Assembly (NCBI GenBank): GCA_963708295.1
Contig: CAVPSJ010000017.1
Location: 224,001-288,000 of the forward strand
Source of the DNA: an uncultured delta proteobacterium
GTDB lineage: Bacteria; Desulfobacterota; BSN033; UBA1163
Length of the DNA: 64,000 nt
Direction of reading: 5' to 3'
Positions within the stretch are counted from its first letter, which is position 1. Every line of letters begins with the position of its first letter. The notes under the pieces are model-generated. The model worked only from the letters and a program-made list of their open reading frames with translations, had not been told where the DNA came from and searched no databases. Made by a program: the position numbers and the translations under genes. This document shows positions 1 through 64,000 of this stretch, in pieces.

Positions 1-806
1 GCCATTGGTGAGCATACGGCGCGGGTGACATGGCTGGAGTTTCCAGACTGCAATATACAACTGAAACGAGGCTGATACGCGTCATGTGTTCCGGGAGAGT
101 CGACCTGGAATTCGTACTCCGGGCTTTCTCAAATGGAATGGATGGGGTGTTGATCGGTGGTTGCCGCCTTAATGAATGTAATTATATTACCCATGGAAAT
201 TATCATGCGCTCACCATGGCGCTTCTCTGTAAAAGGATAATGGAACACATCGGCCTGAACCCGGAAAGGTTGCGGATCGAATTTATGTCTTCCGCTGAAG
301 GAAACCGGTTTGCCGACGTGATGGGTGAGTTTGGCAACCAGGTGAAGGAGTTAGGACCCCTCGGCAAAGGTAAAGGTGAAGGAATTGAACGAAATGCATT
401 AAAGTCCAAACTTGCAGAAATGACAAAGCTGGTCCCATACATCAAGCTGGTGAAAAATGAGAAGCTGGCATCCCGTCTTACGAACCCGGAAGAATATGAC
501 AAACTTTTCACCAAAGACGAAATAGACAAGTTATTCAGCGAAATCATCTCGTACTATATCGACCCGGAAAAGTGCCAGGCCTGCATGACTTGCGCGAAGC
601 GATGCCCGGTCGAGGCGATACTCAGTGCCAAGAACCAGGTCCACGTCATTGATCAGGAGAAATGCATCAAATGCGGAACCTGCTTTGAAGTTTGCCCTCC
701 TAAATTTGGTGCGGTGACGAAGATTTCCGGCGGGCCTGTTCCGCCTCCTCTTCCTGAAGATAAAAGAACGATCGTCAGAAAGAGCAAAGAAAAGAAAGAG
801 AGTTGA
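1..806 (+). CDS. mvhD: MvhD/BamF-like hydrogenase iron-sulfur subunit with C-terminal 2x[4Fe-4S] domain; selenoprotein, 5'-partial
   Basis: The frame upstream of ATG30 reads (C)-H-W-TGA(9-11)-A-Y-G-A-G-D, the MvhD CxWCxY motif with U for C. Also RVMCSGRVD, GGC..EC.Y..GN and two CxxCxxCxxxCP motifs. Confidence 0.88.
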
Positions 807-845
807 TACGCTTCAGCAGTTTGAGTGAAAGCAACCAGAACACAT

Positions 846-925
846 AAATCCCCCTCAATCCCCCTTTACAAAAAGGGGAGGAACATCTCCTCCCTTTGGC
901 AAAGGGAGGTCGGGAGGGATTTTAT
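846..925. repeat. REP-like intergenic palindromic element
   Basis: aaatccccctc...cccctttacaaaaagggg...ctccctttggcaaagggag...gagggattt; nested hairpins inside inverted ends. Confidence 0.6.
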
Positions 926-980
926 AAATAGGTTTTCTAAGCACTTTTTCAACGGTACTAATCACCTGTAGGAGGTCATC

Positions 981-3095
981 GTGTCTCCAGTTAGCGCAAC
1001 CTATTGGGGCATACCGGGCTATGTCCTTTTCTGGGTCTTGTTCGTCATCGCCGTCGCCTTATTTGCGCAGAGGGCTTATTTCCTCTTTCGCCTGATGTGT
1101 CTGGGGAAGCCGGAGAACCGCTTCGACAGAATAGGGCAGAGACTCAGGACGATGCTGGTCGAGGTTGTCCCTCAGTGGTGCAGCCTGAAAACCGTCACGG
1201 GAAAGGACCTGTCCGGGATCGGACATGCTCTGTTATTCTGGGGCTTCAGCCTGTTTCTCATCAGTTACATCATCTTTATTGGCTTGGCCGGGGGTTTTGG
1301 ACTTTCCCATGTGATTGAGGGGACCGCCTTTGAGATGATTTATTTGTCCATTCTGGATATTGCAGCGTTATGGGTCATCATCGTTTTAATCTGGGCAGGC
1401 ATCAGGCGTTATATCGTCAGGCCGGAAAGACTGCAGATCAGCGCCGAGGCAGCCATCATCCTGATCGTGGTCTTCAGCCTTATGGTGCTCCATTTTTGCA
1501 TCGAGGGCTTCGGCTTCGCAGGCTCCGGGAATATCCCAGACTGGCCCCCTGTGGGGGCGGCGTTCGCTCGCTTCCTATCCGGCACCGGTATCTCAAGAAG
1601 CACGCTGATGGGGGTTTCCCAGGCGGCTTGGTGGCTTCACTACATGGTGATCCTCGGCTTTATGGTCTATATCCCACGCTCAAAGCACCTGCACGTTCTC
1701 GCCTCCCTCTTCAATGCCTTCTTCAAACCACTGGGACCTAAAGTGGTGCTTGAGCCCATCCCTGTTGAAGCGGAGACCTTTGGCGCATCGAAGATTCAGG
1801 ACTTTACCTGGAAGGACTTGCTCGACCTTTATGCCTGTGCCGTCTGCGGTCGGTGCCATGCTAATTGTCCCGCCCACCTGAGCGGCAAGACCCTCTCGCC
1901 TCGAGAGGTCATTCATAACCTGAAAGAACATTTACTGGAGGCGGGCCCTGAATTGCTCGCCAGTCAGCTTGCCGCCAAGGCGAAGGTGTTATCGAAAAGC
2001 CCGGGGGAAAACCCGGCCGAGACCCCGGCTGAGACCCAACCCGAAGCTCAAGGTGAGACCCAACCCAAGACCCAACCTAAGGAAATGATCGGTGATGTGG
2101 TCACTGAGGCAGAGATCTGGGCCTGCACCACCTGTGGCGCCTGCCAGGAGGTATGCCCGGTCAATATAGAACACATACGTAAGATCATCGAACTCAGGCG
2201 CAATCTGGTGATGGCGCAGAGCAAGATGCCGGAAAGCGCCCAGCTGATGCTCAGAAATATGCAGCAAAGAGGACACCCATGGGCCGGAATCCAGTCAATG
2301 AGGTTGAGGGGCGACTGGACAACCGATCAGGAGCTCAAGGTATTGGCTGAAGGTGACAACGCGGATACCCTCTTCTGGGTGGGTTGCACCGGGGCTCTTG
2401 TTGAGCGCAACGTCAAAGCGACTCTTTCCATGACGAGGGTGCTGAAAGCGGCGGGTGTCGATTTCGCGGTATTAGGCGATGCCGAGACTTGCTGCGGTGA
2501 CCCGGCACGAAGGGCAGGGTATGAGTTCCAGTTTCAGATCATGGCAGAGCAAAATATAGAAATCTTCAAGAGCCATAACATTAAAGAGATTGTGACCTCC
2601 TGTCCCCACTGCTATAATACCCTTAAGCATGAGTATCCTAAGTACGGCGGCGAGTTCAAGGTGGTTCACTATACCCAGCTCATTGCCGATTTCATCGGGC
2701 AGGGAAAATTGAAGCTTACCAACGAGCTGAATTCCAAACTCACCTATCATGACCCCTGCTATTTAGGCCGATATAACGGCGTCTATCAGGAGCCGCGCCG
2801 GATATTGCAGGCGATCCCCAAGACGAAGCTTGCGGAAATGGAACGCTCGCGAAACACGGGTTTTTGCTGCGGCGGCGGGGGGGGGCTCATGTGGATAGAA
2901 GAGCAGCCGGGTACAACAAAGATTAATCAAGTGCGTCTTGAGGATGCTCTCAAGACCGGGGCCGAGACGGTCGTGACCGCCTGCCCTTATTGTCTGCAGA
3001 TGTTCGAGGACAGCATCGACCATAAAGGTGTGAAGGATTCGTTGAAGGCAAGAGACCTTGTTGAACTCGTTGAAGAAGCCATAAAACAATCTTAA
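981..3095 (+). CDS. Membrane-anchored FeS oxidoreductase (DUF224/FadF/HdrD-like), probable ETF:menaquinone oxidoreductase
   Basis: N-terminal TM helices with His residues, two 4Fe-4S motifs (CAVCGRC, CTTCGAC), two CCG domains (CCGDP, YHDPCYLGR, CCGGGGG); upstream of etfBA. Confidence 0.9.
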   Translation: MSPVSATYWGIPGYVLFWVLFVIAVALFAQRAYFLFRLMCLGKPENRFDRIGQRLRTMLVEVVPQWCSLKTVTGKDLSGIGHALLFWGFSLFLISYIIFIGLAGGFGLSHVIEGTAFEMIYLSILDIAALWVIIVLIWAGIRRYIVRPERLQISAEAAIILIVVFSLMVLHFCIEGFGFAGSGNIPDWPPVGAAFARFLSGTGISRSTLMGVSQAAWWLHYMVILGFMVYIPRSKHLHVLASLFNAFFKPLGPKVVLEPIPVEAETFGASKIQDFTWKDLLDLYACAVCGRCHANCPAHLSGKTLSPREVIHNLKEHLLEAGPELLASQLAAKAKVLSKSPGENPAETPAETQPEAQGETQPKTQPKEMIGDVVTEAEIWACTTCGACQEVCPVNIEHIRKIIELRRNLVMAQSKMPESAQLMLRNMQQRGHPWAGIQSMRLRGDWTTDQELKVLAEGDNADTLFWVGCTGALVERNVKATLSMTRVLKAAGVDFAVLGDAETCCGDPARRAGYEFQFQIMAEQNIEIFKSHNIKEIVTSCPHCYNTLKHEYPKYGGEFKVVHYTQLIADFIGQGKLKLTNELNSKLTYHDPCYLGRYNGVYQEPRRILQAIPKTKLAEMERSRNTGFCCGGGGGLMWIEEQPGTTKINQVRLEDALKTGAETVVTACPYCLQMFEDSIDHKGVKDSLKARDLVELVEEAIKQS

Positions 3096-3159
3096 TTAGG
3101 CCCTTGTCAATAAGATTGTCCGCAAAATGGTAACAAAGTTATTCACTATCAAGGGGCTC

Positions 3160-3320
3160 TAAATTCGAAGCACGAAATCCGAAATTCGAAACAATCTCAA
3201 ATGACCAAATTTTAAATGTTCCAAACAAAAGAGTTTAGAGAATTTGAATTTTGAAAATTCGAATTTGTTTCGGATTGGTCCGAGACGGACGCTTCGCCCG
3301 ATATTCGGATTTCGGATTTA
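3160..3320. repeat. Long imperfect inverted repeat built from heptamer units (aaatccg/aaattcg ... cggattt)
   Basis: aaattcgaagcacgaaatccgaaattcgaaacaa ... tttgtttcggatt...ttcggatttcggattt. Confidence 0.65.
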
Positions 3321-3378
3321 ACTGAAAACTTGTTTGGTTCCCCGGCAAGCCGGGGGTTAGGAGAGGAGGAGGAGCAGT

Positions 3379-4173
3379 ATGAATACCATCGTCTGTGTGA
3401 AACAGGTACTTGACCCCGAAATACCACCAGCCAAATTCAAGATTGACCCCGGGACGAAACAGGTGATTCCTCCCCCCGGAGTGCCGCCTGTGATCAGTGT
3501 CTATGATGAACGAGCGGTTGAGGCGGCATGCCGGCTCAAAGATAAGCACAAAGGGAAAATAACAGTGATCAGCATGGGGTCAGCGAAAGCTGCCGACGTG
3601 ATCAAGCACGCCATATCGATGGGGGCCGACGATGGGTTTGTTCTCCAGGATCCGGCCTTCGAAAACCTGGATAGTTTTGGCACGGCGTATGTCTTGTCGA
3701 AAGCGATCCAGAAAATCGGCGGGTATGACCTGGTTCTGTGCGGCCGGCAGGCCGCGGACTGGGGTGCCAGTCAGGTTGGCTCGATCCTGGCTGAAATACT
3801 TGGCCTCCCTGTCATGACCCTCGCCTGTGCGATCGAGGCAGTGGACAAGAAGCTTAAGGTAAAGAGGATGGTGAAGGATGGCTTTGAAGTACTGGAAGCT
3901 CCTATGCCAAGCCTGGTGACCGTCAGCAGTGAGATTGGTCTTCCGCGTCTTCCCGGTGGGATGGGCCTCATGATGGCCCGCAAAAAGCAGATTCCGATCT
4001 GGAAGGCGCAGGATATCGGGGCTGAGCCCTCGAAGCTGGACAAGGCAAATGCCCATACCGAAGTCACCGCTCTCTCTGTGCCGACCCGAAAGACTGAATG
4101 TGAGATCATTGCAGGAGGGACTCCGGCTGAAGCCGCCGCCAATCTGGCCTCGAAGATTGCTAAACTGATATGA
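3379..4173 (+). CDS. etfB: Electron transfer flavoprotein beta subunit
   Basis: IVCVKQVLDP, D..AVE.A, GRQAAD..QVG motifs; good RBS. Confidence 0.96.
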   Translation: MNTIVCVKQVLDPEIPPAKFKIDPGTKQVIPPPGVPPVISVYDERAVEAACRLKDKHKGKITVISMGSAKAADVIKHAISMGADDGFVLQDPAFENLDSFGTAYVLSKAIQKIGGYDLVLCGRQAADWGASQVGSILAEILGLPVMTLACAIEAVDKKLKVKRMVKDGFEVLEAPMPSLVTVSSEIGLPRLPGGMGLMMARKKQIPIWKAQDIGAEPSKLDKANAHTEVTALSVPTRKTECEIIAGGTPAEAAANLASKIAKLI

Positions 4174-4307
4174 CGATACTACAAGTCAGATAGGTTGAGG
4201 TTAAGTTTAAGGTTGAGAAATTCAAAATCTGAACCTTGACCTAAACCTGGATGAAATACTTGTCTGAAGTCCAGTGTCTGAATTATAAATGAACGGGAGG
4301 GCATTCC

Positions 4308-5309
4308 ATGGATACTCATAAGGGTGTTTTAGTTTGTGGTGAGATCGCTGAAGGGAAGTTGGCGCCGATCACAATAGAACTCCTCGGAGCCGGAAGAAAA
4401 CTCGCCAGTGAACTGGGCGAGGAATTAAGCGCCCTGTTGATGGGCAGCAAAACAGGCGCCTTGGGCCAGGAGGCAATCGCCTATGGAGCCGACAATGTCT
4501 ACGTTGCTGAAGATAGTTTCCTGGATCAATATAACTCCGATGCCTACACTCAGGTGGCGGCTGACGTTTGCCGGAAGGCGCTTCCTTCCATTATGCTTCT
4601 CGGCCATACCGATGTCGGTTGTGATTTGGCTCCGCGACTCAATGGCCGCTTGGGGGGCGGACTTGCAATAGATTGTCTTTCGTTATCCGTCGACCCGGCG
4701 ACCAAGCTCCTGGTCTCGACGAGGCCTGTCTTTGGCGGGAACGCCCATGCCACGATGATATCCAAGTCTGCCCGTCCTCAGATGGCTACGGTAAGACCGA
4801 AAATAATGCCGCCTGCAGAGCGCAATGATTCCCGGCAGGGCAAGGTTATTCCTGTAGAAGGCAAGGTCGACCCATCGGCGCTTAAAGTCAAGGTCGTCGA
4901 TCGGATCAAAGAGGAAGTGGAAGGGGTGAAGCTGGAAGATGCTGAAGTCGTCGTGGCCGGTGGCCGCGGCATGGGCAGTGCTCAAAACTTCGGGATGCTC
5001 AAGGAGCTGGCTGGCATTCTGGGCGGCGCTATCGGTGCGACCCGGCCTGCCTGTGACGAGGGTTGGGCCCCGGTGACACTCCAGGTGGGCCAGAGCGGAA
5101 AGGTGGTCAGCCCTAAACTATACATCGCCGTCGCTCTCTCCGGCGCCATGTCGCATATCGCCGGCTGTTTGGGATCAAAGGCCATTGTGGCGATCAATAA
5201 GGATAAGGAGGCGAATATCTTCAGCGTCGCCCACTTCGGCATCGTCGCGGATTATAAAGAAGTCTTGCCTACTCTGATCGCGAAACTCAAGGAGCTAAAA
5301 TCAAAATAA
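4308..5309 (+). CDS. etfA: Electron transfer flavoprotein alpha subunit
   Basis: VVAGGRGMG, GATRPA, QVGQSGK, AINKD..ANIF motifs. Confidence 0.96.
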   Translation: MDTHKGVLVCGEIAEGKLAPITIELLGAGRKLASELGEELSALLMGSKTGALGQEAIAYGADNVYVAEDSFLDQYNSDAYTQVAADVCRKALPSIMLLGHTDVGCDLAPRLNGRLGGGLAIDCLSLSVDPATKLLVSTRPVFGGNAHATMISKSARPQMATVRPKIMPPAERNDSRQGKVIPVEGKVDPSALKVKVVDRIKEEVEGVKLEDAEVVVAGGRGMGSAQNFGMLKELAGILGGAIGATRPACDEGWAPVTLQVGQSGKVVSPKLYIAVALSGAMSHIAGCLGSKAIVAINKDKEANIFSVAHFGIVADYKEVLPTLIAKLKELKSK

Positions 5310-5332
5310 GCCACGGATTTAAATAGCCAAAT

Positions 5333-5365
5333 AAAAAAGGGAGCCCAAAGGCTCCCTTTTTCTTT
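5333..5365. terminator. Bidirectional rho-independent terminator
   Basis: aaaaaagggagcc-caaa-ggctcccttttt between convergent genes. Confidence 0.85.
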
Positions 5366-5426
5366 ATTGTTGAACTAAAAAAAAGGAGTAACTTTTTGCA
5401 GAGAATTTCCTTACGATAAAAAACAA

Positions 5427-5837
5427 TTATGAGGATGAGCGCGACGGCTGGAGCATGCTTACCCTGTTGCCTTCCGTGTCAATAAATGACACGTACAACC
5501 CAACGCCGGGGATATCCCACGGCTCTCCGAGCACCTTACCGCCCGCCTTTTCCACATCCTTCATACGCTTCTTAATATCTTCGACCGCAATTACCACGGA
5601 AGGATATTGGGCGGGTTTGTCGTCCGACTTTGGGAAGAAGCCGCCGTTGATGACGCCCGGCCTCTTCGGACGCCCCGTTTCGTCAGATTCCCCGGTGGTG
5701 GCAATCACATAGTCCCCCATTTCTGAGCCTAACATCTGTGTTCTCCAACCAAACACCTTTGTGTAGAAATCTGCCATGCGTTTTCTGTCTTCCGCCGGCA
5801 TCTCGAAGTGAACAACCGGATCCATATGTTTTGCCAT
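5427..5837 (-). CDS. VOC/glyoxalase family protein
   Basis: VVHFEMPA, FY..VFGW, INGG, DTEGNRVS motifs. Confidence 0.9.
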   Translation of the reverse strand: MAKHMDPVVHFEMPAEDRKRMADFYTKVFGWRTQMLGSEMGDYVIATTGESDETGRPKRPGVINGGFFPKSDDKPAQYPSVVIAVEDIKKRMKDVEKAGGKVLGEPWDIPGVGLYVSFIDTEGNRVSMLQPSRSSS

Positions 5838-6262
5838 GGTCCTCTCCTTTCTCAGGGGCCAAACCCCTGAAGTTATCCTGATAAAAACGTAATCCTTCTT
5901 TTCCCAGTGTCAAGGAACGGAAACCCCCCGATTGCCGAACCCAGGCGAAACAAAGTTCGTCCGAGACCTTATCACGTATCTCGATTACCCTCCTCTCATC
6001 TAAGGGTTAATATCCCTTTCAAATCGCAATTTCTTCGCAGGTGCGTATAGTGGCAAGTATATGTTCAGTTTCTGGATACTGAAATCCTCAAGGAAAAGGT
6101 TTGCCTCAATGGTGCAGATTTCACCCCGAAATCGATTATGCTGACAATTCTTGTAAATGGTAAAGTTCATCCTTACGCAGTCCCAAAAATGCTTGACAAA
6201 AGGATTCTGTTTTTATACTGGATTAGATAGTTTTAAAGGAGGGAAGGGTTTTTATTGAAAAA

Positions 6263-6784
6263 TTGAATGAGGAGGGACTTATGGGAAGGGTCGAAGGAAT
6301 CATCAAATCTGAAATTGTACGTTTGGCGAGAAGGGAGATAAGGAAGATTTCTGTTCCCTTAGCCCGTGATGTCTGGTTTCTGAAAAGTGTGGTCTCACAG
6401 CTTCGCAAAGCCGTTTTGACGCTTCAGCGGATCACAGCTAGCCAGCAAAAAGAGTTGGAAAAAGGTAAGACTCCAATCGAGGCAACCCCCGAAGAGGTGA
6501 AGGAGTCCCGTTTCTCTCCCCGGCTAATCAGAAGCCTTCGTAGGCATTTGGGCATTACCCAGAAAGAACTGGCGATTCTTACAGGGGTCACCGTTGGGGC
6601 AGCCCATCAATGGGAGATCGGACGGTTTAAGCCAAGCATGAAGAAGAAGGCGGTGATGGTGGCGCTTCGAAAGCTAAGCCGCCGCGAGGTTCGAAAGCTC
6701 CTCGAAGAAAAAGGGACCCAGATGGTGGAAAAGAAGGTTCCTTCGCGCGGGAGGAAACGTACAAAAAAGGTCCGTGGGAAATAG
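6263..6784 (+). CDS. XRE-family HTH protein with N-terminal coiled coil (start probably ATG 6281)
   Basis: IRSLRRHLGITQKELAILTGVT...QWE.G...P helix-turn-helix. Confidence 0.85.
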   Translation: MNEEGLMGRVEGIIKSEIVRLARREIRKISVPLARDVWFLKSVVSQLRKAVLTLQRITASQQKELEKGKTPIEATPEEVKESRFSPRLIRSLRRHLGITQKELAILTGVTVGAAHQWEIGRFKPSMKKKAVMVALRKLSRREVRKLLEEKGTQMVEKKVPSRGRKRTKKVRGK

Positions 6785-6975
6785 CATCCTATCCCTTCAT
6801 GATTCATTTCAATCTCTTGCTAGAAATTTTCCTGGCCTTTTATTATTTCTCTCTCACCCTTTTAATTAAACATATCTACGCATAATCCGTTGTATTAAAG
6901 AGTTATGTCGCTTAAGTTCAAAAGTAAGATAAGTGAGAGGATTAAGACTCGGATAGCCATTTTCAATTAAGCCCC

Positions 6976-7218
6976 TCAATCCTCAACCATATAAAACCAT
7001 TCCATTTCCTTCTCATCATAGTATATCTTGTGTGTTTTCCCATCACTCCCTTTGACTTTAAAGAACCTTCTTCTTACCCTATCTTCGATCCCTTCTTCAA
7101 TCCACATATTCAGAATTGCAACCACTTCAATTTTTTCATTATGGATTAGGATGGACCGTGGGGTTTCCTCACCTCGATACCCCGAATAAGTAATGACATC
7201 AATTCGATTATTAGACAT
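6976..7218 (-). CDS. Small conserved hypothetical protein
   Basis: YSGYRGEETPR...W.EE...RRFFKV...YYD..W pattern; ATG at 7218 preceded by GAGG. Confidence 0.7.
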   Translation of the reverse strand: MSNNRIDVITYSGYRGEETPRSILIHNEKIEVVAILNMWIEEGIEDRVRRRFFKVKGSDGKTHKIYYDEKEMEWFYMVED

Positions 7219-7502
7219 ACCCTCAAACCAGACACACCCCATCCCAACTTCTTTTGAAATTTCTAACGAGGGATACCCCTTGTTAATTCGTGTTATCTCA
7301 AAAAGCTTGATATCATCTTTTTCTTCTATCTCGTTGATCAGTCCACTGCATTTAAAAATAATGGCTGCAATCTCCATTATTATATATTTTCAAAAAAAAC
7401 AAGCAATGGACAAAGATATCTTCCTCAATTTTTGGAAAAGGTGTATATTACTACCACAAATGAACAACGGATTCAGGGTTCAAAAAGGCCTTTTGAAAGG
7501 CT

Positions 7503-7961
7503 GTGACAAGGATGACTAAAAACGAGGTGATGAAAATGAAGAATTTAGTTCATAGGATTGATATCTTATTGGTGTTGATTCTAGGGTTTTTGGTAGTGAC
7601 ATTAGCGGTTACTATCTTTTCTGTGTGGGCTGGAGAGATTCCGCGCATCACACCGGAGGGATTGAAGAAAATGATCGACAGCAAGGCGGATATCGTGGTG
7701 GTGGATAATCAACCCAAAACTGAATACAACAAGGCGCATATCCCTGGAGCAGTTAACTTGCCTTGGGCGATGGAAATAGAGGGACCCGGGGACCTTCCTC
7801 GCGATAAGCCGCTCATTCTTTATTGCGGTTGTGCCCATGAGGAGGATTCTGGTTCCGTGGCCGATCAGCTTATAGAAAATTTCGGGTATGAGCAGATCAA
7901 ACTTCTTAAAGGTGGTTTGTCGCAATGGCAAAAGTTAGGTTATCCCGTCGAAAAAAAATAG
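7503..7961 (+). CDS. Exported rhodanese-domain protein (YCGC active-site loop)
   Basis: Signal/TM segment, HIPGAVNLP, LYCGCAHEEDS, LKGGLSQW. Confidence 0.9.
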   Translation: MTRMTKNEVMKMKNLVHRIDILLVLILGFLVVTLAVTIFSVWAGEIPRITPEGLKKMIDSKADIVVVDNQPKTEYNKAHIPGAVNLPWAMEIEGPGDLPRDKPLILYCGCAHEEDSGSVADQLIENFGYEQIKLLKGGLSQWQKLGYPVEKK

Positions 7962-7982
7962 TGAAGAAAGGAATCTAGAGAG

Positions 7983-8624
7983 ATGAGAGAAAAGAAAAGG
8001 ATATGGCTGGTCTTTTTAATGGTTTTGCTGGTAATGTTTTCAGTGGAGGGTATCTTTATTTATGCGGGAGCTGGCGAGAGCAAGAAACTTCCCAAGGTTG
8101 GGCCCGTGAAGATGAATCCACATCCATCCAGCCTGGAAGGGAAGACAGTTGTGTTACGCTGGAATGGGAAATACAATGGGGATAAATACCTCAGCCGAGT
8201 AGGAGAGTTGATGAGTCAACAGATAAAGACCGTAAAGATCATTAAGATGTGGGAGATAGACAAAAGCACAGCCGCCATTTCCAAGAATGCGGAAGTGAGC
8301 GAGCAGGTAGCTGCGAGCATTGCTAAACTGAAGCCGGATTTGGTCATTGCTGCCCAGGCTGACTGAGGGATCTGTACGTCATGGCTGGTAGTTGACCAGC
8401 TCAATTTGGAAAAGAAGGGGATTCCTACCGTAACCGTGGTAACCACGGCTTTTGAAGAGATGGTTAGGTCGTTGATGAAAGATCAGGGAGTATCAGAGAT
8501 GGCTTTGGTGGTTGAGGAGCACCCCATTGCGGGTCATAATCTGGAGGGGATCCGGAAAAAAGTGGACGCGGCTTTCCCTGTCATTCTTAAGGCAGCAACA
8601 CAATGGCAACCAGAGAAGAAATGA
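7983..8624 (+). CDS. UGSC-family selenoprotein, short form (D-U-G-I-C), 213 aa, exported
   Basis: ORFs 7983-8366 and 8406-8624 are in frame across TGA 8364-8366: AAQAD-U-GICTSW...EKKGIPTV. SECIS-like hairpin follows. Confidence 0.88.
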
Positions 8625-8645
8625 TGGGAAGAGGAGGCGGGATCG

Positions 8646-9194
8646 ATGGATGAGATAGGAGCCAGCGGACAGATGGCAATTTTAAAAGAGAGATCAGGTT
8701 GGTTGAAGAAGGTTGCGGCCAACCGGTATGTGATCCTGGTTCTTCGTTTGATCTTGGCAGCATTTTTCCTCACCTCATCTTACGGTAAGTTGGTAGATAT
8801 TGAGCGCTATTCGGTAGATGCGGTATATAACTTTGGTATCTTGCCGATGGTGCTAGCTCGTCCTTTTGGATTAGTGATGCCGTTCATCGAACTGCTGTGC
8901 GGCCTTGGGTTACTCTTTGGGGTCTTAACCCGATTGTCGGCGCTTGGAATTGCTCTGATGAGCCTATCTTTTTTTATCGCCAAGGCGATCGTCCTTTCTC
9001 AGGGCCGCAGCATCGAATGCGGCTGTTTTGGGGCCGTCATTGATACGTTAGCCTCGGTGACGATCTTCATGGATATCCCCATGATGGTCTTGGCCTTGGT
9101 CATTATGTTTTCAGCTCCTGCAGCTCGGCACTGGTTGGCGATTGGAAAGTTGTTACCCCTGTCATGGAGAGATAAGCTTCATCTAATCTGGTGA
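8646..9194 (+). CDS. MauE/DoxX family membrane protein
   Basis: LRLILA.FF...GKL, PFIELLCGLGLL, CGCFG motif. Confidence 0.88.
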   Translation: MDEIGASGQMAILKERSGWLKKVAANRYVILVLRLILAAFFLTSSYGKLVDIERYSVDAVYNFGILPMVLARPFGLVMPFIELLCGLGLLFGVLTRLSALGIALMSLSFFIAKAIVLSQGRSIECGCFGAVIDTLASVTIFMDIPMMVLALVIMFSAPAARHWLAIGKLLPLSWRDKLHLIW

Positions 9195-9397
9195 GAAATG
9201 CTTGAAGTAGCGTATAAGAAATATCCTAGGACGGAGTTCGTCAAAACTCCCTTTCCCTTTTTGTATTAAGGAATTTAGGATGATTTCTTTGCGTGACAAG
9301 GATGAATAAAAGGAAGGAGGTGGTACTTACTTAAAGGCATAACTAAGTAGCAAAGGAGGGTGACGTTCTAAAACCTCTAAAAAGAAGGGAGAAACCT

Positions 9398-11302
9398 ATG
9401 GAAAAGGGAATAAGTTGGTCAATCATTGCAATGTTTTTGGTAGCAAACCTTTGGGCTGTTGGAGCGGTAGTAGCGCCTCCATTAGCAAACGGGGCAACAG
9501 CTGCGGGCTCAGTAACATTAACGGTGCTTAACCCCAGGGGCGAGAGCGAGCCTCCACAAAACCTGGGAATTACAGGTCGTGTTACGGATCTAGCCGGCAA
9601 GAAGATCGGATTGTATTGGCTTGGAAAACCCGATGGGGACGTCTTTTTTGCCAGAATTCAAAAACTGCTGGAGGAGAAATTTCCTACAGCAAAGATCCTG
9701 CAGTATACCGGTGGATTCGACATCGGAGACCCTTTAGCAGCGAAAATGGCAAAAGAAGTGGATACATTCGTATATGGCGTAGGGGACTGAGGGTCGTGTA
9801 CAAATCTCGGCGTGTCCGGGACAATTAGGATAGAAAAACTTGGTAAGCCTGGGGTCTTTCTTGCTGCGGAAGGTTTTGATCACGATGCAAAAAGAGCAAC
9901 TGTTGATAACGGAATGACTCCGCTACGTGTTGTAGTGGTACCTGGTTATGTATGGGGCCAACCTACAAACCAAAAACCACCTCTTGCAGATGCAAGTATC
10001 AACAAGATTATCGATGCATTAACCCGTCCTTTAACAGCAGAAGAAGTCAAGCCAAAACCTATAGCTAAAGAGAAGCTCAAGCCAATTCAGGTCACTGCGG
10101 ACAGTTATGAGGCAGCGGTTGAGAAATTCAACCAGTTGTTCCTTAATAATCATTGGGGCGATGGGTTATCTTTAGTCCCCCCCACAAAGAAGGCTGTTGA
10201 TTGGATGCTTACAGGTACGAGCCTCCCTTTTAACAAAGTAATAGGCAAGGTTGACCCTAAAGGCGGGAGTGCCACTGTAGAAAAGATTGCAATTAATGCA
10301 GTGATGGCGGGGGCAAAACCGGAGTACTTGCCAGTGATCATTGCTGCAATGGAAGGCTTCACGGATCCGAATTTCGATCTCCGTCATCCGGTGCTTTCGA
10401 TGGGATCCTTCAGTTTTGCCATAGTCGTGACCGGGCCTATTGTAGAAGAACTTAACATAAATTCCGGGGCGGGTTTCTTTGGTCACGGATGGCGAGCGAA
10501 TGCCACCATTGGCCGCGCCCTGAGATTATGCATGATTAATTTGGGCCACACGTTTCCGCAAGTAAATGATATGGCGAGAATCGGCCGACAATCAGCTTAC
10601 ACCTTTTATGTTATGGGCGAAAATAAGAAATCCCCCTGGCCACCCTATCAAACGACCCAAGGTTACAAACCAGAGGATAGTTGTGTGACAGTGTCTACAG
10701 TCGGGAGTCACAATACCGGGGCGGGGAGAAATATACCCCATAACGGTAATACCGCCGACTCAGCATTAGAAGCCGTTGTTGAAACCATCCTTAGTCGTCG
10801 TAGCATGCAGTGGGAGGGCTATAAACGCGGCACGGCTAACCTTGTTGCTCTTCCGTTGAAATATCTATTCTTGGTTACTCCAGAAATGGCTGACCTGTTT
10901 TACCGTCGAGGCTTTAAGGACCAGAAAAGTCTAAAAGACTATATTTATGAAGCTACGAGTGTGCCTTACGAGAAGCTCAGTGCAGAAGAGAAACGTGGCA
11001 TAAAAGACTGGATCGACACAAGTATTGCAGGTGAGGGAATCATGGGACTAAGGCTTCCTCCAGACCGTATCTCCTTCTTCCAAGAAGCCTTTAAACCAGG
11101 AGGAAAGGTTCCACTTATAACGACGCCGGAGGACATTCATATTATGGTGGTAGGTTATGGCGCGGGTGGAGGAGTATTAGGAGGAATGCATGAACTATCA
11201 TTCGGGAGGCCACTTTACAAGCCAACATCGCATCAAACGAGGCCGATAAAGGGAGCTACACTGACTAAAGCTGGTCGTGAGAAGGCTAAACCTTCCTATT
11301 AG
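9398..11302 (+). CDS. UGSC-family selenoprotein fused to a large uncharacterised domain (634 aa), exported
   Basis: In-frame TGA 9788-9790 in GVGD-U-GSCT joins ORFs 9398-9790 and 9812-11302. WGDGL..VPPT and EKIAINAVMAG motifs. Confidence 0.9.
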
Positions 11303-11353
11303 CCAACTTTGGACTTCTGCACAGTACCATATAATCACTCATGGAAATATCCT

Positions 11354-11384
11354 AAAGGGAGCTTACCAAAGCTCCCTTTTTTTT
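11354..11384 (+). terminator. Rho-independent terminator
   Basis: aaagggagctt-acca-aagctccctttttttt. Confidence 0.85.
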
Positions 11385-11788
11385 GATTCGCGAAATTTCC
11401 TATCTTTTGCAAAAGTGCAGATTTCTGCTATAGACCTTGCGTTTTTCAAAGCCCAAAAACTTATGATTTGAAGATCAGATAAAAACATCTCTCCATTTTT
11501 TTCACTAGGATGTATTGGCAAGATATGTTCAGCTCTAAGATCCCATACAGCTGAGACCTGGGACGGTAGAGTACTTTCTGAAGTCCTTAAGGGAAGAATC
11601 CAGACCGTCATCCAAGATTACAAGTGACAATCCCCAAAAAGATAATTTCTAGAACCTCTTTTTTATACTTTTTCCCGATTGACTTAAGAAACACGTTGTG
11701 ATAGAAGCATCGCTAGCGATTGTAAATTGAAAGAGGTGAGGAGCTCATAGAGAATTTAGGTCGGTGGAGACTAATCTTATCCGTATCG

Positions 11789-12169
11789 ATGTCGGTGTTT
11801 TTACTCTCGATGTTGGCAGTTTCTCTCTTTACTGTATCAGCTGAAGAGATCCAACGCATCACGCCAGAGGACTTGAAGAAATTGATCGAGAGCAAGGCTG
11901 ACATTGTGATTGTTGATAACCAGCCCAAAGAAGTCTACGATACGGGGCATATCCTTACAGCAGTTAACTTTCCGTGGGCGGTAAAGATTAGCGGGCCTGT
12001 CAATCTGCCTGGAAATAAGTTGCTCATTTTCTATTGTGCCTGTGAGCATGAGGAGGACTCTACGGATGTGGCAGATCAGCTTATGAAGGAGTTTGGGTAC
12101 ACCAACATTAAGGTTCTTCAGGGTGGTTGGTTACGGTGGATAGAGTTGGGCTATCCCGTTGAGAAATAG
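11789..12169 (+). CDS. Exported rhodanese-domain protein (YCAC), paralog of 7503-7961; start uncertain
   Basis: RITPE.LKK.I.SKADIV.VDNQPK, FYCACEHEEDS, LQGGW..W. Confidence 0.88.
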   Translation: MSVFLLSMLAVSLFTVSAEEIQRITPEDLKKLIESKADIVIVDNQPKEVYDTGHILTAVNFPWAVKISGPVNLPGNKLLIFYCACEHEEDSTDVADQLMKEFGYTNIKVLQGGWLRWIELGYPVEK

Positions 12170-12324
12170 TAGGTGGACAAAAGGATTGAAAGAAATGCGA
12201 GGAAAGAAAGGAATGTTGGCTTGACTAAAAGGAGGTGATGTTTGCTGAAAAGCATAACTGGATAGTAATCACTTTCAGGAATAACTGGCCAGGATGGAAG
12301 ATCTGGTAAAGAAAGGAGAAAGCT

Positions 12325-14163
12325 ATGAAAAAACGAATAACTTGGTTGCTAATGGGGGTGTCATTGTTCGTGACCGTTTGTTGGATTGGCCCGGTTGCGG
12401 CTCAGGTATCATTAGAGTTGCTCAACCCTCGGGGTGAGATTGTGCCCCCCCTAACCTTGGGACCATCACCTCGTCTTCCGGATTTAGCAGGAAAGAAGAT
12501 TGGATTATATTGGAATGGGAAAGTGGGTACGAACGTGTTCTTCGATACGGTTGAAGAAATGCTAAAGGAGAAATTTCCCACCATAAAGGTCTCGCGGTAT
12601 GTTGGTGCATTCGACCCCGGGGACGCTCTGGCAGCGAAAATAGCAAGAGAAGTGGATACAGTGATAAATGGTGTGGGCGACTGAGGGTCGTGCACATTTG
12701 CCGGCGTGTCCGGCACAATAAGATTAGAAAAACTGGGTATACCGACGCTTTTCCTTTTCGCTCCTGGATTTGAACACGACGCAGAGCAAGCGGCTATAGA
12801 CAACGGAATGCCTACGATTCGCAGATTACTGATACCTGGATTTGTATGGGGCCAACCTGGCGAAAATAAAATTCCTCTTGCCAAGGCATCTTTTGCCGAC
12901 ATGATCAATGCACTAACCCGTCCCTTAACGGCAGAGGAGGCCAAGCCAAAGCAAAAAGAAAAAGAGGTCTACCCGTCAGTAAACATTACTGCGGCAAGTT
13001 ATGAGGAAGCTGTTGAGAAATTCAACCAGGTGTTCCTCGAGAATCGCTGGGGCGATGGATTACCCTTAGTCCCTCCCACAAAACAGGCTGTTAAGTGGAT
13101 GCTGACAGGAACGAGTCGTTCTCCTGGCGAAGTAATAGGCAAGGTTCCTACTCAAAATGGGATCGCCACTATTGAAAAGATTGCTATTAATGCGGTGATG
13201 GCAGGAGCTAAGCCAGAGTACTTACCGATGATAATTGCGGCAATGGAAGGCCTTACGGACAAAGCATACGATCTCCTTCATCCGCAAGCTTCAATGGGTC
13301 AATTTAATTTAGCAGTAATTGCCAGCGGGCCTATTGGAGAAGAAATTAACATGAATTCCTCGACAGGTTTCTTGGGCCATGGATGGCGAACTAATAATAC
13401 CATTGGCCGCGCCGTGAGGCTGTCCTTGATTAACCTCGGCCACATGTGGCCGGGAGTGAACGATATGGCCAGAGTCGGTCGACAGTCGGCGCATACCCTC
13501 TATACTTTCGCCGAAAATCAAAAGTTCAGCCCTTGGCCACCTTATCATGTGATCCAAGGTTATAAACCAGAAGATAGTTGTATGACAGTCTCCACAATCG
13601 GGGGTTACGGAGCATATGCTGTAACAACCCTTGGATCAGTGGGCATGACAGCAGAAATGCAATTAAATGAGGTGATTAAAAGCATACTTGATCGCCGCGA
13701 GGCGGTACTTGCTCAGTATAGGCCCGGGGTTACTTCCCCTTACACTTTGCCGTGTAAATATATATTTCTGATTCCGCCGGAATTAGCTCAGAGTTACCAA
13801 AAACAAGGCTTTACTCGGGAAAGTTTACAGGAGTACATCTATAAAAAAACATCCGTGCCATACGAAGATCTTAGTTCAAAGGAGATACAGAGCATACAAG
13901 GGAAGATTAGGATAAGTATTGCAGGTGAGGGATTGGCTTCAGACAGGATTCCTCCAGATCGTATCCCCGTATTTCAAGAAGCTCTTAAACCAGGAGGAAA
14001 GGTTCCAATTGTAGTAACGCCGGAGGACATTCAACTCTTCGTAGTCGGCTATCCAGTAGGCGGTCAAATAGTTCAAATGTCATATCACAGAGCGCCGTAC
14101 AAATGGAGCTCGCATCAGACGAAACTGATACGTGGAGCTACTCTGACTAAGGCCGGTCGTTAG
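12325..14163 (+). CDS. UGSC-family selenoprotein fused to a large domain (612 aa), paralog of 9398-11302
   Basis: In-frame TGA 12682-12684 in GVGD-U-GSCT; perfect 6-bp hairpin downstream; WGDGLPLVPPT. Confidence 0.9.
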
Positions 14164-14214
14164 TCAATTATGGCCTTCTGTAAAGCAACATCCCAGCTAC
14201 TCCAGGAATAACCT

Positions 14215-14250
14215 AAAAGGGAGCTCACCAAGAGCTCCCTTTTCTTCTTC
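14215..14250 (+). terminator. Rho-independent terminator (target site of the IIC intron)
   Basis: aaaagggagctc-acca-agagctcccttttcttcttc directly before the intron 5' GTGCG. Confidence 0.85.
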
Positions 14251-14890
14251 GTGCGCCCGGCAGGGCGCACATACTTGGAGGTGCAAGTCCTTTACGGACC
14301 CTGGTGACGGGAACCGTTAGCTGAACCGCAAGGGCTATCATCGTGAGATGGGGTCTGGAGGAAGTGGTAGGCAAATCCCCGGCCTGAGGAACACGAAGCG
14401 CATAAGAAGCAGCCATCCCTGGGCGAGGAGGCGAAAAGATCTGAAGCCCGATAGTCATCCGGAAGGGGTGGAAGTATATGCGACAGGTAGATGGGGAAAA
14501 AGTGAGTGTGCAATACCCGGGGAGATCTGCTCATCTGCCAGTGGGCTAACATCGTTAGGAGACGGTGTGATGGGTGTGCAGGAGTCAGCAGAGGGCATAG
14601 TAGTCACATCGCACAGTGGCGAAGGCCCGAACGTGGAAGGAAGGGAGAGTACTGAGCCTCGATGGGCGAGGGAGATGCAGACAAGAGGGCTGAAATGCCT
14701 GAGGACTCCTGGAAAGTAGCGGGCGGAACTCGCGAGAATAGGGAGAGGGAGCATCAAATATCCACGGCGGCAGAGAAAAAAAATACTCAACCGGTGTAAA
14801 CTTCACTTAACCTTCCACGAACCGCCGTATGCCGACCGGCACGTACGGTGGTGTGGGAGGGTGCGGGGGCAACCCCGCCCCCTACCCGAT
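14251..14890 (+). mobile_element. ORF-less group II intron, bacterial class C (IIC)
   Basis: 5' GTGCGCCCGG; domain V gaaccgccgtatgccgaccggcacgtacggtggtgt with CGC triad; domain VI ending cctacccgAT; inserted right after a terminator; 640 nt with no RT ORF. Confidence 0.92.
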
Positions 14891-15456
14891 AGGTAGCCTT
14901 GCCGCTTACCTCTAATTATGCATATTTCTACTGATGATCATTAACCTCCGGAATTACCGCAGAGTGAGTAGTAGTAGATACTGTTCCTGTCAAGCAAAAA
15001 TTTGTTTATAATTCGGATCGAACTTTCTGCCAGTAATCGTTGACCTTCGGAGTTGTATAAGACTCCTGACTTGTAAGTGTTAGCGTTAGCCCATGGATAA
15101 CGAGGCGACATTCTCTTTTGGGGAGGCTCAATATCTGCTATCAACGTTTCGTTTCTAAACCTCCGAAAAGTTATCATTTGAAGATCATACCTTCCCTTTT
15201 CTCAACTCGATAGCCGGTGAGGATTCTGGCAAAATATCTGGCCATCCCGGAGAGCGAGGGACCTTTTACTCAGCTCGTGTGTTACTAAAGTCATCAAGTC
15301 GAGATTCCACATCGGAATACCAGCAAGTGATAATCTGCAAAAAATACGATTGCCATCATCTCATTTTCTTATTGACAAAATGGCGATTTTTGGTATTTTT
15401 GACTTGGCAATCTTAATAAATTTTCTTGATCGGGGGGTGGTGGATAGGGAAAGGAT

Positions 15457-15568
15457 TTACGAAATGCAACCGTTCTGTGGCACGATGATTTACGAGAAGA
15501 TTTATTATGAAACGAAACACTTTTGGGTGTGGAAATGTGTTTATTGTGGAGAGTATATTGTCGCTTAG
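15457..15568 (+). pseudogene. Degenerate small Zn-ribbon protein
   Basis: KCNR / CGTMIYEKIY...FWVWKCVYCGEYI; first Cys pair is out of frame and there is no clean start. Confidence 0.45.
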
Positions 15569-15617
15569 GAATAGAATATCCTTAAGAAATGAATTGAGGA
15601 AGAAAGGAGGAGGAGCC

Positions 15618-16665
15618 ATGGGGAACAAAGCAAATAGGTTTTTGGGAGTAGTTCTTATCAGCATTATTTTTTTCTTCCTGACTGTTGAGGGGGCTATAGC
15701 GGATAAGGTTATCTTAGAAAATGGGGACACACTGACAGGAACAGTAGAAAAAATGGCGGAAGGAAAACTTACTTTTAAGACCGATTATGCTGGAATCATT
15801 GAGATCCAGATGGGGAAAGTCAAACAGATTATTACGGACAATCCGGTAGCGGTTCACCTGACAAGTGGTGAAGTTGTAAAGGGAAATGTCAAACCTGCTG
15901 AAGAAGGGAAATTGGCAGTGGAGCCAAGTCCTGAGAGAGGAGCAACCACCGTGGAGATGGAGAAGATTGCATCCATCAATCCTCCTCCCAAGGAGTTGCC
16001 TAAATGGCATGGTAACGTTAATGCCGGTGGTTACCTTCAGTCAGGCAACGTTGATCGGGCTGGGGGTTCTTTCAGTGCCGAAGCCTTAAGAAGAACAGAG
16101 AATGACCGGTTCAAGTTACGGTATATCTTTAACTATGCTGAAGAGAACGATGAAATGACCGCCCGAAATCACTATGGAGAGATAAAATATGACTATTTTT
16201 TCACCAAGAAATTTTATGGGTATATAGACACTGAATTGCTCAATGACAAATTCAGTGACACGAAGCTAAAGACCTTTGTGGGACCTGGAATAGGGTATCA
16301 ACTCTGGGACGATCCGGTCAAATCTCTTCTCTTTGAGGCGGGCTTTTCCTATTTTAATTGGAACCGGTACGAAGGCCAGGATGACAGATGGGATTTCAGG
16401 CCGACTTGGGTTTGATTTCAGATACAACATCTTTAAGTGGCTGACCTTTACGGACAGATACGTATTCTATCCAACTATTGGAGAAGGGGGTATTTATTTT
16501 TGGCGGAATGAGGCGGCCTTGAGTATTCCCTTGGGAGAAATTCCCTCTTTAGGAGGACGGTGGTCTCTTAGGTTTGCGAATATTATTGATTATAATAGTG
16601 ATCCTGCCCCCGGTTTTGAGAGGATGGATGTTCAGTGGATAGGAGGTCTGCAATTTTCATTTTGA
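15618..16665 (+). CDS. DUF481/YdiY-like outer-membrane beta-barrel protein, frameshift near 16390
   Basis: Signal peptide, DKVILENGDTLTG, beta-strand pattern, C-terminal GLQFSF in the second frame. Confidence 0.82.
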
Positions 16666-17176
16666 TTCAGCGAGTAGAAGCAGGGAGAAAGAAGTTCTTA
16701 AAGAAGTAAATTAGACCGAATTTGAGAGAGGAAAAGGCAGGGTGTTTTGGCTCTGCCTTTTTTGTTTGTTTCCTTCGGAAATCATTGAATCCAAGATTAC
16801 CTTGCCACTGCAGACTTGGAGGTGAAGTCGCCAAATTTTCCGATCAGCCTGCTTCAAAAATCTCGAAAAGGAAATTTCATTTAGTTCTTTCTGAAGTCAA
16901 CAACCGGACATTTTGGCACATCATGCTTGCTAGCTATCGGTAATCATCACCCAGCTTTTTTTCACCCAGCTTTTTTTTCTTGACATGCGACTCCCTTTAT
17001 TCTAAATTCGATGCATCCTAAAGCAAGTTCTTATCACTTAAATCATCCTTGAATTTAACGGAGCCTTTCAAATTGTGCGAACAGCCGGCAGAATCTTCTT
17101 ATATTCTGTGGTAATTTTAATACAATAATAAAATAAGATTCATAAGCAATCGTAAGCATCAGGAAAGGGTTCTTCG

Positions 17177-17899
17177 ATGGCCAAGGATAAGATTTTCAGA
17201 AAAAAGCAGCCGATAGTCGACTTTAATTTCAAGAAGAAAACGGCGCAGGTCTTTGACGACATGCTGAACCGCTCGGTGCCTTTTTACCAGGAAATCCAGC
17301 GAATGACCGGCGAGATCGCGGCGGATTTTGCGGTCCCGGGAACCAACGTATACGACTTGGGGTGTTCCACCGGCAGCACCCTGATTGCCATGGACAAGGT
17401 CTTACCGCCGGAAGTCTCCTTGGTCGGGGTGGATTATTCCCAGGACATGCTGGAGAAGGCCAGGGAAAAATTGGCGCAGCATAAGGTCACCCGGCCCTGC
17501 GAGTATATCTGCCGGGATCTGGACCAGGGGATTTCGATTGTCAACGCCTCAGTGGTCGTCTTCACGCTCACCCTGCAGTTTGTGCGGCCTCTCAAGCGCC
17601 AGCAGCTGATTCAGGATATTGCCCGGGGGCTCAACGAAGGGGGGTGCCTCATTCTCATCGAGAAGGTGACCTGCCTTGACTCCAAGCTCAACCGGCTCTT
17701 TATCAATTATTACTACGCCTTCAAGAAGCGTGAGGGGTACAACCAGCTGGAGATCGCCCAGAAACGAGAGGCGTTGGAGAATATCCTGATACCCTACCGG
17801 CCGGAAGAGAACCGCCAGCTACTTCTGGAGAACGGGTTCACGGAGTGCGACATGTTTTTCAAGTGGTATAACTTCTGCGGGATGCTGGCCATCAAATAA
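17177..17899 (+). CDS. cmoA: Carboxy-S-adenosyl-L-methionine synthase
   Basis: F.F....AQVFDDMLNRSVPFY, YDLGCSTG, FTLTLQF, EI.QKREALEN.L.P, FFKWYNF. Confidence 0.9.
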   Translation: MAKDKIFRKKQPIVDFNFKKKTAQVFDDMLNRSVPFYQEIQRMTGEIAADFAVPGTNVYDLGCSTGSTLIAMDKVLPPEVSLVGVDYSQDMLEKAREKLAQHKVTRPCEYICRDLDQGISIVNASVVVFTLTLQFVRPLKRQQLIQDIARGLNEGGCLILIEKVTCLDSKLNRLFINYYYAFKKREGYNQLEIAQKREALENILIPYRPEENRQLLLENGFTECDMFFKWYNFCGMLAIK

Positions 17900-17900
17900 C

Positions 17901-18659
17901 ATGATACAACACGCCTGGCGTGCTTTTCTCCTGAGGAGCGGCGCCTTATTCTTCCGTTTCCGTAGATATCTGTTTCCCGTCTTTGTCGTTATCCTTTTTT
18001 TCTTTACGCGGCCAGCACTCTTCCTGGGCAGCAGGAATTTGGATTTCCTGATTGTCATGATCGGATGGACCATGGCATTGGCAGGACTGGGCTTTCGGTT
18101 GTTTGTGATCGGCTTTGCCTATATCAAGCGGGGAGGAAAGGAGGGTAAGGTATACGCGGAGAACTTGGTGGTCGAAGGCCTCTACGCCCACGTGCGCAAT
18201 CCGATGTATATCGGCAATTTCTTTATTGTCGTTGGCCTCGGGTTGATCCACGGCTCATTGTGGGTGTATATTTTCCTCATCCCCTTTTTCGCCTTCGTTT
18301 ATCTTTCCATCGTGGAGACCGAGGAGGAATATCTACGCAACCGTTTTGGCGCAGGGTACGACGCCTATTGCACCAAGGTCAACCGCTTTATTCCAAATTT
18401 TTCCGGGATCAGGCAGACGTTAAGCTCCTTTACCTATGATTGGAAAAAGGCCCTGCGCAAGGAATACGGGACGTCCCTGGGCGGACTCATCGGCTGTTAC
18501 GTCACGTGGCTGGGCAAGATGCACCTGTGTTACGGATTCAATCTGAGCGCGCACAAACTCCCGCTGATTACCTTTCCTTTTATTCTTATCGGTATCGCCT
18601 ATGGTGCGGTGAGATATTTTAAGAAGAAGGGGAAGCTTAATTCTCAAATTCTTCAATAG
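17901..18659 (+). CDS. Isoprenylcysteine carboxylmethyltransferase/PEMT family membrane protein
   Basis: LVVEGLYAHVRNPMYIGN, EEEYL..RFG..Y..YC.KVNRFIP. Confidence 0.88.
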   Translation: MIQHAWRAFLLRSGALFFRFRRYLFPVFVVILFFFTRPALFLGSRNLDFLIVMIGWTMALAGLGFRLFVIGFAYIKRGGKEGKVYAENLVVEGLYAHVRNPMYIGNFFIVVGLGLIHGSLWVYIFLIPFFAFVYLSIVETEEEYLRNRFGAGYDAYCTKVNRFIPNFSGIRQTLSSFTYDWKKALRKEYGTSLGGLIGCYVTWLGKMHLCYGFNLSAHKLPLITFPFILIGIAYGAVRYFKKKGKLNSQILQ

Positions 18660-18788
18660 CGATATCGTGCATGTGGCCATCCCCGCGACGGAATCCGTTG
18701 CCGGGATATTTTTTTGGAAAACCATAAGATAGAAGACCCGCGTTCTTGCGGCCCATCCCGTAATTAGGTCTTCACTCAGAGGAGGAAC

Positions 18789-20105
18789 TTGACCATGAAG
18801 TTCATCGTGAAGGGATCTAATTTGAAAGGAACCACCAGAATTTCCGGGAACAAGTCGGCAACCGCACGAGCCATCGTCATTGGCGGTTTGGCTGAGGGGG
18901 TATCGAAGGTAAGCAATCCTTTACCCGGGATGGACAGCTTTTCAATCGTCGAGATGGTGCGCAGCTTGGGAGCCAAGATAGAAACTACCGGACAGCAAGA
19001 ATGGATCTTGGAAGGTGTTGCGAACCAGCCTCACGTGCCAGGCTGCGTTCTAGATGCTGGCAACTCCGGCACCGGTTACTATTTGCTCACCGCCGTCAGC
19101 TCCCTGATTGATGGCTGCTCGGTTGTCTCCGGCGACTACCAGATTTGCTACAGACCGGCTCAACCACTGATAGACGCCCTCAATGAGTTAGGAGCCAACA
19201 TCTTCTCTACTCGGAACTCAGGCATGGCACCGCTCGTGGTTCGGGGACCCCTTGGAGGAGGCAAGACCAAGCTTCCCGGCATTATGTCCCAGTGGCTCAG
19301 CGCGCTTCTCATTGCAGGAGCCCTTACCCCCAACGGAGTCACCGTCCAGGTAAAGAATCTGGTGGAGATTCCCTACGTTAACATGACCATGGCATGGATG
19401 AAGAGGGCTGGGGTAACCGCTACTCATAAAAACTACGAGGAGTTCATGATACCTGGCAATCAGCAATACAAGGGTTTCACCGCCGAAATTCCCGCGGATT
19501 GGGGGAGCTCCGGATACCCTATGATAGCAGCGGCCATCACTCCGTCTAAAGTCACCTTCGAGGGCATGGACCCCGATGATTTCGCGGGTGAGCGGATGTA
19601 CCCATATATATTGAAGGAAATGGGAGCAAGCGTAACCTTCTGCGATAATGGCCGCACCGTTACGGTAGAAGGGGGCAACGTGCTGCATGGAATGGAGATT
19701 GACTGCTCCGGTACTCCCGACGCGGTCCCGATCCTGGCGGTACTGGGTTGCAAGGCTGAGGGAAAGACCGTCCTAAAAAACATCGGGGGAAGTCGCTTGA
19801 AAGAGACTGACCGCACCAAGTCGATTAAGGAAGAACTCACGAAGATGGGTGGTCACTTCGATGAGACGCCGGACACTCTCACTATTTACCATTCGGAACT
19901 CAAAGCAGCAAATATTGACGGCCGCCACGATCACCGCATCGTTATGGCTACGGCTGTTGCTGGTATGATTGCCAAAGGTGAGACCGTGATCGAGGGCGCC
20001 GAGTGGGTGGGGGTTTCCTTTCCCAATTTCTACGAGATCTGTAAGTCACTGGGCGCTGAAATTGAGAGAATGAATGCGGCCAAACTTTTTCAAGCTTACC
20101 CATAG
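18789..20105 (+). CDS. aroA: 3-phosphoshikimate 1-carboxyvinyltransferase (EPSP synthase)
   Basis: GNKSATARA, DAGNSGT, SQWLSALL, PYVNMT, RLKETDR, DHRIVM. Confidence 0.9.
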   Translation: MTMKFIVKGSNLKGTTRISGNKSATARAIVIGGLAEGVSKVSNPLPGMDSFSIVEMVRSLGAKIETTGQQEWILEGVANQPHVPGCVLDAGNSGTGYYLLTAVSSLIDGCSVVSGDYQICYRPAQPLIDALNELGANIFSTRNSGMAPLVVRGPLGGGKTKLPGIMSQWLSALLIAGALTPNGVTVQVKNLVEIPYVNMTMAWMKRAGVTATHKNYEEFMIPGNQQYKGFTAEIPADWGSSGYPMIAAAITPSKVTFEGMDPDDFAGERMYPYILKEMGASVTFCDNGRTVTVEGGNVLHGMEIDCSGTPDAVPILAVLGCKAEGKTVLKNIGGSRLKETDRTKSIKEELTKMGGHFDETPDTLTIYHSELKAANIDGRHDHRIVMATAVAGMIAKGETVIEGAEWVGVSFPNFYEICKSLGAEIERMNAAKLFQAYP

Positions 20106-20729
20106 GTGTAAGCGATCATCAGGAGAGAGGATGCGGCCTGCTTTAAGACTGTCAATTACAATATCGTAGAGATTTCAATAGCTGCTGAGACTGTCGAAAA
20201 ACCGTTATTACAGATAAATTTCTCTGCGTGAAGCGAATTTTCTGAGTTTTCTTAACAAAGGAATCTTTGTTGCCGCTATTTTCGGCAAACTGTCATTGTT
20301 TTGAAAGCGTTAAAGTAGTAAGAACCAGTCCTGCCGTACAAGGTCCCCCTCTTTATTCTCGCTAACAAGCTTTTAACGATCACGGAAATAGTTCAGAACC
20401 GGGGTGAAAAGGAGATCTCTGAATTATCTAATTCTCGAACGTTGACTTCCCGTAGCACAATGAGTAGAAGGGGCTATGGGGTCACCCATCTGCATTGAAT
20501 CTCAACCCTGAAAACAGGACATGTCCACTTAGGCTTGACCTTCCTGCAATCAGTTTTTGACAGTTGCTGCTAAAAGGTGTAAATTGCAATTGCTGCCCAT
20601 TACTGCCCATTACGGATCGATAAGAAGACCGGAGGTAAATCACTACTGTCCAAATTAAGTGGAGTTTTTTGGGGGTAATGTTGATTTCATTCTGTTTTTG
20701 GATTAATATTCCCCCTTTCAACGCCAGGC

Positions 20730-20939
20730 TTCACCGCAGAGCCGCAGAGATCGCTGAGGGAGATTATTCTTCTGCTCCAATCGGGAGACGGCGATTAGAG
20801 CAGAAACTCCGTCCGTTTGATGGCCGTGGTACTATCATGAGCCTTGTCCTTTTTTAGAATTGGAAACCTTTTCATTTGGCGGTATCTCTCCGCCAAACGA
20901 AAAACCCTTTCTCCGCGTGCTCTGCGGCTCCGCGGTGAA
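20730..20939. mobile_element. MITE-like element with terminal inverted repeats, copy 1
   Basis: ttcaccgcagagccgcagag ... ctctgcggctccgcggtgaa; related copies at 29606 and 38802. Confidence 0.75.
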
Positions 20940-20976
20940 ATTCTATTTTGGACGGGTATCGGGAGGTAAATAAGAT

Positions 20977-21763
20977 GACAGAGCCGATAAGACTTAAGAA
21001 GGAGGGTGGGATCGTCGAGGTGTTGTTAAACAGGCCTGAAGCATTCAACGCGTTCGATCTCGATATGATTGAACTTCTTGAAAGACGCCTGATCAGTCTT
21101 GCGATGGATGACTCGGTATCGGCATTAATAATCTCCGGGGAGGGGAAGGCGTTCTGTGCCGGAGGGGATCTGAGATGGGCGCTTAACTTTCCTGGTGGAC
21201 CTCCGGCAGCTTTCCACGAATTGGCCGCTCGCTACCATCAGGCCATATTAGAAATTCTTCGAATGAGGAAGCCGGTTATCGCAGGTGTGAATGGGACAGC
21301 GGCCGGGGGTGGTTTTTCCCTGGCGCTGGCCTGCGACTTTCGAGTCATGGCTCAATCCGCCAAACTGAGGCAAGGCTATACCTCAAACGGTCTGTGCATT
21401 GACGGGGGAGGGACATTCACGCTTCCCAGGCTTGCAGGTTTGGCTCGTGCGATGGAAATCGTTGCGTTCGACAAACCGATTTCTTCCGGGCAAGCGCTGG
21501 CTTGGGGGTTGGCGACGAAAGTCGTCGAGGATGGAAGGGTGCTGGAGGAAGCGTTGAAAATGGCCCGTGAGCTGGCGGAAGGTTCGCTCCACTCCTTTGG
21601 ATGGTGCAAGCAGCTTCTTATAGACTCTTTTCATACCCCCTTCGAGTCTCACATCGAGCGGGAGCGTCAGGGACTCTCCTCCTGTGCGGCTCACCCCGAC
21701 GGCCGGGAAGGGTTAAAGGCCTTTTCTGAGAAGCGAAAACCAAAATTCAACCTCAAATACTGA
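20977..21763 (+). CDS. Enoyl-CoA hydratase/isomerase (PaaG-like)
   Basis: LNRPEAFNA, FCAGGDL, KPVIAGVNG.AAGGG..LALACD. Confidence 0.92.
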
Positions 21764-21968
21764 GGAGACGTAGGGGCCAACCGATGCCAAGTTGTTTTAG
21801 AAGCAACGTCGCCCTCGTTGACGTACCGTGGCAGGATATCCGCACCACCTCTTAAGAAAAAATCTTGACATTTCTGTAGACATCTCTATATCGTAATTCC
21901 TGTTCCAAACGGATACCGTGCAGTCATAGAGTTTATTCTTAATATCACCAAAGGATGGATAGGATCTG

Positions 21969-22319
21969 ATGAAGAACGGTGAGTATAGAGGGTTTGGGTG
22001 TATCCCTTTGCTGGTTCCTCTGCTTTTCTTTCTTACGGTTTGTGCACCCAAATCCGATCTCGTGGGGAAGTGGAAAGAGGTTGGAAAGGCGGCCACGATG
22101 GAATTTTCCAAAGATGGCACCTTTAAAGCGGTTGACGATCAAGGCATGGCTGTATCTGGCACCTATACCTTTTCCAAAGATGGGCAATTGCGGTGTGAGA
22201 TTAAACAAAAAGAGGGGGCGGAAGAAATAGTCAACCTAAAGATCTCCATGAGAGGAGATGATCTGACGCTGACCTCTTCAGACAGCAGCGAGGCTGAACA
22301 TTACAGAAGAGCAAAGTGA
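21969..22319 (+). CDS. Hypothetical lipoprotein-like protein
   Basis: Hydrophobic segment ending in Cys, LVGKW...MEFSKDGT pattern. Confidence 0.7.
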   Translation: MKNGEYRGFGCIPLLVPLLFFLTVCAPKSDLVGKWKEVGKAATMEFSKDGTFKAVDDQGMAVSGTYTFSKDGQLRCEIKQKEGAEEIVNLKISMRGDDLTLTSSDSSEAEHYRRAK

Positions 22320-22360
22320 CCAGGATGATTTTTAAGTTTTAATGACAAGCGCAGGTTGCC

Positions 22361-23518
22361 ATGAAAGGGACGAAAATGGAGAGTTGGTTGAAGAGGTTTA
22401 TACCCATTTTTTTAAGCCTATTTTTAAGCCTGTTATTGATTACCTGCGCGGGTCCTGCCCACAAAAAAACCGATGAAGGGATCGATCCCGGATTCTGTAT
22501 GGGCTGCCACATAGAAAGAACCCCTGCGCTCTTCCAGGCCTGGGTGGGATCTAAACATGCTGCGAATGGGGTGACCTGCGTCACCTGTCATAAAGACCAC
22601 GAGGCCGCCTATGGACCGAAAGCAACGGTTTCCACCGAAAAGTGCGGGGAATGCCATTCCAAGCAAGTGGGGGAGTTCCGCAAGAGCCGTCACTCTCTGG
22701 GTTGGGAACGTATGCGCACCCATGGGGAATACCTGGGCATCCCCGAGCAGATTCGTTCCGCCTTTTGTGAGCGCTGCCACCTGGTCGAGAAAAAATGTAA
22801 CAGCTGCCATGCCTCCCATGCTTTTTCAAGTAAAACGGCGAGCGAGCCGGAGGCCTGCGGGAACTGCCATCTCGGCCCGGATCATCCGCATAAGGAGATG
22901 TATGAGACTTCTCTCCATGGGATGATCTATAAAATGACGCAGAATCCGGAAAGGGCGCCTCGTTGCGTCACCTGCCATATGCCGGGGGGGACCCATGACA
23001 CCAGCTTCGGCATTGCCCGGGGTCCTGTAGGAACTAAATCGAGGGTCGTGGACCTCAAAGGAAATCCCATCTCCAGGGAAGAGGAGGAAAAAAGACGGGA
23101 AGAGATGATCCAAATTTGCACGGGTTGCCATTCCAGAAGGTTTGCCGTAGAACAACTGGAAAATGCCGACCAGGTCAAAGAAGAAGCCTTTAAATTGCAG
23201 GGTAAAGGGGAGGAGGTCATCCAGGAGTTGGAAAAGAAAGGATTGCTCTATCCTTCCGTGGCAGAAAGGTTTCCTCACCCGACCGAAGGTCAAAAACTGA
23301 TCCTCAGTGATCCCCAGCTTTATATCGGGACATCCGACATCGAAGGGCGTTTCTTCCGAATGTTCAAATTTCATTCCATTAGAGTCTGGAAGAGCGGATA
23401 TCACTTTAGTCCGGCCTATGTTCACCGTTATGGCTGGTCCGAGATGCAGTTGGACCTGATTGATATTCAAGAAGAATCTAATAAATTAAAAGAGCTGTTC
23501 AAAGACAGAAAAAAATGA
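22361..23518 (+). CDS. Octaheme cytochrome c, HAO-like family, lipoprotein
   Basis: 8 CxxCH motifs; CH.GPDHP..EMY..S.HG; lipobox-like ITC. Confidence 0.88.
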   Translation: MKGTKMESWLKRFIPIFLSLFLSLLLITCAGPAHKKTDEGIDPGFCMGCHIERTPALFQAWVGSKHAANGVTCVTCHKDHEAAYGPKATVSTEKCGECHSKQVGEFRKSRHSLGWERMRTHGEYLGIPEQIRSAFCERCHLVEKKCNSCHASHAFSSKTASEPEACGNCHLGPDHPHKEMYETSLHGMIYKMTQNPERAPRCVTCHMPGGTHDTSFGIARGPVGTKSRVVDLKGNPISREEEEKRREEMIQICTGCHSRRFAVEQLENADQVKEEAFKLQGKGEEVIQELEKKGLLYPSVAERFPHPTEGQKLILSDPQLYIGTSDIEGRFFRMFKFHSIRVWKSGYHFSPAYVHRYGWSEMQLDLIDIQEESNKLKELFKDRKK

Positions 23519-23558
23519 GTTTGTTTCCGGTTGCAAGGCTTGTGTTTTCCAAAAACTT

Positions 23559-24635
23559 ATGAGGAGGTTCATGATGCTGAGAAAGGTCCTGTTTTTATCT
23601 ATCTTCCTCATCCTTCCTTTATCTTCATTCCAGTTGAAGGCGGAGGAAAAGAGCAGCGACTGCCTGGCCTGCCACCAGAAAGATACCCGGGGAATTTTCC
23701 ATGCCTGGGTGAACAGCAAGCATTTTAAGAATGGGGTGGATTGCGTTACCTGTCACAAAAGCCATCAAGAAGCCAAGCCCAAGAAATCAGCGGTGGAGCC
23801 TGAGGTTTGTGGAAAATGCCACCCTAAACAATTTGAACAGTTTCAGCAGGGCAGACATTCCATAACATGGGACCGGATGAAAGCACATCGTCAGTACCAG
23901 ACCCTTCCCGACCCCTTGAAGAAGGCTCTTTGCGAGCGCTGCCACAATATTCAGAACAAGTGCAACAGCTGTCATACTTCCCATGCTTTCAACGCCGAGG
24001 AAGCCCGGGAACCCGAGTCATGTAAAAAATGCCACACGGGCATGGCCGGACCCCATGACGAAATGTATGCTTCCTCTATTCATGGGACCATTTATGCCGC
24101 CGAGAAAAACTCGAGAAGGACCGCTACGTGCGTCACCTGCCATATGCATAAGGGAACCCATGATTCCAGTTTCGGAGTTATTTACGACTCCCTGGGGAAT
24201 GCGGCTGACAAAAATGGCAGACCCCTTTCCAAGCAAGAGCAGGAAAAGATCAGGCAGCCTTTGGTCAAAGAGGTTTGTCATCAATGTCATATTCCGGATT
24301 TGACCATGGAACGTTTCGAGCTGGCCGACCAGGTTAAGAATGAGGCAAAAAAGGTTCTGGCAGAGGCAGAAAAGACGATCCGGGAACTGGAGGAAGAAGG
24401 GATTCTCCCGCGCGGAATCACCCTGGGTCAGAATCAACTCTACTCGGGCACCTCCCGGATTGAGGGACTTTATTACCGCATGTTCCAATTCCATAATGTC
24501 TACGCTTGGAAAGGAGCCTATCATTTCAGCGCGGATTTTGCTCACTGGTATGGGTGGGCCCATCTTCAGCTGTCTCTGATTGAAATCAAGGAGGAAGCCC
24601 GGAAGCTAAGAGAACTGGCCAAGCTCAAAAAATAA
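23559..24635 (+). CDS. Octaheme cytochrome c, HAO-like family, paralog
   Basis: 8 CxxCH motifs; signal peptide; GAYHFSADFAHWYGW. Confidence 0.88.
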   Translation: MRRFMMLRKVLFLSIFLILPLSSFQLKAEEKSSDCLACHQKDTRGIFHAWVNSKHFKNGVDCVTCHKSHQEAKPKKSAVEPEVCGKCHPKQFEQFQQGRHSITWDRMKAHRQYQTLPDPLKKALCERCHNIQNKCNSCHTSHAFNAEEAREPESCKKCHTGMAGPHDEMYASSIHGTIYAAEKNSRRTATCVTCHMHKGTHDSSFGVIYDSLGNAADKNGRPLSKQEQEKIRQPLVKEVCHQCHIPDLTMERFELADQVKNEAKKVLAEAEKTIRELEEEGILPRGITLGQNQLYSGTSRIEGLYYRMFQFHNVYAWKGAYHFSADFAHWYGWAHLQLSLIEIKEEARKLRELAKLKK

Positions 24636-24884
24636 GCCTGGCCTCATCGGTCACAAAATCAGTTGTGAATCACTGCTCTCTATTCGCTGTTTTCGATACC
24701 TTGGATGAAGGAACGCCATCTTCCGCCGGTTTGCTCGAAGAGGATTCGAATCTTATGCCAGATGGGATTGATTGTAGTATCCCTAATCCCCTGGGTGGTC
24801 AAGGACGTTTTTGCAGATGTTTCGGCGAGCGGGGGGTCTAACAGACCTCAGATCTTATTCGTAAAAAATATGGAAGGAAACGAA

Positions 24885-25644
24885 ATGATCGAAAACACAA
24901 ACCTTTACGAGACAATATTCAAACGGAAATCAATCAGACAATACGATCTGACTCCGCTGGATGGGCATACGCTCGCGGAGGTTATGGGACGTACGGGCGC
25001 CTTAAAGCCCCTGTATGATGATATCAAAATCGAGATGAAACTTTTGTCGCAAAAGGATGTGAAGGGTTTATTTTTGGCAAAAGCCCCCCATTATCTTGCA
25101 GTATTTTCAGAAAACAAAGATGGATATCTAACGAATGCTGGCTTTATGCTGCAGCAGATGGACTTGTTCTTTTCGGCGAACGGTATCGGCAGCTGTTGGC
25201 AAGGGAGTGGCGAAACCGACAAAAGAAATATTGAACAGATCAAAGCTTGAGTTTGTCATTTTATTGGCGTTTGGTAAGCCAAAAGAAAGATTGCATCGGG
25301 AAAGCGTTTCGGAATTCAAGAGGAAACCGCTTGGGGAAATGACTGACATTAAGGGCGCAGATGAGTTATTGGAACCTGCTCGCCTTGCCCCGTCTGCAGT
25401 GAATCGGCAGCAGTGGTTTTTCACGGGCAACGCCGGCACCCTTCATGCCTATCGCGTTAAATCAAGCATTCTAACAGCCTTTATGTTTGAAAGGATGAGC
25501 AAGATTAGTATGGGGATTGCCATCTGCCACGTGTGGATGGCCGCGAAACACTTCGGCAAAGAAGTTGAATTCATATTTGATAAGGAGGCACAAAATAATC
25601 CTCCAGCCGGGCATGAATATGTCATCACTATAAAAATAAAATAA
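24885..25644 (+). CDS. Nitroreductase family protein, frameshift near 25205
   Basis: IFKRKSIRQY, GIGSCWQG, then ARLAPSAVNRQQW in the second frame. Confidence 0.82.
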
Positions 25645-26342
25645 ATCCTGAGCATTTCGATCATCCCTCAGCCGATCCCTCAATCTCCTTCGCCCCCCTG
25701 GCTCACCAATCAGCCACTAGACTTATTCCTTCTTCTTCCGAAGACGAGCATTCCCTAAGCACGTTCTGCATGAACGTCCCTCTCTCGTCCCTTGATTTTA
25801 TGGATGTCCCCCTCGTCGACAGGTAATTCTATTAAATTAGGAGATAATTTTCCAAAACCTATTTTTCTATTGACTAATAGCACATTTTGTGGTAGGGAAA
25901 CTAACGGAATACCATATTTTGTGTTATTAGAAACGCCCATTTACAGATATGGTCATCTGTCGACAATACAGAATTAAAGATCGTCACTTGTAACCAGTTG
26001 TCTTTATTCAATTGACACTGGGACGGTCGTAAGTAGTTCTGACAAAAGGCAGTGGCGGCAGTCGCTAAATGGGTGAGACAAACGTCACACCAAAAAGAAT
26101 GCACCGAGGAGGGATAACCCTGTTAGCCCTTCCGGCGTGCATCCCTCTCCCTGGAACACCGCTTATTGAAACACGCTACACTACAGACAAAAAGAAGACC
26201 ATACAGCGGCGCGAGTTGCCAAGAGTTGCGCTGATTCAAATTGGAGATGGTTATTCTGGAGAGGGCGACGAGGATATTCGCTCGTCCTGGGATGTAAGCG
26301 TATATGTCTATCGTCACTTCGAATGAAAAGGAGGTGTGAGGT

Positions 26343-27476
26343 ATGAAGACGATTGCCATAGCAAATCAGAAAGGTGGATGCAGTAAGACGACAACCGCCA
26401 TAAATGTAAGCGCCGCATTAGCCGCCACCGGAAGAAGGGTTCTCCTTATCGATTTGGACCCTCAGGCTCATGCAACCTTTGGTTTGAGGGCAAGTAACCT
26501 GCCAACAGACAAATCCATTTACTACGTCTTGACGGACAGTCCCGAGAAGAGGCGGTCATTGGACAGTTGCATAGCAAATGTCTCCCGGAACTTTGACATT
26601 GTGCCGTCAAATATCCAGCTGAGCACTCTGGAGCAGGAGTTCAAAGGTAAAGAGGACGCGGTCTCAGAACTTTACAGAGTATTGTCCTCCTCCCCGTCAA
26701 CGTACGAATACATCATAATTGATTGTCCGCCCAGCCTCGGTTTCCTCACCTTCAATGCCCTGAGAGCCGCTGACCAGGTCATCGTCCCCGTCGACATGAG
26801 CGCCTTTACCCTTATGGGCGTCGGTAAGCTCCTGGGAATGGTCGAGCTCATCAAGACGAAGATCGGACACGCTCCCCGGCTGAATGTACTCGCCACGCTT
26901 TTTGACATGCGCACGACGTATTCGCAGTCGGTCCTCGAAGAAGTAAAGGCTTTCTTTGGAGATCAGATGTTCCAGACCGTCATACGACTCAACGTCGCAC
27001 TCAAGCGAGCGGTATCCGAGGGTGTCTCCGTCATTGATTTCGATAAGACATCGAACGGCGCCAAGGACTATACCGCACTTTGCTATGAGACACTGAGGCT
27101 TGACGGTGTAAAGCATCCTGAAAAACCGATCGCGTCATCCATCTCTGTTCAGGTTCCCGAAAAACGAGAAAGTGTCTCGTCCCCACAAAAGGAGATCGAA
27201 AAATCATTCGAGCCGGATATAAAGGAAGTGACATTCGCTCTGGAATCGTCGGCAGCGAAAGACATCCACGTCGCCGGTGACTTTAACGATTGGAAGATAA
27301 ACGATGAGAGCAGGCTTGCCCTTGGCGAAAACGGGTGCTGGGAGAAGCGAGTGACGTTACCTCACGGCAGATACCGATACAAATTTATTGTTGACGGTGA
27401 GTGGACAATAGACTCGAAGAATCAAGCACGTGAGATAAATACATTCGGAAGCTTCGACTCCGTGATGGAAATCTAA
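26343..27476 (+). CDS. ParA/Soj ATPase fused to a C-terminal CBM48 (AMPK-beta-like glycogen-binding) domain
   Basis: NQKGGCSKTT, DLDPQ, DCPPSLG; C-terminal VAGDFNDW...GRYRYKFIVDGEW. Confidence 0.88.
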   Translation: MKTIAIANQKGGCSKTTTAINVSAALAATGRRVLLIDLDPQAHATFGLRASNLPTDKSIYYVLTDSPEKRRSLDSCIANVSRNFDIVPSNIQLSTLEQEFKGKEDAVSELYRVLSSSPSTYEYIIIDCPPSLGFLTFNALRAADQVIVPVDMSAFTLMGVGKLLGMVELIKTKIGHAPRLNVLATLFDMRTTYSQSVLEEVKAFFGDQMFQTVIRLNVALKRAVSEGVSVIDFDKTSNGAKDYTALCYETLRLDGVKHPEKPIASSISVQVPEKRESVSSPQKEIEKSFEPDIKEVTFALESSAAKDIHVAGDFNDWKINDESRLALGENGCWEKRVTLPHGRYRYKFIVDGEWTIDSKNQAREINTFGSFDSVMEI

Positions 27477-27522
27477 TCGAGCAAGGCAGGGATGGAGTGG
27501 AATAGGCTAGAAAGGAGAACCC

Positions 27523-27960
27523 ATGCCATTCATCCGTAAAAGACGCATTTGGTGGGAACCTGTTTCCGAAGCGACGAGCTATGTGGTGTATGTCAGCAAA
27601 GATGACAAAACTCATGATCCTGCTAAGTTCTTGTGGGAGAATACACCTGACATCGTTTCTAAGCCAGTCATCGGGAAGACGGAGTTGATTGTCCCGGACG
27701 AATGGCCTGAATTCCCAAAGGAACCAGGAACATACCACATCGGGATTACATCCAGAGACGATGTGGAGAATCAAAGCGACCCCTTCTTGTTGTCGGGGCT
27801 ATTCAAATTTCTTGCCCCACCTTCACCTTCGAAAGGTGGGATCGAGAGTCTCCCGTTGGTTCGTTCCATATCGCGCCAGGGACGAACGATCATTCAGGGA
27901 GGCCTTGAAGAGGTGAGGGACAACGAAGAGGTGCTGGATGTATATCTCGGGGGCTCGTGA
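27523..27960 (+). CDS. Hypothetical protein (Ig/FN3-like N-terminal part)
   Basis: RBS aaggag; W.P...SYVVY...G.Y.IGITS.DD..N.SDP. Confidence 0.65.
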   Translation: MPFIRKRRIWWEPVSEATSYVVYVSKDDKTHDPAKFLWENTPDIVSKPVIGKTELIVPDEWPEFPKEPGTYHIGITSRDDVENQSDPFLLSGLFKFLAPPSPSKGGIESLPLVRSISRQGRTIIQGGLEEVRDNEEVLDVYLGGS

Positions 27961-28079
27961 TAGCCTAACAAGGTACTTTCTATTTTATACTAGAGAGGGC
28001 TCGTACCTATTTGGGAAATCGTATCCAGCACATAGGTCCCTCCGGACTGAGGATTTGACTAACCTGACCCCATCCCACT

Positions 28080-28225
28080 GGCTGTTTGGGATCAAAATAC
28101 ATTGTGGCTATCAATAAGGATAAGGAGGCGAATATCTTCAACGTAGCCCACTTCGGTATCGTCGGGGATATAAAGAAATCCTGCCTGCTCTGATTGCGAA
28201 ATTGAAGGAGCTAAAATCAGCATAG
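28080..28225 (+). pseudogene. Degenerate second copy of the etfA 3' end
   Basis: Aligns to 5163-5309 (ctgtttgggatcaaa...caataaggataaggaggcgaatatcttca...aaggagctaaaatca) with a 1-nt deletion. Confidence 0.85.
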
Positions 28226-28230
28226 GCAAT

Positions 28231-29457
28231 TTATGAGAGGACCAAGCCCAGCGGCAAGGCCCAAAGTCTTTCTCCGAGCTGTACTGCTTCCGTCCCATTG
28301 TAGCAAAGCACCCCTGCCACACAATGGGGCGTGGCCGCAAGGAAAGTTTCCAATCCCGACAAGTCCTTTTTTTGCCACCGAGCTGACGACTTCACTTCTA
28401 TGGCAAGACAGTTTCGACCCACTTCAATGATGAAATCTACCTCATTTCTCCCTTGGATGCTCCAGAAATAGAGTTGAGCTTCCTTCCATCGGGTATTGAC
28501 GATGGCGAACAGGTTTTGAGCGACGTAGGTCTCAAACAGCGCTCCCAGAAGCGGCTCTTGGTAATCCATCCGGAAGTTCTCAATTCCCGCCATGAAGCAG
28601 GCAAGCCCGGAATCGCTGATATAGACCTTCGGAGATTTGATCAAGCGACTTGCTCTATTCCTCAAGTAAGGGTTGAGTTTCGAAATGACGAAAGATGTCT
28701 CCAGCAGAGAAACATAACGTGATGTGGTGGCGGAGGTAAGCTTCGCATCCCTGCCAAGCTGGCTCACGTTTAGAATTTGACCCGTTCTCAGGCATAACAG
28801 ATGAAGAAGGTTCCGATAAGCGACAATATTTTCGATCTGGCTGATTTCTCTGATGTCTCTTTCAAGGTAGGTTTGCTCGTAGCCTTTGAACCAAAAAGTT
28901 CGATCCTCGACATCGCCAAGACAGACCGTGGGCATTCCGCCTTTCAGAATATCTTCAGGCTCGGTAGGCTTAAATTCCTTATGCTTAGGTATCTGCCGGT
29001 TTTCAAAAAATCTTTCCAAGAAAGGCTGCTCCCCGACCCGCCTGTCAATTTCCCTTCGGCTGAAGGGGTGCATTTGAAAGTAAATGGAGCGGCCAGCCAG
29101 ACTCTCCGTTATTCCTCTCAGCAAGGTGAAATTGGCCGATCCCGAAAGCAGAAACTGGCCCGGTTTTCTTTTTCTATCCACGATCCTTTTTATCGAAGTA
29201 AAGATCTCCGGGCATTTGTGCGCTTCGTCAATCGTCAGAGGCTCATCGGAGTTTACAAAGCGATCGGGGTCTGACTTGGCAGCGGAGAGTTGAGCAAAGT
29301 CGTCAAAAGAGATGAACCGCCTTGCCTCGGGAGGAAACTGGTGCTGAAGGAATGTGGTTTTCCCGGTTTGCCGCAATCCTGTAATGGCGACGACAGGCAT
29401 GTTCTTGAGGGCACTGAGAACCGTCGGAGCCAGGTCTCTTTCAAAATATGTTGTCAT
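28231..29457 (-). CDS. AAA+ ATPase with DUF4143 domain
   Basis: GLRQTGKTT, IDEAHK, LLSGSA, ESLAGR, YLERDI, EVDFII...IEVK. Confidence 0.92.
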   Translation of the reverse strand: MTTYFERDLAPTVLSALKNMPVVAITGLRQTGKTTFLQHQFPPEARRFISFDDFAQLSAAKSDPDRFVNSDEPLTIDEAHKCPEIFTSIKRIVDRKRKPGQFLLSGSANFTLLRGITESLAGRSIYFQMHPFSRREIDRRVGEQPFLERFFENRQIPKHKEFKPTEPEDILKGGMPTVCLGDVEDRTFWFKGYEQTYLERDIREISQIENIVAYRNLLHLLCLRTGQILNVSQLGRDAKLTSATTSRYVSLLETSFVISKLNPYLRNRASRLIKSPKVYISDSGLACFMAGIENFRMDYQEPLLGALFETYVAQNLFAIVNTRWKEAQLYFWSIQGRNEVDFIIEVGRNCLAIEVKSSARWQKKDLSGLETFLAATPHCVAGVLCYNGTEAVQLGERLWALPLGLVLS

Positions 29458-29544
29458 AATGGCATATAGTATAATGTCATAATGCCATTGTCAAGTGATA
29501 AATTATGACAGTCAACGGACGGACCGTTCAGCATATCATTAATG

Positions 29545-30088
29545 CTTCCTGCAACCAGTTTTTGGTGGTTGCTGCTAAAAGGTGTAGATTCCAATCGCTG
29601 ACACGTTTCACCGCAGAGCCACGGAGATCGCTGAGGAAGATTTTTCTTCTGCTCCGATCGGCCACCGGCTCAGAGAGCCTATGGCTCGGAGAGGAGACGG
29701 CGACCTGCCTGCCCGAAGCCGCTTCGGCGAAGACAGGTTGAAGCAGAAACTCCGTCCGTTTGATGGCTGTCGTACTATCATGAGTCTTATCTTTTCTTAG
29801 AATTAGAAATCTTTTTATTTGGCGGTATCTCCCCGCCAAACAAAAAGCCCTTTCTCCGCGTTCTCTGCGGCTCCGCGGTGAAAATGTTATTTTTCCCCTT
29901 CGAGTCTCACATCGAGCGGGAGCGTCAGGGACTATCCTCCTGTGCAGCTCACCCTGACGGGCAGGAAGGATTAAAGGCATTTTCAGAGAAGCGAAAACCA
30001 AAATTCAACGTCAAATGAATCTTATTTATATTTAGATAGATCATTACAAAAATAGAAATTTATATTTTTATGGACGTCCCCCTTGTCC
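29545..30088 (+). repeat. Composite direct repeat, left copy (MITE 29606-29883, enoyl-CoA hydratase 3' fragment, GTCCCC end)
   Basis: Near-identical to 38621-39250; parts match 20540-20940 and 21636-21758. Confidence 0.88.
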
Positions 30089-30485
30089 GTTCTCCCCTGG
30101 CTCACCGATCTCTCCCCCACGTTCAGCATTTTCCTATACGGCTTATCAACAACGAAGAACTGACCCGGTTACTCCCAATCATTCAAGCGAGTTTGATTTT
30201 ATGCAATTCAATCTAGACAACAATGTCCCCCATGTCCATACTTATATCCAGATAGATTATTATAAAAGTAGAAATCTATAATTTTGTGGACGCCCCCTTA
30301 GTCCCTCCCTATTATCGCGCGCGTTTCCTTCATCTCTCTCTGCTCCCAGCTGGAAAAAACCTAGGAGCCAGGTACGATTTTTTCGCAAGAACCCTAGTCT
30401 TCGCAAGATCGCCATAGACAAAAAACCCAAATTTTGCTTAATACTCCTGAGACAGAAATCAAAACCATAAAGGAGGTGAAGACGG

Positions 30486-30833
30486 ATGAAGAAAGTGCTT
30501 TTCTTGATGGCAGGTGTATTGGTTTTGGCTTCCTTTTTCTTCCTGATGGTTCCCTCTTCCCAGGCCCAGACGAAGGAGGAAAAACAATTCATGAAGCAGC
30601 ATGACAAAGAGATGACCACGTTTATGGAGAAATGCTCCGGGTGCCACAGCCTCCAGCGCATCCTGGCGAAAAAGGCGTCAAAGGAGGAATGGGATAAGGT
30701 CCTCAAGATCATGGCGGGAAAACCCCATGCCAACATCAGCGAGGAGGAGCTCAAGAGGATCCAGAAATGGATCGATTTCATGCAATCAACTGCTACCGCC
30801 GGGACCTTGATGACGTTCGATCCATTGAAATGA
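30486..30833 (+). CDS. Small exported monoheme cytochrome c
   Basis: Signal peptide, CSGCH, W...L..M..K. Confidence 0.8.
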   Translation: MKKVLFLMAGVLVLASFFFLMVPSSQAQTKEEKQFMKQHDKEMTTFMEKCSGCHSLQRILAKKASKEEWDKVLKIMAGKPHANISEEELKRIQKWIDFMQSTATAGTLMTFDPLK

Positions 30834-30855
30834 AGGATGATCAAAGGAGGCAGTA

Positions 30856-31499
30856 CATGGATATTCTAAAAAGTATTGAAGAGGCGGTCGTAAAGAGACA
30901 GATGGACGAAGTGAAACGCCTTAACCCAAAAGGCCCTCGACCAGAAAATTTCCACCCAACGATATACTGAATAAGGGTTTGATCAAAGGTCTCGAGACAA
31001 TCGGTAAACTGTTTGAATGCCAGGAAATATTTGTTCCCGAACTTCTCATGGCCGGGCATGGCCATGAAGGATGCCCTGACGATCCTGCTGAGACCGATTC
31101 ATGGAAAAGAGCGACATTCCACCTGTCGGGAAGTTGGTCATCGGCACCGTTGAAGGGGATGTCCACGACATCGGCAAGAACATCGTCTCCATGATGTTTA
31201 CAGGATCGGGTTTCCAGGTCACGGACCTCGGCATCGATGTCTCCGCCCAGAAGTTTGTCGAGACGGTGGAAAAGGAGAAACCCGATGTTCTTGCCCTCTC
31301 CTGCCTCTACACACCGACCCGTCTCGCCATGAACGATGTGATCCGGTTGCTCAAGGAGAAAAACCTGCGCAATCAAGGTGAAGGTCATCGTCGGAGGCGC
31401 TCCCATCGATCAGAACTATGCGGATATGATCGGCGCGGACGGATATGCGCCCGATCCTCCTTCCGGTGTCAGGAAGGTGATGGGCTGGCTGGGGAAATG
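30856..31499 (+). pseudogene. Corrinoid (B12-binding) protein with several frameshifts
   Basis: GLETIGKLFECQEIFVPELLMA; GTVEGDVHDIGKNIV; KVIVGGAP in a third frame. Confidence 0.8.
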
Positions 31500-31536
31500 A
31501 GGAGGCAGCCAGCAAGAAAACAGAAGGGAGGAGACG

Positions 31537-32698
31537 ATGAAAGACGACAAGATGTTTCAGGAACGAAGGGCTCGGATCAATGAGCTTCGGGCCAAGAATG
31601 AGCGGATGACCTGCCGGGAAAGGGCCCTGATGGGCGTCAAGACATCAGGAACCCGACCGGGTCCCGATCGACAACTGGATGGTCCCGGAGATCCAGAAGA
31701 AGACGATGGAGTACTTCGGTTGCGACAACTATGAGGAACTGCTCGACTTCCTGGGGGTCGACTTCCGCAACAACTACGGGCCGAGCTATGTGGGTCAATC
31801 GTTCAAAAAGCATCCCGACGGAACGGTCGAGGACCTCTGGGGGGTCAAACGCAAGACCGTGGTCTACGGAAAGGGGACATCCCACCAGGGAAGCTACTCC
31901 GAGGTTGCCGAGTCGCCCCTCGAAAAAATGAAAACGCTGGAAGAAATCGAAAAATACGACCACTGGGCCAGTCCCGACTGGTGGGATTATTCGAAGGTCA
32001 AGGCCGATTGCATGGTCTATCATCCCAAATACTGCGTCATCAACGTGGGCGACCGGCTGGACCGCACGTCCCAGCTCAAGCCGATGATGTACCTGCGGGG
32101 CATCCAGCAGATCTTCGTCGACATGGTGATGAACCCCAAGATCGTTGAGTACATCCGCGATCACATCATCAACTACTTCGTCGAATACAATCACCGCGTC
32201 TTCAAGGCGGTCGAGGGTGAAATCGACATCTTCATGATGGGCGACGACATCGGCGCCCAGACCGGCCCACTGCTCAGCCTCGACATGTGGAGAAAGTACT
32301 TCAAAAAGGCCTTCAAGACCTACATCGATATCGCCCACCAGTACAAGATCCCGGTCATGTACCACACCTGCGGAGACGTCAAGCAGTTCATCCCGGACTT
32401 CATCGAGTGCGGCCTCGACATCCTGCAGTCCCTCCAGCCCAAGGCCACCAATATGGATATCAAGAAACTGAAACAGGAATTCGGCAAAGACATCACCTTC
32501 CAGGGCGGAATGGACATCCAGCACGTCCTTCCGCTGGGCAAACCCGAGGATGTCAAGGCCATGGCGAAGTACGCCCTGGATTCGGCCAAGAAAGGAGGCG
32601 GCTACATCATCTGCACGGCCCACAATATCCAGATCGACACCCCGATCGAGAACGTGGTGGCCCTCTTCGAGGCCTACCACGAGTATGGAAAATATTGA
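31537..32698 (+). CDS. Uroporphyrinogen decarboxylase-like (MtbA/CmuA) methyltransferase, frameshift near 31640
   Basis: MTCRERA...PDRVP; GDDIGAQ; YHTCG; GGMDIQ; GGYII..AHNIQ. Confidence 0.85.
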
Positions 32699-32746
32699 AG
32701 GCCCTCACCGTCCCCTCTCCTGACGGGGAGAGGAGAGGGGAGATTC

Positions 32747-33533
32747 ATGCTAGATCATCGGCGAAAAGATCAATACTTCCATCAAAGACGTAAAGGAGGC
32801 CATTCTCCAGAGAAAGGAATCCTTCATTGAGACTCTGGCCAAGAATCAAAAGACTGGGTGGGGCCGATTATCTGGAGGTGAATTCCGGGCTTCGCGTCAA
32901 CCCTGAGGAAGAGGCCGGGGATCTCGACTGGCTGGTTCCCCTTATTCAAAAGGCTACAGACCTTCCCCTCTGCATTGACTCCGCCTCGGCCTCGTCCTCG
33001 AGAAGGCGCTGAAGCTGCATCAGGGGAAGGCGATCGTCAATTCGATGAACGGAGATCCGGCGATGGGGAGAGATTTTTCCTTTGGTAAAACAGTATGGAT
33101 GCAACCTGATTGCCCTCCCATCCGAGCGGAAGGGAATCCCGCCCAGCGAGGGACGGATCAGGATCGCGGAGCGGATCATCGACGGAGTTGCAAGGAAGGG
33201 ATCGCCCAGAACCGTATTTATTTCGATCCTCTGGTGATTCCCCTCTCCTCCGACACCAAGAACGGCCTTGTTCTTGGAAACCCTTAAAGAAATAAACGCT
33301 GCTTCCGGAGGCAAAGACGGTTTCGGGTCTCAGCAATATTTCGTTCGGACTTCCCAAGCGGAGCTGATCAACCAGTCCTTTCTCGTACTGGCCCTGGGGG
33401 CGGGATGGACGCGGCGATCTCAAGCCCCCGGATAAGACCCTCATGGCCCGATGAACAGTACGGAGGCCTTCTCAGCAAGGACACCTTTTGCGCCAAGTAT
33501 ATTGAGGCCTTCAGGAGCGGAAAATTAGGATAG
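32747..33533 (+). pseudogene. Methyltetrahydrofolate:corrinoid methyltransferase (AcsE/MetH pterin-binding domain), multiple frameshifts
   Basis: Fragments IIGEKIN, GADYLEVN, LPLCIDS, IVNSMNG, IYFDPLV.P, GLSNISFGLP spread over frames. Confidence 0.8.
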
Positions 33534-33610
33534 AGCATAAACTGTTCCAAAAAATCTAAATTTGAGGAGGGAGCATATTGACCGAGATTATTTATCAAAG
33601 GAGGTGTTTT

Positions 33611-34083
33611 ATGAGAAAGACTATGTTCATGGTCATATTAGTACTGGCTTGGGTTGGTATGGTTTTGGTTGCGATCCCATCCCAATCAGCAGACTTGAAG
33701 GAGGTGGCCTGGTTCAGGCAAAGGACGTAAAGGGGGAGGCCAAGGGCAAGCTTATCATTAATACCGCCAACGGCACCGACCTCGAAATCCAGATCACCGG
33801 ACTGGACCCCAAGGGCCTCTATACCGCCTTCTTCGTCAATGTCAAAAGTCAGATGTTCGAAGGCATCGGCCCGGCGCCCCACACTCTCAAGGTCAATGAG
33901 AAGGGGGAGGCGGATTTCAAGGGGACCATGAAGAAGGACATCTACAAACGCTTCGTGGCAGTGGGTATCTATCTCAACCCGGCGGGCAAGCCCATCGGCA
34001 ACCCGGTGGGAGTCAAGGCCGCATTGGGGCCTCTGGTCGCAACGGAAAAACCCAAGCTGATCCTGGAGGGTAAACTCAGATAA
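33611..34083 (+). CDS. Exported hypothetical protein, frameshift near 33705
   Basis: RBS ggaggtg; signal peptide MRKTMFMVILVLAW in one frame, body in another. Confidence 0.6.
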
Positions 34084-34151
34084 ACCCGTGACGGGATTGG
34101 CAGAGAGGGGTTCTAAACAACCATAACCATCAAGGATAAGGAGGAGGGATT

Positions 34152-35509
34152 ATGAGCACATTGACGGCATACGATGCCAGTAAAATGACCAAGCCGGACA
34201 TCCTTTCCGCTTGGAAAAGCTGGCAGGTCAGGACCTTCGTCACCATATGGATCACCTACGGTACATTCTACCTGTGCCGCGCCAACATGTCGTTCGCCCT
34301 GCCCGGTCTGAAGACGGAGTTCGGCTATTCCAACACCCTGCTGGGACTTCTGGGCACGTGCCTGTTCATCATGTATTCTATAGGCCAATTCATCAATGGC
34401 CAGTTGGGAGACAAGTACGGGGCCCGCAAGCTCGTCTTCGTGGGCATGATCGCATCGGCCCTGCTCAACATCATTTTCAGCTTTTCCACCGCCTTCGCCT
34501 TCATGATGGTGGTGTGGGGCTTGAACGGCTACTTCCAGTCCATGGGCTGGTCGCCCCAGGTCAAGACCATGGCCAACTGGTTCACCGTGGCGCAGCGCGG
34601 CAAATGGATGGGGTTGATGGGCTCCTGCTACCAGATAGGAAACGCCTACTCCTGGCTATTGGCCTCCTTTCTGGCGGCGCACTACAGCTGGCGCACCCTC
34701 TTCTGGGTGCCGGCCATTTTGTTACTTATCTCTTCCATCCACTTCGTCATCCGCCTGCGCAACGCACCGGAAGAGATAGGGCTGCCGCCCATCGAGCAGC
34801 TCCGGAAGATTGCCTCGGGCGAAGCCCCCGGGCTGCCCCCGGCCCCGCCTCTGCCCCGGGTGGCAAGGTCAAGGTCACCGAAGACAAGCACATGGGCTTT
34901 GGCTACACCATCAAGGTGTGTCTTACCAATCCACGCATCTGGGGCGTATCCGTCGCCTTCTTCTGCCTGGACATCATCCGCTACGGTTTCTTCTACTGGG
35001 CGCCGGTCTTCCTCATCGAGGTCCAGGGGGCCACGATCTCCAGCGCCGGCCTTTCGGTGGCCGTCCTGCCCATTGCTGGTTCGTGCGGCTCCATCGTATG
35101 TGGCTGGGCCACCGGCAGGTTCTTCCACAACCGCCGGGCCCCGGTAGTCTGCCTCTGTCTCTTCGGCCTGGCCATCTTCTCCTATCTGTTCTACTACGCT
35201 CCGCCGGGAGCGTGGCTTTTGAGCCTGTTCTACCTGGCCCTGATAGGGTTCTTTACTTACGGGGCTCACGTGCTCATGGTGGGGCACGCGGCCCAGGACT
35301 TCGCCGGCCGCAAGGCCGCGGCCTCGGCCGCCGGCTTCATCGACGGCTTCGGCTACATCGGCGCGGCCATGACCGGCATTTTCACCGGCTGGCTGGTGGA
35401 TAACTACAGCTGGACCGCCGGATTTTGGTACTGGATCATCGCGGCCCTGGTAGCCGGTTGTATCATGTTGGCTCTCTGGCGGGTCCCCGTCGTAGAGTTA
35501 GAAGAGTAA
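34152..35509 (+). CDS. MFS transporter, GlpT/UhpC (organophosphate:Pi antiporter) family, frameshift near 34855
   Basis: Y..FYLCR.N, GQLGDK, NGYFQSMGW, IRYGF..W.P, AAGFIDGFGYIG. Confidence 0.88.
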
Positions 35510-35654
35510 GTGTTCGTGCGGAAAGTTTGACCCTTAGCGGACGCAAGATGGGGAGCTCCCTTCTCTTAGCCTGGTTTTGGGCGTGAGGGAGGGGGCCCCT
35601 ATCTTTATGATGCTCTTTGCGAGAAGTAAATGTAAAGCGGTGAATACGGAGGAC

Positions 35655-36150
35655 ATGGCATTCCCCCTCATGAGCTGGCGAGACCTCATACCTAAAACCA
35701 CAATCTCCCAGGAAACCATGGAGGCCCTTGGCCCCGTGTTCATGGGCCAGAGGACTGTTCAGCCGCGGCCAGTACCTTGAGGCCGAGGCCATGTACTGCC
35801 AGGCCCTGGAGAACTTCCCTCCTAAAAGCGGCGGTAGGGTTTTAATTTACAACAAACTGGGTATACTTTACGAAAAAATGGGAAACTCCCGTCAGGCCCT
35901 GGATAGTTACGAGAAAGGCGTGAAGGAGGGGGCGCTCACACCCTTCACCTACCAGCGGATGTGCTGCCTGCATCTGGAGGCCGGCCGCCTGCCCCAGGCC
36001 CTGGACTGTGCCCAACAGGGCATCCAGGTATTGAAAAAGGCCCGCACCAACCTTCCCCAGGAGATCTACTTCTGGTTCGTCTTTCAGAGGCTGAAACGGA
36101 AGATCACCCGCCGCATGCCGCCTTCTCAGCAAAAGATGCATGGTTTTTAA
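35655..36150 (+). CDS. TPR-repeat protein, frameshift near 35745
   Basis: YNKLGILYEKMG....A...YEKG; RBS ggagg before ATG 35655. Confidence 0.7.
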
Positions 36151-36435
36151 ACTTCATCATATTAGGACTCATTGGTTTCCGCGTCTTGGAACCCAGGTCA
36201 TCCTCATTAGGGCCGTGCCCATGGATTTTTGGACAAGGCTGCAGTGTCAGCAGCCGGTTTCATCGACTTCTTCGGCTATATCGTTGCAGGCATGGCAGGT
36301 GTTGTTAGCGGTGTTCTCACGGATAGGATCGGATGGCACGCGGCTTTCTGGTTCTGGATTATCGCTGCCTTTGTCTCTTCAGCGATTTGCGTGGCTCTGT
36401 GGAAGTACAAACCACCGCCAGGGAAATATCTCTAA
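36140..36435 (+). pseudogene. C-terminal fragment of a second GlpT-like MFS transporter
   Basis: SAAGFIDFFGYI.AG..G..SG.LTDRIGW resembles the end of 34152-35509. Confidence 0.75.
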
Positions 36436-36557
36436 GCGTCATCGATATAAATATACACGATGAGGAGGATGTAAAGGGGGAAAAATTTTTCCCCTTTACT
36501 TTTTTGGACGGTGTGATATGGTAATGCCTCAACGTTGGGTTTTAAGGCCGGGTTCGA

Positions 36558-37247
36558 ATGAACGCGATTCGCCAGCTGGAATGCGCCATCGTCAAAGGGA
36601 ACATTAATAGGGCGACGGCCCTCACGGAGAAATGCCTGCAGGAAGGCTATCCTCCTTTGGTCATCATGGAAAAAGGTATCTTAAAGGGAATGGAGGTCGT
36701 TGGTGAAAAATGGAAGACCTATGAATACTTCATCCCGAACGTCCTCGTCTCGGCCATGGCCACGAAACTCTCTCTGAATGCCCTCCATGTCTCCCTGAAG
36801 ACCTTCGGAAATCGGTATAATGGAAAAGCCGTAGCAGGAACCGTCAGGGGAGATGTTCATGACATCGGCAAGAATATTGTCCTCATGTTCATGGATGCTG
36901 CCGGCGTCGAGGTGATCGATCTCGGGATCGATGTCTCTCCCGAGCATTTCATCCGGGCGGTCAGGAAGGAGAAACCCGATCTTCTTCTGCTCTCGTGCCT
37001 CTACACGGTCACGATGCATGCCATGGAGGATACCGTCATCGCTCTCAAGAAAGCAGGGCTGAAGGGAAGGGTGAAAACCATCGTTGGAGGGGCACCCATC
37101 ACCCAGGAGTTCGCTGACAGCATTGGCGCCGACGGGTTTGGAGCGGATGCGGTCGAGGGGGTCAAGAAAGCAAAGGAGCTTCTCAACTATGAGAAGAGCA
37201 ATGGAGAAACCCGGAGTTTCTCCAGTCATTTCGGGAGGGGGCAGTAG
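36558..37247 (+). CDS. Corrinoid (B12-binding) protein
   Basis: GTVRGDVHDIGKNIV (DxHxxG), SCL, IVGGAP. Confidence 0.92.
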   Translation: MNAIRQLECAIVKGNINRATALTEKCLQEGYPPLVIMEKGILKGMEVVGEKWKTYEYFIPNVLVSAMATKLSLNALHVSLKTFGNRYNGKAVAGTVRGDVHDIGKNIVLMFMDAAGVEVIDLGIDVSPEHFIRAVRKEKPDLLLLSCLYTVTMHAMEDTVIALKKAGLKGRVKTIVGGAPITQEFADSIGADGFGADAVEGVKKAKELLNYEKSNGETRSFSSHFGRGQ

Positions 37248-38544
37248 AGTTCCCTCTCCTCCCTCAGAGGAGTATCTTTTTCCAAGAATCATCGACTCTT
37301 TTCAGAAGGCGATGAGATTAAGGGTCCATCTCGTCCCTGTCAATAAAAAGAGAGGAAAGAGGTCTCTCAACGGAGATGGACACCCTTTTTGTAAAATGAT
37401 CCAAAGCTGCCCAACGGGTAGAAAACGCTGCCTCAAAGAGATCAGTCGTGCCGTCCATGTCTCGGCAAAAACGGGGGAGCCGTATATCTTCCAGTGCCAT
37501 GCCGATATGATTGAATTCACCGCAGCCCTCTTGGACGGGGGGGAAAACGTCTCTGCCTTCGTGTGTGGGCCTATTCTGTTGAGGCACCCCGACTCCTTTT
37601 TTGAAAAGGACATGCTCGCCAAGGTTGAGGATCTTTCGCTGAATCCATCTCTTTTGAGGGAGACCGTGGCGGAAATCCCCGTGTTCTCAGAAAGACGGGT
37701 TCAGGCAGCGGCAGACCTCCTTTTTATGATTGCAAACTATTTCAGCCGGATGGACCCCCTGTCCCAGATGCAACAGCACGAGATTGCCAGACAACAAGCC
37801 TCACTGGCTGAAGAACTCATGACGAGCAAGAAGGCGGATTCCGAGGTGAATGAGCTTCCATCAACTCGTTTTCAATTCGAGGGAGAGATCCACAAGGAAA
37901 AAGAGCTGGTTGATCTGATCAAGTTTGGGGACCGGAAGAAGGCAAAGGTTCTACTGGACGAGCTGCTCGGGACAGCCCTCTTCCGAAGCCATGAACACAC
38001 CGGAATTCTGAAGGCCCGGGCGCTCGAGATCATCTTTGTCATTGCCAGGGCGGCCGTCGAGGCAGGAGCAAACCTGGAGGAGATTCTTGGATTCAAGTAT
38101 CAATGTATCCAGAACCTTTCCAGGGACGATTCCCAGGAAGCGTTGTACTACTTTCTCATGAACGCATTCGATCACCTTTTCGAATGCATCTATCAGAATC
38201 GAAACATACAGCATACCAAGATCTTTGCCAGGGCAAAGGAATACATTTGGAGCAACTACAACCAGGACATATCCTTAAAAAGGCTGTCGGAGGCTGTGGG
38301 AATGAGCCCCTATTATCTGAGCCATCTCTTTCGAAAGGAGATGGGCGTCTCCTTCACGGAATATCTGACCTCCGTGAGGATCTCAGTCGCGAAAAGCCTT
38401 CTGAAACAAACGACGAAAACGGTCCTGGACATCTGCCTCGACGTTGGCTATCAGGATCCGAGCCACTTTGCCAAGGTCTTCAAGAAAAAAGAAGGCCTTC
38501 ACCCGACGGAATATCGTAACAGAACACTGGATTCCAGAGTTTGA
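37189..38544 (+). CDS. PocR-sensor AraC-family transcriptional regulator
   Basis: FC..I......C, YIFQCHA; C-terminal AraC HTH (YLSHLFRKE.G, GYQDPSHF.KVFKK). Confidence 0.9.
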   Translation: MRRAMEKPGVSPVISGGGSRVPSPPSEEYLFPRIIDSFQKAMRLRVHLVPVNKKRGKRSLNGDGHPFCKMIQSCPTGRKRCLKEISRAVHVSAKTGEPYIFQCHADMIEFTAALLDGGENVSAFVCGPILLRHPDSFFEKDMLAKVEDLSLNPSLLRETVAEIPVFSERRVQAAADLLFMIANYFSRMDPLSQMQQHEIARQQASLAEELMTSKKADSEVNELPSTRFQFEGEIHKEKELVDLIKFGDRKKAKVLLDELLGTALFRSHEHTGILKARALEIIFVIARAAVEAGANLEEILGFKYQCIQNLSRDDSQEALYYFLMNAFDHLFECIYQNRNIQHTKIFARAKEYIWSNYNQDISLKRLSEAVGMSPYYLSHLFRKEMGVSFTEYLTSVRISVAKSLLKQTTKTVLDICLDVGYQDPSHFAKVFKKKEGLHPTEYRNRTLDSRV

Positions 38545-38620
38545 CCGGCCTTCCATAAACCTCTTACCCTCTTCTCCAGCTTTATCAGCGTCCTTGGTGA
38601 CTTTGATAAATTGACGTTTG

Positions 38621-39250
38621 TTGCTAAAAGGTATAGATTCCAATTGCTGCCCATTACTGATCGATAAGAAGAGACGAAGGGCTTGCGTATTCACAGTCAT
38701 CTGGAGTAAATCACTGCTGTCCAAATTAAGTGGAATTTCCAGGGGGGTAAAGTTGATTTCATTCAGCTATCGGATTAATATTTGCCCTTTTCAACGCCAG
38801 GTTTCACCGCAGAGCCGCAGAGATCGCTGAGGAAGATTTTTCTTCTGCTCCGATCGGCCACCGGCTCAGAGAGCCTATGGCTCGGAGAGGAGACGGCGAT
38901 TGGAGCAGGAACTCCGTCCGTTTGATGGCTGTCGTACTATCATGAGTCTTATCTTTTCTTAGAATTAGAAACCTTTTTATTTGGCGGTATCTCCCCGCCA
39001 AACAAAAAGCCCTTTCTCCGCGTTCTCTGCGGCTCCGCGGTGAAAATGTTATTTTTCCCTTCGAGTCTCCCATCGAACGAGAGCGTCAGGGACTATCCTC
39101 CTGTGCAGCTCACCCTGACGGGCAGGAAGGATTAAAGGCATTTTCAGAAAAGCGAAAACCAAAATTCAACCTCAAATGAATCTTATTTATATTTAGATAG
39201 ATCATTAATAAAGGCAGAAATTCATAATTTTACGGATGTCCCCTTTGTCC
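38621..39250 (+). repeat. Composite direct repeat, right copy (MITE 38802-39045, hydratase fragment 39056-39177)
   Basis: Near-identical to 29606-30088; its 5' part matches 20566-20730. Confidence 0.88.
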
Positions 39251-39313
39251 TTTTCCTAAAAACGAGGTAATCTTTCGTTCTGTTTTTAAATGTCAATATT
39301 TAAGTCTGACCCC

Positions 39314-40073
39314 ACGCTTTCCCTCTAAGGATGCTGAGCCCTGGGGAGATGCGAAGCGTCGTGCCACCGAGTGGTTGGAGGATATACAATGGTTTTTCGC
39401 GGACGAGATGGAGCGGCTAGGCTATGGGCGAAAGACATTTGAGATCGCGAGAGATGAAAGAGGTGAACTTATTTTTCATCAAATTTTAAGCCCTTTACTT
39501 AAAAGAGATTTTAACGGAGATTTTGAATCCAGAAAGGAAAACTGCAAAAAAGTGGCTCAAGACTATAGACTCCAAAAGTCGAACCGTAATGACATTGTCG
39601 TATACATCCATGAGTCATGCTCAATCAGCGGAGGGAAACTTGTCGGCGATGGAGCTAAAAGCACAGGAGGCGATGTGTTTCTTGGTAGTTTACATCTCAA
39701 GCTAGCCATAAGAGAATGGCTGTCAGATAATAGTAAGTTCGATGGTAAATGGATATCTTGGATTAGTTCAGAACCTCTGAAGCGCAAAATGTTAAATAAG
39801 CGGGGCAGCGAAGTAGGAGATGTGAGTGGAGCAGCCTTCGGAATTATGACTCACGAGTTGGCTCATTGCTTTGGACTTCAAGATGAAAGAGATAATAAGA
39901 AAATTGAAAAGGTGAACCTTATGCGTTTGGGTACCGACGAATGCGCGGGTATTTCCGGCCTCATTTGACAAATGGTCGATGTATTATCAGCGAAGAGAGC
40001 GCGAAGATTTTTAACAAGACAGACCTCTTTGCGGTAAGAAGGCTGAAGAGGGATGATCCCGTTGCACGTTAAC
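39314..40073 (+). pseudogene. 5'-truncated zincin-like metallopeptidase
   Basis: FFADEMERLGYGRKTF and HELAHCFGL; frame is open back to the GACCCC motif without a start; likely frameshift near 39940. Confidence 0.6.
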
Positions 40074-40268
40074 CAGCGATACCATCAAAGAGGATGTGGG
40101 GCAGGAGTATTCTCCAAGGAGCAAGCGTAACAAAAACCGCTTGAACAAGCGGTTTTTGTTACGTCCTCGCCCTGATTGTTAGCACCCGGCACTGGACGGT
40201 CGAACCTAAATGATGGTATTATTGGGACAATTTGATCAAAAGAACAAAGCTGTCTTGAGTAAAATATT

Positions 40269-41522
40269 ATGGGGCCTATCCTTATTTTTGACAAATCGGT
40301 ATTAGAAAGTCTCAATCCGGATGAGGCCATGTGGCTTGATAATTTCTTCCTTTCAAATATTACCCCCCTTTTCTTTGTCGAAACACTCGCTGATTTAGAA
40401 AAGGAAGTTCGGAGAGGTCTTACCCCCGAACAGGTAGTCGGGAGTCTGGCTTATAAAACCCCGGAATGGGGAAAACCAAATGTGCATCACCAAGCGCTGG
40501 TTGAAGCAGAATTGAGCGGCGTGGGTTCAATGGACATGGAATACGGTCGGCCGCATATTCCAGGTGGACGGGTTGTAGAATTAGAACACAAGACCGGGGT
40601 CATCTTTCAACCCTCTCCCGAGGAAGAAGCTCTGTCTCGATGGCAGAAATATCAATTTCTGGATCTGGAGCGGCTGCTTGCCAAGGTTTGGAGGCGGGGT
40701 CTTTCAGGAATTAATTTTGATGAAATCTATAGAGTTTATCAGGCATTTTATCCGATAGGTAAGGCGAAAACGTTCGCTGATGTTAAGAAATTCGTTGACT
40801 TTCACATTGCCAGCCCAGACCAGGAGCGTCTTCTTCTGTTTGGGCTTTCCCTTATTGGGGTATCTCCTCAGTTTCAGGCTGAGATCATAAAGAGATGGAG
40901 AAATAACGGGAAGCCAAAAATCAAGGACTTTGCTCCTTACTTTACACACGTTTTTTCCGTGGATTTTTTCTTTAACCTCGCTATTGCATCGGATCTAATC
41001 AGTCGAGGTAGGCCAAGTCATAAGATTGATCTTGCCTACTTGTACTACCTGCCATTTTGTATGGTTTTCACTTCAAACGACAACTTTCACGCTGATATTG
41101 TGCCTTTCTTCTTGCGAGATAATCAGTCCTTCGTTACTGGGACCGACCTGAAGGCAGATTTGGCCAATTTAGATAAATACTACAGCGCCTTTCCTAAAGA
41201 AGTAAAGGAGCGCGGAGTAATGAGTTTCGCGCACCACCCTCCTCACGATAATTCGTTCCTGACTACCCGGCTGTGGGATAAACACATGGCCACAGATTGG
41301 CGTGAAAAACTAACAACCACCCCAAAACCAGAGGGTCAGGCGGGCAAGAAGATTATTGATGAGATACGGCGGTTTGAAAAAGAAGGGATCCCAGTTTCTG
41401 AGCAAGATCGTGTCGGTAGCGATAAAACTGACATCATGTTAATAAAAAGAATGGTCCGAGCAAAAAAGGGAAAATGGACTCTCTTTCCCCTGGAGGTATT
41501 AAAACGACTGGACTCTGATTAG
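40269..41522 (+). CDS. Hypothetical protein (417 aa)
   Basis: Long ORF; N-terminal LIFDKS is only weakly PIN-like; family not recognised. Confidence 0.75.
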   Translation: MGPILIFDKSVLESLNPDEAMWLDNFFLSNITPLFFVETLADLEKEVRRGLTPEQVVGSLAYKTPEWGKPNVHHQALVEAELSGVGSMDMEYGRPHIPGGRVVELEHKTGVIFQPSPEEEALSRWQKYQFLDLERLLAKVWRRGLSGINFDEIYRVYQAFYPIGKAKTFADVKKFVDFHIASPDQERLLLFGLSLIGVSPQFQAEIIKRWRNNGKPKIKDFAPYFTHVFSVDFFFNLAIASDLISRGRPSHKIDLAYLYYLPFCMVFTSNDNFHADIVPFFLRDNQSFVTGTDLKADLANLDKYYSAFPKEVKERGVMSFAHHPPHDNSFLTTRLWDKHMATDWREKLTTTPKPEGQAGKKIIDEIRRFEKEGIPVSEQDRVGSDKTDIMLIKRMVRAKKGKWTLFPLEVLKRLDSD

Positions 41523-41591
41523 GGGGACGTTCGTGCGGGGCATGCCTGAAGATTTTTATATTTCAGCCTTACCTCCCCTGGGAATGCCTCT

Positions 41592-41787
41592 GAGATCGAA
41601 TCTTTATCCTTTCCCTATATTTCACGAAAGTTTCCTTTTCACCCCAGACTTTTCCCCTGAAAACGAAGAAATATCTGCACCGCCACCCTGCGGATTTCTG
41701 ATTGGAATATACATATTTTATGAGAGTTGGTCAACCGAAACTTTCAGAAAAAAAAGAGTCAAAGAAGGTGGGCTGGTTGTTCCACCT
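41592..41787 (-). repeat. Repeat A copy 1 (promoter-bearing)
   Basis: Core gaagaaatatctgcaccgccaccctg...attggaatata...ggtcaaccgaaactttcag. Confidence 0.9.
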
Positions 41788-41924
41788 CCTACTAACCCAC
41801 GCCGTTGGTTTGCGGGGAGAAAACCAATTATTTATTGAAAGCAAAAACAGAGGTTCAGGATGAATAGACAACTTTTGCCTCGCTGTGGAGATACTGCATC
41901 CGTTCTTGCGAAAATGAAAGAAGG

Positions 41925-42957
41925 TTAAAAATCATTGATCGAATCAATAAGACTCCTGAGCCTGCCGAAGTCCTTGCGGTTAAAGTCTATCACAAGTCGC
42001 GGCAGATGAATAACATCCGCATCATCCATTTCAGCTTCCAAAGCCTCGGACGCCGCGATTCTTCCCCCGGGCAGAATGATGTCATGAAACTGATCTGTCA
42101 GCTTCTGGATGTCATCGGGGCCGAGCTGAGATGTGAGCCGGATCACGAGTTGGCCATGCACATACCGCATGCTGTGATAGCGGAAATAGAAATGCTGAAT
42201 CTTCTCCACCGCATCATCCACGGAACATACCCGTTCAAAGAGCGCAAAGTCCGATGGGCCAATATAGTTACGAGCCAGGAGCTCTTCCTCGAAGAGCTTG
42301 ATCAGGTGGGACCAGTAGGAACATTCAGGATCGTCCACGAGCACAAGCGGCATGGGATTGCGTTTGCCGGTTTGTACCAGGGTGAGCGTCTCCATCGCCT
42401 CGTCGAGCGTGCCAAAGCCGCCCGGGAAGAGCGCCACGGCATCCGCTTCTTTAAGGAAGGCAACTTTGCGGTTGAAAAAATATTTGTACGTGATGAGCCG
42501 CGGGTTACCCTCGATCACGGAATTCGGCTTCTCCTCGAACGGCAAGCGGATGTTCACACCGAAGGAATGCTCGGCGCCGGCTCCCTCGTTGACGGCCTGC
42601 ATGATGCCTCTTCCTCCGCCGGTGATGACCATATAACCAGTCTCAGCGAGCTTTTTCCCGAAGAGCTTTGCCATCTCGTAGATCGGATCGCCCGGCTGGG
42701 TGCGCGCCGAGCCGAAGACCGTGACCTTGCGAACATTCCGGTAGGAGCCGAAGACCTTGGAAGTGAACCGCATCTCCTTCAGCGTCGTGTTCATGAGCTT
42801 GAGGTCCGCGCCCTCGTCGTCCTCCTGCCCGGCCTTTGAGTGAGGCGATGATCATTTCGCGGACGTATTTCGGCCTCCGGATGCCCCCGGCGGTCTCCAT
42901 CAATTTCTCGATGATCTCGTCAATGGGACCGTTATTTTTTGTGAAATAAATTTTCAT
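41925..42957 (-). CDS. LOG family (TIGR00730) nucleotide monophosphate nucleosidase, frameshift near 42835
   Basis: VFGSAR, TGGG.GIM, YFFNRK, PGGFGTLDE. Confidence 0.88.
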
Positions 42958-43103
42958 GATTTCTCTGTTATCGTGTAGGTACCTGCTTTGATGATAAGCC
43001 TTTTTTAGTCTTTTTTCGAGAAAGATGATGGATTTTCCCCTCTGAACCGTCTCGCCCACTCCATAAAATGGGGACACATACCACTTTCCTTTTTGAGATC
43101 TCC

Positions 43104-43298
43104 GGGGTCGAATCTTTATCCGTAACTTTGCCTATATTTCACGAAAGTTTCCTTCTGACCTCAGGTTTTTTCCCTAAAGCGAAGAAATATCTGCGCCGCC
43201 ACCCTGTGAATTCCTGATTGGAATATATCTATTTTACGGAAATTGGTCAACCGAAACCTTCAGAATGGAAGATTCAAAGAAGCGGGCTGGTTGTTACA
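43104..43298 (-). repeat. Repeat A copy 2
   Basis: Full length, ggggtcgaatc...gggctggttgttaca. Confidence 0.9.
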
Positions 43299-43420
43299 AT
43301 TACAGAGAGCTATGAGGGCGGGGATTGCGTGTGAATAAGCCGTTTAAGCCCACCAATAAAACAGGTCAAGATTAGACGGCGCATTCTGCCCTTCATTCTC
43401 TCATCTCTAAAAATCTCTCC

Positions 43421-43948
43421 TCAATATCCCCCGGGATTGACAAGATCAATCATGACATACCCTAATCTTGGGAGATCCCTGTGCTCGAAGGGAAGAGGCA
43501 GTTTATATTTATACGGATCCGGAATCCCCGACTCGAATGTAAACGGAAAAACCGCTATGTTGCTTTCGTTACCCGTTTTGTCGAGAATGGAAACCTTTAA
43601 GGTAATGCTTGTCCACTCGCTGATATATCCAGCTTTTGAACTGTAGGTATTCCATTGAACATATCCTCGAAAGTGCTTCCGAAATTGCGGCTTGAGGTAG
43701 ATCCAATCGGTGGGGTAACGACCTTGGCCGGGCCCATCCGCCACTAAGGCGATTCTAAGCATATTTTCATCGGGATCGTCTGCCTCGATGTAAATTCTCC
43801 AGATATACCCGTAATATCCCTTCTCGACCGCAAAGGCATGGGTAATCACGGGTGCTCTCGTCTCTGATTTAGGTTGCGCCCATCCTGAAGACGCCATGAG
43901 GAGAACCAATAACAATGCACCGACAAAGTAAAGATTATTTTGATTCAT
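43421..43948 (-). CDS. Exported hypothetical protein
   Basis: Signal peptide; RBS aggag. Confidence 0.75.
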   Translation of the reverse strand: MNQNNLYFVGALLLVLLMASSGWAQPKSETRAPVITHAFAVEKGYYGYIWRIYIEADDPDENMLRIALVADGPGQGRYPTDWIYLKPQFRKHFRGYVQWNTYSSKAGYISEWTSITLKVSILDKTGNESNIAVFPFTFESGIPDPYKYKLPLPFEHRDLPRLGYVMIDLVNPGGY

Positions 43949-44189
43949 GCTCGCTCCTTAAACTAAAATTAAGAACTCAAAGTCTCAATTTCAAGGTAGT
44001 AAAAGGCGCTAAGATTGGGGGCAAACGAAGAGAGGTCGGGCTATCCATTTTGAAATAAGGCTAAGACCTTCTCCCACTCTTCACTTTGAGGTAACTCGAT
44101 TAAGTTGACGATGAGGAATGAAAATTTGCACAAAAAAAGCAGAGCCAATTCTGACTCTGCTCTGCTCCTGCTCACTCAATCCTTAATTT

Positions 44190-44419
44190 AAACAAGATTT
44201 GTCTAAGTTCTTAGGTTCTATGTTTTCCCAGTCCCCCTTGCATAATCCACCATACCTTCAAAGTCAACGACAACCACGGACTCATCTCCAACCACCCAGG
44301 CGTCGTGCCCTGTCGGCAGCACGGGGACATCCACTGCTTGTACTCTATTTCGGTACCATCATCCATCCTTACCCTCAAAGTTCCGGATACGTGATACTGG
44401 AAATGAGGAAAGTGGTTCT
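44190..44419 (-). pseudogene. 5'-truncated cupin fragment
   Basis: PHFQYHVSGTLRVRMDDGTE / GHDAWVVGDE.VVVVDF; begins directly at the end of repeat A copy 3. Confidence 0.75.
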
Positions 44420-44620
44420 GGAGTCGAATCTTTATCCTTGACTTTGCCGATATTTCACGAACATTTCCTTCTGACCCGAGGCTTTTTCCCCCTGAAAACG
44501 AAGAAATATCTGCGTTGGCGCCCTGTTGATTCTTGATTGGAGAATACAAATTTTATGAGAGTTGGTCAACCGAAACTTTCAGAAAGGAAGATTCAAAGAA
44601 CTGGGCTGTTTGTTTCACCT
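44420..44620 (-). repeat. Repeat A copy 3
   Basis: Full length. Confidence 0.9.
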
Positions 44621-44733
44621 CGATTTCGCCAGGTATACCTTAGAACTTATTCTTGTCATCTCATCCACTTTACTCAGAGTTAAGGCTCGAGGGTAATAGT
44701 GTCAGTTAAGAGTCTGCTTAACTGTATATGCCC

Positions 44734-45885
44734 TTAAAGTTTCAAAACCTTTCTGGCGATGTTGACCCTCTGAATTTCTGAGGTCCCTTCCAGAATCTCC
44801 TCAAATTTTACCTCACGCCAGTAACGGGAGATCGGATATTCATCCATCAATCCGTATGCTCCATGGATTTGGACCCCCCTGTCAGCACATCGTTTGGCTG
44901 TCTCCGATGCAAAAATCTTTGCAAAAGTGGAAGTGGCAAAATAGTTCTCATCCTGATCTTTTTGCCAGGCAGCTTTATAAACCATCAATCTTGCTAATTC
45001 GATCTCCATCAACATGTCCGCCAACTTAAATCGAATGGCTTGAAATTCACCGATGTTTCTGCCAAATTGCTTTCTTTCCTTCGCATAAGCCAATGAAACA
45101 TCTAAGATGGCCTGAGCCAATCCCACAGAATGGGCAGCAAACCCAATTCGACTGGTCTGGAGAGCCATCAGAAATTGGGAGATTCCTTTATCGGGGTTCC
45201 CCAAAATATTTTCTTTTGGAATACGGCAGTCATCAAAAATCAGCTCCCTAGTCTCTGAGGACCGATATCCCATCTTTTTATACTTCTGCCCAAAATTGTA
45301 ACCGCCCACCCCTGTCGGGATGATGAAATTGGAAGCCTTCTTCTTTCCTTTCTCTCCCACCCCGGTCACGGCGGCAATGATTACCAGACTATTATGCCTA
45401 AGTCCTGCATTGGTGATGAATTGTTTGGTTCCGTTGATAACCCATTCATCTTCCTCCAAGACCGCTCTCGTCTGAATAGCACTGGTATCTGAACCCGCCT
45501 GAGGCTCCGTCAAACCAAATGCCCCAATCTTTTCCCCTGTGGCCAATGGCATGAGCCATTTCTTTTTCTGCTCCTCTGTTCCGAAGGTGCAGAGGAGATT
45601 CATCGCGAGCGTGACAGAATCTAAAAGGGAGTTTCCCAAGGAGGCATCTCCTCGACTGATCTCCTCGATGGCGATGATCATGGAAAGCCAATCTAATCCC
45701 CATCCTCCGCATTCCTGAGGAAAGGGAATGCCGCAAATCCCCAAATCGCCCATTTTTTTCCATACACCATAAGGGAATTGACCGGTTTTATCCAGCTCCT
45801 CTGCGATGGGCATAATTTCTTTTTTAGCAAAATTCCTGCACAAATCCTTGACCATCACTTGTTCAGCGGAAAGGTTAAAATCCAT
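44734..45885 (-). CDS. Acyl-CoA dehydrogenase
   Basis: AFGLTEPQAGSD, INGTKQFITN, R.QFG..I..FQ, QIHG.YG, EGTSEIQR. Confidence 0.95.
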   Translation of the reverse strand: MDFNLSAEQVMVKDLCRNFAKKEIMPIAEELDKTGQFPYGVWKKMGDLGICGIPFPQECGGWGLDWLSMIIAIEEISRGDASLGNSLLDSVTLAMNLLCTFGTEEQKKKWLMPLATGEKIGAFGLTEPQAGSDTSAIQTRAVLEEDEWVINGTKQFITNAGLRHNSLVIIAAVTGVGEKGKKKASNFIIPTGVGGYNFGQKYKKMGYRSSETRELIFDDCRIPKENILGNPDKGISQFLMALQTSRIGFAAHSVGLAQAILDVSLAYAKERKQFGRNIGEFQAIRFKLADMLMEIELARLMVYKAAWQKDQDENYFATSTFAKIFASETAKRCADRGVQIHGAYGLMDEYPISRYWREVKFEEILEGTSEIQRVNIARKVLKL

Positions 45886-46000
45886 ATGTTCTTCTCCTTA
45901 CATGGAAAATAGGTTTTGCCAAATCATTAATTCAAATCCGAGGGGATAAAATGATCGGGAGGAGTTAATGCATCCTGGGGACGGTCCTTATATTCTGATC

Positions 46001-46092
46001 GAAGCTCCCCGCCCACGGGGCGGGGCTTCCCGGCATTGTATAATATCATTCATATTGTGCCCCTTAACCCCGCCTATCCCGCAGGGAGCGGG
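46001..46092. repeat. GC-rich hairpin pair resembling IS200/IS605-type ends or a REP element
   Basis: gaagctccccgcccacggggcggggcttc ... gtgcccttaaccccgcc...ggggcac. Confidence 0.45.
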
Positions 46093-46169
46093 ACGGGGCA
46101 CGTTCCGGCCAATGACAATTAGATACAAACTTTTTTATTGATCTCGCCATTTCCGATTATGAGTGTTAG

Positions 46170-46364
46170 AGGGCAAATCTTCATCCTTGACTTTCCCCAT
46201 ATTTCACGAACATTTCCTTCTGACCCCAGGTTTTTTCCCCTGAAAACGAAGAAATATCTACACCGCCACCCTGCGGATACTTGATGGGAATATACATATT
46301 CTATGAAAATTGGTCACCGAAACTTTCAGGAAAAGGAATAAAAGAAGCGATTTGTTTGTTACAC
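46170..46364 (-). repeat. Repeat A copy 4
   Basis: Full length. Confidence 0.88.
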
Positions 46365-46486
46365 GTAATGTTCAACTCAGCATAGTTTGTGAAGCCAACC
46401 GCTATAAAGATGTTTTTTGACAAAGAGTTGTCGATAGGATTTGGGGTTACCCATTTGTTCCCCATTTGTTACAAGGGGTCATTTAG

Positions 46487-46909
46487 TCACTGACTCCCGT
46501 CCGTCGCTGCAAGTCTTTTTAAAATCTCTTTTATCATGCCGTTTCTGTCCTTCCGGATTTCTCCTGCAAGCCGATGAACACGTTCCGGAATTTCGAAATA
46601 TTCGTTACCCCATAAGATGATTTCAAAGAGGATAGGCATGAGATCGATCCCCTTGGGAGTTAATTGGTAAAGGTTTTTTGCCTTATTTCCGGGAAAGGCT
46701 CTTTTTTCGACGATCCCGTTCTTTTCCAGAGTGAGTAGACGATCGGCAAGGATATTCGTCGCGATCTTTTCTTCGGATTGCAAAAACTCGCCGTACGTTC
46801 TTTTTCCTTTGAACATCAGGTCCCGTATGATCAGCAGTGTCCACTTATCGCCCAAGATGTCGAGAGTGGTACTGATAGGACACGTCGATCTCCTGGTGAG
46901 TTTCTTCAT
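46487..46909 (-). CDS. HxlR-family winged-helix regulator
   Basis: RSTCPI...LDILGDKWTLLIIRDL, IATNILADRL, Y.LTPKG. Confidence 0.92.
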   Translation of the reverse strand: MKKLTRRSTCPISTTLDILGDKWTLLIIRDLMFKGKRTYGEFLQSEEKIATNILADRLLTLEKNGIVEKRAFPGNKAKNLYQLTPKGIDLMPILFEIILWGNEYFEIPERVHRLAGEIRKDRNGMIKEILKRLAATDGSQ

Positions 46910-46928
46910 ACTTAAAGAATATACGAAT

Positions 46929-46978
46929 TACTTGCATAAAACAAGTAGATGTTTTATATTACTTGCAATTCGCAAGTA
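46929..46978. promoter_or_regulatory. Two palindromic operator sites, probably for HxlR
   Basis: tacttgcataaaacaagta and tacttgcaattcgcaagta between divergent genes. Confidence 0.7.
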
Positions 46979-47050
46979 TGTCGCCGGGAGAACTCATGGT
47001 CATAAAGCCGGATATGTGCTTCAGAAAATTGATTGTCAGAAGGAGGAGTT

Positions 47051-48094
47051 ATGGTTATGGAAAACAAAATACGGGAAAAGGCTCTGAAACTTGGATACGA
47101 GGACTGCGGTATTATTAGAGTCGGCGCCTTGGCCGGTTATCGCGAAAAGCTGGAGGAGCGCATCTCGCGGATACCCATGGGAGAGAAAATATATGGGCGC
47201 TATAGGAGTTATGCGGACCCCTCGGCGGATAATCCCGAGATAAAATCCATCATCGTCGCTATCGTTCCTACCTACAGGTACAACGTGCCCGGCGAATTCG
47301 ATGGCGTCTACGGCAAGGCCTACATGTTCGATGGCAGAACGGACGAACAGGCGCCCTTTTTCAGCAAACGCAGGGAATTCTCCACGTTTCTCGAAAGCCT
47401 CGGTCTTACATGCATGTTGGGCAGCAGTTTTGGAATCCCGGCGCCAGCCCGCTGGGCAGCGTATCAGGCAGGGCTCGGCATCATCCGCCAGAATAATTTC
47501 TTCTACACCAAAAACGGGTCATATAATCACATAGAGATGTTCGCAGTAGATCGGGAGCTCGAACTCATTCGCGACGTGAAACTCAAAGAGTGCTCGAAAG
47601 ACTGCAACAAATGCATCGGAGCCTGCCCTACCCATACGCTGAGCGCACCCTATACCATGTCGATGATCGGGTGTGCTAGCTTTCAGACTTCCATCTCGGC
47701 GAATACGGGAATGGCCGTACCATCTCCTGAGATGACGGAGCAAATAGGTTGCAGGCTGTACGGCTGCGACGTTTGCCAGGACGTATGCCCCTTTAATAAG
47801 GGCAAATGGACAGGCGGTGAGGACTTCCCGGGGCTTGAGGCGCTGGCGCCGTCAATGCGCCCGGAAAGTATCATGGAGATGAGCTATGATGAGATCGGCC
47901 GCACGTTGGCTCCCAAATATTGGTACATAAAGCCGGAAAACCTCTGGAAATGGAAACTGAACGCGCTGACCGTCATGATGAATGGCTACAGCGAGAAATA
48001 TGAAGCGCCAATAAAGCTCGGGCTTGAAGACCCCAACGAAACTGTGCGCGACTTCACGCGCGGCATCTGCTCGAAGCTGGGAATATCGTTTTAA
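47051..48094 (+). CDS. QueG-like (epoxyqueuosine reductase-like) FeS/cobalamin protein
   Basis: A..AGLG....NN, C.KC..ACPT, YGCDVCQDVCP.N. Confidence 0.8.
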   Translation: MVMENKIREKALKLGYEDCGIIRVGALAGYREKLEERISRIPMGEKIYGRYRSYADPSADNPEIKSIIVAIVPTYRYNVPGEFDGVYGKAYMFDGRTDEQAPFFSKRREFSTFLESLGLTCMLGSSFGIPAPARWAAYQAGLGIIRQNNFFYTKNGSYNHIEMFAVDRELELIRDVKLKECSKDCNKCIGACPTHTLSAPYTMSMIGCASFQTSISANTGMAVPSPEMTEQIGCRLYGCDVCQDVCPFNKGKWTGGEDFPGLEALAPSMRPESIMEMSYDEIGRTLAPKYWYIKPENLWKWKLNALTVMMNGYSEKYEAPIKLGLEDPNETVRDFTRGICSKLGISF

Positions 48095-48155
48095 GGCGTG
48101 TATTCTTCTCTCTCCACGATCCTGTTCCGTTTTTGTATTAAACGGAAAAGGGTCC

Positions 48156-48295
48156 GGGTCGAACCTTCTTATATTTCACAACAGTCTTCTTCTGTGCGCA
48201 GGGTTTTTTCCTGAAAATGAAGAAACATTTGCACCGCCACCCTGTTGATTCTTGATTGGAATATACAAATTTTGCGAAAATTGGTCAGCCGAAAC
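48156..48295 (-). repeat. Repeat A copy 5 (shortened)
   Basis: gggtcgaacc...caccgccaccctg...ggtcagccgaaac. Confidence 0.85.
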
Positions 48296-48330
48296 AACTA
48301 AAGCTGCACGACCCTTTGCATCGTCCTGTA

Positions 48331-48978
48331 TTATTTGGTTGGTTGGACTGTTTTTGCCAAAGATATTGGAGAACCCTTCATCTGTTTCCTATCGTTACCG
48401 TCAAAATAACTTCCAGTAAGCAAATCTTGGAACATTTCCAAACGGGCCGAGTAAAAAACATGCCCCTTAGACAGAAAAACGAGATAAACTATTTTCCCTG
48501 AGACAACCCCTTTAATATCATAATCACCAATGGCTCCACTTACCTTACCTTGTTCTTGGCGTAGGTAGCCTTCGCCCCAAGTGAAGAAACCACTCCCTTG
48601 TACATCGTGCCATCTTCCAGTAACGTCTATTTCCGATGGCTTACCACCTGATATTGTATTGAGCCAAGGATCAATTTGCAGAGGGTCGGACTGCTTATTC
48701 TCTAAATCTGGCTGTACATAATATTCTCTTTTATTTATTAGCTTTCCATTCTTATCGAAAGTTATATCTACACACATTGTATATGGCTGGTAACTAAACG
48801 ATCTCCGCCCAGTAAAATAATAGTAGTAAATAGTTTTATCATCTACTATTTCTTTCTTTGCTGGTGGCCCGTACTTCTGTTCGACTCTGGCTTGGTTCCA
48901 TTCTGCACATCCCGATAAAAGACTTATCAAAATCACTGTGATAATCGCTGTCAGTCGCACTGAGAACCTTTTTTCCAT
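48331..48978 (-). CDS. Hypothetical lipoprotein
   Basis: Lipobox LSGC. Confidence 0.78.
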   Translation of the reverse strand: MEKRFSVRLTAIITVILISLLSGCAEWNQARVEQKYGPPAKKEIVDDKTIYYYYFTGRRSFSYQPYTMCVDITFDKNGKLINKREYYVQPDLENKQSDPLQIDPWLNTISGGKPSEIDVTGRWHDVQGSGFFTWGEGYLRQEQGKVSGAIGDYDIKGVVSGKIVYLVFLSKGHVFYSARLEMFQDLLTGSYFDGNDRKQMKGSPISLAKTVQPTK

Positions 48979-49046
48979 AAGTCACCCCCAAAAAAGCAGA
49001 AAAGATCGAGGAGGATATATTTTGTGATAAGAGGCCATTTGTACTC

Positions 49047-49188
49047 AAAGTGAAGAAAGATCGACGTCGCCACCCTGTCTGGATTGTCGATTGATGATTG
49101 TTGTTTGGAATATACAAATTCTGTAAAAATTGGTCAACCGAAACTTTCAGAATGGAAGATTCAAAGAAGTGGGCTGTTTGTTACACCT
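49047..49188 (-). repeat. Repeat A copy 6 (partial, heptamer expansion)
   Basis: cgccaccctg...ggaatatac...ggtcaaccgaaactttcagaatggaagattcaaagaag. Confidence 0.85.
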
Positions 49189-49245
49189 CGTGTCTTTACT
49201 CTAAGTGGGTCAGAGAAATAGAATTCGAACCCAACCTTAATTTCT

Positions 49246-50069
49246 CTAACGCCATTCTACCGCCGGTGGATTCCTCAGTGGCATCCGCACAAACTTGAGT
49301 TTGGGGTATCCGACCATCAGGACTCCGAAGCACTTGTGACCTTCCGGTAAGTTCAGGGCTTCCACCAAAGGTGGATAAAAAATTGTTGCGGTCATCACAT
49401 ATCCCGCCCAGGTTGTCCCCAGGCCCAAAGGCAGTGCAATCAATTCTGCGTAGGCGAGGGCTAAGACGCAATCCACCTGGGCCAACCGAGCGTTTTCAGC
49501 CGCATGAGCGATAATGAGGTGCGGGGCATTGCGGCATATTGGATCTTTTCCCCCATCCCATAATGCAACCACCCGATCGAAATGAAACGTTTTAGCCAAA
49601 GCCGGGGCCTCTTTGATTGTCACACGCATCCAATCCACGACCAAGCCTGAAAGGCGCCTTACCTCTGTCTTATCCTCAATTACCAAAAAATGAACCGGTC
49701 GGGCATTGTGTGCGGACGGAGCATAGCCTGATACTTGAATGAGTTTGTTTAGCTTGTCACGTTCAACAGGGTCGTCCTTGTAATTTCGAATGGAGCGTCT
49801 TGATCGAAGAAACTGTTCAGCTTGCTCCAGATCGATGAGCAGCTCTTTCCTGATTTGAGGACAATCTTCGGGCCTCATGGTATGAAGTGCCAGTGCCCCA
49901 GAGGGACATACAGCCACACAGTGACCACAGTTGATGCATAACTCTTCGGCATCAGCTATCAGGGTTGGCACCGAGTCCTGCTTCCCCCATCTCGATCAGT
50001 CTCCGGCCACAAGCCTCCACACAGATCCCGTCCCGGTTGCACTTCTCTGGGTCAACATAAAAAAGCATT
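49246..50069 (-). CDS. Nitroreductase with N-terminal 4Fe-4S domain, frameshifts near 49985 and 50060
   Basis: VDPEKCNRDGICVEAC / CINCGHCVAVCP, RSRRSIR, APSAHN, LGTTWAG. Confidence 0.85.
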
Positions 50070-50100
50070 TCATCCTCCGTTTGATGCGAGTTCTTAATGG

Positions 50101-50228
50101 TGAAAACGAAGAAATATCTGCACCGCCACCCTGGGGATTCTTGATTGGAATATATCTATTTTATGAAAATGGGTCAACCGAAACTTTCAGAAAGAATGAA
50201 TCAAAGAAGCGGGCTGTTTGTAACACCA
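50101..50228 (-). repeat. Repeat A copy 7 (partial)
   Basis: tgaaaacgaagaaatatctg...gggctgtttgtaacacc. Confidence 0.88.
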
Positions 50229-50394
50229 CATAGAGTGAAGATTGGTTATTAAAGGTATTGAAGATTTACAATTGGAAAAGATACTAGAATGTATACAGGG
50301 GGTGGTAAAATGGATCCAACGTGTATTCTCCGCAGTCGATGAATCTTTTGCAAAGAAGTAATCAGCGTATTGAAACGAAAATGTCCGGTATTTG

Positions 50395-50976
50395 TCAACG
50401 AAGACTGAATAGTTCTTTCATGCAGGACCAAGCTTCTGGTGAAGACCAATCCCTTTGTCCTATAATCTTTCCTACCAATATCCCTTCTTGATCGACTAGA
50501 AATATTTGAGGAACCCAACCCCTTACTCCATATTGGTCCATCGTCTTTTCCTTCAAGAGTAAGAGGACGGGAAGGGTGATCTTGTTTTGATCGATGATCT
50601 TTTGAGCGGCTGTCTTTCTTTCTCCATCAATGGTAATAAAAAGGAAAACTAACTTATCTCTTTTACCTTGGGAGAATTTTTCAAGAGCTAACAGCTCTTC
50701 TCTGCAAGATTGTCACCAGGTGGCCCAAAATACGATGAGAACAGGTTTCCCTCTAAAGTCACTAAGAGAAATTTGTTTTCCATCCAGCAACTCCTTGAGT
50801 GAAAAAGCAGGAGCTTCTTTCTTTTCCTGAGATCTCTGAACACCAAAAGAATTACAGGACGGACATTCCGGTGGAGAGGGAGAAGCAGCCCTTACGATCT
50901 GAAGGCAAGGGATGAGCATAATAGTCATTCCTATCACGATTGAAAGCGAAAGAACGATTCTTTTTTTCATCTCCAC
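50395..50976 (-). CDS. TlpA/redoxin-family thiol:disulfide oxidoreductase selenoprotein (UxxC), 193 aa
   Basis: FWATW-TGA(50713-50715)-QSCREE continues in frame to VPQIFLVD.EG...G.RDW and stops at 50395; perfect 7-bp hairpin after the UGA. Confidence 0.92.
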
Positions 50977-50985
50977 CTCCCCAAA

Positions 50986-51468
50986 CTATCTCCTTCTCTT
51001 ATGAAGAGTTGCGGCTCCTTTGGCACCCCAAAGGTAAAACCATCCATCAAGTTTCGATTCACCCTCGATAATGGAACGTTTCGATTCACTTTCAACGAGG
51101 GAAAATTCAGCGAAATTCCCTCCTCGACCCCTAATAATGAGGCCACCTTTATCCGTAACGGTACCAGTATCAAAGTAGCTCTCCCACTCGCTGCCTTCGA
51201 ACCCACCCGGAAAGATATTGGCTGCCTCTCTGGGGATATTTTGAATGGATACCTTCCCTTTTAATGGAAGGGAGTTATTGTAAATGTCTAGGGTCGCCGT
51301 AGTGCGAATACGTTCCGCAAAAATGGCCGAACCTTCCCATCTCCCTTCCAAAATCGACAAATTGTTTTTTGTGAGGATTGTTGTAGTTGTTGGAACTGTG
51401 ACACACCCCGCTATAATTCCCTCCACCAAGAGTAGTAGCACAGCAATTAAACAAGGAATTGTTTTCAT
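50986..51468 (-). CDS. Hypothetical lipoprotein
   Basis: Lipobox IAGC; LEGRWEG. Confidence 0.72.
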   Translation of the reverse strand: MKTIPCLIAVLLLLVEGIIAGCVTVPTTTTILTKNNLSILEGRWEGSAIFAERIRTTATLDIYNNSLPLKGKVSIQNIPREAANIFPGGFEGSEWESYFDTGTVTDKGGLIIRGRGGNFAEFSLVESESKRSIIEGESKLDGWFYLWGAKGAATLHKRRR

Positions 51469-51667
51469 ACTTATTCTCCCTCTTCTTTCAATATTGCCAT
51501 TCTACTTGCCATTGTAGTAAATCTCATAACCGATGTCCATTAGCTTTTTGTCCAATAGGAGTATCGAAGAAGATTCAAGGAAGAAACATTATGAAGAAGA
51601 ATAAATAGAGGGAGGTTGCTGGAAAATTATTACTTTACAGACGTAGTATCGCTCCGCGCAGTTATTG

Positions 51668-51864
51668 AAAGCGAATCTTTACTCTTCACTTTGCCTATAT
51701 TTCACGAAGGTTTCCTTCTGACCCCAGGCTTTCTTCCTGAAAACGAAGAAATATCTACACCGCCACCCTGCGGATTCCTGATTGGAATATATCTATTTTA
51801 TGAAAATTGGTGAACCGAAACTTTCAGAAAGAACGGGTCAAAGAGGTGGGCTGTTTGTTACACC
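51668..51864 (-). repeat. Repeat A copy 8
   Basis: Full length; -35 box mutated to TTCACC. Confidence 0.88.
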
Positions 51865-51892
51865 AAAGCGATTTCTTGACTCGATCCTCCGT

Positions 51893-52399
51893 TCACCATA
51901 TGAATCTTAATCTTTCTCTCCATGTCTTTGGCAGAAGATTCCCCACAGCTTTCCAGTGACGGACCTCAGAAGGCGCGCACATCACGACCGCCGCAAAGAA
52001 TATCATTGGAAGGTCAAGGAAGATGGTTACAGAGGCCAATGTGTCTCCGAACGCTCCAAAACAACCGCAATCAACGCTACGCCCTTGTAAAAACACAATG
52101 GCCTTGGCAATGAAAAAAGATAAGCTCAGCAGGCCAATCCCCAAAGCCGATAATCGGGTTAACACTCCGAAAAGTAAACCTAATCCACACAGCAGTTCAA
52201 TGAAAGGCAAGGCCAGCCCAAAAGGACGGGCTAAATAGAAGGGCAGGATAACAAAGAAGTAAACGGCCTGCACCGAGTAACGCTCAATATCAACCATTTT
52301 CCCAAAGGCCGCTACAAGAAAAGAAACTGCCAATATCAAGCGAAAGCAGAGAACAACGGTTTTTGCGGTTTTCTTACGTGAATTTTGAATCATATTCAT
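51893..52399 (-). CDS. MauE/DoxX family membrane protein, paralog of 8646-9194
   Basis: GK.VDIERYSV, PFIELLCGLGLLFGVLTRLSALGI, CGCFG. Confidence 0.9.
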   Translation of the reverse strand: MNMIQNSRKKTAKTVVLCFRLILAVSFLVAAFGKMVDIERYSVQAVYFFVILPFYLARPFGLALPFIELLCGLGLLFGVLTRLSALGIGLLSLSFFIAKAIVFLQGRSVDCGCFGAFGDTLASVTIFLDLPMIFFAAVVMCAPSEVRHWKAVGNLLPKTWRERLRFIW

Positions 52400-52503
52400 C
52401 TCCTCGCCCTATTTCCTGTCGCTATTAGAAAATCAAGCGATTGGGCATCAATATTGAATTGGGAAAGAATTTGGGTATAGGTCTACACTTTTCACTGGGC
52501 TAC

Positions 52504-52705
52504 GGGATCGAATCTTTATCCTCAATTTTGCCTATATTTCACGAAAGTTTTCTTCTGAAAACAAAGAAATATTTACACCGCCACCCTGCGTTGATTGTCG
52601 ATTGCTGATCGAAGATTGTTGATTCTTGATTGGAGTATATCTATTCTATGGAAATTGGTCAACCGGAACTTTCGGAAATAAAGAGTCAAGAAGTGGGCTG
52701 TTTGG
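52504..52705 (-). repeat. Repeat A copy 9 (internal deletion plus heptamer expansion)
   Basis: gggatcgaatc...gggctgtttg. Confidence 0.88.
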
Positions 52706-53233
52706 ACTTTCTAGTGATTCCTTTTTGGTCTTTTTCTCTTTCTGGAAAAATACCGATTCAATCATCTTTTGTGCAGCTATCACACCAGTAAAATTCATAA
52801 GCTTCCAGAGTCGCATTTTTACAGCACTAAACAGGTAAAGCATGTCATCCAAAGGAGAAGAAAGACTTCTTAGAAGATTTCTCAACTTAGTCCCATCTTC
52901 TGGAGAGATATCGACAAATTTTACCCCATACGGATAATAAGCGCCGTCCTTACTCAAATCACTATCCTTCCAAGCCACCTTAACCACCGCTTTAATTGTA
53001 TCCAATTCAGAACCTAAAGAAAAAAAGAGTTTCAAACTTAGATATTGATTTACATCCATTTCTTCGGGGAAATAAATCAGAAACCCACCCTCGCTGATAT
53101 TGCCAGTGTGAGCAATGGATGATCTGATTTGAGAATATTCTATCGGCAGATGGACATCAAACCTCGGATATCTTCTGTTCTCTGAGTCAATAGCTTCAAT
53201 CCGTGGCGTGGTATCTTGTTCCCTTGTTTCCAT
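52646..53233 (-). CDS. PilZ domain protein; C-terminus runs into repeat A
   Basis: RRYPR and NISEGG motifs. Confidence 0.85.
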   Translation of the reverse strand: METREQDTTPRIEAIDSENRRYPRFDVHLPIEYSQIRSSIAHTGNISEGGFLIYFPEEMDVNQYLSLKLFFSLGSELDTIKAVVKVAWKDSDLSKDGAYYPYGVKFVDISPEDGTKLRNLLRSLSSPLDDMLYLFSAVKMRLWKLMNFTGVIAAQKMIESVFFQKEKKTKKESLESPNSPLLDSLFPKVPVDQFP

Positions 53234-53600
53234 TTGTTTTCGTCCTGTCCAAATTCGGGTTTAAGAAACTTCCTATTTGGCAGAGCACCCCCTTATTTCT
53301 CTTGTTCTCCCGATAAACTGCTCACAAATGAAGATTGTTCGCAATTAGTATACCAAGAATTAGGTTATATTCTTTCATTCGTACAACTACTTAGAATTAT
53401 AAGTTTTCTCTCAAAATCGGCTGCATATAGTCCAAAGGCAAGTGTATGCATTACCCTACGATGAGCTGCACAATTTCGTTCACAGAGACGGGATCAACTC
53501 CTCGGTGAAATTATGGGAGTTTCCTCAAAGAAGTGTAATTTCTGGACTGTCTTCATGGAGAGTAAGGCAAAGCCATTTAGAGGAATATAGAAAAGCATTT

Positions 53601-53768
53601 GGGGTCGAATTTCTATTCTCGACTCTGCCTATATTTCACGAAAGTTTCCCTCTGACTCCTGGCTTTCTTTCCATGAAAGCGAAGAAGTATCTGCGCCGCC
53701 ACCCTGATGATCGTTGATTGGAGTATATAAATTTTATGAAAATTGATCAATTGAAACTTTCATCAGAA
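53601..53768 (-). repeat. Repeat A copy 10
   Basis: ggggtcgaat...cgccgccaccctg...gaaactttca. Confidence 0.85.
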
Positions 53769-53772
53769 CATC

Positions 53773-53802
53773 TTGACAATATACAAGGTTTGTATATATA
53801 CT
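53773..53802 (+). promoter_or_regulatory. TA operon promoter with palindromic operator
   Basis: ttgaca, then atatacaa-ggt-ttgtatat, then tatact. Confidence 0.65.
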
Positions 53803-53825
53803 TTATCAAAAGGGAGGTATTGAAG

Positions 53826-54071
53826 ATGAAGTCAAGTACGGTGAATATCTCTTTCAGCGATGACCTCCTGAAGAAGATAGATCAAACGGCACGAGAAGAG
53901 TCTCGATCACGGTCGGAACTCATTCGGGAGGCGGCGCGAGGATACATTGATCGAAAGCGTCGGTGGAAGCAGATATTTGATTTCGGCAAAATCAACGCCG
54001 CCAAGAAAGGGATTGCCGAGGCCGATATCGAGACTGAAATTGCTGCCTACCGCAGAGAGAAAAAGAAATAG
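53826..54071 (+). CDS. Ribbon-helix-helix (CopG) antitoxin
   Basis: VNISFSDDLLKKID..A.EE.RSRSELIREA. Confidence 0.88.
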   Translation: MKSSTVNISFSDDLLKKIDQTAREESRSRSELIREAARGYIDRKRRWKQIFDFGKINAAKKGIAEADIETEIAAYRREKKK

Positions 54072-54479
54072 ATGCTCAAGGTCGTTTTGGATACGAATGT
54101 CCTGATCTCGGCCATTCTCTTCGGAGGTAAACCCAGAAAGATTTTGGAGAAAGCCATCCGTGGGGAGATACGATTGTGTCTATCAGAACCAATGCTGGAA
54201 GAACTCAGTGGGGTTTTGCGAAGGTCGAAATTTGACTACTCTCCTGAGATGATCCAATTCATCCTCACGGAACTGATGGGTATTGCAGATTTCGTGAATC
54301 CATCGGAGACCATTCACGTAGTATTGGAAGATCCCGAGGACAACAAGATCCTGGAATGCGCGGTAGAAGCCAAAGCGAATTATATCATTACTGGAGATTC
54401 TCACCTTCTGAAGCTAAGCAGGTACCTCCATATAGAAGTCCTGAATGCGGCTGCTTTTTTAGAAAAAACCGAGGCGTGA
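54072..54479 (+). CDS. PIN-domain toxin (TIGR00305-like)
   Basis: VVLDTNVLISA, DPEDNKILECA, IITGDSHLL. Confidence 0.92.
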   Translation: MLKVVLDTNVLISAILFGGKPRKILEKAIRGEIRLCLSEPMLEELSGVLRRSKFDYSPEMIQFILTELMGIADFVNPSETIHVVLEDPEDNKILECAVEAKANYIITGDSHLLKLSRYLHIEVLNAAAFLEKTEA

Positions 54480-54481
54480 TC

Positions 54482-54766
54482 ATGATCAAGAACGGTATGC
54501 GTCCTATTCATCCAGGCGAGATATTGCGTGAGGATTACATGGTGCCGCTGGGGCTGTCAGCCGTCGCTTTGGCCCACGCGTTGGGTGTGACGCCCGCCCG
54601 CATCAACGACATTGTGCGGGAACGGCGCGGCATCACAGCGGATACGGCGTTACGTCTGGCGCGGTACTTCGGAACGGATGCGCAATCGTGGATTAACCTG
54701 CAGACCGCATGCGATCTCCGCGTGGCTTCGCCGACACCCTCAGGATTGACGATTGATGATTGTTGA
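54482..54766 (+). CDS. higA: HigA-family antitoxin; C-terminus replaced by repeat A sequence
   Basis: RPIHPGEILRE, ITADTALRLARYFGT..W.NLQ. Confidence 0.85.
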   Translation: MIKNGMRPIHPGEILREDYMVPLGLSAVALAHALGVTPARINDIVRERRGITADTALRLARYFGTDAQSWINLQTACDLRVASPTPSGLTIDDC

Positions 54767-54868
54767 TTGGAGTATATAAATTTTAGGAAATCAAGGGGAC
54801 ATTGGTTCTAAAACAACTTGTGACATATCAATCAGGGATTTGGGGTTGAACCTTTATCCTTGACTTTG
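54729..54868 (-). repeat. Repeat A fragments (copy 11: 54729-54790 and 54842-54868)
   Basis: caccct...gattgttgattggagtatataaatttt; ggggttgaacctttatccttgactttg. Confidence 0.75.
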
Positions 54869-54966
54869 ATAGTGGACGCCTGACACCTTATCTCCCCCTT
54901 CTCGAATAAGAGGTTGAGCAGAAAACGCAGTGGACAAAAGAATCATACTGCCTCTTGTTTACGCTT

Positions 54967-55854
54967 TTACTGCTTCCTGATTACAAGTTTGGTTGCTTCC
55001 AAGCAGGCGGTATTCGGATTTCTTTCAAACAATTCCGACAATATCGAAGCATTTTCCTCTTTTGTCTTTTCGTTCGCTTGTAAAGCCTTGAGCCAATTTG
55101 ACTCAAGTTCTTGCAGATTGCTCCCAAAACCTTCTTCCCATGGCCGTTTCCGACCGGAAAGCTCATAAAACCGCTTCATCTTGTTGACACCATATGTCAA
55201 AATTATATAGTTGCCAAAGGAACCTGCTTCGGCATAGGTTTTTGATTGTTTGGCTCTATCAACAACCATAGGAAAGCCTTCCCCTGTGTCTTTCTGCCCC
55301 CATGATACATGATCTGGCCCCAATTCAGTGAGGGGAATAAACGACTTCATCTTCAAGAACGCCCGTACCCAGTCGTCGCTATAGAATCCACACCCAGGAT
55401 GCGATAGAAGATTGCCGACTTTTTCCTCGGTAGGGACACCCATCATATTGCGAATCAATTTATCCTCATGGGAAAATATTGCGCTTGTAAGTTTGTGTGC
55501 CATATCTTGTGGTGCTCGTTCGGAACCGAAAACCCGAACGATACGTATACGCCGGCCATCCCCTTTTCCCCAATAGAAGACACTGACATAATAGTCACGC
55601 CTACGTGGTACATCGAAAACGACCCGTATCTTTCCTAATTGACTTATTCCGGAATCGGCAGACCAGAACTCGAGGACTTTATTTAGTGTTTCTTGTGCAT
55701 GGTTGGCTAATTGTCTTAGCCGCGCATCTGAAAGATTACCTGTGTTGTCGCTGACTATGAGTTGAGGAGTTTCCAATATCAAGTTAGACGCCTGAGACAG
55801 GGCCGATGTTAGTAGTCCGGCCACAAAAATCGACAACATTGTCGCTATTCTCAT
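54967..55854 (-). CDS. Exported hypothetical protein (weak peptidase MA-like similarity)
   Basis: Signal peptide; AHKLTS in place of HExxH; YAEAGSF..Y....YG. Confidence 0.7.
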   Translation of the reverse strand: MRIATMLSIFVAGLLTSALSQASNLILETPQLIVSDNTGNLSDARLRQLANHAQETLNKVLEFWSADSGISQLGKIRVVFDVPRRRDYYVSVFYWGKGDGRRIRIVRVFGSERAPQDMAHKLTSAIFSHEDKLIRNMMGVPTEEKVGNLLSHPGCGFYSDDWVRAFLKMKSFIPLTELGPDHVSWGQKDTGEGFPMVVDRAKQSKTYAEAGSFGNYIILTYGVNKMKRFYELSGRKRPWEEGFGSNLQELESNWLKALQANEKTKEENASILSELFERNPNTACLEATKLVIRKQ

Positions 55855-55937
55855 GATCGCTTCCTCCCCATATTCAATTTTTCATCCTCGAATGTCTTGC
55901 GCACGGCAGTTATTCAGATGATAAGAATGCTTAATAT

Positions 55938-56110
55938 GGGGTCGAATCTTATGGGCTTCGCCTATACTTCACCAAAGTTTCCTTCTCACCCCGGCTTTTT
56001 TCCCCTGAAAGCGAAGGAACATCTGCACCGCCACCCATTTCATTGACAATTGATGATTGTTGATTGGAATATTACAAATTTTGTGGGAGTTGGTCAACCG
56101 AAACTTACAG
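55938..56110 (-). repeat. Repeat A copy 12
   Basis: ggggtcgaatc...ggtcaaccgaaact. Confidence 0.88.
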
Positions 56111-56190
56111 GGCAAAGGTTGAGTGCTTGCTAAAAATCCGCACATTTCCTATACTCAACGAAAGAAGAATTCGAACACAGGGGGTAACGA

Positions 56191-56796
56191 GTGAGCAGGC
56201 TTAAGGAGTTGCGTACGCCGATTTTCTGGGCGGAAGGCCATCCGGGCAAACTCAACCGGGAGAGGTGGGTCATCGAGGTGAGCGGTCTCTGCGCGAATCC
56301 GAAAGAATTTACCTGGCAGGAACTGATCGCATTACCGAAATCGATTGCCGACGCACGCCTGACGAGTGTCACCAGATTCTCAGTGCGAGGGAGGTGGGGC
56401 GGCGTGAAGGTTGCCGATTTACTCGAAGCGGTCCAGGCTGACTCGGGAAGCCATTATGTCCGTTTCTGGTCTTACAGGATGGTATACGATACCACCCTTC
56501 CTATGGATGTGGCCCTTCGTGAGAGAACGCTTCTCGCTTACGAGTTCGACGACGAATATCTCGAAGAAGATTACGGAGGCCCTGTCAGGGGATTTTGCCC
56601 TTATCTGTGGGGCTACAAGTCAGCGAAGAGTGTTGTTAAGGTCGAATTGCTGGACCGTTATATATCCGGATTCTGGGAACAGCGGGGATATCCCGACGAT
56701 GCCCTCATTACGGCCGGAAAAGTCCGTGACATGAACCAAGGCGGTCGCCTCAGGTCTATTCCAAACGGGGAAGTGATACGATTTCTTGATGAATAG
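56191..56796 (+). CDS. Sulfite oxidase/MsrP-like molybdopterin-binding domain protein
   Basis: W...VSGL..NP..FTW.EL..LP, YGGPVR...PYLWGYKSAK, GFWEQRGY. Confidence 0.85.
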   Translation: MSRLKELRTPIFWAEGHPGKLNRERWVIEVSGLCANPKEFTWQELIALPKSIADARLTSVTRFSVRGRWGGVKVADLLEAVQADSGSHYVRFWSYRMVYDTTLPMDVALRERTLLAYEFDDEYLEEDYGGPVRGFCPYLWGYKSAKSVVKVELLDRYISGFWEQRGYPDDALITAGKVRDMNQGGRLRSIPNGEVIRFLDE

Positions 56797-56838
56797 GTTT
56801 TCCTTGGAGAAAGGGTCCGCTGTCGAATTTTATTCTTC

Positions 56839-58104
56839 TTATTCCGGTTTTCCCACGTACGTCTGGACGGATGACGCCAGCCGCCCCCGTACCTGCCACC
56901 ATATGGCCAGACCCAGCGGCACCACCGCCGCAGCCGCCGCTGCGAGCCCCATGATCCCATAACCGCCCGCAGCATACACCACCCCGCTCCCGATCTGGCT
57001 GGCTCCCGAGGACAGGTTCAAGAGCAAGTCATTGAATCCCTGGGTCTTCGCCCTTTCCCCGGGCGAGAGTTGATCTGCCAGCAGGGTGGAGCCGGCCACA
57101 TAAGCGAAGTTCCAGCCCAGCCCCAGGAGGAAGAGGGCGACTACCAGCGGCAGGAGATTGACGGAAGGCGCCGCCATCAGGCAGGAAAGGATCATGACTG
57201 TCGAGCCCAGGATCATGACCGGGCCTCGCCCCCGCCGGTCGGCCATCCTCCCGGAGAGGACGGAGAAAGCGTACATCCCGAAAGTGTGGGCGGAGATCAC
57301 CAGCGACACGGCGGTCAAAGGGTGCTGGTGAACCTTCATATGAACCGACGTGATGGACATGGGCACCACCATCACCATCTGGGCAAAAGCCATGGTGACC
57401 ATGGCCACGATCACGCCCGGCTGCCGAACGATCTCCGCGAGGGAACGGGTCGCCTCCCGGGGGATCGACGCGGGATGGATCCGGGCGAGCTCCCGCCCGA
57501 CATCGCGGGGGTCCGGCTTCAGTCCACTGAAGATCAGGATCGCCGCCACAACCAGGACGGCGCCACCGACGATGTAAGCCCCCGCCAATTCCGGGTACCC
57601 GGCCCACGTCGCCAGCTGCCCCATCGGGCCCACCAGGAGCGGCCCGAAGATGGCACCCACCGTACTCCCCAGTACCACGTTCGAAATGGCCCGGCCCCGC
57701 TTCGCCGGCAGATAAACCTCGGCGGCGGCAAAGCGACCCAGGTCCACGGCCGACCTGGCCATGCCTACCAGGACGAGTCCGAACAGGAAGAAGGGGAAGG
57801 AACGATCGACCACCGCGGCGACCGCGATGACGGATCCGACAACCCCGACCACCTGTCCCAGTGCCAGCCCCAGTCGCCGTCCGATCCGCTCCATGGTGAA
57901 GCCCCAGACCATCGCCCCGCAGGCCTGTCCTACCACATAGAGGCCGCCGGGCACCCCGGCCATGGCCTGTTTTCCACTCAGGTCAACGCCGACCAGGGCG
58001 TTGACGGTAAAGGCGGCGATGAAGCCAGCGGAGCTGAGGCTCTGGGACAGGAAGAGTACGATAGTAATCTTCCTGGCGATGCGGTCGTAATCCTTCATCT
58101 TCAT
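56839..58104 (-). CDS. MFS transporter
   Basis: About 12 TM segments, RIGRR.G, GR..DRRGR; the upstream ORF extension is repeat A sequence. Confidence 0.9.
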   Translation of the reverse strand: MKMKDYDRIARKITIVLFLSQSLSSAGFIAAFTVNALVGVDLSGKQAMAGVPGGLYVVGQACGAMVWGFTMERIGRRLGLALGQVVGVVGSVIAVAAVVDRSFPFFLFGLVLVGMARSAVDLGRFAAAEVYLPAKRGRAISNVVLGSTVGAIFGPLLVGPMGQLATWAGYPELAGAYIVGGAVLVVAAILIFSGLKPDPRDVGRELARIHPASIPREATRSLAEIVRQPGVIVAMVTMAFAQMVMVVPMSITSVHMKVHQHPLTAVSLVISAHTFGMYAFSVLSGRMADRRGRGPVMILGSTVMILSCLMAAPSVNLLPLVVALFLLGLGWNFAYVAGSTLLADQLSPGERAKTQGFNDLLLNLSSGASQIGSGVVYAAGGYGIMGLAAAAAAVVPLGLAIWWQVRGRLASSVQTYVGKPE

Positions 58105-58115
58105 GAATGTGCTTT

Positions 58116-58205
58116 GGGGTCGAAATATCTGCGTTGGCACCCTGTTGATTCTTGATTGGAGAATACAAATTTTATGAGACTTGGTCAACCGAAACTTTCA
58201 GAACG
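58116..58205 (-). repeat. Repeat A copy 13 (large internal deletion; promoter and GACCCC end kept)
   Basis: ggggtcgaa joined to atatctgcgttggcaccctg...ggtcaaccgaaactttcag. Confidence 0.88.
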
Positions 58206-58308
58206 AAAGGGAAGGGCAGTAGCAGGTTGACTTTGTCGCTGATGATTATCGAAGGAAATAAATAAAAAAGGCAGAGCCTCATTGACCCTGCCTCTTCCGC
58301 TTTCAATC

Positions 58309-60021
58309 CTATCCTTTTGAACTGAAAGGCAGGAGCAGATGAGATACATGCTTCGATGTGTGATGGATGGTATGTACCGTTTCCTTCGGGTTAGGCAAAT
58401 GGCTCCAAACCGGCCATGCAAGAGTCATGTCCAGGCCATCCTTTTGCATTGGATAATCGCAACCCCAGACTTCCAGCTTGATTTTGTGCCCCGCCTTAAA
58501 GAGGTAAGCGATGGGTCGAATGGCAATGGCATATTCATTTATCTCTCCTGGGACGACAGGCACAGAACGCCTGTGAGGATGGTAGGGCTGCCAAAACTTC
58601 GATTTATCCTTATCAAGTTCTCGATGAGATGCTTTCAGCCAACCTCTGCTTAATACAAACTCGGAGCCATCAGGTCTCACGTCTTTCAGTTTGACTATCC
58701 AATTTGCGTCGTCGGAACTGATCGAAGCGTAGAGGGTTAGCGCAATAGGGCCGACGACTTCTGTATCTTTCGTCAATGCCTCGGTAGCATATTCAAGGTA
58801 CTTGGGCGGAGGATTCATGGGATAGATATTGTTAACAACAGGGAAAAGGGGTTTATAATCGAAGCTGTCAGAGGACTCTTCAGTGCTGGGCGGAGCCTCA
58901 CTGAGAAGGTTGTTGGCACTCAGGTAATACCTAGCCCACTTCGCGTTCTTGGGCGGCCACTCATCATAATGCCGCCACTCATCGGCAACCGTAACCCATA
59001 CGCGAATCGGCGGTTCGTCCATGATCCCGGTATCAATCCCTTTTAGCCAGTAGTCATACCATCTCAGGATATCCTCATGGTATTCGTAGAACGGCCTCTC
59101 AGGAACTTTAGGACGGATCACGAGTTTCTTGGGTGCTTTTATCCCCTCCCACGCGTTAAAAGCCCCCGGCAGATGCATCGCGACGGGATAGTGCTGCATC
59201 TCTGAACCCAGGTAGGTTGGCACCTTGATTTTTCCCAATTTCGTATGCGCTGACCTTTCCCAGTAGAATGGGCCATCGAAGGGATGGAGCATAAAGTCGA
59301 AAGTCCCGGGGTCATGGTTAGGAGCGATCAGCGTGCCGTAAAGATAGGGACTTTTGTTGAAGGGCTCGGTATTTTTCATTTTTTCTACGAGACGCTTCAA
59401 CTTGTCCTTGCTATACATTTTTTCCGATGCCGGCTTAGCGTTATTATCATAGATATTATTCCGCAGCGTACGGGTCCATGTCGGGGAAAAGATTCCCCCG
59501 TGATAAACGGTATCCCGGTACAGATCCGTCCAGCCGTCGTGGGGATTGATGGCCTTCAAGTGAGGAGGGCGTTGAGCTGCTACCAGATATTGAATGATCG
59601 CAAACCAGGATATTCCAATCATGCCCACCTTACCGTCGCACCACGGCTGCTTGGCAATCCACTCCACGAGGTCATAGCCATCCTCCTGTTGCTCCTTGGC
59701 AAACCAGGTCCGAAACTCCCCGCCTGACTGGCCTGTCCCCCGATGATCCGCAATAATGTGCGCGTATCCCCTGGTTACCCAAAATTCACTATCCCCCGCC
59801 TCTATGTGAGCCATCTCCGAAGTGAACCCGTGACCTTTTGGTAACTTAAGGGCTTGAACATCCTTACTGTACGGGCACATGCTCAAGAGTGCAGGGAATT
59901 TCCCTTTTGAATCGGGACGACGAACATCGACAGCTACCTTCACACCGTCCCGCATCTTAACGTAAACATTCTTTTCAGTCTTGACTTTGTGGACAGGCTT
60001 TGATCCTTCCTTTGCTTCCAT
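58309..60021 (-). CDS. CocE/NonD family hydrolase
   Basis: MRDGVK...D, PYSK, DGYDLVEWIA.QPWCDGKVGM.GISW. Confidence 0.93.
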   Translation of the reverse strand: MEAKEGSKPVHKVKTEKNVYVKMRDGVKVAVDVRRPDSKGKFPALLSMCPYSKDVQALKLPKGHGFTSEMAHIEAGDSEFWVTRGYAHIIADHRGTGQSGGEFRTWFAKEQQEDGYDLVEWIAKQPWCDGKVGMIGISWFAIIQYLVAAQRPPHLKAINPHDGWTDLYRDTVYHGGIFSPTWTRTLRNNIYDNNAKPASEKMYSKDKLKRLVEKMKNTEPFNKSPYLYGTLIAPNHDPGTFDFMLHPFDGPFYWERSAHTKLGKIKVPTYLGSEMQHYPVAMHLPGAFNAWEGIKAPKKLVIRPKVPERPFYEYHEDILRWYDYWLKGIDTGIMDEPPIRVWVTVADEWRHYDEWPPKNAKWARYYLSANNLLSEAPPSTEESSDSFDYKPLFPVVNNIYPMNPPPKYLEYATEALTKDTEVVGPIALTLYASISSDDANWIVKLKDVRPDGSEFVLSRGWLKASHRELDKDKSKFWQPYHPHRRSVPVVPGEINEYAIAIRPIAYLFKAGHKIKLEVWGCDYPMQKDGLDMTLAWPVWSHLPNPKETVHTIHHTSKHVSHLLLPFSSKG

Positions 60022-60100
60022 GGCTCGTTCCTCCTTTCGCCTGCTGTGTGGGTGCGGAGGATACGCCGACAACAGCGGCTTGGTAGCGCTGATCTATTTC

Positions 60101-61300
60101 CTATCTGCTCCAGGCTGGTCTGGGGTAAACAAAAGGTGTTGTGGCTATGCTCTTGGGCCACACGAGTTCTACCCTGCCACCCTTCGTCTGGACAGCAAAA
60201 CAGAAAGGAGGGGGCAATCCTCTCTTGTCGAAGGTAATTCCTTTTCCGTAAGGCAAATCGAATTTATTTAACCTCAGATAATCCCTTATCTTCGTATTGT
60301 CCAATGTCCCCGCCCCCTGCACGGCCAACTCCAGTGTCTTCATCCAGCTGTAGGCAAAGCCAAAAAAAAGCGGGCCTGCCGGGATTCCCAGCTTCGCTTT
60401 TGCGCCTTCATTGATTTCACGGTTACCGGCAAACGGGAGACGATCATGCCAGAACGCGCTGTTGACCACATGGTTGCCGTCCTCGCCCAGCTCCTTCATC
60501 CAGGCGGGGACAATGGAGGCCAATTGCTGGAAGACGAGTTTGGGATTGTAATTCAAAGCCTTGGCGGCTCTCATGATCATGACGGCATCATCAAAAAAAC
60601 TAAGGCAACAGAGGATCTCAGCTCCTTTGCTTTTGGCCTTGCTTACCAAAGGAGTGGCATCGCCCAAGGGGAGATTATACATCTCATCGACCACCACCGG
60701 TATCCCTCGTTCTTCCATTGCCTTGATGATGTTCCCTTTCGCGGATAAACCCATCACGTTATTCGCCGTCAACAGGGCGATCGATTTCGGCCATTCCGGC
60801 CTGGGAATCAGGTCGTCAAGAACCCCGTTTAAGGACAAATAGATCCAGTCGCTCATGAGAGGCGGGCTGGCAAAGCTGTAAGTAAAACCCTGTTCAAACG
60901 ATTTCATGTGGGCGCCCATTCCAATAAAGACCTTCTTATACTTCTCCACGAGAGGCATCAACGCGACATTCGACGTTCCAGGATAGCCTCCGAAAACCAG
61001 GTCCACCGTATCGATGGTGATAGCCCTCTCATAGTAAGTGACCGCTTCCTCCGTCGTGCCCTGGTCGGGATAGACGGTCATTTTTACAGGACGCCCCAAA
61101 AGCCCTCCCCTCCGATTGACGTCCTCCACCCAGAAATCATACCCTTGCTTGATCCATCTCGATGTTTCCGTATGTATCCCGGTCGCCGGCAATGACCCTC
61201 CTATCTTGATCGGCTGTGCGGATGCCTCTGGATAGCCACAGACCAGGAGAGTCAATAGGGCAAGAATAATTGCTGCAAAAGCGATCTGTCTTCTTTTCAT
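60101..61300 (-). CDS. Branched-chain amino acid-type ABC substrate-binding protein
   Basis: Signal peptide, PIKIG.SL..TG, N.RGGLLGRPV. Confidence 0.9.
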   Translation of the reverse strand: MKRRQIAFAAIILALLTLLVCGYPEASAQPIKIGGSLPATGIHTETSRWIKQGYDFWVEDVNRRGGLLGRPVKMTVYPDQGTTEEAVTYYERAITIDTVDLVFGGYPGTSNVALMPLVEKYKKVFIGMGAHMKSFEQGFTYSFASPPLMSDWIYLSLNGVLDDLIPRPEWPKSIALLTANNVMGLSAKGNIIKAMEERGIPVVVDEMYNLPLGDATPLVSKAKSKGAEILCCLSFFDDAVMIMRAAKALNYNPKLVFQQLASIVPAWMKELGEDGNHVVNSAFWHDRLPFAGNREINEGAKAKLGIPAGPLFFGFAYSWMKTLELAVQGAGTLDNTKIRDYLRLNKFDLPYGKGITFDKRGLPPPFCFAVQTKGGRVELVWPKSIATTPFVYPRPAWSR

Positions 61301-61486
61301 TCCAGCCTCCCTTCTTTTCGTCATCCCGAGAGAAGGTTCTTTCCCCCTTTACAGGGCGGATAGATCATTCTTCCGAGACGGTTGAGTTCTTTTCATCGCC
61401 CAAATTCTTTCCAGGAAATTATCCTCCTCCCCCTTCATTCGACTACTGACTCCACTCTGGCCTCGGGTAGACCAGAGGACGGATTT

Positions 61487-61688
61487 GGGGTCCCAATCTT
61501 CATCCAGGACTTTGCCTGTACTAACACGAGCATTTCCTTCTGACCCCAGGTTTCTTTCCCGAAAAACGAAGAAATATCTGCACCGCCACCCTGTGGATTG
61601 TTAATTGGAATATATCTATTTTGTGAAAATTGGTCAACCGAAACTTTCAGAAAGAGGGACTCACAGAAGCGGGCTAGTTGTCACACCC
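61487..61688 (-). repeat. Repeat A copy 14
   Basis: Full length. Confidence 0.88.
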
Positions 61689-61930
61689 AGAAGTCATTAT
61701 CCAAAGACAACTCTTAGACTCAATAATTACTGGAAGGAGTATTTACGCGGATGCTTGGCCGGGAGGCAAATCGCATTTACTCAACAAACTTGACTATGTT
61801 CCATAGGATTAACACATCCCCCGAGATTAACGCTGAATAAATCTTAAAATTACATTGAAAATTATGCCGGGGTATTTCCTTTGCCCCGCTCGTACGACGG
61901 GGCAAAGGAATGGGCACCCATATTACATGC

Positions 61931-63679
61931 TCACTTGATTGGGGACCTATAGCGAGAGGTATCCCAAAATGGTTGTATTTCCTTTGCCCGGGGTTCCGCC
62001 TTCAGGGCCATTTCAATGTCTTCTTCGGTAAGCTCCTTACTGGACATCTCTATCTTAAGGTTGTTGAAATCTGCATCCAGCAGGATGGTTTTCGGGGAGC
62101 TTTCGACATTGGACCACGGTTTCCATTCAGGCAGACCAGAACCCTCACGGTTGGGATTGCTCGTCTTAGCAAATTGGGCCCAATAGCCCATCATCGCATT
62201 TGACAGGGCGACTCGGCCGGGGCGATTTTTTTCATCAAAGGCGACCCCGCCAAGGGATACGGCTTCCGTTCCGAAGACGAAATCGATCTCCATGGCGTGG
62301 CAGGCGCCCATCAACAGATTAAAGGGCGAAGGCATCACACTTTTCTTCATCCCCCCGGCTCCCCACAAGAATTGGTAGGCGTAGATGGGGGGCTGGTCAG
62401 TATTCGATCTCAGGATTCTTGCCAACTGGTCCACTGCCATTACCTTCCAGCCGTCGCTCTGATATCGGGCGACCAGGTCGTACAGCTCGGTCTTGGCTGG
62501 ATCCTTAAACAGGGAACCGTCGTTTCGCCAGGGGGTGAATCTCGGATTAAAATTGAGAAATAGTTTCGCCTCCTCTTTGTTCGTTCCCAAGATGATCGGT
62601 ACTTTGTTGTAGCTTCCAGCCTTCAAGGTACCGTAGAAATCAACAGGGAGCACCGTACCGTCGCCGAAACAGTTGGGAAACATGATCATCCCCATCAGCT
62701 TGCCTTCGGGGTACACTTCCAGGAAGTCCTGGGCACTTTTCAACCTTAAGTATTTTTCTATTTCTTTCCCGGACATACTCTGCAGCTTGGCCAGGGCCGT
62801 TTTTTCGTCCGGGGCGCCCCCGTCTTTCACAAGTAGTTTCTCGATGACCCCATCCGCATGTCCCGCGCCCTGAGCGGGCGTCGGCCATCCAGCAACCCCG
62901 CTTTCAGAAATGGCCCGCTGAAAAAGATTTTTCGCCAGAGGCGAAGCGATAAGGGAAATGACGTTTCTCGCTCCTGCCGACTCCCCCACGATCGTTACAT
63001 TCTCGGGATCGCCACCGAAACCTTTAATATTGGCCTTCACCCAGTAAAGAGCCTGAATCAGATCCAAGATCGCAAAATTTCCTGAATCGCTTGTCTCGTC
63101 ACCCTTCTTCCCTGTTCGAAGGGCTGGATGACTGAAGAAGCCCATCGGTCCCAAGCGATAACTGACCGTAACGATGACCATGTTGGATTTGTTGGCGAGG
63201 GCGGCCGTATCCGTATAGGAGAGCAGAGGCCACTGGATGCTGTTTCCGCCGCCGTGGATCCAAAAATAAACCGGCAGATTGGCCGCCCTGGTCTTTGGAC
63301 GCCAGATATTCAGATACAGGCAGTCTTCATTACCCTGGATAACCGCCGGCGTGGCTGGATTACTATCATGGTCAGTATACTGGGGACATATCTCACAAAA
63401 ACTGACGGTCTTCAAAGGCGTCGAACGTTTTTCGGGTACTTCGGGAGCCTTCCAGCGGAGATCGCCGACAGGGGGCTTAGCATAGGGAATCCCTTTCCAG
63501 GACAGGGTATTGGTGGCTCTGTGTTCCGCGCCTATGACGACTCCCTCCGTGGTCTCCTGATCCGGCCGCATTGAATAAACAGCCTTCTCCTGTGCGATCG
63601 AGGTGATCACACCCAAAGCAAAGATTAGGGGGAGATTGATGAGTATTATAATTAATCTTCTGGATTTAAGTAGTTGCAT
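61931..63679 (-). CDS. Type B carboxylesterase, exported
   Basis: GIPYAKPPVGDLRW, EDCLYLNIW, WIHGGG, GESAG, HAMEI. Confidence 0.94.
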   Translation of the reverse strand: MQLLKSRRLIIILINLPLIFALGVITSIAQEKAVYSMRPDQETTEGVVIGAEHRATNTLSWKGIPYAKPPVGDLRWKAPEVPEKRSTPLKTVSFCEICPQYTDHDSNPATPAVIQGNEDCLYLNIWRPKTRAANLPVYFWIHGGGNSIQWPLLSYTDTAALANKSNMVIVTVSYRLGPMGFFSHPALRTGKKGDETSDSGNFAILDLIQALYWVKANIKGFGGDPENVTIVGESAGARNVISLIASPLAKNLFQRAISESGVAGWPTPAQGAGHADGVIEKLLVKDGGAPDEKTALAKLQSMSGKEIEKYLRLKSAQDFLEVYPEGKLMGMIMFPNCFGDGTVLPVDFYGTLKAGSYNKVPIILGTNKEEAKLFLNFNPRFTPWRNDGSLFKDPAKTELYDLVARYQSDGWKVMAVDQLARILRSNTDQPPIYAYQFLWGAGGMKKSVMPSPFNLLMGACHAMEIDFVFGTEAVSLGGVAFDEKNRPGRVALSNAMMGYWAQFAKTSNPNREGSGLPEWKPWSNVESSPKTILLDADFNNLKIEMSSKELTEEDIEMALKAEPRAKEIQPFWDTSRYRSPIK

Positions 63680-63769
63680 GGTTTTACCCTCCGTTCTTTT
63701 AAAGGCTGGCCCGCATTTTTACCCACCCTCTTATTTTCAATCTCGAAATAGCGGTTATTTTTCTATTTA

Positions 63770-63784
63770 TGAATGACTCATTCA
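63770..63784. promoter_or_regulatory. Perfect palindromic operator upstream of the carboxylesterase
   Basis: TGAATGA-C-TCATTCA. Confidence 0.6.
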
Positions 63785-64000
63785 AAGAAGGGGCCTCCGA
63801 GGGGATACAACTATCGCGCGGAGGCCTCTTGTACGGGCATCTTTTGGGAACTCCTTCTCATACGACACTCCAGAAGGTTGGAGGTTAAGTTGTAAGGTTA
63901 ATTAGGTCCAGGTGGGCAATACTATAAATAGAACGTACTCTCATGTGCACAGACAGTCAAGGGGAAAATTCCATTCATAATTTACCCCGTATTGCTGATT

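Follow-up and report, generated by a model that had tools for sequence, protein, structure and literature searches.

Does the repeated non-coding sequence that separates unrelated genes in this genome serve as a promoter, as a recombination site or as both? We analysed a 64,000-nt stretch of contig C17 from an uncultured delta proteobacterium (the window), in which an earlier note, made from the letters alone, had described 14 co-oriented copies of a repeat between accessory genes and had proposed a gene-capture array of about 20 kb. Searching the 4.95-Mb genome with an nhmmer profile made from nine full copies (E<=1e-3) yielded 29 matches. A minus-strand array at C17:265,581-315,537 holds 27 of these copies or fragments, all in the same orientation, which is not chance; the other two are a partial copy at C4:588,201-588,351 (+) and a weak copy at C12:110,638-110,708 (E 9e-7). 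The family is thus clustered, not scattered, in the genome-wide search that the note had suggested. All 14 copy starts given in the note fall inside nhmmer matches, the uniform orientation it reported extends to the whole array, and a repeat search of the window confined the family to 41.6-61.7 kb, with none in the first 41 kb, as it had stated. The cluster is real, but its extent had been underestimated: 13 additional copies follow, copy 15 beginning 45 nt past the window end, so that the array measures ~50 kb, not 20 kb. We agree that the array is not CRISPR-like, since a repeat of ~210 nt alternates with gene-filled intervals of 0.8-4.6 kb and the only match to a CRISPR model had an E of 3.9.

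Pfam assigned heterogeneous functions to the genes in the intervals (table 1), in line with the unrelated accessory genes described before, and detoxification and redox functions are common among the array cargo. Cassettes often hold two or three genes, some on opposite strands. A recount likewise gave a co-oriented next gene for 11 of the 14 copies in the window, and the selenocysteine reading of the TlpA-like gene held, with one in-frame TGA at the first position of the UxxC motif. The note's statement that the window lacks recombinases and transposases was right for recombinases linked to the array; the window does contain a mobile element, a group II intron at 14337-14890, outside the array.

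Table 1. Repeat copies and cargo genes of the array within the window (window coordinates).
Feature	Position	Strand	Remarks
Repeat copy 1	41581-41789	-	full, profile 10-222, E 3e-61; TTGACC-17-TATATT 41734-41706
LOG / lysine-decarboxylase-like protein	41925-42794	-	Pfam PF03641
Repeat copy 2	43096-43309	-	full, profile 4-219, E 8e-65; promoter-like site 43250-43222
Repeat copy 3	44410-44622	-	full, profile 10-221, E 3e-64; promoter-like site
Acyl-CoA dehydrogenase	44734-45885	-	Pfam
Repeat copy 4	46161-46367	-	full, profile 11-219
HxlR regulator (-) and divergent 4Fe-4S protein (+)	46487-48094	both	Pfam
Repeat copy 5	48158-48295	-	without 5' arm, profile 56-208
Repeat copy 6	49046-49189	-	5' arm + core, 3' arm truncated, profile 11-138
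Ferredoxin-nitroreductase	49246-49971	-	Pfam
Repeat copy 7	50102-50230	-	5' arm + core, profile 10-138
Selenocysteine (UxxC) redoxin/TlpA-like protein	50395-50976	-	Pfam; in-frame TGA
Repeat copy 8	51658-51870	-	full, profile 7-220; served as query
MauE/DoxX membrane protein	51893-52399	-	Pfam
Repeat copy 9	52496-52711	-	full; 7-nt unit run expanded after -10 box
PilZ-domain protein	52646-53233	-	Pfam
Repeat copy 10	53590-53815	-	full, profile 5-222
RHH antitoxin and PIN toxin pair, HTH protein	53718-54766	+	Pfam
Repeat copy 11	54726-54790	-	core remnant, profile 72-122, E 5e-7 (weakest); no promoter-like call
Repeat copy 12	55930-56157	-	full, profile 11-219
Molybdopterin oxidoreductase domain protein (+), MFS transporter (-)	56191-58188	both	Pfam
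Repeat copy 13	58122-58210	-	core only, profile 41-129
S15 X-Pro dipeptidyl peptidase, periplasmic binding protein	58309-61324	-	Pfam
Repeat copy 14	61477-61696	-	full, profile 4-222
Carboxylesterase	61931-63679	-	Pfam

The repeat is ~210 bp long and consists of a 5' arm, a near-invariant core of ~50 nt and a 3' arm of ~120 nt. The core contains TTGACC-N17-TATATT directed toward the next gene, with a short dyad, GAAAGTTTC, centred near -42; downstream of the -10 box follow a variable number of 7-nt units and then a leader of ~120 nt, in which an inverted copy of the dyad is present. A scan of 13 repeats called sites of the TTGACC/17/TATATT type in 12. Conservation is highest in the core (consensus frequency ~0.9 at positions 46-78), any two copies being on average 85% identical at positions 46-95 and merely 70-85% alike outside it. 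Truncated copies keep the core, as judged from coverage and class counts, the classes being core only, 5' arm + core, core + 3' arm and full. Across 17 arrays, 222/292 ORFs with a length of 100 aa or more point the same way as the repeat, as does the next ORF for 121/159 repeats, ORF starts lying a median of 126 nt past the repeat. Judging from sequence, we find it rather probable that the core is a sigma-70-type promoter with predicted activity; since a good promoter of this type appears to face the next gene, the earlier description of the repeat as an expression unit is plausible. Copy 1, the final unit of the array, has only a convergent gene downstream and no co-oriented gene available to drive. 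Contigs of a public RNA run match cargo at 90-99% identity and do not resolve transcription starts. Conservation of the promoter spacer and the surrounding ~200 nt goes far beyond the needs of a promoter, which hints at recognition by a protein. A coding function was ruled out by eye, every frame being broken by indels in an alignment of 55 copies.

Could the transcribed part instead act in cis as a folded regulatory RNA, as a riboswitch or leader does, or have arisen as a small RNA gene duplicated with its promoter? The conserved ~120-nt stretch 3' of the promoter-like core and a single-copy RNA fold with a z of -2.4 would suit such an element, but RNAalifold on 55 full copies returned 2 pairs at -0.04 kcal/mol, so that consensus structure and covariation are absent, and there is no terminator. 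Most of the leader is also missing from many working-looking copies. The Rfam comparison proposed in the note gave nothing relevant, either in the window at gathering thresholds or with one copy at E<=5, and we regard the RNA reading as very unlikely. Single-copy folds had z values of ~-2 with ends unpaired with each other, and neither strand showed terminal pairing, in keeping with the reported lack of terminal inverted repeats. This also counts against a MITE or a remnant insertion-sequence end, which the MITE-like size of this non-coding repeat might otherwise suggest and for which promoter-bearing MITEs such as Correia elements offer a precedent (available part of PMC3575422). There, Correia and ERIC elements appear, like the array repeat, as short non-coding sequences that supply promoters to their neighbours; they are however dispersed in both orientations and have terminal inverted repeats, whereas the array repeat is clustered in one orientation without inverted ends. 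Plasmid and phage collections gave no match in a distant-mode search, viral contigs gave 0 matches to a 19-nt core word, and no linked transposase was found (DDE, Y1 and IS110 families lay outside the search). A MITE origin is therefore extremely improbable.

We then turn to relatives. Of 36 further genomes of its family, an uncultured wetland/peat Thermodesulfobacteriota family with several arrays per genome that reach 50-70 kb, 18 contain the repeat, and so do 120 or more metagenome contigs. None of 212 stretches from relatives and metagenomes, with 539 repeat matches, showed mixed orientation. Cargo blocks recur across species at 85-97% identity, reordered and in other arrays, and identical cargo is found in different arrays beside different neighbours. 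Blocks shared between genomes, counted from a minimum of 400 nt and 80% identity, numbered 194; of 278 blocks, 270 kept their orientation with respect to the repeat. The HxlR/4Fe-4S block is flanked by repeats in genomes G010 and G003 as well (92-95% nt identity, different neighbours), copy 4 being co-inherited with its upstream HxlR/Fe-S cargo in G010 at ~90% identity. Arrays of G010 also share the selenocysteine redoxin/TlpA-like gene (86% nt identity) and the RHH/PIN toxin-antitoxin pair (87% nt identity, equal orientation relative to repeats), and the MauE/DoxX gene occurs in two further genomes (89-93% nt identity). We propose that cassettes pass between species out of a shared pool, for which the equal repeat identity within and between genomes is expected. 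The best-conserved syntenic chromosomal genes are 83-93% identical to those of relatives (other flanks 64-79%), a range that overlaps that of the cassettes, so identity alone is no proof of recent transfer. Cassettes do exceed the flanks at 64-79%, but the impression that they far surpass the chromosome in similarity lost force through the one syntenic flank at 83-93%. A related second repeat family, partly homologous to the first, is oriented opposite to its genes, which counts against the reading preferred below.

Comparison of cargo order in relatives, another of the note's suggestions, showed that the order differs and that some breakpoints lie inside the repeat. None of the outcomes named beforehand as speaking against a cassette array (scattered or randomly oriented copies, an IS or MITE end, a fixed cargo order) was observed, and the note's interpretation is upheld in part. 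Between genomes, each 5' arm goes with the cargo upstream of it and each 3' arm with the cargo downstream, and block ends within repeats concentrate at both core edges. Pairs of copies sharing only the upstream flank (n=76) were 79-94% identical at positions 1-40, where background was 63-78%; from position 41 they came within ~3-7 points of background and were nearly equal to it at 51-70. Pairs sharing only the downstream flank (n=315) were above background from about position 31 on. In two clean reciprocal indels, a single core repeat of one genome is matched in the other by two or three repeats that enclose 4.1-4.4 kb, and in both cases the 5' boundary goes with the cargo upstream, the 3' boundary with the cargo downstream. 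In nine of the 14 indels that separate relatives, the empty junction lacks a repeat, and one repeat-plus-cargo unit is inserted in a non-repeat palindrome; additional processes therefore also remodel the arrays. Among the contigs collected, none had the overlapping ends of a circular cassette, and among public reads no run contained half or more of the words of a 10-kb query. In contigs of four public runs, joints between repeat copies are short-sided and may stem from other community copies, and we give them no weight.

Our preferred reading, to which we give roughly even weight for and against, is a portable promoter/leader module at which, in addition, the cassettes of an integron-like pool recombine. 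A double-stranded module of ~210 bp would head each gene cassette, and exchange between two co-oriented copies would delete, insert or swap the intervening DNA. Such exchange would leave the 5' arm with upstream cargo and the 3' arm with downstream cargo, so that each cassette retains a promoter. It would most likely be homologous (RecA-type), seeded from the invariant core. Alternatively, the repeat might be merely a cis-regulatory region (promoter and operator) shared by one regulon, and the arrays ordinary variable islands. A promoter-like core with a dyad near -42 and its inverted counterpart, detoxification and redox cargo and the co-orientation of most genes are all compatible with a regulon, which would however be dispersed rather than concentrated in one array, and would explain neither the uniform orientation across stretches nor breakpoints and clean indels located in repeats. 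The 200 conserved nt also exceed what an operator requires, and the 13 exact copies of a 13-nt box lying 5' of the -35 site are confined to the array (13 copies with one mismatch lie outside it, not clearly above chance). We consider a regulon alone unlikely.

Whether exchange is homologous rather than site-specific is, in our estimate, an evenly poised question. Crossovers spread along the repeat instead of occupying a fixed position, which favours homologous recombination and goes against the earlier proposal of mobilisation in trans at a dedicated insertion site; the 70-85% likeness outside the core, on the other hand, makes a poor substrate for RecA-type exchange. More doubtfully, the repeat might be an attP-like site, with core and arms, for an unlinked recombinase, or nuclease breaks within it might drive exchange, the promoter being a passenger. 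About 200 nt of primary sequence conserved without fold or coding capacity, strict orientation and copy classes that mirror attB/attL/attR/attP logic would agree with this, but the spread of crossovers would not. The recombinase hunt was confined to tyrosine recombinases. At the edges of the arrays of G000, G010 and G003 there is no tyrosine recombinase, a search that the note had recommended, and Phage_integrase matches are absent from C17:260-330 kb. By tblastn, ten tyrosine-recombinase ORFs (of the 16 Phage_integrase matches in G000) matched only two (L151 and L178) of ~220 collected loci, most of them repeat-bearing. No tRNA or tmRNA target was found in the window or the following 40 kb. 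The GC skew of contig C17 was uninformative on a replication-strand explanation.

A candidate for the nuclease is a small UPF0213 GIY-YIG cassette, although UPF0213 proteins have no known function. Its gene is the joint most widespread cassette in the sampled arrays (five genomes, tied with an ImmA/IrrE-type TA antitoxin gene), is usually single copy (one in most genomes with a match) and is 79-86% identical across genera. Gene and repeat co-occur in 14 genomes of the family, with gene only in 4, repeat only in 5 and neither in 14, a table that overstates the link because the genomes are related. In 12 further contexts the gene adjoins repeats of the first or second family five times, but in the other seven the nearest 8 kb hold no repeat. 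Tentatively, the arrays could be a new gene-capture platform made of double-stranded, promoter-carrying recombination sites and a lineage-specific trans factor. This factor could make nuclease breaks, for example through the array-associated GIY-YIG protein; the platform would do the integron's job where the true integron integrase has decayed, and the second repeat family would form sister arrays.

The layout invites comparison with integrons and with decayed integron cassette arrays (CALINs) bearing atypical attC sites. Here as there, one repeat family separates unrelated genes in long, co-oriented, variable arrays, toxin-antitoxin cassettes are included, cassettes are reshuffled and common to several species, and each half of a chimeric repeat is tied to its own neighbour. 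True integron integrases occur in relatives, and the source genome carries a C-terminal IntI fragment at C4:1,007,421-1,007,618; its best TIGR02249 match, an 87-aa fragment on a contig other than that of the array, scores 86 bits against a cut-off of 265. These remnants are however far from the arrays, no IntI adjoins the array, and repeat-rich genomes among the 22 other family genomes scanned have no intact IntI. Using RYYYAAC/GTTRRRY as the generally known attC box consensus, we found 0 complementary R-box pairs with a spacing of 45-150 nt when both strands of the 51-kb array were searched, in line with the note, and neither ssDNA folds nor the 55 aligned copies revealed an attC hairpin or conserved pairing. 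Unlike an integron, the array has ~210 bp of conserved primary sequence per repeat, cassettes of two or three genes with some on the opposite strand, and crossover points that are not fixed. It also has a promoter-like core per unit, whereas integron cassettes are described as mostly promoterless, rarely containing promoters, and expressed from a single Pc (available part of Cury et al. 2016, PMC4889954). A decayed origin is scarcely credible: the array is not an integron and not a CALIN.

Integron finders will overlook such arrays, which form a class of variable loci and store detoxification, redox, transport and toxin-antitoxin cassettes from a cross-species pool, each apparently with its own promoter. 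To our knowledge, integrons stand alone as a well-understood means of storing and reshuffling single-gene cassettes, and the arrays touch on the origin of cassettes and the existence of other cassette platforms. Should plain homologous recombination be at work, the arrays show how conserved regulatory DNA can turn into portable homology and give rise to an integron-like gene bank; should exchange depend on a dedicated enzyme, the recombination system is a new one. Either mechanism makes the arrays a concrete, testable case of promoter mobility.

In the literature, mainly at the level of titles and abstract openings, we found no description of such arrays. Tandem integrative elements at one att site form direct repeats with core and arms and attL-, attR- and attB-like partial copies, and resemble the array in having partial copies and a core present in all; here, unlike there, no integrase lies in or beside the units and there is no tRNA or other target gene. 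Att sites have one fixed crossover, whereas the crossover signal here is graded along the repeat and varies by case. The pdif modules of Acinetobacter plasmids are likewise discrete accessory or toxin-antitoxin modules bounded by a recombination site, with the housekeeping recombinase encoded elsewhere, but their 28-bp sites alternate in orientation, while the ~210-bp sites of the array all point one way. Putative mobile promoters (Matus-Garcia, Nijveen, van Passel 2012; commentary PMC3575422) are highly similar upstream regions of non-homologous genes that are shared across taxa and, in the available part of that commentary, have no match to known RNA families, all of which applies to the array repeat. 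That part reports mostly pairs, and no clustering, whereas here dozens of copies form strictly co-oriented arrays, and the data point to the repeat as a site of recombination too. The core fits the definition used for such promoters, which asks for a stretch of 50 nt or more, 80% or more identical, in front of non-homologous genes.

From nine full copies in a minus-strand alignment of the repeat we derived a 222-position profile, with which the whole 4.95-Mb assembly was searched. This yielded 29 matches at E ≤ 1e-3, of which 27 lie at C17:265,581–315,537 (C17 being contig CAVPSJ010000017.1), all on the minus strand and with a copy-to-copy spacing of 0.8–4.6 kb. All 14 repeat positions named in an earlier note on this DNA were recovered as profile matches, and a repeat search placed the family only at 41.6–61.7 kb of the window, with none in the first 41 kb, as the note had reported. 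The window corresponds to C17:224,001–288,000, and past its end the array continues with 13 further copies. On the note's question of whether copies cluster or disperse through the genome, the answer is a single cluster on one strand, apart from two outlying matches (see table).

Parts of the repeat and coordinates of features (C, contigs of the genome under study unless another genome is named; L002, a stretch of C17; G003 and G010, other genomes of the same family)
Feature	Location or length	Strand	Remark
5′ arm	~45 nt		first part of full unit, read on minus strand
Core	~50 nt		near-invariant; 9-nt dyad (GAAAGTTTC) abutting TTGACC, then 17 nt, then TATATT
Variable stretch after core			7-nt units, 0 to ~4 extra
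3′ arm	~120 nt		includes inverted dyad copy; conserved tail at end
Partial repeat copy	C4:588,201–588,351	+	profile match
Weak repeat match	C12		profile match
UPF0213-type GIY-YIG gene	L002:3976–4368 = C17:311,976–312,368	−	directly behind truncated repeat
IntI C-terminal fragment	C4:1,007,421–1,007,618		genome under study
IntI C-terminal fragment	G010 C1:720,402–721,045
IntI C-terminal fragment	G003 C3:782,919–783,275
Second repeat family copies	C5:139,038–148,473; C4:638,753–640,420		genome under study

Of the 13 repeats covered by a consensus scan, 12 have a putative promoter-like site. Profile positions 46–78 show a consensus frequency of about 0.9 and other positions mostly 0.7–0.9, and the core is the part kept in nearly all repeat fragments. 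The main classes among 183 unique copies were 58 full units, 63 copies with 5′ arm and core, 24 with core and 3′ arm, 25 with little besides the core, and 13 pieces of the 3′ arm. In variants at three loci (L011:14097–14295, L005:5369–5603 and L098:7864–8093) the −10 region or the upstream box is duplicated in tandem inside the unit; one duplication variant is present in two separate G010 arrays. A structured RNA or folded single-strand site was ruled out: RNAalifold over 55 full copies from several genomes gave 2 pairs at −0.04 kcal/mol, single-copy folds gave z ~ −2 with the ends unpaired with each other, and Rfam had no match for the repeat. A coding repeat was rejected since all frames are broken by indels. 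The repeat was also unmatched in plasmid, phage and viral collections.

The repeat occurs across the family. BLAST with one copy as query, scoring at most 13 candidates per genome, found it in 18 of 36 other same-family genomes, 11 of them among the 14 that belong to the same genus, and in none of 24 genomes of other families. A 19-nt word from the core was present in at least 120 metagenome contigs and in 68 stretches of a species-representative collection, whose record titles are almost all Thermodesulfobacteriota, delta proteobacterium or Syntrophales MAGs, with five labelled otherwise. One of these five, L043, shares 98.6% identity across 4.6 kb with a locus (L027) of genome G004, which reflects either a binning error or recent transfer. 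The L043 record is titled as a Dehalococcoidia MAG, and the contig holds two repeat copies. In public sequencing runs, contigs contained no more than one third of the words in a 10-kb query. In total, the profile matched 539 times in 212 sequence stretches from relatives and metagenomes, and mixed orientation was seen in none. In G010 there are four arrays (22, 4, 5 and 13 copies), of which three share a strand and one lies on the opposite strand. All genomes are MAGs, in which misassembly at repeats is possible, and the most contiguous assemblies, G010 (2 contigs) and G003 (10 contigs), gave the same picture. Repeat identity within a genome equals that between genomes in every segment. There is therefore no concerted evolution inside a genome, and from their sequences the copies look like one shared pool.

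Pfam annotation of 46 ORFs revealed varied cargo: LOG, acyl-CoA dehydrogenase, HxlR plus an Fe-S protein, two nitroreductases, one old-yellow-enzyme type reductase, MauE/DoxX, PilZ, an RHH-PIN pair, a Mo-oxidoreductase domain protein, MFS, a binding protein, two S15 peptidases, a carboxylesterase, an ABC-GGDEF protein, an MBL-fold protein, a methyltransferase, a class A beta-lactamase-family protein, HTH-cupin, DUF4442, HbpS, Usp, NnrU, two lytic transglycosylases, a small GIY-YIG protein and PNPOx. Several ORFs have no Pfam family. One cassette encodes a selenoprotein: in the redoxin/TlpA-like gene at window 50395–50976 (minus strand), a single in-frame TGA, codon 88, creates a UxxC motif, and the next TGA, at codon 194, is likely its stop. 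Across 17 arrays, the orientation of the repeat is shared by 222 of 292 ORFs (≥100 aa) and, for 121 of 159 repeats, by the next ORF, which starts a median of 126 nt past the repeat (quartiles 54–236). Repeat copy 1, at the array terminus, has only a convergent gene downstream.

Comparison between genomes gave 194 shared blocks (≥400 nt, ≥80% identity), a count that includes duplicates from overlapping loci, and 270 of the 278 blocks with ≥450 nt and ≥85% identity kept their orientation relative to the repeat. The earlier note had asked whether cargo order differs between strains; in every example taken from this array, the shared cassettes stand beside other neighbours: HxlR plus Fe-S (92–95% identity to G010 and G003 copies), HTH-cupin (91–93%, three genomes), the TA pair (87%), DoxX (89–93%) and DUF4442 (94% to a copy in another genus). 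The chromosomal flanks vary: the 12 kb adjoining the array have 64–79% identity to relatives and the syntenic block at window 1–5361 83–93%, or 81–93% over its counterparts in G010, G004, G003, G009, G012, G020 and G026, even across genera. The cassettes are thus as similar as the most similar chromosomal flank, or more so. Cassette identity by itself is therefore no proof of recent transfer, for which patchy distribution and shuffled order are stronger evidence. The window 1–5361 block lies within ~7–22 kb of an array in G010, G004 and G026, so it is a possible conserved hotspot anchor; cargo there is almost wholly different, as would be expected of a long-standing hotspot whose content turns over quickly. 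An HTH-ImmA/IrrE gene (L050:1300–3021), located beside a core-only repeat, is one of two cassettes that are shared most widely in the sampled arrays; homologues are found in G003, G009 and two other genomes (loci L048 and L055), in most cases with a DUF4411 (PIN-like) partner. We regard the array system, with its promoter-like repeats and exchangeable cassettes, as real and lineage-wide.

The likeness to integrons lies in the layout and outcome of the array, while neither of the defining features tested, IntI and attC, was found in the array system. RYYYAAC/GTTRRRY is the attC box consensus, and a search of both strands of the 51-kb array for complementary pairs of these boxes 45–150 nt apart gave 0, in agreement with the note (two 51-kb control stretches gave 0 and 1). 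The note had also seen no recombinase, and a search for tyrosine recombinases over C17:260–330 kb found none; no tRNA was found near the array. A search of 37 relatives found true integron integrases, scoring above the TIGR02249 cut-off, in 11. In the genome under study, G003 and G010, IntI is present only as C-terminal fragments far from the arrays, and the repeat profile had no matches around the fragments of the first and last of these. In a small sample of related genomes from the same genus, the three with full-length IntI had 0, 3 and 1 repeat matches, and the seven with at least 13 or 14 matches had no IntI or one partial IntI. At 7113–13341 of locus L224, seven copies of a second repeat family form an array, with an intact IntI gene 5.6 kb away. 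This family consists of a conserved ~25-nt box, 7-nt units and a tail module as at the 3′ end of the array repeat, the only part common to both, and in L224 it lies opposite to its genes. We conclude that the array system is integron-like in outcome yet no integron. A literature search judged on titles and abstract openings found no description of comparable arrays. The closest published concept among the texts consulted is the putative mobile promoter (PMC3575422), which, as described there, involves neither arrays nor recombination at the repeat.

Breakpoints were mapped within the repeat. In statistics that rest on BLAST ends and partly overlapping loci, upstream block ends inside repeats cluster at profile positions 42–59 and downstream ends at 77–115, which are the two edges of the core. 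Pairs of copies sharing the upstream flank only (n = 76) were 94, 88, 84 and 79% identical over positions 1–40, against a background of 78, 70, 71 and 63%; from position 41 onward they came within about 3–7 points of background and were nearly equal to it at 51–70. Pairs sharing the downstream flank only (n = 315) were at background level at positions 1–30 and 3–14 points above it at most positions from ~31 to the end, falling near background at 61–70 and 111–120. The arms therefore travel with the adjoining cargo, and crossovers are spread along the repeat, mostly in the core. A 33-kb G004 contig was compared in detail with G010, and a scan for empty and filled alleles gave 14 cases. Two are reciprocal clean indels: where one genome has a single core repeat (52–114 or 51–107), the other has two or three repeats flanking 4.1–4.4 kb, with the 5′ boundary tracking the cargo upstream and the 3′ boundary that downstream. 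In three further cases the junction also holds a repeat, but the crossover lies elsewhere in it (at about 114 and 200, or at about 59). Breakpoints at the repeat, which the note proposed to look for, are present in these five cases. The other nine have no repeat at the junction, and three of them are one and the same 2.4-kb insert. A 10-nt palindrome that is whole in G010 has one repeat-plus-cargo unit at its centre.

Exchange between co-oriented copies would produce uniform orientation, chimeric repeats and partial classes, the first because single-crossover integration of a circle always yields direct repeats. Homologous recombination would fit the graded, case-dependent crossover points and a 31-nt invariant stretch, and such a stretch is long enough to seed RecA-type exchange. 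The repeat arms are only 70–85% alike, which counts against homologous exchange, and 200 nt of conserved primary sequence suggests recognition by a protein. A trans-acting enzyme driving the exchange is therefore retained as the main rival to homologous exchange, which we favour as the mechanism.

A lead for such a factor is the 131-aa UPF0213-type GIY-YIG protein; no cassette of the sampled arrays is shared more widely (five genomes, level with a TA antitoxin gene). Close orthologues, usually single-copy and 79–86% identical across genera, occur in 18 of 37 family genomes. Gene and repeat are found together in 14 of these 37, with 4 having the gene only, 5 the repeat only and 14 neither, a co-occurrence that is no independent evidence because the genomes are related. 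Among 12 further contexts of the gene, two have an array repeat within 700 nt and three the second repeat family within about 300 nt, but seven have neither family within 8 kb.

Several other elements were observed in and around the window. Just downstream of repeat copy 4, at about 45968–46141, lies a GC-rich palindromic element at which contig depth peaks at up to 1671 (wetland and peat runs) and many loose ends fall at 46001, 46033 and 46082. By these signs the element is probably a REP-like repeat of its own, present in very high numbers. Short dispersed repeats of ~90–220 nt (window 3103–3320; L002 about 17819–18045 and 19515–19610) are 72–95% identical to many relatives' contigs and unrelated to the array repeat. 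The first 41 kb also contain large diverged direct repeats (window 9512–14052 and 20540–39212), one pair 2,894 nt apart (72–81% identity) and one triple ~9 kb apart (66–98% identity), which look like paralogous gene blocks. Finally, three consecutive Rfam matches at window 14337–14890 (plus strand; D1–D4 and domain V/VI region; 128, 62 and 45 bits) identify a group II intron in the non-array part of the window.
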